Shown piece after piece: positions 1-64,000 of a stretch of 64,000 nucleotides of DNA (within the stretch, counting starts at the first letter, position 1; each line of letters begins with the position of its first letter). Origin of the DNA: an uncultured Clostridia bacterium (lineage in GTDB: Bacteria; Bacillota; Clostridia; TANB77; CAG-508); the NCBI GenBank assembly GCA_934180065.1, contig CAKPRA010000007.1, positions 1,963 through 65,962 of the forward strand. The letters run 5' to 3'. The notes below the pieces were generated by a model. The model did not search any database. It was not told the DNA's origin and was given only the letters and a program-made list of their open reading frames with translations. Both the position numbers and the translations under genes were made by a program.

Positions 1-770
1 TGGGAAATAGGCAAGTATTTTATAATGCTTCTTTTCATGCTAATGAGTGGATTACAACACCAGTTCTAATGAAATTTTTGGAAGAATATTCAAGGGCTTT
101 TGTAAATAATCAAAGAATTTTTGGATATAATGCAAAAAATTTATATTATAATACTACTTTATATATTGTTCCAATGGTAAATCCAGATGGTGTAGATTTA
201 GTCACAGGAAGTATAAAAAATGTGGATAATGCTTATAAAAATGCTCAAAATATTGCGAATAACTTTCCAAATATTGAATTCCCAAGTGGGTGGAAGGCTA
301 ATATAGATGGAGTGGATTTAAATCTGCAATTTCCTGCTGGTTGGGAGCAGGCTAAGGAAATAAAGTATGAGCAAGGTTATAATAAACCGGCTCCGAGAGA
401 TTTTGTTGGATATGGACCATTAACTGCTAGGGAAACAATAGCTGTGTATAATTTTACACTTGAGCATAATTTTAGACTTGTTATTGCTTATCATACACAA
501 GGAAAGGAAATTTATTGGAATTTTCAAAATTATAATCCTCCTATGGGAAAAAGAATCGCTGAAGAATTTGCAAGAGCTAGTGGTTACACAGTAGCAGAAG
601 TGCCTTATAATTCGAGCTTTGCAGGGTATAAAGATTGGTTTATACAAAATTATAATAGACCAGGATATACTATTGAAGCAGGAATTGGAACAAATCCATT
701 GCCAATAACACAATTTGATGAAATTTATAAAGATAATCTTGGAATTTTGGCAATGGGAAATATTCTATAA
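1..770 (+). CDS. M14-family zinc carboxypeptidase, gamma-D-glutamyl-meso-diaminopimelate peptidase-like; 5' end truncated by the window edge
   Basis: The frame is open from nt 3. Upstream residues ...[15 protein letters not shown] give the HxxE zinc-ligand region typical of M14 peptidases. The rest of the 233-aa ORF resembles Bacillus YqgT/ENP1-type peptidases. Stop TAA at 768-770. Confidence 0.75.
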
Positions 771-771
771 T

Positions 772-804
772 AAATGTAATAAAAATGTAATAAAATAAAA
801 TAAT
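772..804. repeat. 11-nt phased repeat AAATGTAATAA (2 exact copies + 1 degenerate) upstream of the first giant gene
   Basis: AAATGTAATAA at 772-782 and 783-793, then AATAAAATAAT. A related AAATGTAAAAC array lies at 36401-36444. Confidence 0.6.
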
Positions 805-859
805 TTCTTTTATGTTGTTATTCCGAAGAAGTAAAGAAGAAAAACAATTTTTTCATAAA

Positions 860-888
860 TTGACTTTTAGTATATTAATATTTAAACT
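860..888 (+). promoter_or_regulatory. Candidate sigma-A promoter TTGACT-17-TAAACT for the LRR/GLUG giant gene
   Basis: TTGACT 860-865, 17-nt spacer, TAAACT 883-888. The -10 is imperfect. Confidence 0.3.
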
Positions 889-920
889 TGCTTTGAAGTC
901 AATTTATGGAGGAGATAGAA

Positions 921-3900
921 ATGAAGAAAAAGGCAACTAGGATTATTGGAATTTTATTAATAGTTATTGCAATAATAAGCTCATTTATGTTTGTGAAATC
1001 ATCACGTGCATATGTTTCGGTAGATGATTCAAATGGAATTAAGTGGAATTTTACAATTTCAGGAAGTAATGCAACAAATGTATATTATAGCAGTGGAACT
1101 TTAACTGAAAAGCTTGAAATTCCATCAACATTAACTTATGGAAGCAAAACATATACAGTAACTTCAATAATGAAAAAGTCTGGTTCAAGTTATGTAAATA
1201 TATTACCAGATACTATAAAAAGAAGTAAAATTAAAGAGCTGGTTATTCCAGATACAGTTAATACGATAGGGGCATCTGCTTTTATGAGTTGTCCTAACCT
1301 TGAAAAAGTTACTTTAGGAAGTGGTATTAAATCAATTGGATCTTCTGCTTTCAGTGGTACACAATTAACTGAGTTTATTATTCCTGATAGCGTAACATCA
1401 ATTGGTGCAAATATATTTGGAAATAGTAATGCTACAATAAAAAAATTAACCATAGGAAAAGGATATTTAAACAATAATGCAAGTACAGGACTTCCTGGAT
1501 TATGTAATAAATTAAATGCTCTAGAAGAAATTATTGTATCAGAAGAAAATACATCATTTGTTTCTGAGAATGGAATATTATTCAATAAAGATAAAACACA
1601 ATTAATTAGTTATCCAAAAGCTAGAAATGGTGAAAGTTATATTATTCCAAATACTGTAACAAGCATTGGATCATCTGCTTTCAGCTATTCGAAAATAAAA
1701 AATGTTAAATTAGATGATAATCTAATTTCTATAGGTGATTCAGCATTTGCATATTCAAATATAGAAGGTAATTTAGTAATTCCTGGTAAAGTAACTAATA
1801 TTGGATCATCTGCCTTTACTAATTGTAAGGGGTTAATAGGTAATTTAATAATACCAGATAGTGTTACAAGCATTGGAGCAAATGCTTTTCAGAATTGTAC
1901 TGGATTTGATGGTGATTTAATAATAGGTAATGGAGTACAGACAATTCAGACACGTACATTTGAAAATTCATCAAATTTTAGAAAAGCTAAATTAGGAAAC
2001 AAAGTTACAAGTGTAGCATATCAAAGCTTTACTGGATTTACCGATTTATGGATAGATAATACTAGAGAAAATGTAAACTTCAATTCTGGATTTGCAAATA
2101 ATGCAAATGTATATTTACATTACAAAGGAGATACACATTATCTTAATGTATATTCTGTTCCAGGCGTTAAAATTATAAATACGACGACAAATATGGAAAT
2201 AACTTCTGGTAATTATGATTGCGAAAGTGAATTTAAATTTAAAATAGAAGTTGAAAATGGATATGATTATTCAGATTTAAAAATTATTCAACTTACAGAT
2301 GGTGATTCTGATAATTGCACAATAGAAGAATATGCTAAGAATAAAGAATTTGATTTTGAAAGATTAATAAGAGATAGATCAATATACATTCAAAACTTGA
2401 AATCTGGTGTTGACTTAAGTTTACGTACTTTTATAGTAGAAAAAAATAGAGAGCTAGTTTCATCTCCAAGAATACCAATACTAAAAATTGTGAATGGGGA
2501 GAATGAATATTTACATACAAAATATCCATTAACTGTTAAAACTGATGATACATTGACATATAAAATTAGAATTTATAATGAAGGTATAGAGGAAACATCT
2601 CCAAAGGAGGTTTCAGTAATAATACCAGAGGGATTAGAGTTTGATTCTGATAGTAAATTAAATATAGACAATGGATGGGTTGTTGGAGAAAATGGAAGAA
2701 TTACTACAAGAGCATTGGCTAATCAAAAAATAAAAGGGTATAGAGGAAATGGAAATGTTCAATACAAAGACATTTCAGTTATATTAAAAGTAACAGCACA
2801 GAAATCTGAAACAGAGAATCTATTAAAAACAGTATTTGCAGAGATAACAGATAGTGATAATGATATTGATTCTACTTGTGGAAATGTGCAAGTTTCAGAT
2901 AATTATAAAAAAGAAGAAATTTATAATTCTAATTCAAGCTCTTATATAAAAGGACAAGAAGATGACGATGATTTTGAAACTGTTGTTTTAATAAGTAAAA
3001 TAAAAGTAGAATATGGTATTAAACTTAATAAGACAGATATTAAAACAAATGAATTATTAAAAAATGCAACATTTAATCTTGTTGATTTGGATGGAAATAT
3101 AATTAGTACTGTAACAACAGATGAAAATGGAACACTAGATTTTGGTGGATTAGTAACATATGGTGAAGGTGACGACATTTATTATATAGAAGAAGTTGGA
3201 AATCCTGAAGGTTATTATAATTCAGTGAAAAAGAGAATAAAAATTAAAGTTACAAAAACAATTATTGATGAAGAAAAAGGAACATATTCAATAAAAGTTG
3301 CTTGTGATACAACTGATTACGTTGTAGATACTTCAAGATATGAATTTACACCTATAGAAACAGCGGAACAGTTGAAAAAAGTAGGCAGTGGGGATACTGT
3401 TGAAGTAGATGGAGTAAAATATAAATATAATATTGATACAAATTATAAATTAATTGCAGATATTGATTTATCAGGAGGTGACTGGACTCCTATTCAATAT
3501 GAAATTAAAGGTGTATTTGATGGAAATAATCATAAGATTAGTAATTTAACAATAAAACCAAAAGATAAATTAAATCAATCAGAAGTCGGATTATTTAGAG
3601 TATTTTCGGGAATAGTTCAAAATCTTGAACTTGAGAATGTAGATATAGATATTTCTTCTGGATTTATAGATAAACCAGAAACGATATCAGGAAAATCAGG
3701 TATTGGTGGATTTACAGCTATAATGAGAGAAGGATATATAATAAACTGTAAAGTATCTGGTAGAGTAATTGCATCAAGTGATAACATAGGTGGATTTGTT
3801 GGACATACATTAGAAAATGGAATAGTAAGAATTCAAAAATTTGTTAATAATGCAGAAGTTCAAGGTATAAATAGAAGTTCAAATGTTGGTGGTGCAATAG

Positions 3901-6900
3901 GCTGTGCCTTAGGTTCCGTAAGTGTACAAAACAGTGAAAACTATGGAGCAATAACGGCTACAAACTATAATGTAGGTGGTTTAGTAGGAGCTGTTTATCC
4001 ATCAAAATACCAAGATTTAAGTGTAGGTGGAGGTTTTGATGAAACTAATAAAAAAATAGAATTAGTTGTTAAAAATGAAGCTAATGTAGGAGAATATAAT
4101 GTTATATTAGAAACTGTTGTTGCTAATACAAAAGAATTATTGCCAGGTGCAAATTATATGGTATTAAATTCTAATAAACAGGTAATGGATGGACTTTTTA
4201 ATATAACATTAGATAAAGGAAAATTAAAAATATTTTCAAAAGATATAAAATCATTAGGTATTGATACATATTATATTATTGAAAATGGAAAGATGTCAGG
4301 ATATAGTAGATTAGATTCAGCAATAAAACTTAAAATTGAGAAATATTGGAATGCTGATAAATCAGAATTTGAGGTTAGAGCTGAAACAGAGCTATTAAAT
4401 AATAAAGATTTTATAAATGATATTATTGATCCAAATGAATCAAATAAACCAGTTGATAGTAAGACTGGAAAAGAATTTGATGAAGGAACAGCATTTACAG
4501 ACACAGAAATTGAAAAAGCAAATTGGAACATTGAAAAGGCAGAATTTATTAATTGTAAAAATGCTGGAGCTATAACAAATTCCTACATGAATGCAGGTGG
4601 TTTGGCTGGCTTATCTCATGGATATACATATATCGAAAAATGTAATAATAGCGGTGAAATACAAGCTACAGGATATGGAAAAGCAGCAGGTATGATTGCA
4701 GAATTATATGCATGGAAAGAGCAAACTGAAATAAAAGATTGTGAAAATTCAGGTCATATATTAAGTGCAAGATCTACTGGCCCAGCTGCAGGTATGTGTG
4801 CATCTATTATTACAGATGTAAGAGCAACAAATTGTAAAAATACTGGAAAAATAGAAACACATGCATCTGGTGGCTCTGGAGGTATGTTTGGTGAAGGAAG
4901 AGGAAAATTCATAATAAATAGCTGTATAAATGAAGGTGAAATACAATCAACAGGAAGCTCTTCTAATGATTGTAATTCAAATTGTGGAGGTATAATAGGA
5001 AAACTATTTACATGTTATGCCGCAGATTATAACTGGTCATCAAGTGATAATCCATCATATAGTACAGAGGATACAGAATTAGTTATTAAAAATTGTAAAA
5101 ATAGTGCCAACATATCATCAAATACACATTTTGGTGGTATAGCTGGATTTATAGTTTCAAATACTGTTGATATTTCAAATTGTTCAGTAGAAAATTGCAA
5201 ATTAGATGATATATACTCCGCTGATAAAGGTGGTATAGTTGGTCTTGTTAGATCAAATAATTTAATAATTGCAGATTGCGAAGTTAAAAAAGTAAATTTA
5301 GATAGATCTTCTTCTAAAGGTGAGGATACATATGGTGCTACAGGTGGAATTTTAGGACAATATAGTAATACAATGGATGTAGAAGATAAAAAAATTAATA
5401 GTAAAAATTTAAAAATTATTAATTGTAAGGTAGAGGATTCAAAAGTAAAAACCAGAGGACAATCAACAGGAGGGATTTTGGGTGTTACATCACAAGATAA
5501 TTATCAAAATTCAATAGCTAGTATAATTGATTGCCAAGTTATAAACTCAGAAGTAATGAACTATGGAACTGTCAGAACATATGGAAATGTTGGAGGAATA
5601 TGTGGTTTAGGATATTGTGTTGATAGTTTTAATATAGATAATTGTAGAGTTTTAAATACCACAATAGTTGGTCCTAGCGATAAATCTTTTGATACAGATG
5701 TTGGAGGAATATGTGGTTCATCAATTGCTTCAAAAATAGTTAATATAACAAACAATGATGTTAGTAATTCAAATATTACAAATCAAGCACAATCTGATAG
5801 CTGTGGAAATACAGGTGGTATAATAGCATTTTTCTATCCATTTAGTGTAAGCAAACCTACATATTATGTAAATAATTGTAATGTAACAAATACAAATTTA
5901 ACAACATATAGTGGAAATGTAGGTGGACTTGTATGTACTGTATATTCTGGATCTACTGCAGAAGTTAGAGATTGTACGGTAACAGGAAGTAAAAATGAAC
6001 AAGGAGAATATATTAATAAAATAATATCTTATTCAAGTACTTCTTCAAATTCAGTATCTTCTATAGGAATAGCTGATTCTCAAACTGACTCTAAAATTAT
6101 AATTGATAATATAATTGTAAAGGATATGAGTTTAAGACATGAGAATAATGATAAAAGTTCAGGAACAAATGCTGCAGGTATAATAGGATATTCTGAAAGT
6201 GAAACAAAAATAAAGGATTGTAAAACAATTGGATGTGATATTTATTCAAATACTTCATATTATGATTTGGCATGTGTATCAGCAATTGCAGGTACAGCAT
6301 ACAATAGTTCTGGTAATGATATTTCAGTAGAGGGTTGTGAAGTATATGATACAAGTGTATTGGGTACAAGAGCTGGAAATGTTTCAGGAATAATAGGTTT
6401 TGCAAATGGAAAGAGCTTAATAGTAAGAAATTGTAAAATAAATGATAGTAATTTTACAAATCAATTATCTTTAAATGATATAACCTCAAATAATTCGACT
6501 TATGGAATTTCAACAGCTGGTATAGGTGTGGTGTTAAGCGATGCTACAATCGAAAATATAGAAGTAAATGATTGTAATATTAACACTAAAGGCTTTAGCT
6601 CTGGAGGAGTTGTTGGTTCTTCTTCAGAAAAGACAGATATTAGTAATTTATCAGTAAAAAATACAAAAATTATTGATACTGGAACAAATAAAATGTCATC
6701 TGGAAATATTGGAAAAAGAGCAATTGGTGGTATATTTGGACATGCAGAGTATTTAAATGCAAATAATTTGACAATTGATAATGTTACAATAGATTCACAA
6801 GTTACATCTGCAGGAGGTGTAGTTGGTCATGTTAAAAATCTAAATAGATTTAATGATGTAACAGTTAATAAGTTAACAATGAAAAATAGCTCAGAATTTG

Positions 6901-8384
6901 ATGGAGTAAATGGATCTTCAGCTGGTTTAATTGGTGATATTGATAATATTATTGGAACAATTAAAGATAATAAGGTTGTAAATTCAGAAGTTTTAACAAA
7001 ATGTGATAATACATCTGGATTAATAGGAACAGTTACTAGTACAGGAAAAATTGAAAAATGTGTGGTAGATAATGTTAAGTTAGAGAATAAGAATTCAGTT
7101 GGTGCTTTACATGGTATTCAAGGCGGTTTAGTAGCATATACAAATGATGACTTTATTATTGATGATTGTCATGTAAAAAACAGTAGTTTAACTGTAGAAA
7201 ATTTAAGTAATATTGCAAAACATGTAGGAGGTATTGCAGGACATTCTAAGGATATAACAATAAAGAATTCAAGTGTTGAAAATACATCTGTAGTAAATAA
7301 TACTCCAGGTTCAACAGGAGGAATGGTTGGAATGGTTTTCTATAGTATTAGTACAAATAATGAAGTTGTTAAAACCGCGACAATTACAAATTCCTCTGTA
7401 ATTGGTGGAACAGATAAATTAATATCAGGAAATAATCATGTTGGAGGAATGGTTGGATTTGGTAGAGTTGTTGCAAACACAAATACTTTAACAAATTTAA
7501 CTGTTAAAAGTTTAATTGAAAGTGGAAATTCTGAAACTGGAGGATTAGTAGGTTTAGCAATCAAAGATTCATCAATAAATGGCGTTACTGCTAGTAATTT
7601 AACAGTTATGTCAAATTATAATGCAGGTGGTATAGCTGGCGTATTTAATGGAACAATTGAAAATGTAAATATTAGTGATTCTAATATTTCAATAAACGAT
7701 AATCACGGACCTTCTACGGTTGGTGGAATTGTGGCTGTATTAAGTGGAAAAATCAGTAATTCAACAGTTGACGATACTACAGTTACAACTCATGGAACAG
7801 CAACAGGTGGATGTGAAGCAGGTGGAGCTGTTGGAACAACAAGAGGAACTGTAATAGATTGTTCAGTAACAAATTCTACAATAACATCTGATAGAATTGC
7901 AGGTGGAGTTGTTGGTACAGGTTTAACTGGTTCAACAGTATTAAGTGGATTAACATCAACAGGTAACACTATTAATAATGCAGAGCATAAAGGTATGTAT
8001 ATAGGTGCTCCAAAAGATAATTACGAAAATAATGAATATTCACAATCTAGTCTTGCCAAACCGGTAGTGCTATTATCAGAAGAAAATGAAATGACTGAAG
8101 ATGAAGAGTTTAGTACTAAAAAGTCAAGTATTAAATCAACAAAATCAGTTAACGAAGAAGATAATAAATTTAAAGAGGATTTTGATATTAAAAAAGAAGA
8201 AAATACATTGGGGTCTGAAGAAAAAAGCAGTATGACTTTAGAAGATAAAAATTCAGAATCAAATGAAAAGCCAAAAATAAATGAAAATATTGAAAGCAAC
8301 GAAAATTTAGAAGAAGCAGAATCAAAAGAAGATAATTTAGAAACATCTGATGAAACAAGTGAAAACAATAAAAAAGAAAAGTAA
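921..8384 (+). CDS. Giant (2,487 aa) secreted/surface protein: N-terminal signal/anchor, BspA-type leucine-rich repeats, one DUF11-like module, Cna-B-like domain, long GLUG-motif beta-helix region, acidic K/E/S-rich tail
   Basis: Uninterrupted ORF 906-8384. GGAGG at 909-913 favours ATG 921 (MKKKATRIIGILLIVIAIISS...). Repeated IPDSVTSIGSSAF-type LRRs, FDGNNHKISNL followed by dozens of (N)VGG(I/L)(A/V)G GLUG-like motifs, no C-terminal sorting signal. Confidence 0.85.
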   Translation: MKKKATRIIGILLIVIAIISSFMFVKSSRAYVSVDDSNGIKWNFTISGSNATNVYYSSGTLTEKLEIPSTLTYGSKTYTVTSIMKKSGSSYVNILPDTIKRSKIKELVIPDTVNTIGASAFMSCPNLEKVTLGSGIKSIGSSAFSGTQLTEFIIPDSVTSIGANIFGNSNATIKKLTIGKGYLNNNASTGLPGLCNKLNALEEIIVSEENTSFVSENGILFNKDKTQLISYPKARNGESYIIPNTVTSIGSSAFSYSKIKNVKLDDNLISIGDSAFAYSNIEGNLVIPGKVTNIGSSAFTNCKGLIGNLIIPDSVTSIGANAFQNCTGFDGDLIIGNGVQTIQTRTFENSSNFRKAKLGNKVTSVAYQSFTGFTDLWIDNTRENVNFNSGFANNANVYLHYKGDTHYLNVYSVPGVKIINTTTNMEITSGNYDCESEFKFKIEVENGYDYSDLKIIQLTDGDSDNCTIEEYAKNKEFDFERLIRDRSIYIQNLKSGVDLSLRTFIVEKNRELVSSPRIPILKIVNGENEYLHTKYPLTVKTDDTLTYKIRIYNEGIEETSPKEVSVIIPEGLEFDSDSKLNIDNGWVVGENGRITTRALANQKIKGYRGNGNVQYKDISVILKVTAQKSETENLLKTVFAEITDSDNDIDSTCGNVQVSDNYKKEEIYNSNSSSYIKGQEDDDDFETVVLISKIKVEYGIKLNKTDIKTNELLKNATFNLVDLDGNIISTVTTDENGTLDFGGLVTYGEGDDIYYIEEVGNPEGYYNSVKKRIKIKVTKTIIDEEKGTYSIKVACDTTDYVVDTSRYEFTPIETAEQLKKVGSGDTVEVDGVKYKYNIDTNYKLIADIDLSGGDWTPIQYEIKGVFDGNNHKISNLTIKPKDKLNQSEVGLFRVFSGIVQNLELENVDIDISSGFIDKPETISGKSGIGGFTAIMREGYIINCKVSGRVIASSDNIGGFVGHTLENGIVRIQKFVNNAEVQGINRSSNVGGAIGCALGSVSVQNSENYGAITATNYNVGGLVGAVYPSKYQDLSVGGGFDETNKKIELVVKNEANVGEYNVILETVVANTKELLPGANYMVLNSNKQVMDGLFNITLDKGKLKIFSKDIKSLGIDTYYIIENGKMSGYSRLDSAIKLKIEKYWNADKSEFEVRAETELLNNKDFINDIIDPNESNKPVDSKTGKEFDEGTAFTDTEIEKANWNIEKAEFINCKNAGAITNSYMNAGGLAGLSHGYTYIEKCNNSGEIQATGYGKAAGMIAELYAWKEQTEIKDCENSGHILSARSTGPAAGMCASIITDVRATNCKNTGKIETHASGGSGGMFGEGRGKFIINSCINEGEIQSTGSSSNDCNSNCGGIIGKLFTCYAADYNWSSSDNPSYSTEDTELVIKNCKNSANISSNTHFGGIAGFIVSNTVDISNCSVENCKLDDIYSADKGGIVGLVRSNNLIIADCEVKKVNLDRSSSKGEDTYGATGGILGQYSNTMDVEDKKINSKNLKIINCKVEDSKVKTRGQSTGGILGVTSQDNYQNSIASIIDCQVINSEVMNYGTVRTYGNVGGICGLGYCVDSFNIDNCRVLNTTIVGPSDKSFDTDVGGICGSSIASKIVNITNNDVSNSNITNQAQSDSCGNTGGIIAFFYPFSVSKPTYYVNNCNVTNTNLTTYSGNVGGLVCTVYSGSTAEVRDCTVTGSKNEQGEYINKIISYSSTSSNSVSSIGIADSQTDSKIIIDNIIVKDMSLRHENNDKSSGTNAAGIIGYSESETKIKDCKTIGCDIYSNTSYYDLACVSAIAGTAYNSSGNDISVEGCEVYDTSVLGTRAGNVSGIIGFANGKSLIVRNCKINDSNFTNQLSLNDITSNNSTYGISTAGIGVVLSDATIENIEVNDCNINTKGFSSGGVVGSSSEKTDISNLSVKNTKIIDTGTNKMSSGNIGKRAIGGIFGHAEYLNANNLTIDNVTIDSQVTSAGGVVGHVKNLNRFNDVTVNKLTMKNSSEFDGVNGSSAGLIGDIDNIIGTIKDNKVVNSEVLTKCDNTSGLIGTVTSTGKIEKCVVDNVKLENKNSVGALHGIQGGLVAYTNDDFIIDDCHVKNSSLTVENLSNIAKHVGGIAGHSKDITIKNSSVENTSVVNNTPGSTGGMVGMVFYSISTNNEVVKTATITNSSVIGGTDKLISGNNHVGGMVGFGRVVANTNTLTNLTVKSLIESGNSETGGLVGLAIKDSSINGVTASNLTVMSNYNAGGIAGVFNGTIENVNISDSNISINDNHGPSTVGGIVAVLSGKISNSTVDDTTVTTHGTATGGCEAGGAVGTTRGTVIDCSVTNSTITSDRIAGGVVGTGLTGSTVLSGLTSTGNTINNAEHKGMYIGAPKDNYENNEYSQSSLAKPVVLLSEENEMTEDEEFSTKKSSIKSTKSVNEEDNKFKEDFDIKKEENTLGSEEKSSMTLEDKNSESNEKPKINENIESNENLEEAESKEDNLETSDETSENNKKEK
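1110..2060 (+). repeat. BspA-like leucine-rich repeat array (protein-level repeats of ~23-25 aa)
   Basis: Recurring pattern (I/V)P(D/N)(S/T)VT(S/N)IG(S/A)SAF..C..L..(V/I). Confidence 0.7.
2410..2990 (+). other. DUF11-like beta-sandwich module followed by an acidic DIDST...GQEDDDDFE segment; the same module type occurs in the 476-aa, 964-aa and 6,328-aa proteins
   Basis: DLSLRTFI...TLTYKIRIYNEG...IIPEGLEF...DIDSTCGN...GQEDDDDFETVVL. Confidence 0.55.
3340..7990 (+). repeat. GLUG-motif / parallel beta-helix-like repeat region (about 1,550 aa)
   Basis: Dozens of ~25-30-aa units containing GG(I/L)(V/A/I)G separated by N/C/S-rich turns (C.N.G.I, V.NS.V). Confidence 0.6.
8040..8381 (+). repeat. 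Low-complexity acidic E/K/S/N-rich C-terminal tail
   Basis: ...EENEMTEDEEFSTKKSS...EKSSMTLEDKNSESNEKPKINENIESNENLEEAESKEDNLETSDETSENNKKEK. Confidence 0.8.
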
Positions 8385-8408
8385 TTTCTTATAATTTAAA
8401 TTAAAAAA

Positions 8409-8447
8409 TGTATGTTATACTGTATTAAAATTATAGTATAACATACA
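8409..8447 (+). terminator. Perfect 13-bp hairpin after the giant gene (weak U-tract)
   Basis: TGTATGTTATACT (8409-8421) / AGTATAACATACA (8435-8447), 13-nt loop, followed by AAATAAATTTTATTT. Confidence 0.45.
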
Positions 8448-8477
8448 AAATAAATTTTATTTGAAAGGAAGATAAAA

Positions 8478-9908
8478 ATGGCTAGGGGAAAAAGACTAAA
8501 AGGTTTAAAAATTAGTAATCTTATAATATTTTTGATAGTTGTGTTAATTATGGTAATAACATTACTTTTTAGTAGTATATATACAACAGGAACATCTTCT
8601 GTTTCATTAGTTGATGCAAAAAAATATTTAGATAATTCACAAGCTCAGACAGATGCAAAAGGAAAGGTAACTGCTATTTATACAGATGAAAATGGTAATG
8701 AGATAGCGGATAAAGTAAGTATTACAGGTGATTTGGGTGATGAATATTGGGTTGAAAGAAAAGATATTGATGGATATAAGGCATATGGAGTAGACCCAAT
8801 AAATAAAAAAGGTAATTTCGATGTTGAAGAAAAAATAGTAAATTTTAGATATGAGAAATTATTAAATGGAGTAAATAGTAATGTAGATGGAAAAAACGTA
8901 ACTGTTCAAGTTATAAAAGATAAAGAAACAAGTAAGTATAAAGAATATAAATTTATTATATTAACAGAAGATACAGAAGGAAATTCTTTAAAACAAGCAG
9001 AGTATAAAATTACTAATAAGAATTCAAGTGTAATAAGAAATGGAAAAGATTATACTGGTAATTATGTTGTTGGAAGTTTTTCTGCTGATTTAGAAGGAAA
9101 TGATGAATATAAAATATCACAAATTAAAGCTCCTGAGGGATTTGAGAATATTAATGATATAAATGTTATTTTTTATAAAACATCAAACTCAAATCAGATT
9201 TTTATAAATGCAGTAGTTTTAAATACAGAAAATGTAAGTATTGATACAAATGAAGCTAATAGAGAAATTGTTTTGAAGATTAAAAATAGTAAGAAAAAAA
9301 ATATTCCTGATGAACCAATCGTTCCTGAGGAGCCGCAAAAAATATTTGACTTAGAGATTAATAAAACTCTTAAAAATGTTAAAGTTATAACAGATGGTAA
9401 GAAAACTGAAAAAAATAAAACTGATGATAAGTTATTAAAAATTGATATTCCAAAAAGTAAAATTGCTAACACTGAAATAATAGCTACATATGTTTTGAAT
9501 ATTAAAAATGTTGGTGAAATTGCTGGGTATGCAACTGAAATATCAGACAATTTACCTGAAGGAATGGTAATTGTAAATTCTGATAAATGGACTGAGGATA
9601 ATGGTATTGCAATTTGTAATGAGTTTTCAAATACAAAATTGAATCCTGGTGATTCTGTTAGTGCAGAGATTGTATTGAGCTTTAAATTAACAGATTCTAA
9701 TATTGGGTTGATAAATAACTTGGCAACTATTTCTGGATATTATAATGAGGAAGGTATTCCGGATAGTACGCCAGATAATAAATCCGAGGAGCCTATGTTG
9801 GTAACAATTAAAACTGGTAAAAAGGCTTTAATTACAATTGAAGTTATTATTGCTCTAAGTTTGGCTAGTACTTTGATTTATGAGGTTAAAAAACATATTG
9901 AGAGATAA
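8478..9908 (+). CDS. Surface protein (476 aa): N-terminal TM/signal, MucBP-like domain, Cna-B-like domain, DUF11-like module, C-terminal IKTG sorting-like signal + TM + basic tail
   Basis: RBS AAAGGAAG upstream. KVTAIYTDENGNEIADK...DIDGYKAYG (MucBP-like). ATYVLNIKNVGEIAGYATEISDNLPEGM (DUF11-like). C-terminus MLVTIKTG-KKALITIEVIIALSLASTLIY-EVKKHIER. Confidence 0.8.
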   Translation: MARGKRLKGLKISNLIIFLIVVLIMVITLLFSSIYTTGTSSVSLVDAKKYLDNSQAQTDAKGKVTAIYTDENGNEIADKVSITGDLGDEYWVERKDIDGYKAYGVDPINKKGNFDVEEKIVNFRYEKLLNGVNSNVDGKNVTVQVIKDKETSKYKEYKFIILTEDTEGNSLKQAEYKITNKNSSVIRNGKDYTGNYVVGSFSADLEGNDEYKISQIKAPEGFENINDINVIFYKTSNSNQIFINAVVLNTENVSIDTNEANREIVLKIKNSKKKNIPDEPIVPEEPQKIFDLEINKTLKNVKVITDGKKTEKNKTDDKLLKIDIPKSKIANTEIIATYVLNIKNVGEIAGYATEISDNLPEGMVIVNSDKWTEDNGIAICNEFSNTKLNPGDSVSAEIVLSFKLTDSNIGLINNLATISGYYNEEGIPDSTPDNKSEEPMLVTIKTGKKALITIEVIIALSLASTLIYEVKKHIER

Positions 9909-9922
9909 TTTTTGGGTAAAAT

Positions 9923-9954
9923 GAACTTTGCTCTGTGGGGCGAAGTTCTTTTTG
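9923..9954 (+). terminator. Rho-independent terminator
   Basis: GAACTTTGC / GCGAAGTTC 9-bp stem (one U.G), 8-nt loop, TTTTT run 9949-9953. Confidence 0.8.
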
Positions 9955-9961
9955 TGTAATG

Positions 9962-10012
9962 ATGCAGTAATGAGTCCGTGAGATTAGCTTGATATGCAGT
10001 AATGAGTCCGTG
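9962..10012. repeat. 19-nt direct repeat ATGCAGTAATGAGTCCGTG x2 (9962-9980, 9994-10012)
   Basis: Exact duplication read directly. The second copy overlaps the left arm of module C copy 1. Confidence 0.9.
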
Positions 10013-10171
10013 TAATAGAATATTATATAAAAAAATTCAAGTCTTGCTGGTCACCCTTACGTGGTTGTGTGAGAATGGTTGTACCCTCGTTTGGATTTTG
10101 TGGAGTTAGTATGTTTTCTAAAAGTTCCCAAACTGCGCGACTTTCATTTTTTTATATAATATCTATTACAC
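10010..10171 (+). repeat. Module C copy 1: conserved ~110-nt core closed by a ~25-bp AT-rich inverted repeat; candidate structured RNA or palindrome-targeting insertion
   Basis: Arms are GTGTAATAGAATATTATATAAAAAAA / TTTTTTTATATAATATCTATTACAC. The core at 10036-10146 aligns to 18187-18298 (blocks TTGCTGGTCRCCCTTAC, GTTGTGTGAG, GATTTTG, CTAAAAGYTCCCAARCTGCGCG). Confidence 0.7.
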
Positions 10172-10225
10172 TAGTGCTCTATAGGTTTTTGGGTTGTATA
10201 TTTTTTGCTCTTAGGATATAATTAA

Positions 10226-10416
10226 TTTGGGAGAATTGATTTTGTATTTTAGAGTTTAGTTTGGGAGAATTGGTTTTTTATTTTAGAGTTTAGTTTGGGA
10301 GAATTGGTTTTTTATTTTAGAGTTTAGTTTGGGAGAATTGATTTTGTATTTTAGAGTTTAGTTTGGGAGAATTGGTTTTTTATTTTTAAATTTAGTTTGG
10401 AGGGAATGGTTTTTGT
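10226..10416 (+). repeat. 34-bp tandem repeat, 5 full units + 1 degenerate unit that supplies the RBS of the endoglucanase gene
   Basis: Units start at 10226, 10260, 10294, 10328, 10362 and 10396. Consensus is TTTGGGAGAATTG[A/G]TTTT[G/T]TATTTTAGAGTTTAG, with variants in order A-B-B-A-B. The last unit is TTTGGAGGGAATGGTTTTTGT followed by ATG at 10417. Confidence 0.95.
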
Positions 10417-11628
10417 ATGTCGAAATTTGTTAGATTTTTTATTGGATTTTTGCTTATTTTAGCATTTTTTTTTATGTTCTTGTTGTTTAGAAATGGTGGA
10501 AAGATAGATGGAATATTTGAGAATAATGTTTCTACTGGATTTGAGGAGGAAGAAGTTGTTGATAAGAATTCTATTAAATATACTGGTTGGCTTAAGACAG
10601 AGGGGGCTGTTTTAGAAAATGAGAAAGGTGAACCTATTCAGTTGAGAGGTTTAAGTAGTCATGGAATTCAATGGTTTCCGGAAGTTCTTACATATGATAA
10701 TTTAAAACAGTTGAAGGATGAATGGAAGATTAATGTTTTTAGATATGCTATGTATACGGATAGTAGTGCTAATGGATATATTGCTCATCCTGATGAATCT
10801 AAACAGGAGCTTTATAAGTTAGTGGATTTGGCAAAAGATCTTGATATGTATGTTGTTATAGATTGGCATATTTTGTCTGATTATAATCCTCAGCAATATC
10901 AAGTTCAGGCTCATGATTTTTTTGATGAAGTTTCTGAGAGATATAAAGATACGCCGAATGTTATTTATGAAATTTGTAATGAGCCAAATGGAAATGCTAA
11001 TTGGAATAATAATATTAAACCATATGCAGATGATATTATAGGTGTTATTAGAAAAAATTGTCCTAAATCTTTGATTATTGTTGGAACTCCTATGTGGTGT
11101 ACTTATATAAATGAGGTTGTGGAAAGTCCATTAAATTATAAAAATATAGTTTATTCATGTCATTTTTATGCTGGTACGCATGGTGTTAATTTAAGAAAGG
11201 ATATTGAAAGTTGTATTCAAAATAATATTCCTATTTTTATTTCTGAGTGTGGAATAACTGATGCTACTGGTAATGGAGAGATATATAAGGATAGTTTTAG
11301 AGAATGGATTGAATTTTTGAATGAAAAAAATATTAGTTGGATTTTCTGGTCATTTTCTAATAAGGATGAGAGCTCTTCTATTTTGCAACCAAATTTTCCA
11401 ATTGAAAAAGATAATTCCGAAAGTGAGAAAAATATAGAATCTAATGATAAAACAAATGATGAAACGGTAGAAAAAGATGATAATAAGCTAACAGATGAGA
11501 AAAGAATAGATAATAGTGTGATTGAAAATGATAATATTAAAAATGAAGTTATAAAGATTGATGATTATTTAACTGAAACTGGTAAATTTTTAAAAGGAAT
11601 ATATACATATTCTGTTGCTGAGAAGTAA
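10417..11628 (+). CDS. Glycoside hydrolase family 5 endo-beta-1,4-glucanase (cellulase) with N-terminal membrane anchor; CcsZ/BcsZ-type partner of the adjacent synthase
   Basis: GH5 signatures VIYEICNEPNG (acid/base NEP) and IFISECG (nucleophile Glu). N-terminal hydrophobic segment FFIGFLLILAFFFMFLLF. Low-complexity N/D/E/K tail. Confidence 0.85.
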   Translation: MSKFVRFFIGFLLILAFFFMFLLFRNGGKIDGIFENNVSTGFEEEEVVDKNSIKYTGWLKTEGAVLENEKGEPIQLRGLSSHGIQWFPEVLTYDNLKQLKDEWKINVFRYAMYTDSSANGYIAHPDESKQELYKLVDLAKDLDMYVVIDWHILSDYNPQQYQVQAHDFFDEVSERYKDTPNVIYEICNEPNGNANWNNNIKPYADDIIGVIRKNCPKSLIIVGTPMWCTYINEVVESPLNYKNIVYSCHFYAGTHGVNLRKDIESCIQNNIPIFISECGITDATGNGEIYKDSFREWIEFLNEKNISWIFWSFSNKDESSSILQPNFPIEKDNSESEKNIESNDKTNDETVEKDDNKLTDEKRIDNSVIENDNIKNEVIKIDDYLTETGKFLKGIYTYSVAEK

Positions 11629-11651
11629 GCTTATTATTTTATGATTGAACT

Positions 11652-11682
11652 GATATGTATATATATATATCCACATATCCGG
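11652..11682. repeat. AT-rich palindrome resembling the fused arms of module C copy 2 (no core)
   Basis: GATATGT-(AT)n-CC-ACATATCCGG. Compare the C2 arms CCGGATATGTAAATATATAT... / ...ATATATATTTACATATCC. Confidence 0.55.
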
Positions 11683-11821
11683 CTCATAAAAAATATGACC
11701 GTAAATAGTAACTTTGAATATTTAGGTTGTTTTGTTATTTTTGTATTGTTTCTTTATTTTTAGTAGTATATAATTTTCGTGTGATATTTTGATATATTGA
11801 TATAAGATAGGAGTTTTTTAG

Positions 11822-13459
11822 ATGTCAAATAAAAGAGCAAAGAGGATGAAGGAGAATAATAAGGGGTTAGGAAATCCAATTAAACAAATTGTTTATGCAT
11901 TTACAATTATACTTACATTTATATATATAACATATAGAATTTGTTTTACATTACCATTACATTTGGGGGCTGTTGGACTTGTATGTTCAATTATTGTATT
12001 ATTACTAGAGATTTGGGAATCTGCCGATTTTTTTATTTATTATATTAATATTTTGAGTGTTAATAAAAGCTCTCCAAAGGTTCCAGTTATTACGGATATG
12101 AATGTTTTCCCGGAAGTTGATGTTTTGATTGCTACTATAAATGAAGGAGAAAATCTTTTACGAAATACTATAGAAGCATGCAAAAATATGAACTATCCGG
12201 ACAAATCAAAAGTTCATATTTACGTTTGTGATGATGGAAATAGAGCTAATATAAAGAATTTGGCAGAGAATTTAAATGTTAATTATATTACAAGAATTTC
12301 AAATAATGATGCGAAAGCTGGTAACTATAACCATGCACTACAAATTATAAAATCTCCATTGGTTGCAACTTTTGATGCCGATATGGCACCAACTGAGAAT
12401 TTTTTAATGAAAACTGTCCCATTTTTTGTTAAAGAAAACAACATTGGTTTTATACAATTGCCACAAAGCTTTATAAATCCGGATATTTTTCAGTTTAGAT
12501 TTGGATTAAGTAAGAAAATTCCTTTTGAACAAGACTATTTTTACCATTCAATTCAAATTGCTAAAAATGCTACAAATTCTGCTATTTATTGCGGTACAAA
12601 TACAGTTTTTAGTAGAAAAGCATTAGATGATGTTAAAGGTTTTGCTAAAAATACAATTTCTGAAGATATTGCTACAGGTATGCAAGTTGAATCAAAAGGA
12701 TATAAATGCTTAGCATTAGATGATGTTGAGGCCTACGGAATTGCGGTTAATGATGTTACAGGTTTTGTTAAACAAAGATCAAGATGGGCTAGAGGTTGTA
12801 TTCAAATTTTTAAAAAGTTTAAGATTATTAGAAATAAAGGTTTGTCTGCTAGACAGAAGTTAGAATATTTATCTTGTGTTTCATATTGGTTTTTTGGAGT
12901 TAAAAGAATGCTTTATATGTTGGCACCATTGCTTTTCAGTATATTTGGAATTATAATTATAGATTGTGATTTGAAGACATTTATTGCTATATGGCTTCCA
13001 ACTTATTTAATTAAAAGATTTGTTATAGATATTTCTGAACATAATAAGAGATCTGCAACATGGAATAAGATTTATGAAACAATTTTGACACCAGTATTAG
13101 CAAAAGAAGCTTTGAAAGAGCTATTTGGATTTGGAAGTACAAAATTTGAAGTTACACCTAAATATTCACCAGCTAAGAAAATGACTAAAACTCATAAAAG
13201 ATTACTTACAAGTCATTTTATACTATGGACATTAAGTATTATTGGTTTGATTATGAGTGTTATTAAGATATTCTCACAAGGATTTATCGTATATATTTTC
13301 TCATTTGTATGGTTAATTTCAAATATATTCTATTTAACTACTGCTATAATTTTTGATTTAAAAAATAAATCTAAAATGCCAAAAGATTTTGAACCAAATA
13401 AAGTAAAAGGATTTGGAAGATTATCATGTTTATCAATTTTTTTAGGAATTGGGAAGTAA
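11822..13459 (+). CDS. Processive family-2 glycosyltransferase, cellulose synthase catalytic subunit (BcsA/CcsA-like), without a recognisable PilZ domain
   Basis: RBS AGGAG 8 nt upstream. Motifs VCDDGN, NDAKAGNYNHAL, TFDADM, ISEDIATG, QRSRWARG (QxxRW) and FEVTPK (FxVTxK). Multiple TM helices. The C-terminus after FxVTxK is only ~100 aa of TM segments. Confidence 0.85.
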   Translation: MSNKRAKRMKENNKGLGNPIKQIVYAFTIILTFIYITYRICFTLPLHLGAVGLVCSIIVLLLEIWESADFFIYYINILSVNKSSPKVPVITDMNVFPEVDVLIATINEGENLLRNTIEACKNMNYPDKSKVHIYVCDDGNRANIKNLAENLNVNYITRISNNDAKAGNYNHALQIIKSPLVATFDADMAPTENFLMKTVPFFVKENNIGFIQLPQSFINPDIFQFRFGLSKKIPFEQDYFYHSIQIAKNATNSAIYCGTNTVFSRKALDDVKGFAKNTISEDIATGMQVESKGYKCLALDDVEAYGIAVNDVTGFVKQRSRWARGCIQIFKKFKIIRNKGLSARQKLEYLSCVSYWFFGVKRMLYMLAPLLFSIFGIIIIDCDLKTFIAIWLPTYLIKRFVIDISEHNKRSATWNKIYETILTPVLAKEALKELFGFGSTKFEVTPKYSPAKKMTKTHKRLLTSHFILWTLSIIGLIMSVIKIFSQGFIVYIFSFVWLISNIFYLTTAIIFDLKNKSKMPKDFEPNKVKGFGRLSCLSIFLGIGK

Positions 13460-13466
13460 AAAGTAA

Positions 13467-13501
13467 TAAAAAAATTGCTCTTATTAAAGAGCAATTTTTT
13501 G
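13467..13501. terminator. Bidirectional terminator between convergent genes
   Basis: AAAAAATTGCTCTT-ATTA-AAGAGCAATTTTTT, with A-run and T-run flanks. Confidence 0.8.
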
Positions 13502-13510
13502 TGCAAAATT

Positions 13511-14236
13511 TTAATTCCATCCACCATTTATTGCAATTACCTGACCTGTTGTGTAATCATCATTTATAAGCCATTGGATGCATTTTGAAATTGAATGTGG
13601 ATTACCAATTTTTTCTAAAGGAATTTCTTGTCTTATTTCTTCTAGCTCTTCTGATGATAGATGTTCATTCATTTTTGTATCTATAATTCCTGGTGCTATA
13701 CTATTTACACGAATATTTGATGGACCAAGCTCTTTGGCTAAAGATTTTGTCATAGCATCTAATCCAGCTTTTGAAACTGAATAATGTACTTCGCATGATG
13801 CTCCTATTTGACCCCAGATTGATGAAATATTAATTATTAATCCGGATTTATTATGAATCATAGATGGTAAGGTGTCTTTTATTGTGTAAAATGCAGATGT
13901 TAGATTAGTTTGTATCACTGTGTTCCAGTCTATATCTGTAATATCTGTGAAAAGTTTTATTTGTGATATTCCAGCATTATTTATTAATACATCAATTTTA
14001 TGATATTTATCTATGCAAAAGTTTATCATTTTAGTTACTTCTATATGATTTGATACATCTGCTTTATAAATATCGATTATTATATTTTTTTCTTTTAAAT
14101 CAGATTGAATTTTTTTGGCTTCCTGCTCTGATTTATTATAATTAAGAATTACATGATTTCCATCCTCTGCAAGAGTTTGTACTATATCAGCTCCAATTCC
14201 ATTAGATCCACCAGTTACTAATATGATTTTTGACAT
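13511..14236 (-). CDS. Short-chain dehydrogenase/reductase, 3-oxoacyl-ACP reductase (FabG)-like
   Basis: TGGSNGIG Rossmann motif, NNAG, catalytic S...YSVSK(A) (YxxxK). 241 aa. RBS AGGAGA upstream on the minus strand. Confidence 0.8.
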   Translation of the reverse strand: MSKIILVTGGSNGIGADIVQTLAEDGNHVILNYNKSEQEAKKIQSDLKEKNIIIDIYKADVSNHIEVTKMINFCIDKYHKIDVLINNAGISQIKLFTDITDIDWNTVIQTNLTSAFYTIKDTLPSMIHNKSGLIINISSIWGQIGASCEVHYSVSKAGLDAMTKSLAKELGPSNIRVNSIAPGIIDTKMNEHLSSEELEEIRQEIPLEKIGNPHSISKCIQWLINDDYTTGQVIAINGGWN

Positions 14237-14308
14237 AGAGATTTCTCCTTTTTAGTTTATTATAAACAAAAAATCAGACAAGTTTTATAACAAGCCTGAT
14301 TTTAAGTA

Positions 14309-14385
<77 letters not shown>

Positions 14386-14400
14386 ATTATTTATATATTG

Positions 14401-14475
14401 TGGTGACCCGTACGAGAATCGAACTCATGTCTCCGCCGTGAAAGGGCGATGTCTTAACCGCTTGACCAACGGGCC
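14401..14475 (-). tRNA. tRNA-Glu (anticodon UUC), CCA encoded
   Basis: Reverse complement GGCCCGTTGGTCAAGCGGTTAAGACATCGCCCTTTCACGGCGGAGACATGAGTTCGATTCTCGTACGGGTCACCA, anticodon loop CTTTCAC. Confidence 0.92.
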
Positions 14476-14518
14476 AAAAATAATATGAATGTTTAGGATT
14501 TTTTAAATCCTAAACATT

Positions 14519-14594
14519 TGGTGAGCCATCGCAGACTCGAACTGCGGACAACTTGATTAAAAGTCAAGTGCTCTACCACCTGAGCTAATGACCC
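14519..14594 (-). tRNA. tRNA-Lys (anticodon UUU), CCA encoded
   Basis: Reverse complement GGGTCATTAGCTCAGGTGGTAGAGCACTTGACTTTTAATCAAGTTGTCCGCAGTTCGAGTCTGCGATGGCTCACCA, anticodon loop CTTTTAA. Confidence 0.92.
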
Positions 14595-14640
14595 AAATGA
14601 TTCACATTATTTTTTTATGTGTTTGCTGAACACAAGAGTT

Positions 14641-14669
14641 ATTATAATCGCATAATCGAAAAATGTCAA
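14641..14669 (-). promoter_or_regulatory. Consensus sigma-A promoter of the tRNA operon (TTGACA-17-TATAAT on the minus strand)
   Basis: Plus-strand ATTATA at 14641-14646 and TGTCAA at 14664-14669, with an exact 17-nt spacer. Confidence 0.8.
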
Positions 14670-14673
14670 TACA

Positions 14674-14713
14674 TTTTTTAAAAAAATTAAAAAAAAATAA
14701 AAAAAAATTAAAA
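14674..14713. promoter_or_regulatory. Phased T/A-tracts (UP-element-like, intrinsically curved DNA) between divergent promoters
   Basis: T6 at 14674-14679, then A7, A9, A9 and A4 starting at 14680, 14689, 14699 and 14710 (spacings 9, 10 and 11 nt). Confidence 0.6.
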
Positions 14714-14717
14714 TATC

Positions 14718-14746
14718 TTGTAATAAACATATTGATACGTTATAAT
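14718..14746 (+). promoter_or_regulatory. Sigma-A promoter TTGTAA-17-TATAAT
   Basis: TTGTAA 14718-14723, TATAAT 14741-14746. Confidence 0.7.
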
Positions 14747-14783
14747 TTAATTATGTCAAAACAAATGAAAAGGAGAAGTGAAG

Positions 14784-15464
14784 ATGAGTGATAATAAAAA
14801 TGTTAGAGAAAATTCTAATATCAAAATAGAAAATTCAGGAAAAAGAACAATAAAAATATCACTTATGGGAATTATTGTAGTTTTCTTAGTATTATTTGTA
14901 GGAGTGGGATATGCATTGTTTACTTCAACAAAAAAAGATTCTGCAAATGCAAAAATTGGAACTATAAATGTTAAATTAGAAGAAGATTGGCCAGAACCGG
15001 GAGGTACTACTGAAGCAGGAGAAAAATATGATGAATATGGAATAAAAAAATATACTAAGAAAGTATGGGGAAAATCTATAGGTGATGTAGATGCGTATGT
15101 GCGTGTTAGATGTATTCCGATTGTAGAATATTTTGAACAAACAGGGAACGGAAATGGAAACTGGATAACAACTCCTATTGATCAAGATTCAATTACTATA
15201 AATATAACTGCTACAGATAGTAATGGAAATGAAACTTGGGTAAAAGATGGAGAATATTGGTATTATACAAAAGTTTTACATTCAAATGAAAATACTGATG
15301 AAATAAAAATTGATTGGCAAATAGATGAAATACCAACTGAATTAAAAGAAAAGTCTATAAGAGCAAATGTAAAAGTTATTTTGGAATATGCACAAACAAC
15401 ACATGAGTTATGGAAGAATATTTTTCAAATAGATAAATTACCAGAAAAGGTTGAGAAAGTATAA
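14784..15464 (+). CDS. TasA/camelysin-family-like secreted protein with SipW-type-looking signal peptide
   Basis: RBS AAAGGAGA precedes ATG 14784 (the ORF track begins at an in-frame GTG at 14778). Signal region ...LFVGVGYALFTST resembles the G(T)xAxF(S/T)D SipW-dependent motif. DAYVRVR beta-rich body. Confidence 0.55.
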   Translation: MSDNKNVRENSNIKIENSGKRTIKISLMGIIVVFLVLFVGVGYALFTSTKKDSANAKIGTINVKLEEDWPEPGGTTEAGEKYDEYGIKKYTKKVWGKSIGDVDAYVRVRCIPIVEYFEQTGNGNGNWITTPIDQDSITINITATDSNGNETWVKDGEYWYYTKVLHSNENTDEIKIDWQIDEIPTELKEKSIRANVKVILEYAQTTHELWKNIFQIDKLPEKVEKV

Positions 15465-15466
15465 TA

Positions 15467-15505
15467 TAAAAAACGTTATTTATTAATTAAATAACGTTTT
15501 TTTTG
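15467..15505 (+). terminator. Rho-independent terminator
   Basis: AAAAAACGTTATTTA / AAATAACGTTTTTTTT. Confidence 0.8.
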
Positions 15506-15548
15506 CAAAATATATTATAAAAAATTCTTATTTGTTATGCTTATTATA

Positions 15549-15577
15549 TTGTAAAATAAGTATTCTTCATATATAAT
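15549..15577 (+). promoter_or_regulatory. Sigma-A promoter TTGTAA-17-TATAAT
   Basis: TTGTAA 15549-15554, TATAAT 15572-15577. Confidence 0.7.
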
Positions 15578-15618
15578 AAAAATGTACAAAAGTAAAATTA
15601 AGATAGAAGGGAGATACT

Positions 15619-16338
15619 ATGGATAAGAAAAAGAAAATAATAGTTACAATTGTAATTGCTGTTATATTAATGTTTGTAGTTACAATTGCTGGAGTTGCAA
15701 TAAGCAATACTATAGAAAATACTGTAAAGTCAGGAACTGTAAAAGTTGATGATATAAATTTGCAAGTTATACATGAAAATGGGGTATCAGACAAAAAGAT
15801 TGTTGGCTGGCAGCCAAGTGATATTGATGAAATAACGTGGAATGTTAAGAATGTAGGAACATCAGCAGTATATACAAGAAATAAGATACAGGTATATTTT
15901 AATGGCGAGATACCAGAAAATTCTCAAGTTATATATTTATATCCAGCTAATATGACTAGATCACAAATAATTAAAGATTTTGAAAAAGGTGAAAATTCAA
16001 AATATGCAATAAAAAAACAAATTGAAGATATAAAAATAGATGAGAATACAACTAAAAAAGGATTCGAATATGAAGTACTTGGAGATATTCTAGATGGAAC
16101 TAAAATGACAGGAAAATCAAGTGAAGTTGACTATAACTCAAAAGATTTTTCCGCAACAACTGATGATTCAAGTAAAACAGAAGATGTTGTTGCATTCAAA
16201 TTATTATTTAGTCCAAAAGCATCATATTTATTTCAAGGAAAAGAGCTTTCAATCAAAGTTGTTACAGAAGCAATGCAATGTACTGATGAAGGAAAAGCTG
16301 AATGGAAAATTGTTGGCTCTCAAACAATAGGAGGATAA
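15619..16338 (+). CDS. TasA/camelysin-family-like secreted protein (239 aa)
   Basis: RBS AAGGGAGA. N-terminal K-rich segment + TM. TVKVDDINLQ...WQPSD..ITWNVKNVGTSAVYTRNKI resembles the TasA-family core and the paralog at 14784. Confidence 0.5.
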   Translation: MDKKKKIIVTIVIAVILMFVVTIAGVAISNTIENTVKSGTVKVDDINLQVIHENGVSDKKIVGWQPSDIDEITWNVKNVGTSAVYTRNKIQVYFNGEIPENSQVIYLYPANMTRSQIIKDFEKGENSKYAIKKQIEDIKIDENTTKKGFEYEVLGDILDGTKMTGKSSEVDYNSKDFSATTDDSSKTEDVVAFKLLFSPKASYLFQGKELSIKVVTEAMQCTDEGKAEWKIVGSQTIGG

Positions 16339-16363
16339 TAAAAATAATAAAAAGGAGAAAGAT

Positions 16364-17839
16364 ATGAGAAAAAATGGTAAAATTGCAATTTCAATGTTAT
16401 TAATTCTTGTTATTTTAAGCGGAATAATAAAATCTTTGGCGGTTAATTTTGAATTAAATGTTAAATTTGATGGAAAAAATATATCAATGGAATCTGAAAC
16501 ACCTGATATGAACTGGAACTTAGATAATCTATTACCAGGACAATCAGATGTATCATCAATTAATATAAAAAACAGTGGAAAAAAAGAAGTTGATTTAGAA
16601 ACATCAATTAATATTGAAGAAGATACAGGATTATTAGAGAAAATCGAATTAACGGTTACAAATAATGCAGGAGATACAGTATTTACTGGAAAATACAAAG
16701 ATTTAAAAAAGATAACTAAAAGATTAAAAGTTGGTGAAACTGAGAAATATACTGTTAGCACCAAAATGAGTGTTGACGCAGGAAATGAATATCAAGACAA
16801 AAAATACAAATTAAAATTTAGTTTTAATGCAATTGGGTCAATTTCAGTTGGAAAATTAACAATAAAATATGTAGATGAAAATGGAAACGATATAGAGCCT
16901 CCAACAGTTGAAACAAAGGAAATTAAAAATAAATATAATTTGCCAACCGTAGGAAAGGATATTGATGGATATAGATTTGTTAGGGTTGAAGGTCAAACAA
17001 GCGGAGAATATAAAGAAGAAGGAACTACAGTCATATACCATTATAAAAAAATAACATATAACAAATTAACTGTAAAATATGTATCTGATACAGAAAATGG
17101 AAAAATATTAAAACAAATTCAGGAAACAAAAGAAACAGGAACAGAATATAAATATACTCCAGAGCAATTTGAAGGTTATGAATATACAGGAGTTGTTGAT
17201 GGAGAATCAGAAGGAACTTTTGGAAAAGAAGATAAAGAAGTAGTATTTCATTATAAAAAAATAGAAGAAATTAAAACTGGAAAGGTTATTGTAATTTATG
17301 TTGATGAAGATAATAATATTCTAGAAAAAGATGAGAATACTGATACAGTTGGTAAGAAATATGAATATACAATAGATGAAATAAAAAAAGAAATCCCTGG
17401 ATATAAATTTGTAGAAGTTGATGGAAAATTAGCTGGAGAATATAAAGAGGAAGATACAATAATTTATTGTAAATACAAAAAAATAAAAAGAGGAAGACTT
17501 ATAGTAGTTTGTATTGATAAAGACAATGAAATAATTAAAAGAACTATAACAGAAGAAGAAGTTGGAACTGATTATAATCTTGGTGAAATAGGAGAAAAAA
17601 TTGATGGTTATACTTTCTTAGGAATTGAAGGTGAACCTGTTGGAAAATATAAAGAAGAAGATACAATAGTTTTATACAGATATAAGAAAAATGGTCCATC
17701 AACAAGTGATGTAAAGCTTCCAAAAACTGGAGATACAGTTTATTATTATGTTATTGGAGGAATAGTTGTTTTACTAATATTGGTATTTGTGATTATTATA
17801 AAAAAGAAAAATGAAAAAGATGAAAAAAATAGCAAATAA
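16364..17839 (+). CDS. Cell-wall-anchored fusion protein: TasA/camelysin-like N-domain + 4 MucBP repeats + LPKTG sortase signal
   Basis: RBS AAGGAGA. NLLPGQSDVSSINIKNSGKKEVDL (TasA-like). Four ~70-aa repeats (K/R)L(T/I)(I/V)KYVDENGN...(D/P)GY.F...G...G.YKEE.T...Y.YKK. LPKTG at 17717-17731, then TM and a KKKNEKDEKNSK tail. Confidence 0.75.
   Translation: MRKNGKIAISMLLILVILSGIIKSLAVNFELNVKFDGKNISMESETPDMNWNLDNLLPGQSDVSSINIKNSGKKEVDLETSINIEEDTGLLEKIELTVTNNAGDTVFTGKYKDLKKITKRLKVGETEKYTVSTKMSVDAGNEYQDKKYKLKFSFNAIGSISVGKLTIKYVDENGNDIEPPTVETKEIKNKYNLPTVGKDIDGYRFVRVEGQTSGEYKEEGTTVIYHYKKITYNKLTVKYVSDTENGKILKQIQETKETGTEYKYTPEQFEGYEYTGVVDGESEGTFGKEDKEVVFHYKKIEEIKTGKVIVIYVDEDNNILEKDENTDTVGKKYEYTIDEIKKEIPGYKFVEVDGKLAGEYKEEDTIIYCKYKKIKRGRLIVVCIDKDNEIIKRTITEEEVGTDYNLGEIGEKIDGYTFLGIEGEPVGKYKEEDTIVLYRYKKNGPSTSDVKLPKTGDTVYYYVIGGIVVLLILVFVIIIKKKNEKDEKNSK
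16851..17690 (+). repeat. Four tandem MucBP-like repeats (~210 nt each)
   Basis: Protein-level periodicity read from the translation. Confidence 0.7.
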
Positions 17840-17856
17840 AATATGTTAAAATTAGG

Positions 17857-17906
17857 ATAACAACCCATCTGTACTTTTATATAAGGTAGACGGGTTGTTA
17901 TTTTTT
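17857..17906 (+). terminator. Rho-independent terminator
   Basis: ATAACAACCCATCT / AGACGGGTTGTTAT (one mismatch) followed by TTTTTT. Confidence 0.7.
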
Positions 17907-18007
17907 ATATAATAGGAAAGTTCAATATATAAGTACAATTTTACTTATGAGTAATGCTGAAACTATATACTATATTAAGAATAGATATTTCCTATTATAT
18001 AAAAAAG
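17901..18007. repeat. Module A copy 1: ~105-nt AT-rich element with inverted termini TTATATAATAGGAAA / TTTCCTATTATATAA
   Basis: About 85% identical to 35124-35224. A left-end fragment recurs at 58041-58064. Confidence 0.8.
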
Positions 18008-18122
18008 GCTACGCCAAAACATTGCACACAAAATTACTGCGTAATTTTGGCGCGCGAACAAAAACGCGGACTTAAAAATGTTTTAAACAGAGCAAATGTT
18101 ATTAATGTCCGCTTTTGTTCCT
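18003..18122. repeat. Module B copy 1: ~120-nt intergenic repeat with internal inverted repeats and the CAAATGTTATTAATG box
   Basis: AAAAGGCTACGCCAAAACATTGCACACAAA...GCAAATGTTATTAATGTCCGCTTTTGTT. Paralog at 57862-57977, permuted fragment at 55621-55667. Internal stems CGCCAAAA/TTTTGGCG and GAACAAAAACGCGGAC/GTCCGCTTTTGTTC. Confidence 0.8.
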
Positions 18123-18159
18123 ATTCAAAATACTATAATTAGTAATGTTTTTTTATAAG

Positions 18160-18323
18160 CCGGATATGTAAATATATATATTAAAATTCGTTCCTTGCTG
18201 GTCGCCCTTACAAAGTTGTGTGAGGATGGTAGTGCCCTTGCTTTGATTTTGATAAAAGTGAGATTTAACTAAAAGCTCCCAAGCTGCGCGTCACTTCTTT
18301 TTAATATATATATTTACATATCC
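18160..18323 (+). repeat. Module C copy 2: same conserved core as 10036-10146, closed by a different ~25-bp inverted repeat
   Basis: Arms are CCGGATATGTAAATATATATATTAAAA / TTTTAATATATATATTTACATATCC. Core at 18187-18298. Confidence 0.7.
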
Positions 18324-18467
18324 TACTCTACCAAATTAAATTTATCATTTATTTTGTGATAATGTAGTTTTAGCTTAATGTCACTTTTTAAATATATGTA
18401 TATGCTAGTACTTATAAAATTAGTGATATAAATAGTACGTATTTTTACTTAATTTAATCTGTAGCTA

Positions 18468-18496
18468 TTGACAGAAGTCATCAAATGATATAAAAT
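18468..18496 (+). promoter_or_regulatory. Sigma-A promoter TTGACA-17-TAAAAT for tRNA-Arg
   Basis: TTGACA 18468-18473, TAAAAT 18491-18496. The tRNA starts 12 nt downstream. Confidence 0.7.
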
Positions 18497-18507
18497 TTCA
18501 ATGTAAT

Positions 18508-18584
<77 letters not shown>

Positions 18585-18587
18585 TAA

Positions 18588-18617
18588 GAAAGAATGGCAT
18601 AGCCATTCTTTTTTTTC
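18588..18617 (+). terminator. Rho-independent terminator after tRNA-Arg
   Basis: AGAATGGC-ATA-GCCATTCT followed by TTTTTTT. Confidence 0.85.
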
Positions 18618-18638
18618 TATAATTTGTTAATAATATAC

Positions 18639-18667
18639 TTTACATAAATTAACATTAGTGCTATAAT
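18639..18667 (+). promoter_or_regulatory. Sigma-A promoter TTTACA-17-TATAAT (paralogous to 35311-35339)
   Basis: TTTACA 18639-18644, TATAAT 18662-18667. Confidence 0.75.
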
Positions 18668-18673
18668 ATTATC

Positions 18674-18691
18674 AAGGTGCTGAAAGCACTT
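18674..18691 (+). promoter_or_regulatory. Conserved 5'-leader hairpin (AAGGTGC-TGAAA-GCACTT)
   Basis: It sits in the same position after the -10 as the hairpin AGGTGC-AAATT-GCACT at 35346-35363. The preceding ATCAAGGTGC is identical in both. Confidence 0.6.
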
Positions 18692-18728
18692 AATACGGAA
18701 CCCAATCAATCAATAAGGAGGAATCATT

Positions 18729-20264
18729 ATGAAAAAGCAGCGGTCAAGAAACGTAGCTATAATAGCTACACTGGTAACACTGGCAACTCTGGCAATACTT
18801 GCAATGTCATCAATAACTGTATTTGCAAGTACAAACGAAGACGTCATTAAGGGAGATCTTAATGCAGACCACAATGTTAATTGCTTTGATATGATATTGA
18901 TGAAACGTGCCATTTCAGGAACATATGAAACTGATTTGGAAAAAGCAGATATCAACAACGATGGCAAAGTTACTGTTGCTGATGCTGCTATAATGAAACG
19001 TTTCTTTATTGGAGCAATACCAAGCTTGGAGATTACAACGGGAACCACCACAACGACTACAACAACGGCAAATAATACTACAAAGTCGGACACATCAACC
19101 ACAACTACAAACCAGACCACAATAACTAAAGCCACAACCGAGAAAACTACTACAACGGAATATGAATGGATCCCTCCAAAGAGAGAAGATCTTGTTCATA
19201 ATGGTGAAACTATGGATGAGGAAACATATCAGCTGTTAATTAATACTGCCAAAATGTTTGGAGTAAAGCGTTATGAATTCCAGTGGAGTTCACATCCGAT
19301 TGAATATGGATATTTTGATCCTGGTCCATTATTCTGTATGACAGAAGGTTACGCCTACGGATATGGTGTACAGGTACTTTCATCTGATAAGATTTATGAC
19401 TTTGCACCGGAGAAAAGCAAACTTGAAAAATCTACATTTAAGTATGGATATGAATTTCTTTTGTATAGACCCATACTTGAAGATGATAATGACCCAAAAG
19501 TTCTTTCTTCATTTGAACTTACAACAGATGCATTTAAAAGCAATGATGGTCTTTTAATTTCTGGAATGCGCAAAATAATTGAAAGTCCAAATTGCGAGCC
19601 GGGAGATGAAGGCTATGAGCGAGAATTGTTTACTGCAAATGCATACAATCCTGTAGATTTTATAGGTTGGTATTTAGTACCTGTTGATGAAAATGGAGAA
19701 AAAGTTGAGGAAATACCAGAAGAATTTGATACATCAATAAAGCCTGCAAAGAGTATCAAATATTGGTTTACAAATGAGCAGTTACGTAGTTCGGGTTTTA
19801 TTATTCCACTTGCAATATTCTATGATTACATAAATACAGCAAATTTATACAATATGTCCAACTTTAAATTAGTATATAACACTGATAAGGAAAACCCAAT
19901 CCCATATTCATTTGAAAAAGGAAATACGGTAACAACAAATGGAATTATATTAGGTGCTCCACAAATTTTGCCATATTACGATTTACCAAAAGTAGTTGAT
20001 TTATACAAATTCTGCTTGGAATATGCACAGGGTAGTGAAAAAGCTGCAACACAGTTGGAAGAAATAATTTTAGAGGGCAAATTTACGCCATTCTATTATG
20101 TAACCTTAAAAGACAATGATAGAAACAATCAGATTCAGAATGTAGTTTATATACCGGATTTGTTTGTAGATACCCATAAGTGGTATGTCATGATACCACT
20201 TGATGAGGAAGGAAATGAGGATTTAAGACCATATCCTCTTCGCACTGATATAGAGATTGATTGA
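18729..20264 (+). CDS. Secreted dockerin-type protein (511 aa): signal peptide, complete type-I-like dockerin (two Ca-binding segments), Thr-rich linker, ~370-aa domain of unknown function
   Basis: GDLNADHNVNCFDMILMKRAISG...ADINNDGKVTVADAAIMKRFFIG (nt 18852-19028). TTGTTTTTTTTANNTT...TTTE linker (19029-19160). Strong RBS TAAGGAGGAATCA. G+C is clearly higher than the neighbours. Confidence 0.8.
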   Translation: MKKQRSRNVAIIATLVTLATLAILAMSSITVFASTNEDVIKGDLNADHNVNCFDMILMKRAISGTYETDLEKADINNDGKVTVADAAIMKRFFIGAIPSLEITTGTTTTTTTTANNTTKSDTSTTTTNQTTITKATTEKTTTTEYEWIPPKREDLVHNGETMDEETYQLLINTAKMFGVKRYEFQWSSHPIEYGYFDPGPLFCMTEGYAYGYGVQVLSSDKIYDFAPEKSKLEKSTFKYGYEFLLYRPILEDDNDPKVLSSFELTTDAFKSNDGLLISGMRKIIESPNCEPGDEGYERELFTANAYNPVDFIGWYLVPVDENGEKVEEIPEEFDTSIKPAKSIKYWFTNEQLRSSGFIIPLAIFYDYINTANLYNMSNFKLVYNTDKENPIPYSFEKGNTVTTNGIILGAPQILPYYDLPKVVDLYKFCLEYAQGSEKAATQLEEIILEGKFTPFYYVTLKDNDRNNQIQNVVYIPDLFVDTHKWYVMIPLDEEGNEDLRPYPLRTDIEID

Positions 20265-20269
20265 GAAAA

Positions 20270-20303
20270 AGGCTCATCCCCTATTATGGGGATGAGTTTT
20301 TTT
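20270..20303 (+). terminator. Rho-independent terminator
   Basis: CTCATCCCC-TATTAT-GGGGATGAG followed by TTTTTTT. Confidence 0.85.
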
Positions 20304-20342
20304 GGATATTAGTGAATATTGTATTTCCTTAAGCATATTTGT

Positions 20343-20371
20343 TTGTAATAAAAATTAGTCGAAAATATAAT
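20343..20371 (+). promoter_or_regulatory. Sigma-A promoter TTGTAA-17-TATAAT for the RCC1 giant gene
   Basis: TTGTAA 20343-20348, TATAAT 20366-20371. Confidence 0.65.
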
Positions 20372-20511
20372 AAAATTGTAATATATTTCATATGACTGAT
20401 TTCCCTATATAAAAATGGATATTTATATATAAAAGCAAAATTGTTAATTTTAATTTAATAAGTATAATAAAAAATAGCAAAATAAATAATAATTTTTTGG
20501 GGGTAAATCAC

Positions 20512-23500
20512 ATGAATATTAGTAAAGGAATCATTAAAAAAATATTTGCAATTGTATTGTTATTAGCAATAATAATTCAATATTTTCCAATAGCAGTTTT
20601 GGCTGATAATACTGAAAAGGATGATTTTAGTGATAAAATCAATTTTTCTGTTAAATGGAAAAGTGGAAAAGAAATAGAAACGGGTAATGCAGGACTAGAA
20701 TATATAATAGTATTCAATGGAGTTCAAACTGGTTTTCGTAATGTCAAAGTGTTTATGGAAACTAATAAAGTAGATAATATTATAGATAGTATATCTTGTG
20801 TAAAGTCTACAACAGGTACAGGATGGGCGCAAGTTAATTATGGTTCAAAGGAAACTGGTACGTCTATATCTGGAGATGCATTCGTAAAATTTGGAAATCC
20901 AACAGAGATAATGGATAGAAATGTAAAAATTAAACTTACAGGAGAATATACAGATCCAGAAACAAATGATGTTATTAATTTTGACATTAATAAAGAGCTA
21001 AAGGCAGTTATAACACCAGCAACAATAATGTCAGACTTTTCAGCATATTTAAATTGGCAAAAATATAATCGAAACGGAATGGTCCGTGATTTTACACCAT
21101 ACTTATTTAGTAATACCATAACAATTAAAAATGGATGGTATGACAAATCAGTATCAGCAGTATATCCAATATATATAAGTGCTCTTACATATACACAGAA
21201 ATTTGATTTAAAAATTACAATTAATCGTTATAAAAATGAAGATAATTCAAAAATTTCTCAAATATCTGATGGATATACTATAAACTGGGATGGTTTAGAT
21301 GATGTTTTAGGAGAGCCAACAAAAATCGATAATAGTGATGGTTCAATAAGTTATGTATTTAGTAAAGGACAAGACTCAGACGTATTTGATAAAGCAAATA
21401 CATTTACTGTTGAATCTAAATTAATAGACGAAAAAGAGAATCGTAGTGGATTTAATGTAGTTATTAAATATAATACACCTAGAACTAATCCTATAGAAGA
21501 AAGTACTCCTGAAAGTAATTTTAATTGTTCATTTTCAGCTGAAATGGAAGCAATAGGTTTTAATGTAAAAAAAGAATATGGAAAAGAAGAAGTTGTTACT
21601 AAAAAAACTGAGAAAAAATCATTATATAATACTAAAAGCAAAAGCTTAAATGGATATACTTCAGGACAACATTCATGGAAGAAATGGGAATATACATCTT
21701 TAAAAGCTGAAGGTGAATCAGAGATTACTGATACAGTAGTAGAAAATTTAAAAAAGAATAGAACTATAAAATTATATACTCAGTTAAGTAAGATTTCTGA
21801 AGGAGTTGGAGAGAATGATTATCAAGAAGGTTTTATAAAAATTAAAGCTCCAACATTATATTATCAAAGTGATAATGGCGAAATGAAATCAATAACTTTA
21901 TCAGGAACTCAAATGAGAGCAGATAAAATAACTGCTACTTCATTTGGAACTAATTATTATGTAAATGGTGATAAAAAGGTAGAATTTAGTGGAACATATA
22001 CTCCTGATGAAGGGGAAAATGAAAATGTGTTTTCTATACAAATGAATGATTATTTAAATCGTAGTTTTTATTCATATGGAATTGAATATACTTTAGATAT
22101 AGATAAAGTTGGATTAACAGATACTGAAATTGATAATATTTCTGGAATTGAATTTGATATGGATACAAGTGGAGAATGGCTTTATGGTGGAAAGTCAGAG
22201 TACCTAGAAAGAAAAATTGCTAAAAAAGAGAATAAACTTTCTTATATGTCTTTTTATACACAACTTAAAAGTAGTGCAGATGATTTAAATATTAGTATAC
22301 CTACAACTGAAACTATAAATATGTTTAAACCAGAAACGGTGGGAGATACAGATAGTACACATAATTTTGTGGTAAATGAAAACCCTGTTTTTTATATAGA
22401 GCTACCTTCAATGTTTGAATATGAAAATTTTAAAATTAGAAGTTCAAAAAAAGAAACAATAAGTATAGATGAAGAAAATGTAGAAATCATAAAAAAAGAT
22501 GGTGTGAAATATTTAGTAATACCATGTAAAGGAACTTATAATAGTGATATTGATAATAAGATATTTATAACAATTAAATTCAATAGGAAACTAATTAATC
22601 CATCTAATGGTGATTATTCAATAAGTGCATATATGCTAACAGATAATGAAAATTATTATCAAAAAGGAGTTCCTAATGTATATGAATTTAGTAAAACAGA
22701 AAATGCACCTAGTAAAATTTTTAAAAATGAAATAAAATTCTCAATATTAGGTTATAGTGAATTAAAAGCAAATACTAAAATTGAAGTAAACAATAAAACA
22801 TATATACCAAATATGGATAATAGCTCTGGGCAAAAAAATAATCCGGTTATTAGTGATTTTTCTAAGGATAGTATTATAGTTAAATCAGAAATTTCAGCAG
22901 TTGGTGATGATTTAACTAATGTTGAAATATTAAGTAGGTTACCATTTTCAAATAATACATTTATAGAAAATAAAGATACTCAATTAATAGAAACAGATTA
23001 TAATAAAAACGGAGAATTAAGTGATTTTATAGATAAACATAATGGAAAACTAAAAGGAATAACAAAAAATACAGCTATACCACAATTGACATTATCAAAT
23101 GTTAAAATATTAGGAGTATATGGAAAAAATCTAGAAGATCAAAATAAAGAGTATGTTATTGATAAAAAGAATTATCAAATTTATTATACAACAGAAGAAA
23201 AGGCAGATTTTGATTCAACAAGTTTTGTTAAATATGAAGAAGGTGTTTCAGATTTATCAAAGGCTAAAAATATAAAAATTGTTTTTAAAAATGAAAACAA
23301 TGTAAATTATAATATAAAATCAAATCATTCAGTTTATTTAAAATATGAAATTACGATGCCAGACGAACAAGGAATGGCTGGTTCCGTATGCTCTGTAAGA
23401 TATGATAGAGCTAAAACATCAAATACTGAAACTTTACATTCAAAAGCTGGGTATATTATAAATGGAGAAACAACAGGTACAATAAAAGTACAAAAGAAAT

Positions 23501-26500
23501 TTGAAAATTATAAAGTAGGTGTAGCTCCTACGGGATTAAGCTTGGAAGGAATAGAATTTAAATTACAATATTATGATGAGTCAACTTCAGAAAAAAAATT
23601 CCTTCAAGATGTAAATGGAAATGACATTGTTGCAAAAACAAACTCAAGTGGTATTGCAATATTTGAAAATATACCACAAAATGAATATTATTTATATGAA
23701 ACTACAGAATTTGATAATTATAGTGGAATTGGAAAAATGAACCTTATCACAGTAAATCCAGCAGAAACTATAGAATATACGGCAACAAATATATTAAAAA
23801 AGGGTTCAATAACTGTAACAAAAAATTGGGAAAATTCAAAAGAACAACCAGGAAGCGCAAGTTTCCAATTAATAAGGGTTAATGGTGCAGGCGAAACTTA
23901 TACTTTTATTCCAAAAACTGTAACAACAAATGAAAATGGAGAAGCTGTATTTTATGATATACCATATGGTAATTATATAGTAAAAGAGGTTAGTTGTGCT
24001 GATGGATGGACACCAAGTGGTGGTGAAAGTAAAACAGTTTCTTTGAATTCTAGTACAGCAACAGTTAATTTCGTTAATGTAAGATCACGAGCAGTATTAC
24101 AGATTGTTAAAACAGTTCCAACTGGAGAAACTGTTGATGGGCTAACATTCCATATAGTTGGACGTGGAAAGGTATCATATACTGACAAAAATGGAAATAT
24201 AGTAACTTCAGATAGTGAATACACAATCAAAATTGGAGAGAATTATCCTAATAATGTACGTGTTACTAAATCTGAAGATGGCTCTACAGCAACTATAACA
24301 ATTGCTGGTGTATATTTAGGATATTATTCAATTGAGGAAATTGATATTCCTACAATTGAAGGAACTAATATAAAGAAGTATTCACCTGTAAGTGCAAATG
24401 TATTATTAGAAAAAAATGATTTGGCAAATCCAGTAATTGTTAATTTATCAAATAGATATAAAATGGGATACTTAAAAATAAACAAAACAGCTAAACTAAA
24501 AGAGGGCGGTAAATATACGGATATAGGTGATTTGACAGGTTTCCAAGTTCGTATAACTGGTAAATCATATTATGGACATGATGTAGATGATTTAATAACA
24601 TTAGATGAAAATGGATATGGAATCGGAAAATATGAAATTGGTGAATATACAATAACAGAGGTTCCAAAGGAAGGATATACTGCATATTATGGTTTAGATA
24701 ATACGGCAAGTACAACACCACCTAAGGTTACAATAGAGCAAAATAAAACTATAACTCAAAATCTTTATAATGAACATACAGGTGTTGGTTATGTAAGAGT
24801 AGAAAAAAGCTTAGAAGGTGTGACAGATCCACAAATTGTAATAAAAGCCGGAATTAAGTTTAAAATTTCCGGACAAAATGTTGCTGGTGGAAGAGTAAAT
24901 GAAACTATATTAATTGATAAAATAGATGAACAAAACAAAGTAGCTTATGGAATTTCAGGTCCAATTTCTTCAGGTGGAGAATATGAAATTAGTGAGGAAG
25001 AAAGTACTATTCCAGAGTTTTATGAAGGAATAGATACTGAAAAAATAGAAATAAGTACTTCTAATACAGTGGAAAGTCCTTTAATTAAAAAAATGGTTAA
25101 TACTAGAACTAAAGGAAACTTGGAAATTGTTACAACAACAGATCCAGAAGGTGGAAATTTAAAAGGAATTTCATATAAAGTTACAGAGGTTGAACTAGGC
25201 GAAAATGGTACATATAAAGTTATAGGAACTACTGTTAATGTAGAAGGAAGTAATAATGATATTGATGCAAGTTTTGCAAAATTAGAAAATATAAATGCAG
25301 GATATTATTTAGTTGAGCAAGATAAAATTCCAAGTGGATGGATTAAAGATGTAAAACAAATAGTTGAAGTACCAAGTTATAATACAGGATATGCAAATTT
25401 TGAAATAACAGAAAGAAAGAAATTAAATGCTAATAAAGTAACTATTAACAAAGTTTTATTAAATGAAAATGGAGAGCAAGCATCTGAAGAAGATATTAAA
25501 AAGGCTAATCTTGATAAAGATGAAATATTTGAAGTTAAACTAACAAATACAAAAACACAAGAAATTTATTATGTATTTACTTCAGTGAATAATCCAGGAG
25601 TAATTCAAGGTTTAGATGCTGGAACATATTCTATAGAAGAAGTATTTAAACCAAAGTATTTACCAGAGGGATATTATAAGAACATAGAAGTAAAAGGACA
25701 AATTCCAGAGCAAGGTACTCAAAATGTTGAAGAAAAAATTGAACAAAATGAAGGAAAATACTTATTTACTATAACAGAAAATGGAAATATAACTGAAGAT
25801 GTTAATTTAATTATAAAAAATAAAATTGATACTGCATATGGATTTGGTGGACAAACAAACAGAAGTAACTTAAGTAAAATAGATACTGTAGAAGAGCCTT
25901 CTAATTATGTAACAAAAGCTGTTATATGGGTTGTTGATGAAAATGGAGATGCTATTTCAGGAGTTAAATTTAATTTATTAACTGCACAAGGAAATATTGT
26001 TTCTTTAAATGGAAAAACAGAATTTGAAATTGCAAACAAAAAATTAATAATAAAAGGACTACCTGTAGGAACATATACATTAAAGTGTATAAGTGTGCCA
26101 GATGGATATGTAAAACCAGATAATGAGCAAATAGTAGTTTATAGTGATGCAACTCAAGTAGCAAGAGTTGAAGTACAAAAAAATATACCACGTGGAAGCT
26201 TGAGTTTATCAACAACATACAAAGATTTAGAAGGAAACTCAAAATTTGTATCACGCTCTAAATACAAAGTTGTAGATACTAAAACAGGTGAACTTGTAAA
26301 ATTTGTAAGAACCGCAACAGGTGATTATAAGAAATCTAATCTAGAAGCTGCTTCACCAGTAATTGTATTAAAATCTGGAGTTGTAAATGTTGATGGAATA
26401 GAAACTGGAGATTATGAAGTTGGTATAGTAGATGTTACAAAAGGATATGGAATACAAAAAACAGAAGTTGAAAAAGTGAATGTAGAAGAAAATGTTGATA

Positions 26501-29500
26501 AAAAAGTAAATGTTGAAGTAGCAAATATGAAAATTAGCAAAGTAGATGCTGGATTGTATTCAACAATGTATTTAAATAATAGTGGTGAATTATATATAAA
26601 AGGAAATTCATGGAATGGGCAATTTGGAAATGGAGAAGAAGAAAATTATTCATCTCAATTTGTAAAAATAGAGTTTCCAATTTCAAATGTAAAAATCAAA
26701 AAATTTGTACTTGATGAAACGGCTGTTTTAGCTATAGATTCTGAAGGAAGAATATGGACATGGGGAAAAGGAAATGAAGGAAGATTAATTGGTGGTGAAA
26801 ACAGTTATATACCAACATGTGTTACAGAAAATGGAACATTACGTGAAGAATATTATGAAAATGAAACAAGATTTGTAGATATTGAATCATCATATAATAG
26901 AACTATTCTCTTAGATGACAAAGGAAGAGCATGGATTGTTGGATATGATATTGGAAGTATAAAATTAGTTACAGATTTTACGGATAAAAATATAACAATA
27001 AGCAAACTAGCAAAAATAAGAGCTGATGGTAAGAATAGTAATATAGGTGTAATAGATACTTTAGGAAGAGTTTGGATTTGGAGCTTTGATACGGCTGTAA
27101 GTGGTTTATCTAACCTAAAAACTTCAAAAAATATACCAATATGTATTTCTGAAATATCAGAAGAAAATCCAAATGCACCTCTTAGCGATGTAGTAGTAAA
27201 AGATTTATTAATAACTACGGATTTTGCTATGGCAGTTGATTCTAAAGGCGAATTATGGATGTGGGGAAAATCTGATATTATACTAGATAAATTAACTGAT
27301 GGATTAAAACCATACCCAACAAAAGTTGATTCATCATATTTTGGAAATGCAAAGATAAAAGAAATTACTGGTGAGGAAGACATAGCTATAGTAATTGACG
27401 AAAATGGAAAAGTTTGGACTTGGGGAGATAATGAATCTGGAAAATTAGGTAATGGAACAACTGCAGAAAGTAAAATTCCAGTATGTATATCAGATGATAA
27501 AAATGAAAAATTATATGGAATAGAAATGAAAGATATAGAAGTTTCAAGACTTGGACATGTTGTAGGATTAGATACAAATGATAGAATATGGGCTTGGGGA
27601 GGAAATTCTACTTATGGAGAAGCTGGTGAAACAAGTACTGACATAATAACTATTCCTCAAACTATAGACACATTTTATAATGAACATTTTGAATATAATC
27701 TTAAATTTAAAAAAGTTGAAGCTTCATATAGTAATAAATTTGCCATAGATGAAGAAGGCAAAGTTTGGGTTTGGGGTGTAAATAATGGTAATTCTCTTGG
27801 AATAAATAATTTATCAAAAGAAATAAAAAAGCCAACAGTATTAGATATACCAGGAAATCCAAAAATAAAGGAAATTTCAGCAGGACATAACAGTACAATA
27901 ATGGTAAGTGAAGATGGAAGAGTATATGTTGCAGGTAATATATGTTTAGGCAATGGAACTGAACAAATCTATGGTTCGGTAATTACTGAAATAACAAATA
28001 ACTTTAATTTGCCAGCAAATGTGTATATATCAGATGTAGAAGATACTGATCGAGATGTATTTATTGCTATAGATTCAGAAGGAAAAGTATATACTTGGGG
28101 AAAAGATAACTCTTTATTAGGAAGATCTGCATTATCAGACCCATTGACAATAGAATGTATTTCAGATGATGCAAATGAACCATTATATGGTGTTAAAATT
28201 AAAAAAATATCAAATTATGATGATGATTATATTTTAGCAATATCTGAAGATGGAGGTTTGTATATTTGGAGTGAAAATGGAAAACCAACATTACAAAAAT
28301 GTGATGTAAAATTTGTTGATGTAACAGGTTCAAATTTATTAGATGAAAGTGGAAAAGTTTGGGAATATTATAATGGAGTATTAGACTGTAAGAGCAATAA
28401 GCCAGATAATATTTTGTATAAAAAATATCAAACTAATCCAGATTATAGAATAACAAATCTGTATAAGCATTGGTTTAATGGAAGTTATGCTATAGTTAGA
28501 GATACAAATGGAGATTGGTGGAATGGTTCAGGAGGATATTTTGAATCATATGACGTAAAAGTTAAAAATATAATAAGCTTATCTTGCGAAATTTTTATTG
28601 ATAATTATGGACAACTTTGGGAAATGGATAAGGATGATAATAGTTTAAGATGTTTATCAGATGGTATAACAAATGATTTATATAATGTTAAAATAAATAG
28701 AATAATAGCAAATACTCTAGTAGCAGATGAACAAGGAAATTTATGGGACTTTTCTAATGAAGGAAGTCAACCTGAGAAAAAAGGAATTTCACCTATTGAT
28801 TATATGGAAAAAACATTAGGTCTTAAAATTATAGAAAAAAGTGAAAAACTTAATCGTTCAATTGCTTTAGATGATAAAGGAAAAATTTGGTGGGGAAATA
28901 CTGAAAAAGTTGAATGTTTAAGTGATATTGAAAACACAGATTTAGCAAATAAATATAAAGATAATAATTTTAAAATTGTAAAATTATATAGTACATGTGC
29001 AATAGATAATAGCGGAAAAGTTTGGCAATGGGATGATTCAGATAAAAGACCAGAGCCTATGTGTTTAAGTGAAATATCAGAAAATATATCAGACATTGAG
29101 TATTCTTTAGGAACTATTATAGCAAAAGACGTAAATGGAAATGTATGGTTATGGGGAAAAAATTACGGAGGAGTCATCGGAGATGGTTCAACAACAGATG
29201 TAACAACTCCATATAATGTAAATAAAGAAGTATTAAATGGGAAAAAAGTAAAATCAATAATCATAGGCTATAGTGGATTAATAATTTGTGAAGATGGATC
29301 TATCTATGTTTCAGGTGATTCAAATTTGAATGGTCAAACTAAGTGGACATATATGGGAATATGTGAAGGTGCTACTAATGCATTTATAGGTGAATATAAA
29401 ACTTACATAATTACAGGTAAATATAAAACTTGGACATTTGGTACTAACTGTTATCAAACTAGTACAGGAATGTGTGGAACAGGAAATACAACTGATGAGT

Positions 29501-31974
29501 ACATAAAAGTTCCAACATTAATATCAGAAGAATTTACTGTTTCAGAACTTATAATAATGAATGGTAATGGTGTGATTTTGGATACTAATGGAAATGTTTG
29601 GTATTGGAAAGACTCTAGAAAACCAACAAAAGTTTTAAGTAATATAGTTGCGAAAAATTCTGATGATAATTATTCTGATGCTGTTATTGATATTAATGGA
29701 GTAGTTTATTATAACTATAGTAATAACGCTACTAATGGCCAAAAGGATAATTCTGAAGAAATAAAAATGATTTATGGAAATTTAGATAGAGAAAATATTA
29801 TTGAATTTTCAAAAATAAAGAAAGATTCTTTTGATTCAGAGATTAAGTGTATAAATAATAAACTATGGCAAATAAATGTTACAGATGATTATGTAGATTC
29901 TTGTTATTGTTTTAGCGAATCACTAGGTAGTGAAATAAAAGGAAAAGAAATTATAGATTGTGTTGGAAATAAAGCAATAGATTCAGAAGGAAATCTATAT
30001 GTTTGGACAAAATATACGGGATTAAATTATAATTATGGATATCCAAAGAATTTCACACAAACATTATATTATTCAGAAAGTACAATAAAAGCAAATGGTA
30101 CTATTATAAATGTTCCATCTAAAAATGAATTATATGGAATAAAAATTAAACAATTAATTAATGACAAATTTGTAATAGACGAGAATAATGATATTTGGTA
30201 TTTTACCTCTTCTGGTGAACCATTCAATATAAGTAAAGAGCAAAGAGGTAATAATAATCCTTTATATGGAAAGCAATTTGTTAAACCTTGGGCTCATAGT
30301 TCAGACTATATACTAACAACAGATAACCAGATTTGGTATATTGGAGGAAATTATCCTACATATGTAATGGACTTTTATAGTGGAGAATATGATTACTGCT
30401 TAGAAACACCAAAATACTATATACTATTAGATAAACAAGGTAAGATTTGGACATGTGGTGTAGATCAAAATGGTTTATTAGGAAATAACGGATATACAAC
30501 AAATAATGAAATTATTTGCTTGAACGATATAGAAGGTACAGAGCTATATAATGCAAAGATAAAAGATAGTAATTTTAAAATTAAAAAAATACTTTGTGTT
30601 TCAACTAATGTAGTTTATGCATTGGATAATTCAGATAAATTGTGGGTTTGGGGCTCAGGAACCGGTTCTATGACACCTACATGTTTAACTGATAAAGAAG
30701 ATTGTACATTACATGATGCTTATAATAATGAAAAGGTGAAAATTGTTGAATATAATGGAAGTTATTTTATAGATAATACTGGTGAATTATGGAGTAAAGA
30801 TTCTAAAGACATATTAAACTGGGAACGTTATAGCGAATATCTATTAAAAAATGAAGAAATTGATGAAGACATAGGTTCTATAACAAAGACTGGATATGGT
30901 TTTATTTTGACAAAAGAAGGAAAAGTATATATAAAAGATTGGTCAACAGAAAAATATGATATAGCTTATAAAACAGATAGTAATAGTATTATGGAGAAAA
31001 TTAATTCAATAGAAAGAATATATACTATGAATACTACAAATACTAAAACTTCTATAACTTATTATGCATTAGGAAATCATGACATTTATTTTATAACAAC
31101 AAGTTTTGAAAGACAGTATGACTCAACTACAAAACAATATAAATATACAAATTATAATATTAATATTAAGCAAATGTATTCAAACCAAGAAAGTATAATA
31201 AAGAATAGTTTGGAACTTTCAGGTGGTTATGCACTAGTTTTATATAATGATGGAAAATTATATAAGTTATCAGCATCAAATAGCAATTGTCAAGAGTTAA
31301 CAAGTATTACAGATTCACCTATCTACGGAAAACAGATAAAAGATATTGAAAAAATTGGTAGTACAACATTTATAACAGATAGTGATGGAGTAATTTATGT
31401 AATGAACCTTACTGACATAAGCAATAATGCTAATCCACATATATATACAGAAGGTGATTATATAGTTGAAGCTTTATATGGAGAAGTTACAAACGAAACA
31501 AGAAGAAAAGTAATTGATAAGATGAAAATTAATTCAAGCTTATTTGTTGAAAATGGAAAAGCTTATTTAGACCAAAATGGAGTATGTAAAGAGCATATTT
31601 GTATGAATGAATTCTTGAATGGAATTGGTAGAACTGATAGTGTTGTTGGAGAAGATGAAATAAAGACTAAAGACGGAAAAATTTATAAGATATCTCCAAC
31701 ACAAGATGGAAAATATACTATTGCAGAAGTTGAAACTACAACTGAATTTTCAACTGCAAATCCTGATGAAACTATTACAATTGATGGTGTAAATATAGTT
31801 AAACAAACAAAACACAAAGCTTTAGATGATAAAGGCAACTTGTATGTTTGGGATTCATATACAGGACTTCAGAAAAAAATCAATGAAGTTACATGTTTAA
31901 CGAAAGAGGAATATAGCATAGATCCAATTTATTTACATGGTAATGGTTGGTCAATTATAACAGCTTCTAAGTAA
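20512..31974 (+). CDS. Giant (3,820 aa) secreted protein: signal peptide, ~980-aa unassigned beta-rich N-region, Cna-B/SpaA-like stalk, then ~1,800 aa of RCC1-type beta-propeller blades; no C-terminal anchor
   Basis: RBS TGGGGG precedes ATG 20512 (MNISKGIIKKIFAIVLLLAIIIQYFPIAVLA). Stalk units of type GTIKVQKKF...GIEFKL...NSSGIAIFENIP..EYYLYETTEF. Blades of type GELYIKGNSWNGQFGNG, GRIWTWGKGNEGRLIGG, GKVWTWGDNESGKLGNGTT, GNVWLWGKNYGGVIGDGSTT. Ends ...HGNGWSIITASK with no TM or LPXTG. Confidence 0.85.
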   Translation: MNISKGIIKKIFAIVLLLAIIIQYFPIAVLADNTEKDDFSDKINFSVKWKSGKEIETGNAGLEYIIVFNGVQTGFRNVKVFMETNKVDNIIDSISCVKSTTGTGWAQVNYGSKETGTSISGDAFVKFGNPTEIMDRNVKIKLTGEYTDPETNDVINFDINKELKAVITPATIMSDFSAYLNWQKYNRNGMVRDFTPYLFSNTITIKNGWYDKSVSAVYPIYISALTYTQKFDLKITINRYKNEDNSKISQISDGYTINWDGLDDVLGEPTKIDNSDGSISYVFSKGQDSDVFDKANTFTVESKLIDEKENRSGFNVVIKYNTPRTNPIEESTPESNFNCSFSAEMEAIGFNVKKEYGKEEVVTKKTEKKSLYNTKSKSLNGYTSGQHSWKKWEYTSLKAEGESEITDTVVENLKKNRTIKLYTQLSKISEGVGENDYQEGFIKIKAPTLYYQSDNGEMKSITLSGTQMRADKITATSFGTNYYVNGDKKVEFSGTYTPDEGENENVFSIQMNDYLNRSFYSYGIEYTLDIDKVGLTDTEIDNISGIEFDMDTSGEWLYGGKSEYLERKIAKKENKLSYMSFYTQLKSSADDLNISIPTTETINMFKPETVGDTDSTHNFVVNENPVFYIELPSMFEYENFKIRSSKKETISIDEENVEIIKKDGVKYLVIPCKGTYNSDIDNKIFITIKFNRKLINPSNGDYSISAYMLTDNENYYQKGVPNVYEFSKTENAPSKIFKNEIKFSILGYSELKANTKIEVNNKTYIPNMDNSSGQKNNPVISDFSKDSIIVKSEISAVGDDLTNVEILSRLPFSNNTFIENKDTQLIETDYNKNGELSDFIDKHNGKLKGITKNTAIPQLTLSNVKILGVYGKNLEDQNKEYVIDKKNYQIYYTTEEKADFDSTSFVKYEEGVSDLSKAKNIKIVFKNENNVNYNIKSNHSVYLKYEITMPDEQGMAGSVCSVRYDRAKTSNTETLHSKAGYIINGETTGTIKVQKKFENYKVGVAPTGLSLEGIEFKLQYYDESTSEKKFLQDVNGNDIVAKTNSSGIAIFENIPQNEYYLYETTEFDNYSGIGKMNLITVNPAETIEYTATNILKKGSITVTKNWENSKEQPGSASFQLIRVNGAGETYTFIPKTVTTNENGEAVFYDIPYGNYIVKEVSCADGWTPSGGESKTVSLNSSTATVNFVNVRSRAVLQIVKTVPTGETVDGLTFHIVGRGKVSYTDKNGNIVTSDSEYTIKIGENYPNNVRVTKSEDGSTATITIAGVYLGYYSIEEIDIPTIEGTNIKKYSPVSANVLLEKNDLANPVIVNLSNRYKMGYLKINKTAKLKEGGKYTDIGDLTGFQVRITGKSYYGHDVDDLITLDENGYGIGKYEIGEYTITEVPKEGYTAYYGLDNTASTTPPKVTIEQNKTITQNLYNEHTGVGYVRVEKSLEGVTDPQIVIKAGIKFKISGQNVAGGRVNETILIDKIDEQNKVAYGISGPISSGGEYEISEEESTIPEFYEGIDTEKIEISTSNTVESPLIKKMVNTRTKGNLEIVTTTDPEGGNLKGISYKVTEVELGENGTYKVIGTTVNVEGSNNDIDASFAKLENINAGYYLVEQDKIPSGWIKDVKQIVEVPSYNTGYANFEITERKKLNANKVTINKVLLNENGEQASEEDIKKANLDKDEIFEVKLTNTKTQEIYYVFTSVNNPGVIQGLDAGTYSIEEVFKPKYLPEGYYKNIEVKGQIPEQGTQNVEEKIEQNEGKYLFTITENGNITEDVNLIIKNKIDTAYGFGGQTNRSNLSKIDTVEEPSNYVTKAVIWVVDENGDAISGVKFNLLTAQGNIVSLNGKTEFEIANKKLIIKGLPVGTYTLKCISVPDGYVKPDNEQIVVYSDATQVARVEVQKNIPRGSLSLSTTYKDLEGNSKFVSRSKYKVVDTKTGELVKFVRTATGDYKKSNLEAASPVIVLKSGVVNVDGIETGDYEVGIVDVTKGYGIQKTEVEKVNVEENVDKKVNVEVANMKISKVDAGLYSTMYLNNSGELYIKGNSWNGQFGNGEEENYSSQFVKIEFPISNVKIKKFVLDETAVLAIDSEGRIWTWGKGNEGRLIGGENSYIPTCVTENGTLREEYYENETRFVDIESSYNRTILLDDKGRAWIVGYDIGSIKLVTDFTDKNITISKLAKIRADGKNSNIGVIDTLGRVWIWSFDTAVSGLSNLKTSKNIPICISEISEENPNAPLSDVVVKDLLITTDFAMAVDSKGELWMWGKSDIILDKLTDGLKPYPTKVDSSYFGNAKIKEITGEEDIAIVIDENGKVWTWGDNESGKLGNGTTAESKIPVCISDDKNEKLYGIEMKDIEVSRLGHVVGLDTNDRIWAWGGNSTYGEAGETSTDIITIPQTIDTFYNEHFEYNLKFKKVEASYSNKFAIDEEGKVWVWGVNNGNSLGINNLSKEIKKPTVLDIPGNPKIKEISAGHNSTIMVSEDGRVYVAGNICLGNGTEQIYGSVITEITNNFNLPANVYISDVEDTDRDVFIAIDSEGKVYTWGKDNSLLGRSALSDPLTIECISDDANEPLYGVKIKKISNYDDDYILAISEDGGLYIWSENGKPTLQKCDVKFVDVTGSNLLDESGKVWEYYNGVLDCKSNKPDNILYKKYQTNPDYRITNLYKHWFNGSYAIVRDTNGDWWNGSGGYFESYDVKVKNIISLSCEIFIDNYGQLWEMDKDDNSLRCLSDGITNDLYNVKINRIIANTLVADEQGNLWDFSNEGSQPEKKGISPIDYMEKTLGLKIIEKSEKLNRSIALDDKGKIWWGNTEKVECLSDIENTDLANKYKDNNFKIVKLYSTCAIDNSGKVWQWDDSDKRPEPMCLSEISENISDIEYSLGTIIAKDVNGNVWLWGKNYGGVIGDGSTTDVTTPYNVNKEVLNGKKVKSIIIGYSGLIICEDGSIYVSGDSNLNGQTKWTYMGICEGATNAFIGEYKTYIITGKYKTWTFGTNCYQTSTGMCGTGNTTDEYIKVPTLISEEFTVSELIIMNGNGVILDTNGNVWYWKDSRKPTKVLSNIVAKNSDDNYSDAVIDINGVVYYNYSNNATNGQKDNSEEIKMIYGNLDRENIIEFSKIKKDSFDSEIKCINNKLWQINVTDDYVDSCYCFSESLGSEIKGKEIIDCVGNKAIDSEGNLYVWTKYTGLNYNYGYPKNFTQTLYYSESTIKANGTIINVPSKNELYGIKIKQLINDKFVIDENNDIWYFTSSGEPFNISKEQRGNNNPLYGKQFVKPWAHSSDYILTTDNQIWYIGGNYPTYVMDFYSGEYDYCLETPKYYILLDKQGKIWTCGVDQNGLLGNNGYTTNNEIICLNDIEGTELYNAKIKDSNFKIKKILCVSTNVVYALDNSDKLWVWGSGTGSMTPTCLTDKEDCTLHDAYNNEKVKIVEYNGSYFIDNTGELWSKDSKDILNWERYSEYLLKNEEIDEDIGSITKTGYGFILTKEGKVYIKDWSTEKYDIAYKTDSNSIMEKINSIERIYTMNTTNTKTSITYYALGNHDIYFITTSFERQYDSTTKQYKYTNYNINIKQMYSNQESIIKNSLELSGGYALVLYNDGKLYKLSASNSNCQELTSITDSPIYGKQIKDIEKIGSTTFITDSDGVIYVMNLTDISNNANPHIYTEGDYIVEALYGEVTNETRRKVIDKMKINSSLFVENGKAYLDQNGVCKEHICMNEFLNGIGRTDSVVGEDEIKTKDGKIYKISPTQDGKYTIAEVETTTEFSTANPDETITIDGVNIVKQTKHKALDDKGNLYVWDSYTGLQKKINEVTCLTKEEYSIDPIYLHGNGWSIITASK
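23476..26520 (+). repeat. Array of Cna-B/SpaA (prealbumin-fold)-like stalk domains
   Basis: About 10 units of ~90-110 aa with the G.(I/L).(I/V).K....G..L.G..F.(L/I)....G......T...G......(L/I).(P/A)G.Y...E...P.GY pattern. Confidence 0.65.
26521..31971 (+). repeat. RCC1-like repeat region (canonical blades up to ~nt 29,300, progressively degenerate W-rich blades to the C-terminus)
   Basis: Recurrent G(K/R/N)(V/I/L)(W/Y).WG...GQLG-like motifs at ~50-60-aa spacing. At least ten canonical G..G.G signatures, plus many G.(V/L/I)W.(W/F/Y) remnants. Confidence 0.7.
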
Positions 31975-31993
31975 CTTAATAAAATTAAATAAA

Positions 31994-32023
31994 TGTATGA
32001 GATTACATTTGTAATCTCATACA
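31994..32023. other. Perfect 14-bp palindrome between the RCC1 gene and the TED adhesin gene (no downstream U-tract)
   Basis: TGTATGAGATTACA-TT-TGTAATCTCATACA, followed by GTAATAAAAAAA. Confidence 0.8.
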
Positions 32024-32082
32024 GTAATAAAAAAATGTCTTAGGAGCATTAATAATTTAAAATGCTTCAGAAAGGAGAAAAA

Positions 32083-35077
32083 ATGAAAATAAAAAAGATA
32101 GTATTAATTACTATAATAACTAGCTTAATTATAAGCTTATGCATTGGAATAAGTAGTACAGTCACAAATAAATTAACAATTCATGAAGATAAGCGGCTTT
32201 TTTGATATGGATTATGGAGGCAATTATATTAGAGCTGTAGAAACATCTGAAAATAGTAATATATATAAAATATACCCACGAAGTGCTAGCGATGATATAG
32301 CTGGAAGTACAAATCATAAAAATGCCGGTTGGTGTTTATACCATGGTGGTACATTAAATGGATATTTATCTTCTGCAACACCTTGGACAGAAATTGATAC
32401 AGGATATAATGACGCAAAAGGTTATTCAAATATACCAGATTATTTATTATATAATTTGGTAAGAGCATATGAAAGTGAATATGATACTGGAACTTTAATT
32501 AGTAATGATGAAATTGAGTTTTTCAAAAAAAGATTAGGTGTAGAAGATGTTGCTGACTTAAATAAAATATTTGAGGCAGAGCAAAAAGTAATTTGGGAAT
32601 ATACTAACCCAGGTGAAAGCTATAATGATGAAATTGTTCAAAAAATAAAAAATGCAGTTTCTGCAAATCAAAATTATAGTATTGACAAAGAAAATAGTAT
32701 AAAGGTTACAAAGAAAGATGAAAGCAAAAATAGTGCACAAGATAATACATTTGGATTATTCAATGTAAAAAATGATGCAGGAGTATATGTTGAGTTTGAA
32801 GTTAAAATATCAACAGATGGTAAAACTTTTAAAGATGTATCTGAATATACAGCTCATAAACCTGATGGTACAGTAATCTCAGATTTAAGTACATATAATG
32901 GTGATTTTTATATACAAACTTCTGACGCAAAAAATCAAACTGCAACACTAAAAGTTATTATAAATCATTATATAACAACAGCAAAATATGTAACAACAAA
33001 AGGACAAGAAACAACAGTATCGCATCAACCAATATTATATTTGGATAGAGCAACAGCAGAAACTTCAGCAGAAAATAAAATTGAAAAATTAAGTGGAAGC
33101 TTCAAATTAGATGTTGTTAAATATGTAAAAGGAACAACAACAAAATTAAAAGATGCAGGATTCACAATAGTAATAAATGATGGAACAAAAGATATTTATA
33201 AAAGTTCAAAAGATGAATATACAAATGATAGTGGAATATTGGAAATAAATAATCTACCAATAGAAAAAGAAAATCTAACATATAAAATAACAATAACAGA
33301 AACTGTAGAGCCAAAAGGTTATATAGGATTAAGTGGTCCAATAACATTTACAGCAAAATCAAAATTAAAAGATAATAAAAAAGGATATGAATTAGTAGCA
33401 GCAAAACCAACAGTAGCAAATGCAAAAAAAGTTGAAGTAAAAGCAAATGAAATATTGGTAGAAACAGAAAATACAAAAACAAGAATAGATATACACAAAG
33501 GTGTAAAAACTGTGAAAAACCAAGATTCAGGATATTACTATGATGAAAAAACAGGAAAAGAATATACAGAAGAGGAACTAGAAAAATTAGAGCACAAATG
33601 GGTAGTAGAAACAACAATACCACAAGAAGTAGAAGACTATACAAAATATATAGTAAATGATCCAATAGATGTAAATAAATTGGAATTTTCAGGACTAGAA
33701 AAAGTGTTAGTACAAACAATAGATAAAAGTGGAAAAGTTGTGGAAACATTAACAAAAGATAAAGATTATAAAGCAGAATATAAAAATGGTTCATTAAGTA
33801 TTACATATATAAATGGTAATTTTAAGGGAGAATTCATAAAGAAGACAGGAATACAAAACTTAAAAGTTAGGGTAACATTTAATACAACATTTAAAGTAAA
33901 TGAGAATGGAAAATTAGCGGTATTAGATGGAGTAGTAACAAATGCGCAAAACAGAGCAAAATTAACATATAATATTGGATCTGGAAATGACATTACTAAA
34001 TCTTCTGAAAATCCAGAAGTACATACAGGAGCAGTATCAGTATTTAAATATGAAGATACAAATGGAAATGGAAAACATGATGAAGGCGAAAAAGCCCTAG
34101 TAGGAGCTGAATTTAAGATAGCATTAACAGAAGAAGATGCTAAAGCTGGAAATTTCGTAAAAATTGGAGGAAAAGAGCTAACAGCAGTATCAAATGAAGA
34201 TGGAATAGCAACATTTACGGGATTGTCATTTGGAGGAGATGCTAAAGATGATGAAGCAAATCTAAAGAATGGATTGTATAGATATGACTGGGAAACAGCT
34301 TCAAGAGATTACTATATAGTAGAAACAGTTACACCAGCTGGATATGAAAAATTAACAGACACAGTAAAAGTAACTGTAAGTAAGAATTCATCAGAAATAA
34401 TAGATTTAACTGAAAAGATAAACGAAATGGAATCAGTAGGAAATAGACCATTGACATTTGATTTAGCCTTACGCAAATGGGTAACACAAGCGATAGTAAT
34501 AGAAGATGGAAAAACAGTAGTAACAGAAACAGGACATAAAGCAGAAGATAATCCAGAGGCAGTGGTAAAAGTTGATTTAAAGAAGAAAAAATTAAATGAT
34601 GTAGTAGTAAAATTCAAATATTCAATCAGAATAACAAATGAGGGAGAAGTAGATGGAGAAGCTCAGGAGATATCTGATTATATACCAAAGGGATTAAAAT
34701 TTGTAAAAGAAGATAACCCAGATTGGGAAGAAGTAGATGGAAAAGTAGTAACAGAAAAGTTAAAAGGAGTAACATTGAAGCATGGAGAAAGTGCAGAAGT
34801 GGAAATAATTTTAACATGGATAAACAGTGAAGAGAATATGGGTGTTATGACAAATACAGCAGAAATAAGCAAAGATTATAATGAGTATGGATATCATGAC
34901 ATAGACTCAACACCAAATAATTATAAAGCAGGAGAAGATGATATAGATGATGCACCAGTGATGTTAACAGTAAAAACTGGATCAGAAGTAGTAACATATG
35001 TAGGAATAGCAGTAGGAGTAATAGCAATAATCAGTTTAGGTGTATGTCTAATAAAGAAATCATTTAGAGAAATTTAA
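32083..35077 (+). pseudogene. Thioester-domain (TED) adhesin, ~1,000 aa if repaired; reading frame broken 40 codons in, at or near a T6 tract (32198-32203). Either a frameshifted pseudogene, a phase-variable gene or a sequencing error
   Basis: RBS AAAGGAGAA + ATG 32083 encodes signal peptide MKIKKIVLITIITSLIISLCIGISS...HEDKRLF, then TGA at 32203-32205. The long ORF (32183-35077 in the track) is in the +1 frame, open from 32177, with no RBS or signal peptide of its own. Removing one T gives ...EDKRLFDMDYGGNYIRA.... The body carries TED motifs AGWCLYHGG and AEQKVIWEYTN, a Cna-B domain, a pilin-like domain, a DUF11 module and VMLTVKTG + TM + KKSFREI. Confidence 0.75.
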
Positions 35078-35123
35078 AATTTAGGAATAAAGCGAAAATC
35101 TAGTTAGCTTATATTTTGATTTA

Positions 35124-35224
35124 TTTTTATATAATGGCAAAGTTTTATATATGAGTAGAATTTTATCTATAAGTAATGTTAAAAACTATATACTATATTA
35201 AAATAGATATTTCCTATTATATAA
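35124..35224. repeat. Module A copy 2
   Basis: TTTTTATATAATGGCAAAG...ATATTTCCTATTATATAAG, about 85% identical to 17901-18007. Confidence 0.8.
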
Positions 35225-35310
35225 GAGCCAGTAGTAGTTATATCCGTAATTAAAGAAGTTAGTAATATATTTTAGAATTTGATGTTACAATAAAAAAAAC
35301 AAAAAAAGAC

Positions 35311-35339
35311 TTTACATAATTTACAAAAAGTGTTATAAT
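35311..35339 (+). promoter_or_regulatory. Sigma-A promoter TTTACA-17-TATAAT (paralogous to 18639-18667)
   Basis: TTTACA 35311-35316, TATAAT 35334-35339. Confidence 0.75.
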
Positions 35340-35345
35340 GTCATC

Positions 35346-35363
35346 AAGGTGCAAATTGCACTG
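35346..35363 (+). promoter_or_regulatory. Conserved 5'-leader hairpin (AGGTGC-AAATT-GCACT)
   Basis: Paralog of 18674-18691. Confidence 0.6.
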
Positions 35364-35412
35364 TGTACGAAAATCCAAATACATATCTTAACTTTTTAAG
35401 GAGGAATCAGTA

Positions 35413-36327
35413 ATGAAAAGACGGTTCGAGAAGTTTGTAGCTATTATTGCTACATTCACAATGACTACAGGCATGACTTCAATCATGACTACAATGGCAG
35501 CAGAAACATCAAAACCAGAGGATAATCTGGCAGTTCTTATGGAAGAGCTGAGAGATTCCTCAGAGGAGCAGAAGGAATATTCTGAGGTTCTCGATTTCAA
35601 TGGCGATGGCATCATTAATGTGGCTGATGCAGTCTTTTTAGAAAAACAGATTGCAATAGATATCACAGATAACACAGATAAGAAAGACAACGTTTCAGCT
35701 GATGACCAGAATTCCACGGATAATGAGAAAATGGTAGAGGTTATTGACAGAAACTATCCAGGATATTTTCAGAGCCCATATACTTTTGAGAACTATAAGT
35801 TCTACAAAATCTACCGTATAAAAGAGGGTCAGGATGTTACTGAGGTGTCTGGAGCTAAACCGGCAATTGGTGTAGTATGTTATCGTTTATCAGAAACTGA
35901 TACACCAAATTACATTCAGACTTTCGATTTTCTTGAAAGCAGAGATGCTATGATTACCGGAATATTAATGTATAATGACAAAGAATATTCCTATGGTGTA
36001 GGTTATCCTTATCAGAATGGATGTGGAAGTCTGTACATAAAAGATCATATCTTGAGAATTATCGTTCACTTAGAAGAAGAAGATGGATGGGATGTAGCAA
36101 AATATGATTACAATAAAAACAATAAAATCGATATCGGCGACTTGGTAATCTTTAAGAAATACTTCTATAACACACCATGGAAGTGGGTTACAGATGGAAA
36201 ATATGAATATGGTGTAAACGATGACTGGGAACACCTGAGTTATAATGAGTTCTTTAGAGAATTAGCTTATAAAGAGGATTGGAATGAAGTTGGTGATGAC
36301 GACGGAGGTTATTATTTTTATAAATAA
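35413..36327 (+). CDS. Secreted protein (304 aa) with two dockerin-type Ca-binding segments split by ~150 aa of unrelated sequence
   Basis: Signal peptide MKRRFEKFVAIIATFTMTTGMTSIMTTMAA. LDFNGDGIINVADAVFLEKQIA (nt 35590-35658) and YDYNKNNKIDIGDLVIFKKYFYN (nt 36103-36171). RBS TAAGGAGGAATCA. Elevated G+C (38 of the first 100 nt by hand count). Confidence 0.7.
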   Translation: MKRRFEKFVAIIATFTMTTGMTSIMTTMAAETSKPEDNLAVLMEELRDSSEEQKEYSEVLDFNGDGIINVADAVFLEKQIAIDITDNTDKKDNVSADDQNSTDNEKMVEVIDRNYPGYFQSPYTFENYKFYKIYRIKEGQDVTEVSGAKPAIGVVCYRLSETDTPNYIQTFDFLESRDAMITGILMYNDKEYSYGVGYPYQNGCGSLYIKDHILRIIVHLEEEDGWDVAKYDYNKNNKIDIGDLVIFKKYFYNTPWKWVTDGKYEYGVNDDWEHLSYNEFFRELAYKEDWNEVGDDDGGYYFYK

Positions 36328-36336
36328 CTAAAAAAT

Positions 36337-36363
36337 GGGGAGCTTTGCTCCCTGTTTTTTTTT
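36337..36363 (+). terminator. Rho-independent terminator
   Basis: GGGAGC-TTT-GCTCCC followed by TGTTTTTTTTT. Confidence 0.85.
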
Positions 36364-36400
36364 GATCGATTAAATATATAACAATATTATTAATATTAGA

Positions 36401-36444
36401 AATTTGTAAAAAAATGTAAAACAAATGTAAAACAAATGTAATAT
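36401..36444. repeat. 11-nt phased repeat AAATGTAAAAC (4 units, outer ones degenerate) upstream of the 6,328-aa gene
   Basis: AATTTGTAAAA / AAATGTAAAAC / AAATGTAAAAC / AAATGTAATAT. Confidence 0.75.
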
Positions 36445-36501
36445 AAGCAAGAAAAATGCATTTCCGTAGGTATAGTTATAAATATTAAAAGAATTAAATT
36501 T

Positions 36502-36529
36502 TTGACCATAAATGAAAATGCATTAAAAT
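36502..36529 (+). promoter_or_regulatory. Candidate sigma-A promoter TTGACC-16-TAAAAT
   Basis: TTGACC 36502-36507, TAAAAT 36524-36529. Confidence 0.35.
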
Positions 36530-36564
36530 AATAAATAGTAATTTAAAAAACGGAGGAGAAATCT

Positions 36565-39500
36565 ATGAAAAAAAGAAAGAATATATTACTATTTATTATA
36601 TCAATTATAATTTTAGTAGGAATAATATTGTTTGGATTTCTGAATAATAATTTGGAAATAATTAATTTAAAAAAAGAAAAAGAAAATTTAGCATTGTCTA
36701 AAATTTCTGGAAGATATGTTAGAATGGTAGAAGAAATGGGAGATGGAGAATCTGTTGATGGAGAAATCAGAATCTATTCAGAAGGTACACCACCAGACGT
36801 AATTGCAGATAGAACATATGATTTTACTAATGGATATTGTATGCATCAGGGAGATACATTCAAGGGATATGTTCCTAAAGGAGATAATGTAAAATACGAA
36901 TCACAATATTCTGGGTACGAAAAATATGGTGGAAGTATTAGATGGCTATTTGATAATGTAGTACTATTTCCTAGCCCAGCAGATATTGATGAATATAAGT
37001 CAAGATTGGCATATATATTAAATTATGATACTATAAAGAAAATGGAAAACAATGAGATTTTTAGTGCTCAACAATATGCAGTGTGGCATTTTACAAATGA
37101 AGCTAAAACAGATGAATTAATACCAGAAGGAAATATTGGTGAATTAGCTAATAAATTGATAGAAAAAGCTGAAAAAAATTCAAATTACAGTGGAAATGGA
37201 GCTTCTACAACTATTACAGATAAATCTGATAAAAAATTAGAGAAAATAGGAAATGATTTTTGGATAGGTCCATATAATGTAAATAATAATGGAAAAATAT
37301 ATAAATTAACAATTGATAATACAACAATTAATGGAAAAATTGTAAAGATAGAATTATATACAGGAAAGAACTCTGGAAGTAAAATAGATAATGATTCATA
37401 TAGAACTCAAAGTGGTGATATATATATAAAAATTCCAGGCTCATTAAATAATAATTTTTCTGGAATATTAAGTCAAAAAAATAATTTTTCTGCAAGTATT
37501 GATTTAGACGATTATGCAACATCTACAAGATACTGGGAATGTGAAAGTAAAGGATATCAACCAGCAGTAACAATACAAAGAGAGCATAAGCCAATAAATA
37601 TATCAGCAACTGGAACATATAATGCACCAGACGGTGAATACCATATGAATATTGTAAAAAAAGCTATATGGGATACAAATACAGATAGTGAATCTGATAC
37701 AGCTGATAAATATAAAAATGCAATTGGTGATGCAAAGTTTGAAATAACACAAAGCGGAAAAAATTTCGCACAAACTAATAATGGAAAAACTAAAGATAAA
37801 GATGAATTAGTTAGTATATCTGGAAATATAGGAAGAATAGTATTCAATAATAACGGAAGTTATGGAGATGGAAGAATAAGTATAACAGAAGATAATTGGA
37901 GTAATGAAGATTACTATTCAATAAAGGAAATTGCAGCACCTGAGGGATATAGTAAAAATAATAGAGAGCTATATTTTGGAGTAACTAAGATATATGATTC
38001 TGAATCTAAAAAATATGTAATTAATCAAATCATTTGCTATAAAGATTCAAATTATAAAGATGTGATAACAAGTGTATCACCAGAAAAAGATGTTTCAAAG
38101 TGGATAAAAATTGGATTTAATGGGGAATTATTAAGTGAAAGTGAAAATAATTACGCAATTGCACTTGAGTTTAGAAAAAATGCTATTACAATCACATACA
38201 AAGATTATCCAGAAAGTTCGTATAATCTAAATATTGCCAAAAAATCTACGGATAGTACAATTGATTCTGCAAATGAATATAAAGACTGCTTAGAAGGCGC
38301 GATATTTGAAATTAAACAAAATAGAAATGATGGAAGTGGAATACATAATGGTTTCTCTATAAATCCAACAGCAGAGAATAAAAACAATGAGAGCGCATTT
38401 GATCATGATTCTGATGGAAATCGTATTGTAAAAACATGGAAAGGAACTCTTGCTAAATTAGCTTTTGATGGTCATGGAAGTGATTCTGATGGTAATGTAA
38501 AAGTAGATGGAGATAACTATAATAAGGAAGATATTTATACTGTAAAAGAAATAAAATCACCTAATGGCTATACAAATGAAGGTAGAGAATTAAAATTTGG
38601 AATATTAAAAAAATTATCAGATGATAAGAAAAGCTATGTAATAGATAAAGTCAAATTTTATGGATTAAATGTTAGTTCAAATACAGTAATAAAAGAAGTA
38701 ACTTCTAATGGAAATAGACAATGGCTAAAGATTGATAAAAATGGTAATGTAGTTGATGAAAATAGTGATAATTATGTAATATCATTAGATTTTAATCAAA
38801 CAGCTATTAATGTAATATATAAAGATCCGGAAATAAAAGGAAACTATGACTTTAAATTAGCAAAACTTGATAGTGCAGACATTTCTAAAATAACTTCATT
38901 AGATGAATATGAAAAACTAAAATATGTTTCTGGAGTTGAATATGGAGTTTCACAATTAAGAGCATCTGTAGTATCTCCTGTAATTGGCGATAATAGAAAA
39001 ATAACAACTCAAGAAAGCCCAGTATCTATTCAAAAAGATGGAACTATTATAGGAAAAGATGTTATAAATAATATAATACATAATGGAAGTTCTGATTATG
39101 ATAATTATTTAATATATGAAACAAATAGTAAAGATGCAGGCTATGTAAAAAAAGATGTATCATTTAATATAGGTGTTTGCGTAACAATAGAAAATAACAA
39201 TACAGAAAATGCTAAATATGTTGTTAATAAAATAAAATGTTATAAAAATAAAAGTAATACTGGAGATCCTGATTGTGAAATTAATCAAGGTGAAAAATAT
39301 GTTGTATTAAATACCGGAAAATTTGTTAAATTAGAAGATATATTAAAATTAGATAAAAAACAAAGAGAAGACAAATTATTTACGGCTACGGCAATAATTG
39401 GGTTAGATAATAGTTCAACTATTTCTTATGTTGGTATAAATCAACAAATTACAGGAAATTATAAATTAAGACTAAAGAAAATATATAAAACAGATGATGG

Positions 39501-42500
39501 ATCAGAGATAGGAGTTAAAGGTATAAGTTTCAAAGTTAATAAGAAAATTAACGGAGAAAATGGTACTGGAACTAATTTTAATTTAGGTCCAACAGGAAAT
39601 AATGGTTATACAAATATATATACATCAAATATAACAAAAGATGATGTTAATAAAACAGATGTATATGAGATAAGTGAAATTGAAGATAGTAATGAAAACT
39701 TAATTCAATTAAAGAATCCTATAAAGATATTTGTAACTAAAAAATGTCAGAAATCACAGGGAAATAATGATTTAGAAGAGTATGTAATTGATAAAGCTTC
39801 ATTTGAATATGGAGATGAAGTAACTGAAGGAGAAACTTCTGAAACAGTGGCAACTCTTGAAGATGGAACTGAGGTATCTGTAAAAATGACTGTTAGCTCT
39901 TCAGGAGTATTAATTACAGTACCAAATAAATTAAATGGTCACTATAACTTAAATATTGGAAAAAAATCAACTGAAAATAATGAATATAAGAATAATAATG
40001 ATAGTGATTATATAGCTGGAGCAAAGTTTAATGTTGAGCAGTATTTAAATGTTAGTCAAAATATTAGTGATATAAATAATATTAATCCAAATAAAAGTGA
40101 CAGCATAGTTTCACAAAGTGGAAAATCTGTACCAGTTACTTTTAACAAAAATGCAAATATTGATATTGATAATACTGCATTAGTAGATAGATATAAAATT
40201 ACAGAAATGGAAGCACCAAAGGGATTTTCATTAAATAAGTCATTTAAAGATACGGGAACAAAAGATGGAATTTATTTGACAGTTACTAAAACTATGCAAG
40301 ATGGAGTTTATAAAATAAAAAATCTTTCATTAACTAGAATACAAAATGGAAATAGTTATGTAATTAAAGATGGTATAACTGATGATATTATTACTGTTGA
40401 TGATTATAATTGTAAAATAGTATGGAATAAAGATACAAATACTATAGACTTTATTATTGGTGATCCGGTTGCTAATGGAGAATATGATTTTAAAATAACA
40501 AAAACAGATGTTACTGGAGAAATTATAGACAGTGAGATAACTACATTTGATGTTGATGTTTATAGTCAAAAAAATGAATCAAATGGAAAAGTTTCATTTA
40601 GTAATCCAGTTTCATTAAAACATACAGATGGAACTAATGTTGAATTAAAAAATATTAAGGCAACTACTGGTGTTACAACAAATTTAAATAATATTAAAAT
40701 AGATACTAATGATATAGGTAAAACATATTACTTTGTAATTACTGAAACTCAGGCACCAGATGCATATTCAATGATTGATTATAAAGTTGTTGTTCCTGTA
40801 AAATATGTAGAGCAAGATGGAAAATATTATATTTCAAAAGATGAATCTTTTGCAGTAACAGCTGACAATACTAAACAATCATTAGAAAAAATGAGTTCAA
40901 ATGTAAATGAAGTAGTAAAAGTTGAACCTGATGAAGAGCTTGGAAATACTATTAATGTAAAGGTTCCTAATAAAATAAAGAAAGGAACATATACATTTAA
41001 ATTTTCAAAGGTAAATCCAGATAGAAAAATTATTGGAAGTACAAAGACAAGATTTAATCTTAATGTTTATGCAAAAATGACTGAAAATAGCAATAAAGTA
41101 TCATTTTCTGACTTAAGAAAACTTTATGATGTTAATAATAAAGAAATAATTACTACAGATTTAAAATGTACAATGGGGGTTTGTGGAACTGTTTCTAATA
41201 TTAAAATCGAGGAAGAAAGTATAGGAAAGACTTATTACTTTGTTTTGGAAGAAAATGAAGCACCAGAAGGATTTAATAAAATTGAATATAAAGTAGTAGT
41301 TCCTATAACTTATAAACAAAATGAAGATGGTTATTTTATTGAACATGGAGAACTATTTGCAGTAACAGCTGATGGTACTAAAAAAGCTATAAAAGATATT
41401 GATGAAATTGAGAGAGCTGAGGACTATTCAAATGCTAATAAACCAAGTATTGTTTTTGTAAAAGTTCCAAATACTCCTAAAGAAGGATCATATTCTTTAA
41501 ATATTGTTAAAACAAATTTAAATGGAAATACAAATAGTAAATTAAATGCTACATTTGATGTTAATGTGTATAAAACAAAAAACATAAATGGTAATAAAGT
41601 TGAATTTAGTAATGAGTATAAACCTTTAAAAGATACAGCAGATAATAATATTAAAACAACAGATTTAGTAACAGAAAATGAAAACACAATAAATATATCT
41701 GGAATAAAAATACAAAAAGCTGATGCAGGAAAAGAGTATTACTTTATAATTAATGAAAAAGTAGCACCAACTGGTTATAATGGAATTGATTATAAAATAG
41801 TAGTTCCAATAAGCTTCATTGAAAAAACAGTAGATGGAAAAACAGTTTATACAGCTAAAGTTGGAGAAGCTTTTGGATTAAAAAATTCATCAGGAGATAC
41901 TACAGTTTCTGGAGATATGATTAATCTAGATGATAGAGTTTCTATACCAAAAACAACTGACGGAATAATTAGTGTAACTGTTAAAAATAATCAGAAGAAT
42001 GGTGGATTTAAGTTAAATTTAGTTAAATATATTAAAGGTTCAACTGCTACATTACCTGGTGCTAAATTTAAAGTTACAATTAAAGATAATGGTACAGGTA
42101 AAAATATTTATAGTAAATCTGATTTAACAACAGATGGTGAAGGTAAAATACCTGAAATTACTGGATTGGATATTAGAAAGGAAAATGTTTCATATACTGT
42201 AACAGTAGAAGAAACTTATACTCCTGATGGATATTTAGGATTAAGTGGTCCAATTAAATTTACTGTTAAATCAAGATTTAATACAAATAAAGATGGATAT
42301 GAGTTAGTAGCAGCAAATCCAACAGTAGCAAATGCTAAAAAAGTTGAAGTAAAAAGTGGAGAAATATATATCGAAGCTGAAAACATTCCAGAGCCTTCAA
42401 TTCACAAAGGTGTAAAAACTGTGGAAAACCAAGATTCTGGATATTATGATAATGTTGAACATGATTGGGTAATTAACACAACTGTTCCAACTGGAATAAA

Positions 42501-45500
42501 TCAATTTACTAAATATTATGTGACTGATAAAATTGACGAAAGATTAGTATTTTCTAGAAATTCAGTTACTGTCAAAGTTATAGGTGGAAATAAATTAACA
42601 GCTGGAAAAGATTATAAAGCAAATTATGATTCAAATACTAGAGTATTGACAGTTTCATTTATAAATGATGATTTTGTAGCTGGAAAGAGCTTACCAGAAA
42701 ATTCTACAATTGAAATTAGATTTAAAACAACATTTGCTAAAGATGAAAATGGAAATATAAAAGCATTGGGTCAAGCTGTACCAAATCAAGCTGAATTAAC
42801 ATATTCTAATGATTCTGAAGAGCATAAAAAATATTCAGAAACTCCTGAAGTACATACAGGTGGAATTAAATTATATAAATTTGAAGATGAAAATGGAAAT
42901 GGACAATTTGATAATGGAGAGCTTAGCTTAGCAGGTGCTAGATTTAAAATTGCTTTGACTGAGCAAGATGCGCTTAATAAAAACTTTATTAAAATTAAAG
43001 ATAAAAATGGAAACAATACAGCAAATGATATTGTTGGAGAATCTAATAGTGAAGGTATAGTTGAATTTAAAGGCTTGGAATTTGGTGGAGATGCAAGCTC
43101 TAATGTTCAAAACAGGACTACTGATAAAACTACTCATGCTTTAGTTTATAATTATGATGAAACAAAAGTATCTTCAGATTTCTGGATTGTTGAAACATCA
43201 GCACCAGAAGGATATATTATTGATGAAACTCCTATTAGAGTGACTATAACAAAAGATAGCTATAATACAGAAATAGCATATATGCCTAAAAAAGCAAATA
43301 TTTCTATTAAAGGTGAATATTCTGTTAAATTAAGAAAAGTTAATAATCAGAATAATAATATTCAAAATGCTGAATTTAAAATCTTATCAAGTATTAGTAA
43401 AGCAACCAGAAGTTCAGTAAAAACAGATGCAAATGGTATTATTGATGTTTCTAATGGAAAAGTTAATATTATTGCAAATGATAAAAGTGAAGACGAGAAT
43501 TCTTCTACTGTTGGAAAAGCTGATTCATATGAAATTAAAGAGCTTTCTGCAAGTTCATATTTAATATTGAAAAACTCAATAAAGATTATTGTTAATAAAG
43601 AGCTTAATGAGGCTGGTGATAAGTACAGAGTAAGTAGTGTAGAGCTTAGTGAAACTGGAAGAAAGAATTCTACAACATTGATTGTTTCAGATACAAGTAA
43701 AACTGCTACTTTAAAAGGAGTGTTATTAGCTGATAATAAGAAAACGGTTGATGTTAAATTAAGTATTGATGGTAGTGATAACATTTTAGTAAATGTTCCA
43801 AATGATGACTTGGAAGGTGAATATAAGATTTCATTATTAAAGAAAAATAGTAATACAGGTGAAATATTAAAAGGAATACCATTTAATATAAATGGTACTG
43901 CAAGAGCAACAGATGAAAATGGAACATTAAGCATAACACAAGATAGAGAAGTTGATGGTAGTGTAAAAATTACTAGATCAAATGTTGGAACTCCTGATCA
44001 GTATGTAATTAAAGAAGAAACAAATGAAAAAACAAAATATGTTTCTATAATAGAATCACCTATTACTGTTAAAGTAAATAAAGGGGAAAACAAGAATAAG
44101 AATCAATATATTGTTAAATCTTTGGAAATTACAGCAACAAGTACTAGTGGAGAAAAGACAACAACAATAACAATTAATGAATCTACCAATACAGGTTCAG
44201 GTACATTTTTAGCTAAATGTACAGATGGTACAGATGTTAAATGTACTGTAAGGGCTGGAAGTTCAGGAATTACAATAGAGCTTGATAACCCAAGCAAGGC
44301 TGGTTCTTACAACTTTGACATAAATAAAGTTGTATTAAATGATAACGATGAAGAGCAAGGTCTAGAGGGAGTATCATTTAATGTTAATTTAAATGGATAT
44401 GAATATCCTTTATCAACAAACGCAAATGGATATACAGAAAATATAACAAAAGATATAACAAGTGACAATGTTGATAACAATGATGAATTTGTTATTAGTG
44501 AGTTAAGTACAACTCAAACAAATATTGTTCAATTAAAGAATAACTTGAAATTGATTGTTACTAAAGGTGTAAATAGCTCTAATAATGGATATGAAGTAAA
44601 AACTATGGAATTAGCTGAAGTTGATGCTAATAATCCACAAAATGTTATAAGAACAACTGGTGTAATTAATATTGATGATTGTTTGAATGATACAGAAAAA
44701 AGAGGTACATTATATCTTGAAAATGTTTTATTAAAAGATGGTAGATCTGTAAATATACGTTTAACAGCAAAAGGAAAGACTGGATTCCAAATTGGTATAA
44801 AAAATAGAACTATGACTGGAAATTATGTTGTTAAGATTAGAAAAGTTAACTCTGCAACAGGTGAATCTATAGAGGGTATTACATTCTTTACTTTACAAGA
44901 TAAGTATGAAGATTCATATGAAGCAACAACTGGAAGTGATGGTATTGCCGAACTAATAAATAAAAAGATAACTAATAATGAAGAAGAATATTACACAATT
45001 CTTGAAAAAGAATTACCAGATAATTTAAAAGATAAATTATTACAAATTACGGATTATGGATTATACCTAAATATAAAAACTAAAAAGAATGATGATAATT
45101 CTGGTTATTTGGTAGATAGTGTGGAAATGAGTTCAATTAAAATGCAAGATTGCGGTGATGAGGAATTATCTAACAGACAAAAAGAAATTATGGACAAAGC
45201 TACATATGATGTAAATGATAATGTTATTACTATAACAATCTATAATGAGCCACTTATTGATTATAACTTTAGAATATATAAAGTAAATAATAAAAATGAG
45301 GAACTTACAGAAGCTAAATTTACTATAAAAGAAGATGGAGTTACTATACTAGAAAATCAAAAATTAAGTGAAATTAATGGATTGATTTCTAGAGCAAAAC
45401 AGAAGATAAATACTGTACATACATATGATTTTTATGAAACAGAAGCACCTTTAGGATATGATAATATTTTCGAAAAGACATATTTAAGAATCACAATAAA

Positions 45501-48500
45501 AATTGATGATAAAGGTAAAGTAACTGCAGATTATAAGGTTGCTCCAAATAGAGAAGTTGGTGGAACTATAAGTGATATGCTACATACAAATGCTATAATT
45601 AAAGAGTATAAAGAAGCAAGTGATAATAATGAAATACTACATGATAATCTAGATAATAGTTTTACATTACATATACCAAACCCTGTAGCAACTGCATCAA
45701 TTAAATTTGAATTAAATAAACATACTTTAGGTACAACTGATAGTATTGATGGTGTAGGATTTGATATAAGAAGATTATATATTGAAAATGAACAATCTTA
45801 TAACTATACTGATATTACAAATATGTTTGATAATGACCAAAATGGAATAGTAGGTTTAAAATCTATTACAACAAGCTCTCAAATATCAAATATAAATATT
45901 GATAATATAAAAGATATTAATGTTGGTGATACATATTATTATGAATTAACAGAAAATTCTGGAAAATTCCTTGCTAAATATAAAAAAGTTATAGTTAGAA
46001 TACATGTAAATAAAGATAAAACAATAGTTTCAAACATTATAGCTGTATATGGAATTAAAGATGGAGATAATACGAATAGTTGGTTTACTGAAATCAATAG
46101 CGATTATGCTTCAATATCTCAAAATAATACTAATACAATCTTAAGTCTAGCAAATACTGCAGGATATGCTGTTATTGTAAATAAGAAACAATTTGTTTCT
46201 GTAGTACCAAAAGATTCTAATGGTAATATTTTGTGGACTGGAATGCAAGGTTTATCAGGAGCAATATTTACAATTAAAGAAGTAGAAAATGATGGAACTG
46301 AAAAAATTGTAAATAATTCTTCTAATGAGCCAATAAATAATAAGGTTTGCACAGGTTCTTTTGCTTGGAGCAGAACAGATGCTACAACGTCTAAGAGATA
46401 TCATTATACAATAAGAGAAAATAGTAGTCCTGATGGTTATATTAATATATTTGATGGAGTAACAATTCATGTATATATTACTATAAAATCTGATGGTACA
46501 GTAGATGATTCAGATACTGCTACATATTATGAACTTGAATTTGATAGTGGTATTAGTGAGGAAGATAAAGCTTCTAAAACTGAATATTTGAAAGATAAAA
46601 TAGGAATTAACTTACAAAATAATACTATTAATTTAAATATATTAAATAAAAAAGATACTATTAACTTAGCTGTTAAAAAGATATCTGATAAAAAGGATTC
46701 TTCAGGAAAATCTATACCATTAAATAATATTAAGTTCTCTATAAGAGATACATTTGCTCAAGATGTAAGAGATATTATTACAAATGTAGATGGATATGCT
46801 GAAGATACAAAACAAATCTCTATTCCTCAAGATAGTATATTTAGTTATTATATTGAAGAAACTGAGGTTCCAAGTGGAATTACAATGTTGAAGAATACAC
46901 GAATTATTGTAAGTGTTGATGCAACAAATCTAACATCTGCAAGTCAATTGACATCAGATAGATTAACAGTATCACTTAGCAAGACTGGTGAAGGTGGATT
47001 AAGTGATGTTAGTGAATTACCTGGATTAAAGGTTGGTATAGAAGGAAATACTGTTGTTCTAACAGTTCCAAATGAAACAGAAACATATTTATTTAATATG
47101 TACAAAGTTGATGAAAATAATAATATAATTAAATCTGAAACTGGAAAAGTTGGAGCTAAATTTAAAGTTGATAGATTAATTTCTGTTGATGATAATGGAA
47201 GTGAATCATATTTTACATTATTAAATAATGTTTTGAAAAATGGAAGTTTATCTGAATCTAATATAATTGATGCTGATAAGGTTTATAAATATAGAATTTC
47301 AGAAATATCTTCAAAGACTGGATATATAAATGTTTTACAAGGATATGATTTGTTTGTTTATGTTAAAGCAGATAGTCAAGGTAAAAATATTAAAGATGTA
47401 CCAGAAACATATTATATTTTATCTAAGAAAGATGGAGAAAATCAATTATATTCTGAAGATGAAATAAGATCATATATAGATTTAAGTGTTGCAGACAATG
47501 TGGTTAATTTATATATTAAGAACCCATATGCATATAAATTTGAAATTAACAAAAAGAATTTAGCTGGTACTACAGATGTAGATAAAGCTGTTATAACTGG
47601 TGATAGAATTGCAAATGTTAGTGAAGATTTAACTAATGCAAATAAAACATTATTAAAACAAATTGTTGATGCAAGTGAGAAAAATGATAGCACAGGCGAT
47701 TCAGAAAAATATATTGCTCAAACAATAAAACTAGATAAAAAGACTTCTATAATTTCAGGAAATATAGAAATTAAGGAAAACGTTACTCAAACTTGGAGAA
47801 TTACAGAAAATAGCGTAGAGCTTCCATATGTAAATATTTTGAAAGATAAATATTTAATAGTTCAAACAGTATATAGTAAAAACAATGGATTAAAATTAGT
47901 TTCACATCAGGAAACGATAAACAATGAAAATAAATCTGTAAATTATTATGTATCTGATAAAGATGGTAATAATGTAACAGCAGAGCTTTATGAATATTTA
48001 AATGTTGAAACTGTACAAGTAAATGGAATTTGGACATTATCTGTAACAGTTAAAGACCCTGTAATGTATGAAGTGGATTTAACTAAAGTTGAATATAATC
48101 CAAATGGTAAAAATGAAAGTGATTATAAACAAATGAAGGGAGCAGAGCTTTCATTAACAAATTCAAATAATGGTGAATCTGCTGAGATTACAAAAAATGG
48201 AGAAGCTAAAACAAGAGCATTATCTGTTGAAACATCATTAGGTGATTTATCAAAGAGAACTTTTGAAATTAGAGAGCTTTCAACTATAGTTAACCATAAA
48301 AATATATTAGAAAATGTTGTTGTTTATGTTACAACTTCACTTACTGAAGATGGAACTTTGAACTATTCAGTAATATTAAAAGATAATACTGGTAAGACAA
48401 TAACAGGTACTGAAGAAACAAATATATTAGAATATATTAAATTCTTTGAAGGTACTAATGCTGATGGATATAAAGTGCTTCATGTTTATGTTGAAAATCC

Positions 48501-51500
48501 GGTTGAGTATGACTTTAAATTGGAAAAACTTGATACTTCAAAGAAGCCATTATCTGGTACTCAAATTGAAGTTAATAGTAGTAAATCAGGTAAATATTAT
48601 ACAAATGGTAAATCAGAAATGAGCTTTAAAGAGCAAAATTTAAAACCAGGTGATATAATTACATATACTATCAGAGAAGTTCATACAGTAGCAAATAGTG
48701 CATATGTAAATAGATTTTATAATACTATTACTTATAAAGTTGAAGTAAAAGCTGATGGTACATTGGAACAAAAAGAAGCATATATTACAACTTCTGATGG
48801 AAATAAAAATTTAAGTGAAGTGAGATTCTTAGACTATGGTATATCAGGTACTAGTGGAAATCAAACTATTTACTTTAAATTGGAAAATCCAACTAAGATT
48901 AATGTTGAATTATTAAAAACACAAGCTGGAAAAGATGAATCTGCAATTTTAAATACAAACTTTACTATTAATAGTAGTTTGAGTGGTGACCATACTGAAA
49001 ATACAGATTCTAATGGATTAATAAACTTTACAGAAAGTTCTATTAAGCCAGGTGATTATACTTATAAAGTGTATGAAAATAAAGTTGCAAATCCAAACTA
49101 TGTCAACGTATTAGATGGCATGTATATGGAGGTTAATGTTTCAGTTAGTGCTGCTGGATTAATTACAATCAATAGCACAAAATATTATTATAAAGAAAAT
49201 AATGTAGAGATAACAAATGAAAGTCTATTAACAAAATTAAGAAAATATGCAACTGCAACAGTTGATGATTCTGCAAGTGTTAAAAAATTAAAATTTGTTG
49301 TTAAGGACCCTGTTACATTTGAATTTAAGGTATTTAAACATACAACTGGAAATGAAAAACTTGAAAATGTTAAATTTAAAATTACAAGTCCTTTATCTGG
49401 AGAGCAAACTGCAACAACTGATTCAAATGGATATATAACTGTTGATAGTGATAAATGGGTTGAACCAGGTGTTTATAAATATGAAATTACAGAGCTTGAA
49501 ACTATAGGAAAACAATATGATAATATTTTAGATGGATATAAGGTTGTAGTATATTTAAAAATTAGTAACACTGGATTAATTTCTCTTGTTAAAGATGCTA
49601 ATGGAACAGCATTTACTAAAAATGATAAATATAAATATTCTATTGAAAAGATAGATGGTTCTGATGTAAGCAGTGAAGCTTCTGATATTATTCATAAATA
49701 TATTACGGTTACTCCTACAGAAGTTAAAGATGCAAAAGATAAAGTAACTGTTTCTGTAGCTAATACAACAGGATACAATATGGATATTATTAAGAAAGAT
49801 TCTGCCGGAAATAAAGTTTCAGGATCTAAGTTTACAGTAATAAGAAACAAAACTGTTAAATTATTAGATAATGAAGATGTAACTTCTGATAAAGAAATTA
49901 CTGAGAGAGATTTATCACAAGGAAATTATACATTTGATATTACTGAAAATAGTGCTCCAGAAGGTGCATATATAAATATATTAGATGGAAAATTCATTAG
50001 AGTATATACATATTTAAGTGATAAAGGTGTATTGGATATTAGAAATTCTTCTGGTACAGTTTCAAATAATTATTTTGAGATATATGAAGGAGATATTACT
50101 AATACATCAAAAGCTAAATTATTAGATAAAAATGATGCAAATTATAAATATTTATATAATTTAATCAGTGTTAATGCACAAGATAAAGACAAAGACGGAA
50201 TCTATACTATAGATGTTTCTGTAATAAACCCTGTAAATATCAATGTTGAAGTATTGAAAAAACAATATGGAACAGGCGGTAAGGGAATTGCTAAGACAGA
50301 ATTTACAATTAGTAGAGATGAAAATAATAAACATGAAAACGTATTTACAAATAATAGTGGTATATATGATTTCACAGAAGAGCGAATAGCACCAGGGGAT
50401 TATACTTATACTGTAAAAGAGCTATCTCCTGCAAGTGGTAAGTATGTAAACATCTTGAAAGATAGATATATGGAAGTATATATTAATGTTAATGCTAAAG
50501 GTGAAATAACTGTTAAGGGATATGAATTATTTAGTAAAGAAGGAACCAAACTTTCTTCTGAGATTAAAAATGAGATTTCTAAATATATTGCAATTAGTGT
50601 TAATAAAAGCTCTGAAACTCAAAAATTAGTGATTACAATTTATAACCCTACAACAATGACTTTTGACTTGTATAAGAGCGATATTGATAATAAACCTTTG
50701 GCAAATGCTAAGTTTAAAATTTCAAGAACACTTGTAAAAGTATATGCCAATAATAAAACTACAAAAGATATTAATGAACTTGAAACTACAACTGATAAGT
50801 TAGGTAAAGCTTTATTGAATAATGATAAAATTCTTGATCCAGGTATTTATAAATATGAAATTACTGAGTTAAATGCTCCAGGAAATCAATATGTAAATAC
50901 ACTTGAAAATATTAAAGTTGTTATCTATGTAAAACTAGCTTTAAATGGTAATGTTTCAATTGTGGCAAACAATAGTGGTACAGAATTTAAATCTGACACT
51001 GTATATAAATATTATGTTTTGAATTCTGATAATTCTGTTGCAAGTAAAGAAGTTCAAGATTTAGTTCATAAATACTTTACTGTTACAACAGAGCAACAAA
51101 ATAATTCTATAGGTGGAATAAAATGTGATGTTATAAATCCTATAAGATATAAAGTCGATATTATTAAAAATGACGAAAGAGCAAAACCATTGAGTGGTAC
51201 TAAATTCTCAGTAGTTAGAGATGATGGTATTAAGGTCCTTGATAATGCTGAAATTACAACAGATGTTGAGATTGAAGAAAATTATATTGAACAAGGTGAC
51301 CATGTATACTATATTACAGAAAATAGTACTGTTCCGGGATATATTAATAAACTTAAAGGTATGTTTATAAAAGCATATATTAATGTAAGTGCACAAGGTG
51401 TGGTTACAGTTAATAAATACGAAATTTATAAAGGTACAGTTGAGGATATTAGTAAATCAGTATTACTTGATAAAAATAAAAACTTAGAATTGTACAATTT

Positions 51501-54500
51501 AATTGGTGTTGAAAGTGTTGTAAATGATAATGTTTATACATTAAATGTTAAAGTTACAAACCCAGATTTAACATATAATTTGTTAATTAATAAAAAGATT
51601 TTTGGAAATGAAGAAATTAATTTAGCAAATACTAAGTTTACAGTTATAAGAATAAATGAAAGTAATTCTGAGAAGAAAACTTATACAAATAAAGTTACTG
51701 ATAAAAACGGAAATATTTCAATATTGCAAGAAAGAATTCCTGCTGGAATATACAAATATTTGATAACAGAAACAAGAACTTCTGGAAATCAATTTGTAAA
51801 TATTTTCGCAAATAGTACATATGTTGTGGTTAGATTAAAAGTAAATGAGGATGGAACAATAAAAATTCTAGACGAAAATGGTAATGTTAGTGAAGATGCT
51901 TATGATGTGTATAGACAAAAAGCTAATACATCAGTCTTAGAAAAAATTGATTCTAAGGATACTGTTATTAATAAGTCTGTGGTAAGAGTTGGTATAACTA
52001 CAAATAATAACAATGTCCCTGAACTAGATATATTTGTTAAGAATCCTGAAAAATATAACTTTAATTTAGTTAAAATTGACAGTAGTACAAAAGAAAAATT
52101 AAATAATGTTAAATTTAGTTTAACAGTTTATGAAGGCGAAAATGTTATTAAATTAAAGAATGCAAATACATTTAAAGAAATAAATACTAATGAATTAGTA
52201 ACTAAAAATGTAAACGGAAAAGATGGTTATATAAGTATTAAAGATATATTAATCGAAAAATCTGGTAAATATACATTTGTATTACATGAAGAGTCAACTG
52301 ATGGATTGTTCGAGAAAATATATAAAACACACGGATCTGATATTAAGGTCACTGTGGAAATTGCAGTTCAAAATGGTGAGTACATTATTAAGAAACCTGT
52401 AATCACACAAGGTTCAAAATATGTGGATTCACTAGATGTAACATCAACAAAATCACAAACTGCAACTGTTGAAGTTATTAATACACCAATGACTGGATCT
52501 TATGAATTAGTTATCGATAAATTAGATAGCTATACTGAGAAAAACCTAAAAGGTGCTGAATTTGATATATCTGTAGAAAAAGATGGTAAACCTTATGAGC
52601 TATATAAAGCAAATGATGATTTAACAATAAATGAAGTAATTTTACCAAAATCAGTTAAAGTCAATGGTGAATTAACAATACCAAATATAAGAATTGATAG
52701 ACCTGAAACTTATACTATAATACTTAAGGAAACTAAAGCACCTACTGGTTATATGCTATTAGATGCTCCAATAAAGATTAAAGTTACAACAGGTAGAAGC
52801 GGTTCTTATGATGACGAAAAATTCATTGTTGAATCTATTGAATTAATTGATGATAATAATCATGGATTAGTTACAGCAGATAACGGTGATGAGTCAATTC
52901 ATATAACAGCTAAAAACGAATATTTCGATTTAGCATTAAGAAAATCTATCACATCTGTTGCTTACAGTGATAGAGAAGAAGCAAAGATTACTGAAGAGGA
53001 AACTAAAGACAGAGTTCCAATTGTTGAATCTAAGAATTTAATTGAAAATGATAAGGTTACAACAGCAGATTACAACCATGTTAAGAACCATGTTAGAGGT
53101 TATAATTCTCAAGAAGTAATATTTACATTAAGAGTTTATAATGAAGGCGAAATTGATGGATATGCTGAAGAAATTACAGATCACTTACCAGAAGGTTTAG
53201 AGTTTGTAAATGATAGCTTTAATGCAGAATATGGCTGGAAATTAGATTCATCAGATACTTCATTAAGAACTATTAAAACAACATATTTATCTAAGGATAG
53301 TAATCCAAATAATGATAAATATAATTCTAAAAATAACTTAATTAAGGCTATGGATAAAACAACTGGAAAGATTGACTTTAAAGAAATCCAAGTTAAATGT
53401 AAAATTTCTGAAGATGTTAAAGTAGGTACAATACTTACAAACATTGCAGAAATTAGTAAGAGCAAGGCAAATAATAGAACAGCTGAAACTGTTGATATTG
53501 ATTCTACAACAAATAATGTCAAGGTTCCAGAAACTTCAGAAGGAATGGAACAATATAATGAAGATAAATTGACAGATGATAGAAACAAATATGTTCCTGG
53601 ACAAGAAGATGATGATGACTTTGAAAAGATTATTGTTGATGAATTCGACTTAGCTTTAAGAAAATATATTACTGAGATTAATGATGAAAAAGTTATTGAA
53701 GATAATGGGGATTCAATAGACGAAGACAGTCCTGCTAGATATGCAAGAGCGCCTATAGTAAATGTTGATTCATTGAAGGATGGCACAAGCACGACTGCTA
53801 AATATGATCATCCAAAAGATCCTGTTGAGGTTTCTGTTGGAGATATAGTAACATATACATTAAGAGTCTATAATGAGGGTACAGTATCTGGATATGCATC
53901 ATTAATTAAAGATGATATACCTGAAGGATTAGAATTTGTAACATATGATAAAGGTGATGGAAGTACAAATGATATCTATAGATGGAAAATGGTCAATGAA
54001 AATGATGAAGAGGTAACAGATCCTAGTGAAGCTAAATATGTAGTATCAGATTATCTATCAAAAGATAATGAGAAAACAGAATTTGGCAATTTGATTAAAG
54101 CATTTGATCATGACACAATGAGTACACTAGATTCTAAGTATGTAAAAATTGCATTTAGAGTTGTATGTAAACAAGATTATCCAAAAATTATAACAAATGA
54201 AGCTCAAATTTCTGATGATTCAGATGAATCAGGAAAATCTGTAATAGACAGAGATTCTACTCCAAATGAGTGGCTTGATGAAGATGATGAAGATGTTGAG
54301 CACATTAAAGTAACATATATGGACTTGGCATTAAGAAAGTTCATTACAGGTGTAAATAGTGAAGAGGTAACTAATAGAGTTCCTGTCGTTGATGCTACAG
54401 CATTAAAGGACGAAACTGGAACAACAGCAGATTATAAACATACAAAAGAGCCAGTTTTAGTTCATACAAATGATACTGTAATCTATACTTTGAGAGTTTA

Positions 54501-55551
54501 TAATGAAGGAAGCAAAGATGGTTATGCTACACAAATTAAAGATGATATACCACAAGGTTTAGAATTCTTACCTAATAATGAAATAAATAAACAATATGGT
54601 TGGGCTCTTGTTGATGAAAATGACAAGGTTGTAACAAATATTGAAAATGCTAAATATATAGTTACAAATTATCTATCAAAAGATAATGAAACAGAAGAAA
54701 GAAATAATTTATTAAAAGCATTTGATGGTACAACAATGGAAACACCTGATTATAGAGATGTTAAAATAGCATTTAAAGTAATCGAACCAACAACATCAGA
54801 TAGAATTATAATAAACTATGCTCAAATAAGTGAACAAACTGATAAGAAGGGTGTTCATAGAGAGGATAGAGATTCTACTCCAAATAAATGGCTTGGAGAA
54901 GATGATGAGGATATCGAAAAAATTAGAGTTCAATATTTTGACTTAGCCCTAAGAAAATGGGTAACAAAAGCTATCGTTGTTCAAAATGGAAAAGAAAATG
55001 TAACAGAAACAGGACACCATGCTGAAGATGATCCTGAAGCTATAGTAAAAGTTGATCTAAAGAAGAGCAAGATAAATTCTGTTGTAGTTAAATTTGAATA
55101 TAAGATTCGTATCACTAATGAAGGCGAGATTGAGGGATATGCTAAAGAAATAAAAGATCACATTCCTGAAGGATTGAGATTTGAAGCATCTGATAATCCT
55201 ACATGGACACAAATAAGTGACAATATCATTGTAACTGATGAACTTAAAGATACTTTACTAAAACCTGGAGAAAGTGCAGAAGTAACTGTTGTATTGACAT
55301 GGATTAATTCTGGAACTAACTTAGGTGTAAAAGTAAATATTGCTGAAATTAGTGAAGATTACAATGAATATGGTACTGATGATATTGATTCAACACCAGA
55401 TAACTTTGTTGATGGTGAAGATGATATAGATGATGCTCCAGTAATGTTAACTGTAAAAACTGGACAAGAAAATCTAGCTTATACGATGTTAGCATTAGCT
55501 GTAATAACTGTCTTAGGATTAGGAATTCGCGGTATCAAAAAAATGAAATAA
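36565..55551 (+). CDS. Giant (6,328 aa) cell-surface adhesin: N-terminal signal/anchor, thioester domain, dozens of Cna-B-like stalk units, pilin-like central module, four C-terminal DUF11 + acidic modules, VKTG sorting-like signal
   Basis: Single uninterrupted 18,987-nt ORF. RBS GGAGGA. TED motifs NGYCMHQG (Cys92, nt 36838-36840) and SAQQYAVWHFTN (Gln170, nt 37072-37074). Repeated units (Y/F).F.(L/I).K.D....L.GA.F.V....G..Y.Y.I.E..AP.GY. C-terminus DDAPVMLTVKTG-QENLAYTMLALAVITVLGLGI-RGIKKMK. Confidence 0.9.
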   Translation: MKKRKNILLFIISIIILVGIILFGFLNNNLEIINLKKEKENLALSKISGRYVRMVEEMGDGESVDGEIRIYSEGTPPDVIADRTYDFTNGYCMHQGDTFKGYVPKGDNVKYESQYSGYEKYGGSIRWLFDNVVLFPSPADIDEYKSRLAYILNYDTIKKMENNEIFSAQQYAVWHFTNEAKTDELIPEGNIGELANKLIEKAEKNSNYSGNGASTTITDKSDKKLEKIGNDFWIGPYNVNNNGKIYKLTIDNTTINGKIVKIELYTGKNSGSKIDNDSYRTQSGDIYIKIPGSLNNNFSGILSQKNNFSASIDLDDYATSTRYWECESKGYQPAVTIQREHKPINISATGTYNAPDGEYHMNIVKKAIWDTNTDSESDTADKYKNAIGDAKFEITQSGKNFAQTNNGKTKDKDELVSISGNIGRIVFNNNGSYGDGRISITEDNWSNEDYYSIKEIAAPEGYSKNNRELYFGVTKIYDSESKKYVINQIICYKDSNYKDVITSVSPEKDVSKWIKIGFNGELLSESENNYAIALEFRKNAITITYKDYPESSYNLNIAKKSTDSTIDSANEYKDCLEGAIFEIKQNRNDGSGIHNGFSINPTAENKNNESAFDHDSDGNRIVKTWKGTLAKLAFDGHGSDSDGNVKVDGDNYNKEDIYTVKEIKSPNGYTNEGRELKFGILKKLSDDKKSYVIDKVKFYGLNVSSNTVIKEVTSNGNRQWLKIDKNGNVVDENSDNYVISLDFNQTAINVIYKDPEIKGNYDFKLAKLDSADISKITSLDEYEKLKYVSGVEYGVSQLRASVVSPVIGDNRKITTQESPVSIQKDGTIIGKDVINNIIHNGSSDYDNYLIYETNSKDAGYVKKDVSFNIGVCVTIENNNTENAKYVVNKIKCYKNKSNTGDPDCEINQGEKYVVLNTGKFVKLEDILKLDKKQREDKLFTATAIIGLDNSSTISYVGINQQITGNYKLRLKKIYKTDDGSEIGVKGISFKVNKKINGENGTGTNFNLGPTGNNGYTNIYTSNITKDDVNKTDVYEISEIEDSNENLIQLKNPIKIFVTKKCQKSQGNNDLEEYVIDKASFEYGDEVTEGETSETVATLEDGTEVSVKMTVSSSGVLITVPNKLNGHYNLNIGKKSTENNEYKNNNDSDYIAGAKFNVEQYLNVSQNISDINNINPNKSDSIVSQSGKSVPVTFNKNANIDIDNTALVDRYKITEMEAPKGFSLNKSFKDTGTKDGIYLTVTKTMQDGVYKIKNLSLTRIQNGNSYVIKDGITDDIITVDDYNCKIVWNKDTNTIDFIIGDPVANGEYDFKITKTDVTGEIIDSEITTFDVDVYSQKNESNGKVSFSNPVSLKHTDGTNVELKNIKATTGVTTNLNNIKIDTNDIGKTYYFVITETQAPDAYSMIDYKVVVPVKYVEQDGKYYISKDESFAVTADNTKQSLEKMSSNVNEVVKVEPDEELGNTINVKVPNKIKKGTYTFKFSKVNPDRKIIGSTKTRFNLNVYAKMTENSNKVSFSDLRKLYDVNNKEIITTDLKCTMGVCGTVSNIKIEEESIGKTYYFVLEENEAPEGFNKIEYKVVVPITYKQNEDGYFIEHGELFAVTADGTKKAIKDIDEIERAEDYSNANKPSIVFVKVPNTPKEGSYSLNIVKTNLNGNTNSKLNATFDVNVYKTKNINGNKVEFSNEYKPLKDTADNNIKTTDLVTENENTINISGIKIQKADAGKEYYFIINEKVAPTGYNGIDYKIVVPISFIEKTVDGKTVYTAKVGEAFGLKNSSGDTTVSGDMINLDDRVSIPKTTDGIISVTVKNNQKNGGFKLNLVKYIKGSTATLPGAKFKVTIKDNGTGKNIYSKSDLTTDGEGKIPEITGLDIRKENVSYTVTVEETYTPDGYLGLSGPIKFTVKSRFNTNKDGYELVAANPTVANAKKVEVKSGEIYIEAENIPEPSIHKGVKTVENQDSGYYDNVEHDWVINTTVPTGINQFTKYYVTDKIDERLVFSRNSVTVKVIGGNKLTAGKDYKANYDSNTRVLTVSFINDDFVAGKSLPENSTIEIRFKTTFAKDENGNIKALGQAVPNQAELTYSNDSEEHKKYSETPEVHTGGIKLYKFEDENGNGQFDNGELSLAGARFKIALTEQDALNKNFIKIKDKNGNNTANDIVGESNSEGIVEFKGLEFGGDASSNVQNRTTDKTTHALVYNYDETKVSSDFWIVETSAPEGYIIDETPIRVTITKDSYNTEIAYMPKKANISIKGEYSVKLRKVNNQNNNIQNAEFKILSSISKATRSSVKTDANGIIDVSNGKVNIIANDKSEDENSSTVGKADSYEIKELSASSYLILKNSIKIIVNKELNEAGDKYRVSSVELSETGRKNSTTLIVSDTSKTATLKGVLLADNKKTVDVKLSIDGSDNILVNVPNDDLEGEYKISLLKKNSNTGEILKGIPFNINGTARATDENGTLSITQDREVDGSVKITRSNVGTPDQYVIKEETNEKTKYVSIIESPITVKVNKGENKNKNQYIVKSLEITATSTSGEKTTTITINESTNTGSGTFLAKCTDGTDVKCTVRAGSSGITIELDNPSKAGSYNFDINKVVLNDNDEEQGLEGVSFNVNLNGYEYPLSTNANGYTENITKDITSDNVDNNDEFVISELSTTQTNIVQLKNNLKLIVTKGVNSSNNGYEVKTMELAEVDANNPQNVIRTTGVINIDDCLNDTEKRGTLYLENVLLKDGRSVNIRLTAKGKTGFQIGIKNRTMTGNYVVKIRKVNSATGESIEGITFFTLQDKYEDSYEATTGSDGIAELINKKITNNEEEYYTILEKELPDNLKDKLLQITDYGLYLNIKTKKNDDNSGYLVDSVEMSSIKMQDCGDEELSNRQKEIMDKATYDVNDNVITITIYNEPLIDYNFRIYKVNNKNEELTEAKFTIKEDGVTILENQKLSEINGLISRAKQKINTVHTYDFYETEAPLGYDNIFEKTYLRITIKIDDKGKVTADYKVAPNREVGGTISDMLHTNAIIKEYKEASDNNEILHDNLDNSFTLHIPNPVATASIKFELNKHTLGTTDSIDGVGFDIRRLYIENEQSYNYTDITNMFDNDQNGIVGLKSITTSSQISNINIDNIKDINVGDTYYYELTENSGKFLAKYKKVIVRIHVNKDKTIVSNIIAVYGIKDGDNTNSWFTEINSDYASISQNNTNTILSLANTAGYAVIVNKKQFVSVVPKDSNGNILWTGMQGLSGAIFTIKEVENDGTEKIVNNSSNEPINNKVCTGSFAWSRTDATTSKRYHYTIRENSSPDGYINIFDGVTIHVYITIKSDGTVDDSDTATYYELEFDSGISEEDKASKTEYLKDKIGINLQNNTINLNILNKKDTINLAVKKISDKKDSSGKSIPLNNIKFSIRDTFAQDVRDIITNVDGYAEDTKQISIPQDSIFSYYIEETEVPSGITMLKNTRIIVSVDATNLTSASQLTSDRLTVSLSKTGEGGLSDVSELPGLKVGIEGNTVVLTVPNETETYLFNMYKVDENNNIIKSETGKVGAKFKVDRLISVDDNGSESYFTLLNNVLKNGSLSESNIIDADKVYKYRISEISSKTGYINVLQGYDLFVYVKADSQGKNIKDVPETYYILSKKDGENQLYSEDEIRSYIDLSVADNVVNLYIKNPYAYKFEINKKNLAGTTDVDKAVITGDRIANVSEDLTNANKTLLKQIVDASEKNDSTGDSEKYIAQTIKLDKKTSIISGNIEIKENVTQTWRITENSVELPYVNILKDKYLIVQTVYSKNNGLKLVSHQETINNENKSVNYYVSDKDGNNVTAELYEYLNVETVQVNGIWTLSVTVKDPVMYEVDLTKVEYNPNGKNESDYKQMKGAELSLTNSNNGESAEITKNGEAKTRALSVETSLGDLSKRTFEIRELSTIVNHKNILENVVVYVTTSLTEDGTLNYSVILKDNTGKTITGTEETNILEYIKFFEGTNADGYKVLHVYVENPVEYDFKLEKLDTSKKPLSGTQIEVNSSKSGKYYTNGKSEMSFKEQNLKPGDIITYTIREVHTVANSAYVNRFYNTITYKVEVKADGTLEQKEAYITTSDGNKNLSEVRFLDYGISGTSGNQTIYFKLENPTKINVELLKTQAGKDESAILNTNFTINSSLSGDHTENTDSNGLINFTESSIKPGDYTYKVYENKVANPNYVNVLDGMYMEVNVSVSAAGLITINSTKYYYKENNVEITNESLLTKLRKYATATVDDSASVKKLKFVVKDPVTFEFKVFKHTTGNEKLENVKFKITSPLSGEQTATTDSNGYITVDSDKWVEPGVYKYEITELETIGKQYDNILDGYKVVVYLKISNTGLISLVKDANGTAFTKNDKYKYSIEKIDGSDVSSEASDIIHKYITVTPTEVKDAKDKVTVSVANTTGYNMDIIKKDSAGNKVSGSKFTVIRNKTVKLLDNEDVTSDKEITERDLSQGNYTFDITENSAPEGAYINILDGKFIRVYTYLSDKGVLDIRNSSGTVSNNYFEIYEGDITNTSKAKLLDKNDANYKYLYNLISVNAQDKDKDGIYTIDVSVINPVNINVEVLKKQYGTGGKGIAKTEFTISRDENNKHENVFTNNSGIYDFTEERIAPGDYTYTVKELSPASGKYVNILKDRYMEVYINVNAKGEITVKGYELFSKEGTKLSSEIKNEISKYIAISVNKSSETQKLVITIYNPTTMTFDLYKSDIDNKPLANAKFKISRTLVKVYANNKTTKDINELETTTDKLGKALLNNDKILDPGIYKYEITELNAPGNQYVNTLENIKVVIYVKLALNGNVSIVANNSGTEFKSDTVYKYYVLNSDNSVASKEVQDLVHKYFTVTTEQQNNSIGGIKCDVINPIRYKVDIIKNDERAKPLSGTKFSVVRDDGIKVLDNAEITTDVEIEENYIEQGDHVYYITENSTVPGYINKLKGMFIKAYINVSAQGVVTVNKYEIYKGTVEDISKSVLLDKNKNLELYNLIGVESVVNDNVYTLNVKVTNPDLTYNLLINKKIFGNEEINLANTKFTVIRINESNSEKKTYTNKVTDKNGNISILQERIPAGIYKYLITETRTSGNQFVNIFANSTYVVVRLKVNEDGTIKILDENGNVSEDAYDVYRQKANTSVLEKIDSKDTVINKSVVRVGITTNNNNVPELDIFVKNPEKYNFNLVKIDSSTKEKLNNVKFSLTVYEGENVIKLKNANTFKEINTNELVTKNVNGKDGYISIKDILIEKSGKYTFVLHEESTDGLFEKIYKTHGSDIKVTVEIAVQNGEYIIKKPVITQGSKYVDSLDVTSTKSQTATVEVINTPMTGSYELVIDKLDSYTEKNLKGAEFDISVEKDGKPYELYKANDDLTINEVILPKSVKVNGELTIPNIRIDRPETYTIILKETKAPTGYMLLDAPIKIKVTTGRSGSYDDEKFIVESIELIDDNNHGLVTADNGDESIHITAKNEYFDLALRKSITSVAYSDREEAKITEEETKDRVPIVESKNLIENDKVTTADYNHVKNHVRGYNSQEVIFTLRVYNEGEIDGYAEEITDHLPEGLEFVNDSFNAEYGWKLDSSDTSLRTIKTTYLSKDSNPNNDKYNSKNNLIKAMDKTTGKIDFKEIQVKCKISEDVKVGTILTNIAEISKSKANNRTAETVDIDSTTNNVKVPETSEGMEQYNEDKLTDDRNKYVPGQEDDDDFEKIIVDEFDLALRKYITEINDEKVIEDNGDSIDEDSPARYARAPIVNVDSLKDGTSTTAKYDHPKDPVEVSVGDIVTYTLRVYNEGTVSGYASLIKDDIPEGLEFVTYDKGDGSTNDIYRWKMVNENDEEVTDPSEAKYVVSDYLSKDNEKTEFGNLIKAFDHDTMSTLDSKYVKIAFRVVCKQDYPKIITNEAQISDDSDESGKSVIDRDSTPNEWLDEDDEDVEHIKVTYMDLALRKFITGVNSEEVTNRVPVVDATALKDETGTTADYKHTKEPVLVHTNDTVIYTLRVYNEGSKDGYATQIKDDIPQGLEFLPNNEINKQYGWALVDENDKVVTNIENAKYIVTNYLSKDNETEERNNLLKAFDGTTMETPDYRDVKIAFKVIEPTTSDRIIINYAQISEQTDKKGVHREDRDSTPNKWLGEDDEDIEKIRVQYFDLALRKWVTKAIVVQNGKENVTETGHHAEDDPEAIVKVDLKKSKINSVVVKFEYKIRITNEGEIEGYAKEIKDHIPEGLRFEASDNPTWTQISDNIIVTDELKDTLLKPGESAEVTVVLTWINSGTNLGVKVNIAEISEDYNEYGTDDIDSTPDNFVDGEDDIDDAPVMLTVKTGQENLAYTMLALAVITVLGLGIRGIKKMK
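36790..37110 (+). other. Core of putative thioester domain (Cys...Gln pair)
   Basis: (Y/W)C(M/L) and Q.(A/V)(V/I)W.(F/Y)TN motifs are conserved between this protein and the 964-aa paralog. They match the published TQxA(I/V)W signature of Gram-positive TED adhesins. Confidence 0.55.
40483..42000 (+). repeat. Three tandem ~168-aa units (starts 40483, 40990, 41491)
   Basis: YDFKITKTDVTGEII.../YTFKFSKVNPDRKII.../YSLNIVKTNLNGNTN..., each ending ...KVPN..K.G. They share GKTYYFV(I/L)(T/E)E..AP..(Y/F)..I(D/E)YK(V/I)VVP(V/I). Confidence 0.8.
48898..51570 (+). repeat. Higher-order tandem duplication: two ~1.34-kb super-units (48898-50238, 50239-51570), each made of three stalk units
   Basis: INVELLKTQAGKDES...PGDYTYKVYENK... 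is collinear with INVEVLKKQYGTGGK...PGDYTYTVKELS... over ~445 aa. DNA segments such as 49455-49560 vs 50833-50940 are visibly similar. Confidence 0.75.
52921..55440 (+). repeat. Four tandem DUF11-like modules, each followed by an acidic DRDSTPN.WL.EDDED segment
   Basis: Units begin (F/M)DLALRK(S/Y/F/W) at about 52924, 53644, 54318 and 54938. Each contains Y(T/K)(L/I)R(V/I)(Y/T)NEG..(D/S/E)GYA..I.D.(L/I)P(E/Q)GL(E/R)F. Confidence 0.8.
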
Positions 55552-55556
55552 ATTTT

Positions 55557-55606
55557 GGGAACGGGGTAAAAGTTTAAGTTCGCTTGGACTTTGGCTCCGT
55601 TCTTTA
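55557..55606 (+). terminator. Possible terminator (long branched hairpin, weak U-tract)
   Basis: GAACGGGG...CTCCGTTC closing stem followed by TTTAAAAT. Confidence 0.35.
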
Positions 55607-55620
55607 AAATGCCCTAAAAA

Positions 55621-55667
55621 GGCAAATGTTATTAATGCCTGTTTTTGTTATACTAAAAAGGATACGC
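55621..55667. repeat. Module B fragment, circularly permuted (3' part of B followed by the 5' start of B)
   Basis: GGCAAATGTTATTAATGCCTGTTTTTGTT, then AAAAAGGATACGC. Confidence 0.6.
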
Positions 55668-55775
55668 TATTCTAAGAATATACTTAAAAATAGTATGTTT
55701 TGGTATTTATTTACTTTGTTTTTTTGCTCTAAAAATGTTACTATTATTATAGAGATATAATTTTGGAGGTGCTTT

Positions 55776-56012
55776 ATGTTGAAAACTTTGTTTGAAATTA
55801 AAAATATTAAATTAGCTAAGGCAAGATTTTTTGGCAATGTGAGTTGCTTGATTATTGCTCTTTTGGCATGTATGATATTAACTTTTTATCATTCTACAAG
55901 TATAATTTTTCAATTTGATTTAGGTTTTACTATTCTTAGGCTTTCTATATTGTTCTTTGTGGGAGTTTCTATATGTGCATCTGCTTTTGATAGGATTTGC
56001 CGTGAAAGGTAG
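55776..56012 (+). CDS. Small hydrophobic protein (78 aa, about 2 TM helices), unknown function
   Basis: GGAGG RBS 7 nt upstream of the ATG. Hydrophobic segments VSCLIIALLACMILTFY and LSILFFVGVSICASAF. Confidence 0.5.
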   Translation: MLKTLFEIKNIKLAKARFFGNVSCLIIALLACMILTFYHSTSIIFQFDLGFTILRLSILFFVGVSICASAFDRICRER

Positions 56013-56418
56013 ATTTCTTTTTTTACATATAAATTCATGTGAAAATAATGCAAGATATAATTTTTTAGAGAATGCTCTGAAATAGGGTGTTCTCTATTCT
56101 TATTGCGAAAAAACTTGAAAAAATTATGAGTTGTAAGTGAAAATATCCAAAATTATGCAATAAAAAGCAAACAAATATTGACTTTTATCTAATACCATGA
56201 TTTAATACCAATTATAAAAATCTGATTTTAACAATTTTATAAATAATAAATTCAATAAAAATTTTAAATTCAAAAAATTTAGAATCAAAGTGTAAAAATT
56301 CTATACACAAAACTTTCAAAATACTATTATATTATGAGAATAATATGAATTTTCAAAAAATAAAACTTTTCAAAATATTTGAAACAAAACAACAAATATG
56401 TTAGAATTGAGGTGATAA

Positions 56419-57231
56419 ATGAATACAATATATAAGCCAACAAATGACTACATGTTTAAGCGTATTTTTGGTCATAGAAAAAATAGTGATTTACTAAAAG
56501 ATTTATTAGAAGGAATATTACCTGACATAAAAATAGAAAACTTAGAAGTAAAACAACAGGTATCACTTGAAAAACAGATAATGTCTGATAAGCTTGGAAT
56601 ACTTGATATAGTTGCTACTTTGAATGATAAAACCATAGTTAATATTGAAATGCAAGTTAAAGATTATAATAATACTGTGGATAGATCTTTATTTTATGAT
56701 GCAGGGCTTTTTCACGAAAGTTTAAAAGAAAAGGAAGATTATTCTGAGATACCAAGAATAATTGGAATTTGGATATTAAATTATAATATTTTTGATGTAG
56801 GACCATTCCATGAAAGAGCAAGATTAAAAAGAGATTATGAAGATATTCTTTTAACGAACAAGGTAGAACTTCACTATATTCAATTACCAAAATTCAAAGA
56901 AAAATGTAGAAGAATATCAAGCAAGCTAGAAGAATGGCTAACATTTATTGTAAATGATAGTTTGGAGGAAATCAGTATGATTAATAATGAGTATGTAAAA
57001 AAAGCTGAAGAAGAATTGGAATATTTAAATAGTGATGAGGAAGAAAAAGAGCTTGCTAGATTAAGAGCAAAAGCAATTCGTGATGAAGCAGCAGCTATGG
57101 CGGGGGCTATAAGAAGAGGAAGAGAAGAAGGAAAAGCAGAAATTGCGAAAAAGATGCTAGAAGAAAATATTGAAATTGAAACTATAATTAAATTAACAGG
57201 ATTGACAAGGGAAGATATTGAAAAGTTATAA
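56419..57231 (+). CDS. Rpn-family recombination-promoting nuclease / PD-(D/E)XK putative transposase (YhgA-like)
   Basis: N-terminal PTNDYMFKRIFG..., LGILDIVA...VNIEMQV (D...E.Q nuclease core), C-terminal charged helical tail ...IIKLTGLTREDIEKL. RBS GAGGTG. Confidence 0.8.
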   Translation: MNTIYKPTNDYMFKRIFGHRKNSDLLKDLLEGILPDIKIENLEVKQQVSLEKQIMSDKLGILDIVATLNDKTIVNIEMQVKDYNNTVDRSLFYDAGLFHESLKEKEDYSEIPRIIGIWILNYNIFDVGPFHERARLKRDYEDILLTNKVELHYIQLPKFKEKCRRISSKLEEWLTFIVNDSLEEISMINNEYVKKAEEELEYLNSDEEEKELARLRAKAIRDEAAAMAGAIRRGREEGKAEIAKKMLEENIEIETIIKLTGLTREDIEKL

Positions 57232-57271
57232 ATAATAATGTAATATGAAATCAGATTTTTATAATAAAACG

Positions 57272-57312
57272 GGAATTCTATTTTATGGCATGTGAAATAG
57301 AATTCTTTTTTT
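57272..57312 (+). terminator. Rho-independent terminator
   Basis: GAATTCTATTT / AAATAGAATTC followed by TTTTTTT. Confidence 0.8.
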
Positions 57313-57360
57313 ACATATCCTACTCTACTAAATAGAGGGAAATATATTGTTAAATTTCTA

Positions 57361-57389
57361 TTGAAAAAGAATGGCATTAATGATATAAT
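57361..57389 (+). promoter_or_regulatory. Sigma-A promoter TTGAAA-17-(TGa)TATAAT for rplI
   Basis: TTGAAA 57361-57366, extended -10 TGATATAAT 57381-57389. Confidence 0.75.
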
Positions 57390-57415
57390 TTGTCGGAAAA
57401 GTTGAGGTGTTGAAG

Positions 57416-57862
57416 ATGAAAGTTATTTTGTTAGATAACATAAAAGGTGTTGGAAAAAAAGATGAAGTTATTAATGCTAGTGATGGATATGCAAGAAATT
57501 TTTTATTTCCAAAAAAATTGGCTGTTGAGGCTAATAATGAAAATATGAATAAATTAAAAGCAAAAAAGCAATCAGAGCAATATAAAAAAGATGTTGATAA
57601 GGAAAATGCAAAAAATATTGCTAAAAAACTTGATGATATAATTTTAATGATTAAAGTTAAAGCAGGAGAAAATGGAAAAATCTTTGGTGGTGTTACTTCA
57701 AAAGAAATTTCTGAAGAGCTTAATAAACAATATAAAATAAATATTGATAAGAAAAAAATTGTATTATCTGAAAATATCAAGAATTTGGGAAGCTTTGATA
57801 TAACTATCAAGTTATATGAAGGTATTACAGGTAAGTTAAAAGTTAAAGTAATGTCTGAATAA
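57416..57862 (+). CDS. rplI: 50S ribosomal protein L9
   Basis: MKVILLDNIKGVGKKDEVINASDGYARNFLFPKKLA. RBS GAGGTG upstream of ATG 57416 (the ORF track begins at an in-frame GTG at 57407). Confidence 0.95.
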   Translation: MKVILLDNIKGVGKKDEVINASDGYARNFLFPKKLAVEANNENMNKLKAKKQSEQYKKDVDKENAKNIAKKLDDIILMIKVKAGENGKIFGGVTSKEISEELNKQYKINIDKKKIVLSENIKNLGSFDITIKLYEGITGKLKVKVMSE

Positions 57863-57977
57863 AAAGGATACGCCAAAACATTGCACACAAAGTTGCTGCA
57901 TAATTTTGATACACGAACAAATATGCAGTTTTTAGTTTTTTAGACAGTGCAAATATTATTAGTGTCCGCTTTTGTTT
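57862..57977. repeat. Module B copy 2
   Basis: AAAAGGATACGCCAAAACATTGCACACAAAGTTGCTGC...GTGCAAATATTATTAGTGTCCGCTTTTGTT. Confidence 0.8.
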
Positions 57978-57995
57978 TGATATAATTAAAATTTT

Positions 57996-58046
57996 AGTGG
58001 TATGAAAATACATATTTGTTGAAAATTTTATCATACCACTTTTTTA
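57996..58046 (+). terminator. Rho-independent terminator downstream of rplI
   Basis: AGTGGTATGA / TCATACCACT followed by TTTTT. Confidence 0.7.
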
Positions 58047-58109
58047 TATAATAGGAAAGTTCAAATGTTATTGATGTTTTTTTTTTAGATTTTGAAAGGA
58101 CTGTTTAAA

Positions 58110-59435
58110 ATGGATTTTAATAAAGTACCACCGCATGATATAGAAGCTGAACAAGCTGTATTGGGTTGTATGATTACAGATAAAGATGCAGTTATTGCAG
58201 GTGTTGAATCTATTACAGAAGAAGATTTTTATAGAGAAGATAATAAATTAATATATAAAGCTATTACAAATCTTTACAATAGAGCTGATCCAATTGATAT
58301 TATAACATTAAAATCTGAATTATCATCAATGGGAAAATTTGAAGCTGTTGGTGGTTTTGAATATTTGGCTGGATTATCAGAAAAAGTTCCTACAACTTCA
58401 AATGTTGAAAAATACATTAAAATTGTTGAAGAAAAGTCTACATTGAGAACTTTGATAAAAACTGCTAATGATATTATAAATGCAGGATATGATCCAACTC
58501 AAGAGCCAGAAAGTATAATGGATAATGCTGAAAAGAAGATTTTTAATATTATGCAAAAAAAGAATCAGTCTGGTTATTCTTCAATAAAAGATATATTGGT
58601 AGATTCTTTCACTGAATTAGAGGAGCTTTATAATAGAAAACAGCATGTAACCGGTGTTCCAACGGGATTTATTGATTTAGATAATAAAACTGCTGGTCTT
58701 CACAATTCCGATTTGATTTTGGTTGCTGCAAGACCTGCTATGGGAAAATCTGCTTTTGCATTAAATATTGCTACTAATGCAGCTTTAAGTGCAAATACAG
58801 GAGTGGCAATTTTTAGTCTAGAAATGTCAAAAGAGCAAATGGCTAACAGAATTTTAGGTAGTGTTGCTATGGTTGATGGTAATAGTATTAGAACTGGTAG
58901 AATTGCTGATGATGACTGGATTAAACTTGCTACCGCATCTGGAGAACTTTCTCAAACTGGTATTTTTATTGATGATACACCTGGTATTTCTATTATGGAA
59001 ATTAGAGCTAAGTGTAGAAAATTGAAAATGGAAAAAAATATTGGAATGGTTATTATAGATTATTTGCAGCTTGTTCAGGGAAGCTCTAAATCAGGTAGCC
59101 GTGAGCAAGAAATTGCTGAGATTAGTAGATCATTAAAAATACTAGCAAAAGAAATTAATGTACCAGTCATAGCTTTGTCACAGCTATCCCGTGCACCAGA
59201 GCAAAGACCAGATCATAGGCCAATGCTTTCTGATCTTCGTGAATCAGGATCTATAGAGCAGGATGCTGATATTGTTATGTTTTTGTATAGAGATGATTAT
59301 TATAATCCAGATACAGAAAAAAAGAATATTGCAGAGGTTATTATTGCTAAGCATAGAGCTGGATCTACAGGAACTGTTGAGCTTGCTTGGCTTGGAAATT
59401 ATACAAAATTTGCTAATTTAGCAAAAGATTATTAA
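58110..59435 (+). CDS. dnaB: Replicative DNA helicase
   Basis: PPHDIEAEQAVLG N-terminal motif, Walker A ARPAMGKS, DYLQL and SQLSR motifs. ATG 58110 is preferred over the upstream in-frame TTG at 58092. Confidence 0.95.
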   Translation: MDFNKVPPHDIEAEQAVLGCMITDKDAVIAGVESITEEDFYREDNKLIYKAITNLYNRADPIDIITLKSELSSMGKFEAVGGFEYLAGLSEKVPTTSNVEKYIKIVEEKSTLRTLIKTANDIINAGYDPTQEPESIMDNAEKKIFNIMQKKNQSGYSSIKDILVDSFTELEELYNRKQHVTGVPTGFIDLDNKTAGLHNSDLILVAARPAMGKSAFALNIATNAALSANTGVAIFSLEMSKEQMANRILGSVAMVDGNSIRTGRIADDDWIKLATASGELSQTGIFIDDTPGISIMEIRAKCRKLKMEKNIGMVIIDYLQLVQGSSKSGSREQEIAEISRSLKILAKEINVPVIALSQLSRAPEQRPDHRPMLSDLRESGSIEQDADIVMFLYRDDYYNPDTEKKNIAEVIIAKHRAGSTGTVELAWLGNYTKFANLAKDY

Positions 59436-59538
59436 AAGAAAGGAATTAATCAATTATAGATTAATATATAAGATGTTAAAAAAGTAAGAATGTTATTAAT
59501 GTTCACTTATAATTTATAATTGGTTATGCAAAAAAGAT

Positions 59539-60540
59539 ATGTTTGAGAAGGATATGTTTGAAAAGAAAGTTTTAGAAACAATAAATAAATATAAAATGAT
59601 TGAAAATGGAGATTCTGTTATTGTAGCAGTTTCTGGTGGTCCAGACTCTATAAGTTTATTATATACTTTAATTAGACTAAGAGAAAAATTAAATATAAAA
59701 TTGACAGTTGCACATGTTAATCATATGCTTAGAGATGTTGCTGATTCTGAAACTAGATATGTTGAACATTTTTGTGAATGCAATTATGTTGATTGTTTTG
59801 TTAAGAGAGTTGATGTTAAGAAATTAGCTGAAGAGCAGAAGATAGGTACTGAAGAAGCTGGTAGAAATGTAAGATATGATTTTTTCGAAGAAGTTTTTGA
59901 AAAGATTCATGCTAATAAAATTGCAATTGCACATAATAAAAATGATAATGCAGAAACAGTACTTATGAATATCATGAGGGGTACAGGTCTTTCAGGAATA
60001 AAAGGTATAGAGCCTGTAAGAAATAATAAGATTATTAGACCTTTAATTGAGATGGATAGAGATAGTATTGATAAATATTGTAGTGATAAAAGTTTATTTC
60101 CTAAGTTTGATGAAACAAATTTAGATAATAGTTATACGAGAAACAAAGTTAGAAATTTATTAATTCCTTATATTAAAAATGAGTTTAACCCTAATTTTAT
60201 TGATGGAATTAATAGATTAGCTGAACTTGCAACTCAAGAGGATTCTTATATTGAATCAGTGGTTGAAAAAGAGTTTAATGATATTTTGATTTCTGAGAAT
60301 AGTCAAGAGCTAAATTTAGACTTACAGAAGTTTAATGAGTTACATGATTTTATAAAATCTAAAGTTATTTTTAAATGTATAAATGAACTTTTTGGAACTA
60401 CAAAGGGGATTGAGAAAGTTCATATTGAGGATGTTATTAAATTGTGCAGAAATAATATTGGAAATAAGTATTTAATGCCTAATAAAAATGTGAAGGTTTT
60501 TATTAACAGAGGTGTTATTACTGTTTCTAAAGAGCTATAA
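59539..60540 (+). CDS. tilS: tRNA(Ile)-lysidine synthase
   Basis: PP-loop VAVSGGPDS, HVNHMLR, AHNKNDNAET. Alternative in-frame ATG at 59554. Confidence 0.9.
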   Translation: MFEKDMFEKKVLETINKYKMIENGDSVIVAVSGGPDSISLLYTLIRLREKLNIKLTVAHVNHMLRDVADSETRYVEHFCECNYVDCFVKRVDVKKLAEEQKIGTEEAGRNVRYDFFEEVFEKIHANKIAIAHNKNDNAETVLMNIMRGTGLSGIKGIEPVRNNKIIRPLIEMDRDSIDKYCSDKSLFPKFDETNLDNSYTRNKVRNLLIPYIKNEFNPNFIDGINRLAELATQEDSYIESVVEKEFNDILISENSQELNLDLQKFNELHDFIKSKVIFKCINELFGTTKGIEKVHIEDVIKLCRNNIGNKYLMPNKNVKVFINRGVITVSKEL

Positions 60541-60759
60541 CATTTTTGACAAAGTTCTTTTATAGGCCGGACATGTGAATAGTAATAGTATATAATTTAG
60601 AAATGTGAAACTTTTGTGTAAATGCTTGAATTGTAGGTGAATCTATGTTATATAATATACTTGGATAAAAATATAATTATGTATGGTATATTAAAATAAT
60701 TTATGTAAAAATGTATATATTAATTATAAGTATGCTGTAACATAAAAGGAGGAAATAAT

Positions 60760-62559
60760 TTGAAAAATAGCATTAAAACGTTGGCTGTATGGCTAATTAT
60801 AGGAGTAATTATGATTGTTGGAATAACAGCAATTTATGACAATGCTGATAGGAAGTTTTCATATTCAGAATTTATAAAAAAGGTTAATGAACAAAAAGTT
60901 GAAAGTATTGAATTAAATGCAAATAGAGATTCTGCAATAGTAGCTTTCAATGATGGAACTACAGAAAAGAAAGTAAATATTCCAGATGTTCAAAGCTTAA
61001 TGAGAGATATTGAAGCACCTATCAAAGAAGGAAAAATAAATGTAGAGCAAGATTCTGAATCTATTTGGGTTACTATTATATCATTAATTGCACCACTTGG
61101 ATTATTCATTATTTTTATAATTTTCTTATTTTTAACAATGGGTGGAAGACAATCCGGAAATGGTACAATGTCTTTTGGAAAAAGTAAGGCAAGAGTAGTT
61201 TCTCAAAATGATAAAAATAAAATAACTTTTAATGATGTTGCTGGTGTTGATGAAGAAAAGCAAGAATTACAAGAAATTGTAGAATTCCTAAAAAATCCTA
61301 AAAAATTCACAGACATGGGTGCTAGAATCCCAAAAGGTGTTTTATTAGTAGGTCATCCTGGAACTGGTAAAACATTATTAGCAAAGGCTGTTGCTGGTGA
61401 AGCTGGAGTTCCTTTCTTTATTATAAGTGGTTCTGACTTTGTTGAAATGTTTGTTGGTGTTGGTGCTTCAAGAGTTAGAGATTTATTTGAACAAGCTAAA
61501 AAGAATGCACCTTGTATTATATTTATTGATGAAATTGATGCTGTTGGTAGACAAAGAGGAGCTGGACTTGGTGGAGGCCATGATGAAAGAGAGCAAACTT
61601 TAAATCAATTATTAGTTGAAATGGATGGTTTTGCTTTAAATGAAGGTGTTATAGTTATGGCTGCTACAAATAGACCAGATGTTTTAGATAAAGCTCTATT
61701 AAGACCTGGTAGATTTGATAGACAAATAGTAGTTTCTCAACCAGATGTTAAAGCTAGAGAGCAAATTTTGGAAGTTCATGCAAGAAAGAAGAGATTATCA
61801 GCAGATGTTGATTTAAGAATTATTGCTAAAAATACATCAGGATTTTCTGGTGCTGACCTTGAAAACGTATTAAATGAAGCTGCTTTATTGGCTGCAAGAA
61901 ATAATCAACTTGAAATTAATATGAAAAATGTTGAAGATGCAATGGTTAAAGTTACAATGGGACCTGAGAAAAAGAGCAGAGTTAGAAGTGAAAAAGAAAA
62001 TAAATTAGTTGCATATCATGAGGCTGGTCATGCTGTTGTAAGTAGATTTTTACCAACACAAGATGCAGTTCATCAAATTTCAATTGTTCCTAGGGGAATG
62101 GCTGGTGGATACACAATGTATAGACCAAATGAAGATAAATCATTTATGTCAAAGTCTGAAATGCAAGAAAATATTATTTCTCTATTAGGAGGAAGAGTTG
62201 CAGAAGCTTTAATACTTGATGATATTTCGACAGGTGCAAGTAATGATATTGAAAGAGCAACAAAAATTGCAAGGGCTATGGTTACTCAATATGGTATGAG
62301 TGATAGAATTGGTCCTATGACATTGGGAGTTGGTCAAGAAGAGGTATTCTTAGGAAGAGATTTAGCTCAATCAAAAGAATACTCTGAAGAAACTGCTGCT
62401 GTGATAGATGAAGAGGTTAAAAAGATAATTGAAACTGCATATAGAAATGCTGAGGAAATATTAAAGATGAATATTGATAAACTTCATGCAGTTGCTGGAG
62501 TATTATTAGAAAAAGAGAAAATTGATGGAGATGAATTTGAAGCAATTTTCAATAATTAA
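60760..62559 (+). CDS. ftsH: ATP-dependent zinc metalloprotease FtsH
   Basis: TTG start 8 nt after AAAGGAGG. Two N-terminal TM segments, Walker [17 protein letters not shown] region, zinc motif HEAGHA. Confidence 0.95.
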
Positions 62560-62699
62560 AATAGCTAAGTTAATGTTTGATAACTATATTTATTTTCAGT
62601 TTTTATTCGAAATGCAACAACTTTGATACATGTGGTCAATTAGAATTTAGATACGAAAATAATGTTTAAGTTTAAATAATTTTAAAGAATAGTGTAAAA

Positions 62700-62731
62700 A
62701 TGACGAATCACTTTGTGATTCGCCATTTTTT
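62700..62731 (+). terminator. Rho-independent terminator about 140 nt downstream of ftsH
   Basis: GACGAATCAC-TTTG-TGATTCGCC followed by ATTTTTT. Confidence 0.65.
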
Positions 62732-62923
62732 ATAGATTTTTCTTTCGAACATATATAGGCTTATTATTTTAATAATTTATAATATTTCTTAGTTATTTTA
62801 TTATCTTCTAATTCACTATAAAATTTAGCATCAGATTTCAATGCATTATTAATATAAGAATTATTTAAAAATATATAATAGCGAATAGTTACCAACAATA
62901 TATAGAAAATTTGCATTTTAGAC

Positions 62924-62952
62924 TTGCAAATTGATGTAAACTATGATAAAAT
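62924..62952 (+). promoter_or_regulatory. Sigma-A promoter TTGCAA-17-(TGa)TAAAAT for rpsT
   Basis: TTGCAA 62924-62929, TGATAAAAT 62944-62952. Confidence 0.7.
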
Positions 62953-62993
62953 AGCAAATGTTATTAATAAGAGAGCAAGAGGAGGTGCAATAA

Positions 62994-63260
62994 ATGCCAA
63001 ACATTAAATCAGCAATTAAACGTGTTACAGTTATCGAAAAGAAAACTGCTAGAAATAACATGATTAAATCAGGATATAAATCAGCTGTAAAAAAATTCGA
63101 ACAATCTTTAGAAAATGGATCTGCAGAAGAGAAAAAAGCTTTATTATCTGCAGCTACAAAGAAAATAGATCAAGCTTGTACAAAAGGTGTTTTAACAAAA
63201 AATACTGCAGCTAGAAAAAAATCAAATTTATCAAAAAAGTTTAATGCAGCTAATGCATAG
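62994..63260 (+). CDS. rpsT: 30S ribosomal protein S20
   Basis: MPNIKSAIKRV..., basic 88-aa protein. RBS GAGGAGG. Confidence 0.95.
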   Translation: MPNIKSAIKRVTVIEKKTARNNMIKSGYKSAVKKFEQSLENGSAEEKKALLSAATKKIDQACTKGVLTKNTAARKKSNLSKKFNAANA

Positions 63261-63295
63261 TTAGTTAAAAAATTGTGCACAGTTTTTTAACAGTT

Positions 63296-63322
63296 GAGAG
63301 CAAGTAATTGCTCTTTTTTTTA
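63296..63322 (+). terminator. Rho-independent terminator
   Basis: GAGAGCAA-GTAA-TTGCTCT followed by TTTTTTT. Confidence 0.85.
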
Positions 63323-63389
63323 TTTTTATATTGAATTTTTTTTTAAACTAGTCTAGAATTAATAAGTAAAATTTGTAAAGGAGTGTAAT

Positions 63390-64000
63390 ATGGCAAATAA
63401 ATTAATAATCGTGGAGTCTCCTGCGAAGGCAAGCACTATAACTAAATTCATAGGTGGGAGTGTTAAAGTAATGGCCTCTATGGGTCATATAAGGGATTTA
63501 CCTAAATCAAAATTAGCAGTTGATGTTGAAAATAATTTTGAGCCAGAATATATAAATATAAGAGGTAAAGCTGCTCTAATTAAAAGCTTGAAAAAAGAAG
63601 CTAATTTAGCTAAAACTGTGTATCTTGCAACTGACCCTGACCGTGAAGGTGAGGCTATTGCGTGGCATTTAGCTTATATTTTAAATATCTCTCCTGAAAG
63701 CTTATGTAGAGTAACATTTAATGAGATAACAAAAGATGCTGTTAAAGATTCTATAAAACATCCTAGAGCTATTGATAAAAATCTTTTTGATGCTCAACAA
63801 GCTAGAAGAGTTATGGATAGAATTGTTGGTTATAAAATGAGTCCTGTTCTATGGAAAAAAGTTAAGAGAGGGCTTTCAGCCGGTAGAGTTCAGTCTGTTG
63901 TTGTAAAGCTTATTTGTGATAGAGAAGAGGAGATTGGAAATTTTATTCCTGAAGAATACTGGAATATATATGCTAATTTATTAGCTGAAGGTGCAAAGCG
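63390..64000 (+). CDS. topA: DNA topoisomerase I, 3' end beyond the window
   Basis: Not in the ORF track because there is no stop before the edge. ATG 63390 follows [30 protein letters not shown]...MGHIRDLP...[15 protein letters not shown] (Toprim). Confidence 0.9.

Follow-up and report, generated by a model that had tools for sequence, protein, structure and literature searches.

A duplicated two-gene cassette encodes a new family of dockerin-bearing proteins ahead of giant adhesin genes in an uncultured gut Clostridia bacterium

A conserved cassette, duplicated within the window (the whole stretch of DNA analysed here, 64,000 nucleotides from an uncultured Clostridia bacterium), encodes a new family of dockerin-bearing proteins ahead of giant adhesin genes. 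In each cassette the two genes form a conserved module, and, judged from sequence comparison, a functional coupling of the small genes and the giants is likely; nothing found supports a dockerin-cohesin link to the giants themselves. The open reading frames of the two small and the two giant proteins lie where the initial annotation had placed them, and a further surface-protein gene, p964, lies between the cassettes:

18729–20264 (+): small1, 511 aa; signal peptide aa 1–34, dockerin aa 41–92, Thr-rich linker aa ~101–145, unit 1 aa 146–335, unit 2 aa 336–511
20512–31974 (+): giant1, 3,820 aa from the ATG, with an upstream TTG at 20497; signal peptide, head aa ~32–1000, SpaA-type stalk aa ~1000–2000, RCC1-like beta-propellers aa ~2000–3820
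32083–35077 (+): p964; signal peptide at 32083–32205 in a separate frame, main ORF 32183–35077; TED-like N-terminus, SpaA/pilin-like stalk, DUF11/CLIPPER, VKTG-TM anchor
35413–36327 (+): small2, 304 aa; signal peptide aa 1–30, F-hand 1 aa 61–81, inserted unit aa ~105–225, F-hand 2 aa 230–251, tail aa 252–304
36565–55551 (+): giant2, 6,328 aa; thioester-type N-terminus, many SpaA-type stalk domains, 4 DUF11/CLIPPER repeats, C-terminus of VKTG, TM and basic tail

The window has a G+C content of 26–34% and a steadily positive GC skew. Surface-protein genes are abundant in it, including those for a BspA-LRR protein of 2,492 aa, MucBP proteins and both giants, and a membrane-bound GH5 and a GT2 are also encoded; the window ends in the housekeeping genes rplI, dnaB, tilS and ftsH, with the dcw cluster beyond. 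Exact copies of small1 and small2 occur in many human gut metagenome contigs, Hadza samples included. Among species-level genomes, the nearest to contain relatives are MAGs labelled 'Clostridia bacterium' or 'Oscillospiraceae bacterium', all uncultured, which were recovered from the rumen of roe deer and sheep, from sheep rectum and from Hadza stool.

The two cassettes share a set of DNA elements, which are arranged as follows:

17901–18006 (+): module-A repeat, copy 1, ~106 nt with 26-nt inverted terminal arms, MITE/REP-like, species-specific
18639–18667 (+): small1 promoter, TTTACA-17-TATAAT with an extended -10 TG
18674–18689 (+): small1 leader hairpin or palindrome, AAGGTGC-N5-GCAC, at the 5' end of the transcript
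20273–20303 (+): small1 intrinsic terminator, 9-bp GC-rich stem and T run, hairpin position kept in relatives
20441–20468 (+): giant1 promoter-like site, TTGTTA-16-TATAAT, kept in 5 of 7 aligned lineages
35123–35228 (+): module-A repeat, copy 2
35311–35339 (+): small2 promoter, TTTACA-17-TATAAT with TG
35346–35361 (+): small2 leader hairpin
36338–36362 (+): small2 intrinsic terminator, hairpin and T run

Motif counts and alignment bear out the module-A repeat, the TTTACA-17-TATAAT promoters and the conserved leader that had been described for both cassettes. The small1 and small2 promoters each agree with the consensus at 11 of 12 positions. The leader motif AAGGTGC-N5-GCAC has two exact occurrences in the window, both at small genes (0.17 expected); it is found once per locus in 23 of 30 loci, and directly 5' of the small gene at every locus where a small gene was located. 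Promoter, leader palindrome and RBS AAGGAGGAAT can be aligned across 6 loci that represent both small-gene families, and all three elements are found again in a seventh lineage, L037. The folding energy of the leader hairpin is no better than that of shuffles and the palindrome is degenerate in the most distant lineage, so that the element could equally well be a palindromic operator or an RNA stem.

The module-A copies agree at 90 of 106 nt (85% identity), and a 23-nt core of the repeat occurs exactly twice (0.01 expected). In cassette 1 the repeat lies ~630 bp 5' of the promoter, with a tRNA-Arg gene and other repeats between, and in cassette 2 the gap to the promoter is ~85 bp. Its proposed place as a part of the cassette holds only within the window, where it occurs with both copies; among other assemblies it is present in those of the same species but absent from diverged relatives, and it is thus a local repeat outside the conserved cassette. 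Neither the leader nor module A nor the GC-rich element has a family in Rfam. A shared regulator site 'TTTCCCTA...', hinted at by the intergenic alignment and the module-A arms, is not enriched in the window and was rejected, as was an invertible switch at the 25-nt inverted repeat at 18162/18299, the orientation of which is identical in 4/4 assemblies covering the site.

The strong terminator reported after each small gene is indeed present in both cassettes. Giant2, like giant1, has a promoter-like site of its own, and the terminator and giant1 promoter between small1 and giant1 are conserved across lineages. With its own promoter for each gene and a strong terminator between, co-transcription is not required, and this layout implies a high small-to-giant expression ratio. 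The small1 and small2 genes are probably highly expressed.

The gene pair is retained in relatives over a wide range of divergence. An RCC1 giant follows a small1 homologue at a distance of 250–370 bp on the 3' side, on the same strand, in four lineages: L019 (small protein 66% identical), L020/L027 (42%), L028 (38%) and L024/L026/L030 (~31%). Counting the window's own species, the pair is thus found in five lineages with small proteins that are 31–66% identical, and what lies upstream varies with the locus, from tRNA and MucBP genes through housekeeping genes to a giant of 7,480 aa. The small2-giant2 pair can be compared with one other lineage, L021, in which a small2 homologue (51–54%) precedes a giant2 homologue and a p964 homologue lies upstream. 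The expectation that small genes always stand beside giants is borne out in these five small1 lineages and one small2 lineage, but it fails at two loci. In L029, an Oscillospiraceae MAG of 48% G+C, a small1 homologue (34%), the protein of which has no Pfam dockerin, is followed by genes for a GT2, a decarboxylase and a spermidine synthase; in L036 the homologue (32%) is followed by Wzy_C. At neither locus is a giant next to the small gene. The pair is therefore conserved within the low-GC clade and is not obligatory for the family.

Divergence along the locus is strongly uneven. Between the window and L021, DNA identity is 91–97% in p964, 64–68% in small2 and 70–80% in the first ~3.5 kb of giant2, after which it returns to 84–91%, forming a valley that is centred on small2 and reaches into the giant2 head. 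Synonymous divergence and dN/dS, calculated by the Nei-Gojobori method, are ∼2.8 (saturated) and 0.12 for small2, 0.61 and 0.42 for the giant2 head, 0.40 and 0.35 for the rest of giant2, and 0.23 and 0.18 for p964. In the comparison with L019, small1 has a dS of 1.16 and a dN/dS of 0.18, and the giant1 segments have values of 0.35–0.51 and 0.19–0.36, respectively. Nowhere along the locus is divergence higher than in the small genes (dS 1.16–2.8 vs 0.23–0.61 in neighbouring segments). They are functional genes under purifying selection, and they are deeply diverged alleles, much older than their surroundings, that are exchanged as cassettes. The greater age of these alleles points to cassette exchange or to long-term balancing selection, as for exposed surface molecules, and since they are older than the adjoining giant sequence they have been swapped independently of most of the giant. 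Purifying selection combined with diverged, exchanged alleles fits abundant, outward-facing small proteins.

These comparisons bear on the alternative that small and giant proteins are independent neighbours, the small ones being 'Doc-unknown' parts of a cellulosome- or amylosome-like complex encoded elsewhere, with no protein partnership. Adjacency would then result from a surface-protein island inherited in the clade, or from read-through from the strong small-gene promoter that aids the giant. Such an account fits the separate promoter and terminator of each gene, the small-gene ancestry that differs from that of the giants and is older, the homologues in L029 and L036 that have no giant, and the third giant ORF of the window (906–8384), which has no small gene upstream; the lack of a detected cohesin in the giants and the persistence of an intact small1 beside a truncated giant1, both described below, also agree with it. 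It does not readily explain that order, strand and spacing are kept at 31–42% protein identity despite replaced flanks, which is unusual in Firmicutes, that two paralogous small genes each precede a different giant, or that one divergence valley covers small2 together with the giant2 head. Independent neighbours are a possibility to be taken seriously, and on balance a doubtful one.

The dockerin assignment differs in quality between the two small proteins. A dockerin is taken here to consist of two tandem ~22-residue F-hands, each with a loop D-x-N/D-x-D-G-x-x-x-x-x-D and a helix, separated by a short linker. The dockerin-type segments named in the initial annotation pass the Pfam model in both proteins, as a contiguous domain in small1 and in widely separated parts in small2, and the Ca-binding segments also match solved Ruminococcus and Clostridium dockerins. 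In small1, a single contiguous match to Dockerin_1 (PF00404) covers aa 41–92 with 45.8 bits (cut-off 22.9), and the Ca loops at aa 43–54 and 74–85 belong to tandem F-hand repeats. A profile of the small1 family compared with the PDB has the R. flavefaciens group-I dockerin 5m2s_B as its best match (1.8e-18) and no match to the C-terminal region.

The AF2 model of small1 has pLDDT ~80–90 over the C-terminal 366 aa and <50 over the dockerin and linker; the low confidence of the dockerin region is an observation that counts against the coupling. A Foldseek comparison of the model with PDB and BFVD returns no relative (best E 0.84). An alpha/beta unit of ~170–190 aa, duplicated internally, makes up the C-terminal region (hhalign 97.7%, E 1.6e-12). 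Small2 contains one copy of this unit, between its two F-hands, and small2 aa 131–191 align with small1 aa 220–281 (hhalign probability 88%, E 2.9e-6). Sharing promoter, 5' leader, RBS, signal peptide, F-hands and the alpha/beta unit, small1 and small2 are recognizable as paralogues. The unit is found in just 37 clusters among 1.84 billion representatives in a full HMMER pass, and has no relative in Pfam, NCBIfam, PDB sequences or Foldseek. The passengers of cellulosome-like systems are enzymes or CBMs, and the unit has no recognizable catalytic or CBM relative. Family members carry 1 or 2 units behind Thr-rich linkers, and at the N-terminus either a Ruminococcus-type dockerin or a single-F-hand region; in P0066, P0071 and L029 members, one F-hand or none is recognizable. 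The small proteins, by their signal peptides Sec-secreted, belong to a rare family confined to a clade of low-GC Clostridia from gut and rumen.

In small2 the Dockerin_1 score of 27.4 bits (cut-off 22.9) is the sum of two half-matches, together with sub-threshold EF-hand matches. Its Ca loops (aa 61–72 and 232–243) are ~170 residues apart, with ~150 aa inserted between the repeats, and so do not form a contiguous dockerin. Both F-hands are kept in the 4 known members of the small2 family, and the best match of F-hand 1 is to the dockerin region of R. bromii Amy12. The AF2 model, from a 4-sequence alignment, has a pLDDT of 36.5, too low for the geometry of the two halves, and a metagenome scan with the small2 alignment, using poorly chosen signal-peptide and F-hand patterns, returned unrelated dockerin-like matches only. 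Two precedents nevertheless make the layout plausible as a dockerin variant, by analogy: in R. flavefaciens the ScaE cohesin is bound by functional dockerins with a single repeat (group 2; PMC12270676), and giant proteins of Omnitrophota have dockerin helices split around an inserted CBM35-like domain (bioRxiv 10.1101/2023.11.21.568195). The small2 F-hands could likewise act singly or as a domain-interrupted dockerin; unlike the Omnitrophota case, the insert is the novel alpha/beta unit rather than a CBM, and small2 is a candidate dockerin by sequence.

Alternatively, the F-hands, above all those of small2, might be structural Ca sites that bind no cohesin, and the unit would act alone, for instance as a binder of glycans or host ligands or as an unrecognized enzyme. 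The two separated half-matches of small2, the family members in which one F-hand or none is recognizable, and the lack of a cohesin nearby are in line with this. Against it, the dockerin of small1 and of most relatives is complete, with two repeats, and close to functional ones of R. flavefaciens, single-repeat dockerins are functional in their own right, and both F-hands are conserved across the small2 family. Purely structural sites are thus judged quite unlikely.

A cohesin partner was sought over ~74 kb of genome, with HMM sensitivity being finite for very divergent cohesins. Pfam searches of whole window proteins reveal no Cohesin domain (PF00963) in any ORF, and searches of overlapping pieces reveal none in giant1 (E<=10) or giant2 (E<=1). 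A phmmer comparison of giant1 and of giant2 aa 1–4,500 with all PDB sequences, in which cohesin entries are numerous, returns RCC1 and pilin-type matches only, and a giant1 profile from 7 species likewise finds no cohesin in the PDB. The 10 kb downstream of the window contain housekeeping genes and no cohesin, and no PF00963 is on record for eight giants of related loci. Apart from cohesins, no binding module of another recognized kind turned up in the giants or elsewhere in the ~74 kb, which counts against the coupling. The idea that the dockerins find their partner within the giants thus finds no support by Pfam or by PDB sequence and profile searches.

It could still be argued that the dockerins are bound by cryptic beta-sandwich modules of the giants, cohesin-like but highly diverged, so that the small proteins would be displayed on, or cap, the giant. 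Neither Pfam nor the PDB has a relative of the ~1,000-aa giant1 head or of long parts of giant2, where a divergent fold could hide, and a high ratio of small to giant protein, as the promoter and terminator layout implies, would suit this arrangement. The uniformly negative Pfam, PDB and related-giant searches are difficult to reconcile with it, and giant1 would remain unanchored. We consider cryptic cohesins highly unlikely.

The two giants differ in how they could be retained at the cell surface. The conserved head of giant1 has no Pfam or PDB relative. Its C-terminal half consists of RCC1-like propellers (WD40_RLD 275 bits, cut-off 150; RCC1 94.8 bits), with PDB matches to HERC1, HERC2 and UVR8 down to 7e-21. 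In agreement with the initial annotation, giant1 has a signal peptide and no anchor: no C-terminal hydrophobic segment, sorting motif or Pfam anchor domain was found (SLH, CWB and lipobox being considered), and the protein ends in an RCC1-like blade. An anchor is found in p476, p491, p964 and giant2 and is absent in giant1, an observation that counts in favor of the coupling. Codon 63 of giant1 is a nonsense codon in three assemblies whose small1 is identical to that of the window, an observation that counts against the coupling.

Giant2 and p964 have the features of TED sortase-anchored adhesins, with the variant sorting motif (L/V)T(V/I)KTG in place of LPXTG. TED is matched with 24.3 bits (cut-off 22) in an N-terminal piece, and SpaA and DUF11 domains are well above cut-off. 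Candidate thioester residues are C92 and Q169/170 (in 'AQQYAVW') in giant2, and C51 with 'EQKVIW' in p964, which looks like a giant2 in miniature. Both resemble the TIE adhesins (bioRxiv 10.1101/2025.04.25.650565) in the Cys...Gln motif, the SpaA/CLIPPER stalk and the sorting signal with TM; they are unlike them in the variant motif and, for giant2, in its extreme length (6,328 aa) and the dockerin-protein gene directly upstream. From its domain content, giant2 is predicted to be a self-sufficient, anchored thioester/isopeptide adhesin. Since it has its own VKTG-TM anchor, no adaptor is needed for anchoring, and the suggestion that the small protein anchors giant2 finds no support. That giant2 is a complete anchored adhesin without a partner is a further observation that counts against the coupling.

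The reading that we prefer, tentatively and at somewhat less than an even chance, is a coupling in which the dockerin docks on a cohesin encoded elsewhere and the novel unit links the giant or its ligand. The small protein would be a non-covalent accessory of the neighboring giant. Its dockerin would plug into a cohesin elsewhere in the genome, and not into the giant, the carrier of that cohesin being most plausibly a wall-anchored scaffoldin, as in Ruminococcus, and the novel unit would provide the link to the giant or to the ligand of the giant. In cassette 1, the anchorless giant1 might be held at the cell surface by small1; in cassette 2, where the giant is anchored, small2 might decorate or modulate the distal thioester head. 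A more far-reaching version is a two-component adhesin system, in which the abundant, hyper-diverse small protein with its new fold would be an exchangeable adaptor, its dockerin, contiguous or split, sitting on a cell-bound cohesin and its unit gripping the otherwise anchorless giant1 or capping the thioester head of giant2. We rate this version as unlikely; if it is true, a swap of the small cassette would re-tune attachment or antigenicity with the giant unchanged.

Several known systems resemble parts of this arrangement. Clostridium perfringens has cohesin-dockerin complexes of toxins and glycosidases, reportedly described by Adams et al. in PNAS in 2008. In these complexes both partners are recognizable by HMM and are located on large enzymes. 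The likeness lies in a low-GC Clostridium and in dockerins assembling non-cellulolytic secreted proteins, whereas no cohesin was found in the ~74 kb searched here, and PDB 2ozn/2jnk is a weak match only (E 0.64). In R. flavefaciens, non-enzymatic 'Doc-UNK' proteins are tethered via scaffoldin cohesins to wall-anchored ScaE (PMC5301203, PMC2930009), and N-terminal Doc-UNK layouts are listed for strain FD-1. The small proteins are similar in that they are secreted and combine a dockerin and Thr-rich linker with a domain of unknown function. They differ in that no scaffoldin or cohesin was found within the ~74 kb, in that the passenger is a new, rare family, and in that the genes are paired with giants and have a dedicated, conserved promoter and leader. 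Gut Clostridia also have cohesin-dockerin assemblies of a non-cellulosomal type, among them the amylosome of R. bromii (PMC4611034, PMC12663171) and the mucinolysome of Limousia (PMC12997984). The present system, as predicted from sequence, is like these in being dockerin-based, in gut Firmicutes and outside cellulose degradation. There the assemblies show enzymes on scaffoldins, whereas the passengers here have no recognizable catalytic or CBM domain and are encoded beside giant adhesins and not in CAZyme loci.

Non-enzymatic dockerin proteins and non-cellulosomal cohesin-dockerin systems of gut Clostridia are thus already known. The new elements are a family of orphan units, a paralogue with a split dockerin, a conserved pairing with giant adhesin genes in which the small gene has a dedicated promoter and leader, and allelic divergence in the manner of cassettes. 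Structurally the unit family is an orphan: its AF2 model is confident, and Foldseek finds nothing of related fold. Small1 and small2 are small and expressible, and so offer an entry point to proteins of 4,000–6,000 aa that are otherwise difficult experimentally. Giant adhesins are common in gut Firmicutes, and both the retention of anchorless ones and the variation of their specificity are poorly understood. To judge from the allelic divergence, host, phage or competitors probably exert pressure on the small proteins in human (Hadza, Nepal) and ruminant guts, and with a strongly expressed, conserved dockerin partner gene, cohesin-dockerin assembly would extend beyond the display of enzymes to that of adhesins.

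Divergence across the locus peaks at the genes for the small secreted dockerin proteins, both over 33000-46500 in comparison with L021, a related lineage carrying homologues of small2 and of the anchored thioester-type adhesin giant2, and over 18500-30500 in comparison with L019, which carries a small1 homologue and an RCC1 giant. Because the small genes show 2-10 times the synonymous divergence of adjacent segments in these comparisons, the locus is a mosaic in which the small genes behave like exchangeable cassettes.

The reading frames of the giants are not called intact in every assembly. A G-to-T change at position 20698 converts codon 63 of the anchorless RCC1 adhesin giant1 to a stop in three independent assemblies (L003, L004, and L005), and despite this stop the small1 protein sequence is identical in all three. 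In some assemblies giant2 is called as 5,781, 4,755, or 1,730+1,548 aa. The giants may be subject to frequent inactivation, phase variation or mis-assembly.

A frame disruption also affects p964, the 964-aa anchored adhesin encoded between the two cassettes:

32083-32205, p964 signal peptide, in a frame separate from that of the main ORF
32183-35077, p964 main ORF

The signal-peptide frame reads MKIKKIVLITIITSLIISLCIGISSTVTNKLTIHEDKRLF*, and the signal peptide is encoded just 5' of a T6 run (32197-32202). The frameshift is genuine, since the same 956-aa product without signal peptide is called in all metagenome copies; the gene is either a pseudogene, subject to phase variation of the slippage type, or read by programmed frameshifting.

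Three DUF11/CLIPPER proteins end in (L/V)T(V/I)KTG followed by a TM segment and a basic tail, whereas the MucBP protein carries the canonical motif:

9780-9908, p476 C-terminal stretch, (L/V)T(V/I)KTG, TM, basic tail
34950-35077, p964 C-terminal stretch, likewise
55420-55551, giant2 C-terminal stretch, likewise
17700-17839, MucBP protein C-terminal stretch, LPKTG

The difference between these motifs suggests two sortase specificities. At 906-9908 an anchorless 2,492-aa BspA-LRR/SpaA protein precedes an anchored 476-aa MucBP/DUF11 protein, an order that mirrors anchorless giant1 followed by anchored p964. This parallel suggests a possible alternative arrangement, in which the downstream anchored protein would serve as anchor partner of the anchorless giant.

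Several repeats lie near tRNA-Arg, the GH5 gene (a membrane-bound cellulase), and rplI:

18162-18323, perfect 25-nt inverted repeat around a 112-nt GC-rich segment, 5' of tRNA-Arg and small1
10040-10150, second copy of the GC-rich segment, ~75% identical, between AT-rich inverted repeats 5' of the GH5 gene
10222-10418, 34-nt tandem repeat, 5.8 copies, 90% match, reaching the GH5 start codon (10417)
18002-18067 and 57861-57926, 66-nt repeat, 85% identical, directly 3' of module A (a 106-nt repeat) and of rplI, respectively

Neither copy of the GC-rich segment has an Rfam match, and the inverted-repeat segment at 18162-18323 has one orientation in all four assemblies spanning it; the segment could be a small RNA of a new type or a MITE. 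Separately, a PD-(D/E)XK (Rpn/transposase-like) gene occupies 56419-57231, between giant2 and rplI.

In both lineages whose small1 homologue lacks an adjacent giant, the gene 3' of that homologue is glycan-related:

L029, 11089-11856, GT2
L036, 1764-3176, Wzy_C, O-antigen polymerase/ligase-like

These neighbours may be coincidental, or may hint that the ~170-aa alpha/beta domain of the small proteins is concerned with surface glycans.

Follow-up and report, generated by a model that had tools for sequence, protein, structure and literature searches.

To our knowledge, work on thioester adhesins has been confined almost entirely to pathogens and one conjugative plasmid. The Class II representatives among the thioester/isopeptide (TIE) proteins are BaTIE of B. 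anthracis (6FWV), EfmTIE86 of E. faecium (6FWY), SaTIE, and TIEpLS20. In solved thioester domains (TEDs) of Classes I and II, the Gln and Trp of a TQxxΦW or TQxA(I/V)W motif hydrogen-bond the backbone of the thioester Cys. This motif Gln, located on helix α2, adjoins the bond but is dispensable for its formation, and the Gln that does bond is supplied by a late β-strand, where it forms part of a weak ΦQζΦΦ motif (PMC6194298; PMC4450167). The TED fold combines a β-barrel with a three-helix bundle. Class II is marked by a β-sandwich that follows the helical bundle and precedes a long terminal hairpin (PMC6194298); the insertion lies between helix α3 and the strand P/Q hairpin, which returns to the head lobe as a slipknot. 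For the stalks of fibrillar adhesins, CLIPPER domains with a Lys/Asp/Asn triad were reported with structure 9IFR (PMC12617251).

The window analyzed here, a stretch of 64,000 nucleotides, contains a single giant open reading frame (ORF) which probably encodes a cell-surface, TIE-type fibrillar adhesin; the organism is an uncultured member of the human-gut Clostridia. The protein is a very large addition to an adhesin class that was itself already known. The gene and its signals were located as follows.

36502 to 36529, forward strand: promoter-like site TTGACC-16-TAAAAT, 10/12 matches, 36 nt upstream of the ATG
36552 to 36558, forward strand: ribosome-binding site GGAGGAG, six bases 5' of the ATG at 36565
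36565 to 55551, forward strand: gene of the giant adhesin, 6,328 sense codons and a stop codon, product of 707.5 kDa and pI 5.0
36565 to 36645, forward strand: N-terminal basic and hydrophobic segment, aa 1 to 27, read directly from the sequence
56066 to 56096, forward strand: terminator-like hairpin, a consensus match only, ∼500 nt 3' of the stop codon

An earlier note on this DNA had described a single uninterrupted 19-kb ORF of 6,328 aa with an N-terminal hydrophobic anchor or signal; all of this was seen in the sequence, together with a good ribosome-binding site. With a base composition of 43% A and 30% T, a stop-free run of 6,328 codons has a chance of ∼10^-287, and the remaining five frames of 36565 to 55551 contain between 206 and 1,221 stops. 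Promoter-like sites were no more common in the region than in shuffled sequence, and the site at 36502 to 36529 is therefore a candidate only. The N-terminus of the protein, MKKRKNILLFIISIIILVGIILFGFL, is hydrophobic, and residues 1 to 27 may represent either a Sec signal peptide or a membrane anchor; the N-termini of its relatives are of the same kind.

The stalk that makes up most of the protein was resolved into the following parts.

37639 to 42006, forward strand: first array, eight CnaB/SpaA-like units in aa 359 to 1814; the unit profile matches CnaB domains
41896 to 43299, forward strand: central pilin-like module, aa 1778 to 2245; matches the SpaH/EbpB-type pilin family NCBIfam NF033902
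43318 to 52971, forward strand: second array of 21 CnaB/SpaA-like units, aa 2252 to 5469, from the unit alignment
52921 to 55434, forward strand: four CLIPPER (DUF11) domains, aa 5453 to 6290, from Pfam DUF11, TIGR01451, and alignment

The stalk was found to contain 31 CnaB/SpaA-like units with periods of 130 to 284 aa, mostly 140 to 180 aa, followed by the four C-terminal CLIPPER units of ∼205 to 240 aa each, in good agreement with the "dozens of ∼150- to 170-aa units" proposed previously. Pfam SpaA (PF17802) matched the stalk; the triad of this domain type is Lys in the first strand, catalytic Glu in a YxΦxE box, and Asn or Asp in the last strand. The unit profile matched the CnaB domains of solved pilins and of BaTIE, and in these matches the Lys and the Glu of the E-box were in register. 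Twenty-seven of the 31 units were aligned, with a mean column identity of 20%; only Lys9 and Glu60 were invariant, and the third triad position, in the "V.NP" column, was Asn in 22 units and Asp in 5, i.e., 27/27. The presence of the Lys/Glu/Asn(Asp) triad in every aligned unit bears out the idea of a very long stalk built of isopeptide-type domains. By their sequence, the units are CnaB/SpaA-type intramolecular isopeptide domains with predicted bonds. They have a C-terminal extension of 50 to 70 aa beyond the canonical ∼90-aa SpaA domain, and a three-unit super-repeat of ∼450 aa was observed within the second array, at aa 4100 to 5100. The central pilin-like module is 43% identical to residues 276 to 747 of a shorter paralogue encoded upstream. 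In the CLIPPER region, DUF11 (PF01345) scored 48.2 bits and TIGR01451 97.6 bits. The triad K9, D76, and N136 (Lys in DLALRK, Asn in N.A.IS) was invariant in all four units and in the paralogue, and these domains also carry acidic DxDST...EDDxD motifs. A comparison of the C-terminal 898 aa with PDB sequences gave no match.

The window was assembled from short-read metagenomes (Hadza samples, ERZ4559900 and related), and no identical independent fragment was found for the later half of the ORF, beyond ∼nt 46251. Both observations would fit an assembly artefact, in which the 19-kb ORF or its repeat count was produced by collapsed, expanded, or chimeric repeats. The units are, however, only ∼20% identical as protein, exact repeats within the DNA reach 22 nt at most, and the best of the extended repeats has 78% identity over 92 nt. 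Because of this divergence, an assembler would have had nothing to collapse, and a collapsed-repeat artefact was rejected for lack of long near-identical DNA repeats. An assembly from an independent sample, L003, matched window positions 30793 to 43394 (12.6 kb) without gaps at 99.96% identity, and the gene remains open for 3,229 codons on that contig, so that the first 9.7 kb of the giant gene is reproduced. A chimera that kept 6,328 codons open is very unlikely (P ∼10^-287). Furthermore, contigs of up to 439 kb carry relatives of 4,593 to 4,952 aa that share the giant's head, stalk, and tail, and the relatives with 21 to 24 units run colinear with it at either end. An artefactual origin of the giant gene is thus unlikely, and we consider its chance to be minute.

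The N-terminal head and the residues discussed below were placed at the following positions.

36700 to 37599, forward strand: thioester domain, aa 46 to 345, Class II-like by Pfam TED, AF2 model, and Foldseek
36838 to 36840, forward strand: codon of Cys92 (NGYCMHQG), the predicted thioester cysteine, in a [YFL]CΦζ motif
37072 to 37074, forward strand: codon of Gln170 (AQQYAVW), the Gln of a helical TQxxΦW-type motif
37558 to 37560, forward strand: codon of Gln332 (GYQPAVTI), the predicted thioester-forming glutamine

Two types of profile search had been proposed for the head. The thioester-domain profile PF08341 matched aa 91 to 204 with 25.7 bits (cut-off 22; E = 1.6e-5) and was matched independently by 10/15 members of the subfamily, whereas TIGR03934 (TQXA) stayed below threshold at 17.1 versus 30.4 bits; the helix motif reads AQQYAVW, compared with the TQxA(I/V)W of the TQXA family. 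When the head was compared with PDB sequences, both by sequence and by profile, only chance matches, to EF0647 and factor V, and no solved TED were obtained. Word-index homologue searches returned only the window's own fragments. Relatives of the head were found by exhaustive HMMER search. An AF2 model based on the two window sequences only was unusable (pLDDT 41) and was replaced by one built with a 15-sequence alignment, which had a pLDDT of 85.8 and a pTM of 0.85. When this model was compared with the PDB by Foldseek, the nine best matches were all TEDs, with probabilities of 0.89 to 1.00. The top matches were EfmTIE86 (6fwy, E = 5.8e-9) and BaTIE (6fwv, E = 3.6e-7), both of Class II, and weaker matches were obtained to CpTIE (5a0g, E = 1.4e-3) and Cpa. 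The TM-scores to solved TEDs were low (0.35 to 0.40), despite a Foldseek probability of 1.00 and alignments of >310 columns. The modelled head consists of a β-barrel with Cys92, a helical bundle, a β-sandwich insert of ∼110 aa, and a long terminal β-hairpin, with helices up to model residue 159, β-strands from 171 to 281, and the hairpin at 263 to 281/289 to 299; this order of elements is compatible with Class II. The identification of the head as a thioester domain is supported by the model, and the original reading of the N-terminus as such a domain is upheld by the Pfam TED score above cut-off, the TED-only top fold matches, and the invariance of Cys92.

The motifs cited in the earlier note were found at the residues quoted, NGYCMHQG giving Cys92 and SAQQYAVWHFTN giving Gln170. 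Cys92, modelled at the end of a β-strand, was invariant in 19/19 relatives covering the column (the preceding residue is Trp in part of the TED subfamily), and Gln170, within helix 117 to 132 of the model, was invariant in 25/25. The expected conservation of this pair in homologues was therefore observed, but the role of bonding partner given to Gln170 was not sustained. Gln332, within the sequence YQPAV that corresponds to the late-strand ΦQζΦΦ motif, was retained in 21/22 relatives and occupies, in the model, the turn or the beginning of the final long β-hairpin. By its conservation and position, on which the assignment is based, Gln332 is the likely bonding partner of Cys92, and Gln170 is predicted, by analogy with solved TEDs, to flank the thioester rather than form it. 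Alignment of the head with TIEpLS20 (from pLS20) by hhalign covered only the Q..W helix motif (E = 0.41), and for this reason the mapping of Gln332 is one that we infer.

The original proposal was of a compact TED with a spacing of 78 residues, the thioester joining Cys92 to Gln170 in the TQxA(I/V)W-type motif. The invariance of both residues would be expected from such a bond, as would their closeness in space, which is anticipated from the solved TEDs. Adjacency of Cys92 and Gln170, suggested as a test, does not discriminate, however, because the motif Gln is expected beside the Cys without bonding to it. In solved TEDs this Gln is dispensable, and a late β-strand provides the one that bonds (PMC6194298; PMC4450167). 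The corresponding late Gln is conserved here, and the head model shows, in its order of elements, the complete Class II layout with no truncation. The 78 residues from Cys to helix motif are also comparable to the 66 in TIEpLS20, while the spacing from Cys92 to Gln332 is 240, against 171 and 204 in solved Class II TEDs. A direct Cys92-Gln170 bond is accordingly very improbable and appears to be a misassignment. Since the likely partner of Cys92 is Gln332 and not Gln170, the modelled head would represent an enlarged Class II-type TED rather than a compact variant.

Thioester formation in the head is a prediction, and in P0037, a distant relative, Glu replaces Gln332, from which it follows that bond loss occurs in the wider family. 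A TED fold that has no thioester or acts only noncovalently, making the protein a conventional fibrillar adhesin or spacer, was considered for these reasons. Cys92, Gln170, and Trp174 are, however, among only nine invariant columns in relatives of 24 to 46% identity, and Gln332 is nearly invariant where very few other positions are conserved. This pattern for the Cys and both Gln residues suggests selection on thioester chemistry, and a head lacking the bond is unlikely. The presence of a Cys92-Gln332 thioester is preferred in what follows.

The extreme C-terminus of the protein was read from the sequence.

55435 to 55548, forward strand: sorting-signal-like tail, APVMLTVKTG, hydrophobic stretch, and RGIKKMK

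The same tail was found in the ORFs at 8478 to 9908 and 32183 to 35077 and in ∼20 relatives. In its sequence it resembles a sortase signal of a noncanonical kind: the LPXTG anchor profile TIGR01167 gave 14.1 bits for the giant's tail, with its motif TVKTG, below the cut-off of 15.9, compared with 31.5 bits for the window's own LPKTG protein. The subthreshold score, the lack of a sortase family match among the window ORFs scanned, and the extension of the conserved block upstream as DDIDDAPVML, beyond a pentapeptide, would be consistent with anchoring by the C-terminal transmembrane (TM) helix only, "VKTG" then serving as a conserved linker instead of a site for sortase. On the other hand, the tail has the classical three-part layout, and xxTG is kept in most relatives despite the variants VKTG, IKTG, VTTG, IRTG, VQTG, and IPKTG. 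A giant protein of a sister species, otherwise unrelated in sequence, ends with SVKTG, a TM segment, and a basic tail. Another protein of the same genome uses LPKTG, and therefore sortase anchoring probably operates in this organism. Anchoring by the helix only appears less likely than anchoring through a sortase signal of noncanonical type.

The upstream paralogue reproduces the architecture on a smaller scale.

32083 to 35077, forward strand: short paralogue with TED, CnaB unit, pilin-like module, CLIPPER domain, and VKTG tail; frameshifted at 32188 to 32197

As reported before, the frame at 32183 to 35077 carries AGWCLYHGG and AEQKVIWEYTN. Its real start is the ATG at 32083, which had been missed and from which a signal peptide is encoded in another frame; the frameshift at 32188 to 32197 that puts this peptide out of frame is also present in the independent assembly L003. 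The paralogue is 24% identical to residues 49 to 365 of the giant (E = 8e-11), with Cys92 and Gln170 in register. The neighboring genes form a surface-protein island encoding BspA-LRR, MucBP, RCC1, and dockerin proteins. The idea of an orthologue in the corresponding position of the closest species was rejected, because the giant gene that lies beside dnaB in the sheep-ileum MAG is unrelated.

Giant relatives were found in gut metagenomes, namely P0017 (4,952 aa), P0022 (4,782 aa), P0025, and P0016. They share with the window protein the head of the same TED subfamily, the stalk unit types, the four CLIPPER domains, and the ...DDIDDAPVML(T)(V/I)KTG tail, and are 42 to 45% identical to it over the C-terminal 2,500 aa, but have 21 to 24 CnaB-like units compared with 30 to 31. 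In P0018 to P0021 and P0023, which are close to P0017, an unrelated head is carried on a P0017-like stalk (91% identity, measured for P0019). We tentatively suggest that these proteins may form a modular giant-adhesin family in this lineage, in which the conserved, covalently locked stalk with its lineage-specific (V/I)KTG anchor serves as a chassis, unrelated heads (a divergent Class II thioester "harpoon" of enlarged size, or else one that is NlpC/P60-like or unknown) are swapped by recombination, and the addition of CnaB-like units, from 21 up to 31, adjusts the length of the stalk. The window protein would then be the longest-reach covalent adhesin of the set, processed by a sortase of new specificity.

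From the fold, motif conservation, and domain architecture established here for the giant adhesin, we infer its bond formation, the Gln332 partner, its anchoring mode, its stalk length, and its target as follows. The protein would be exported via its N-terminal signal and retained in the cell envelope by the C-terminal tail (MLTVKTG, hydrophobic helix, and basic end), either attached to the cell wall by a sortase of noncanonical specificity or held by the TM helix alone. The stalk of ∼36 β-sandwich domains (31 CnaB/SpaA-like units, the pilin-like module, and four CLIPPER domains) would have an estimated length of 150 to 200 nm, and most of its domains would lock themselves by an intramolecular Lys-Asn(Asp) isopeptide bond. 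At its tip it would present the N-terminal Class II-type TED, with the Cys92-Gln332 thioester flanked by Gln170 and Trp174. A nucleophile of the target, typically a lysine amine, would attack the thioester and become covalently joined to Gln332.

The source of the giant adhesin is an uncultured commensal of hunter-gatherer guts, and the protein would extend covalent adhesion to gut commensals. The TED subfamily of its head is divergent, with no solved relative detectable by sequence. With ∼35 predicted self-locking domains in a 708-kDa protein, it would offer a natural extreme for studies of force-bearing stalks, and its diverged isopeptide domains are a possible source of protein-ligation tools. 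For annotation, the lesson is that the glutamine of TQxxΦW should not be read as the thioester partner.

With the Class II TIE proteins, the giant shares an N-terminal TED, modelled with an inserted β-sandwich, CnaB-type domains, and a C-terminal anchor, and it has all three of their motifs, [YFL]CΦζ, Q..ΦW, and late ΦQ. It differs in its length of 6,328 aa, five to twelve times that of the Class II proteins (∼560 to 1,220 aa), in a head that does not match any solved TED at the sequence level, in a helix motif with (Q/E)Q in place of TQ, in the CLIPPER domains at the base of its stalk, and in a VKTG rather than LPXTG tail. The Class I TED adhesins SfbI, Cpa, and CpTIE of C. perfringens (5A0G) have the same core TED lobe and presumably the same chemistry, in which an amine of the target attacks the Cys-Gln thioester, but contain a linker of ∼10 residues where the model of the giant has a β-sandwich of ∼110 residues. 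Fibrillar adhesins with isopeptide stalks have the same Lys/Glu/Asn triad in CnaB-like domains and Lys/Asp/Asn triad in CLIPPER domains (9IFR; PMC12617251); the giant is distinguished from them by the 31 + 4 units combined in one polypeptide and by units that are ∼20% identical rather than near-identical.

The coding region proposed in the earlier note was recovered exactly, together with the N-terminal hydrophobic segment and the motifs NGYCMHQG (Cys92) and SAQQYAVWHFTN (Gln170); equivalent Cys and Gln motifs were also present in the short paralogue at 32183-35077.

36565..55551, + strand: giant adhesin ORF, 6,328 codons
aa 1778-2245 of its product: central pilin-like module

The sequence GGAGGAG lies 6 bases 5' of the ATG. 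With a base content of 43% A and 30% T, approximately one stop is expected per ten codons, and the chance of 6,328 stop-free codons is ~10^-287; the other five frames across the ORF contain 206 to 1,221 stops. The possibility that the ORF arose from repeat collapse or expansion, also raised in that note, was not borne out, the repeats being old and diverged. Tandem Repeats Finder returned trivial arrays only, the best extended DNA repeat was 92 nt at 78% identity, the longest exact repeat within the ORF was 22 nt, and the stalk units are ~20% identical as protein. With repeats this diverged, an assembler would have had nothing to collapse. The window originates from Hadza gut metagenomes, and an assembly made independently from a different sample (L003) matched window 30793-43394 at 99.96% identity with zero gaps, the giant gene staying open for 3,229 codons up to the end of this 15.5-kb contig. 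A search for independent fragments identical to the second half returned none; it recovered relatives of 4,593 to 4,952 aa, encoded on contigs as long as 439 kb and sharing the head, stalk, and tail of the giant. Therefore, giant size is a feature of the family.

The reading of the head as a thioester domain (TED) was upheld by Pfam TED, which scored above its gathering threshold over aa 91-204 (25.7 bits versus 22); the TIGR03934 TQXA model stayed below threshold (17.1 versus 30.4). The head stands very isolated in sequence space: searching 5.8 billion proteins by word index gave nothing beyond the window's own fragments, and 13 relatives emerged when 1.84 billion representatives were searched exhaustively with HMMER. 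In a 15-sequence alignment (24 to 46% identity to the giant), just nine columns were invariant, among them Cys92, Gln170, and Trp174, and 10 of the 15 sequences matched Pfam TED independently. AF2 prediction of the head was useless from two sequences (pLDDT 41) and reached pLDDT 85.8 and pTM 0.85 from the 15-sequence alignment. The nine best Foldseek matches of the head model in the PDB were all thioester domains, led by the Class II TEDs EfmTIE86 (6fwy, E = 5.8e-9) and BaTIE (6fwv, 3.6e-7), with Class I CpTIE (5a0g) next and Cpa further down. These alignments spanned >310 columns with probability 1.00, at low TM-scores of 0.35 to 0.40, which were attributed to differing lobe orientations and the larger insert of the giant's head. 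From sequence and model, the head is predicted to be a Class II-type TED of enlarged size, its β-sandwich insert comprising ~110 residues.

The first reading needs correcting chiefly in the identity of the bonding glutamine. In TEDs, the Cys lies in a [YFL]CΦζ motif, the bonding Gln comes from a late β-strand bearing a weak ΦQζΦΦ motif, and the Gln and Trp of a helical TQxxΦW motif adjoin the thioester and are dispensable for its formation (Miller et al. 2018, PMC6194298; Walden et al. 2015, PMC4450167). The earlier note had paired Cys92 with Gln170 in what it took to be possibly a compact variant. In the AF2 model, Gln170 is inside helix 117-132, which assigns it to a TQxxΦW-type motif rather than the bonding motif; the 78 residues reported are the distance from Cys92 to this helix motif, compared with 66 in TIEpLS20, whose thioester pair is Cys68/Gln256 (PMC8092201). 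Gln332 (nt 37558..37560, in GYQPAVTI) was kept in 21 of the 22 relatives covering the column, the sole exception being a Glu in the distant P0037. In the model, it falls within the last long β-hairpin (strands 263-281 and 289-299), either at the turn or at the beginning, corresponding to the place in Class II TEDs where strand Q supplies the bonding Gln. Given a functional thioester, Gln332 is probably the partner of Cys92. The Cys-Gln spacing would then be 240, exceeding those of SaTIE (171) and EfmTIE86 (204) (PMC6194298), and with this spacing the head would be enlarged, not compact.

Iterative HMM searches within the protein identified 31 stalk units with periods of 130 to 284 aa, mostly 140 to 180 aa. 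Across 27 aligned units (mean column identity 20%), nothing was invariant except the first-strand Lys ("Y.Φ.Φ.K") and the "Y.Φ.E" Glu; toward the unit end, 22 units had Asn and 5 had Asp at the "V.NP" position. These residues are the Lys/Glu/Asn(Asp) triad that PMC12617251 tabulates for isopeptide domains of the CnaB type. The unit profile matched solved pilin CnaB domains (4oq1, 2e-8; L. rhamnosus SpaA) and the BaTIE CnaB domain, with the Lys and E-box in register with solved CnaB domains. Whereas a canonical SpaA domain has ~90 aa, these units carry 50 to 70 extra residues. At the stalk base are four DUF11 domains, now named CLIPPER. They bear acidic DxDST...EDDxD motifs, and all four keep a Lys (in DLALRK), an Asp, and an Asn (in N.A.IS) unchanged, which agrees with the Lys/Asp/Asn isopeptide of structure 9IFR (PMC12617251).

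The C terminus consists of APVMLTVKTG, a hydrophobic helix, and RGIKKMK. It scored 14.1 bits on the LPXTG-anchor model, just under the 15.9 cut-off, compared with 31.5 bits for the window's own LPKTG protein (16364-17839). The same tail type occurs on window ORFs 8478-9908 and 32183-35077 and on ~20 relatives (variants VKTG, IKTG, VTTG, IRTG, VQTG, and IPKTG), and, in the closest species, a giant protein whose sequence is unrelated elsewhere has the same kind of ending (SVKTG). We read the tail as a putative non-canonical sortase signal. Simple anchoring by the C-terminal helix is a possible alternative, and no sortase family match was found among the window ORFs scanned with Pfam. The presence of VKTG-type tails and canonical LPKTG in one window suggests that a single organism has two sorting specificities. 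The pattern of (S/T)(V/I)KTG, transmembrane segment, and basic tail is common to otherwise unrelated surface proteins (8478-9908, 32183-35077, 36565-55551, and L005:2-9220) and lineage specific.

Three blocks of the paralogue aligned colinearly with the giant: the head at 24% identity, the central module at 43%, and the last CLIPPER domain plus tail at 64%. Judged by these blocks, the giant looks like a paralogue-type adhesin expanded by two CnaB-like arrays of 8 and 21 units. The paralogue itself (32083-35077) carries a frameshift that leaves its signal peptide (ATG 32083, MKIKKIVLITIITSL...) out of frame and running into a stop; comparison with the orthologue P0006 (...DKSGFFD...) suggested a 2-nt "AG" deletion at GATAAG|CGGC (32188-32197). 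The lesion is also present in L003, where the gene is further split near 33394, and the paralogue is probably a decaying pseudogene.

Among the relatives, P0017, with a TED head, and P0019 shared 91% identity across the 4,663 aa that follow the head-stalk junction through to the C terminus, yet their N-terminal domains (~260 to 330 aa) were unrelated. Heads thus appear to be swapped on a conserved giant stalk in these two and also in P0018, P0020, P0021, P0023, P0024, P0026, and P0031. The P0019 head had no Pfam match; that of P0024 was marginally NlpC/P60 (22.9 bits versus a cut-off of 23). In the closest representative genome, sheep-ileum MAG RGIG5739, a different giant surface-protein gene (L005:2-9220, >3,073 aa) lies just upstream of dnaB, as in the window, and showed no BLAST similarity to the window's giant. 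The more distant sheep-rumen MAG RGIG6622 carries a gene of the same TED subfamily (L035:19194-21338, E = 5.5e-21 to the family HMM) downstream of dnaB, extending past the locus end. The locus upstream of dnaB looks like a hot spot for giant adhesins of variable kind; the PD-(D/E)XK family transposase gene (PF12784) at 56419-57231, between the giant gene and dnaB, is consistent with such variability.

The organism is a low-GC (27%) gut bacterium of an uncultured Clostridia lineage, and its DnaB is 91% identical to that of the sheep-ileum MAG and 78% to that of Candidatus Merdicola. The giant lies within a surface-protein island that adjoins dnaB-tilS-ftsH and holds proteins of the BspA-LRR, MucBP, RCC1, and dockerin types together with a GH5 cellulase. 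Two further very large proteins of the window are a 3,825-aa secreted protein with RCC1-like β-propeller repeats and SpaA domains (20497-31974), in which no C-terminal anchor was seen, and a 2,492-aa secreted protein with BspA-type LRR, SpaA, and a low-complexity acidic tail (906-8384). The two dockerin-containing proteins and the GH5 cellulase (18729-20264, 35413-36327, and 10417-11628) among adhesin genes hint at a cellulosome-like or fibre-attached lifestyle. Two adjacent ORFs of ~230 aa each (14778-15464 and 15619-16338) had no Pfam match; their N-terminal transmembrane segments are followed by ALFTSTKKD and AISNTIENT, respectively, and presumably resemble SipW/TasA-type (camelysin-like) signal peptides.

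By function and membership, the giant is predicted to be a TIE protein with a Class II-type TED and putative thioester chemistry. All sequence and fold features that could be tested were found, except matches to the TQXA sub-model and the LPXTG-anchor model. It departs from described TIE members in its size (708 kDa, ~36 domains), in a sequence-isolated head whose β-sandwich insert is larger, in the extension of its CnaB-like units, in having CLIPPER domains at the stalk base, and in its VKTG tail; none of these amounts to a new principle.
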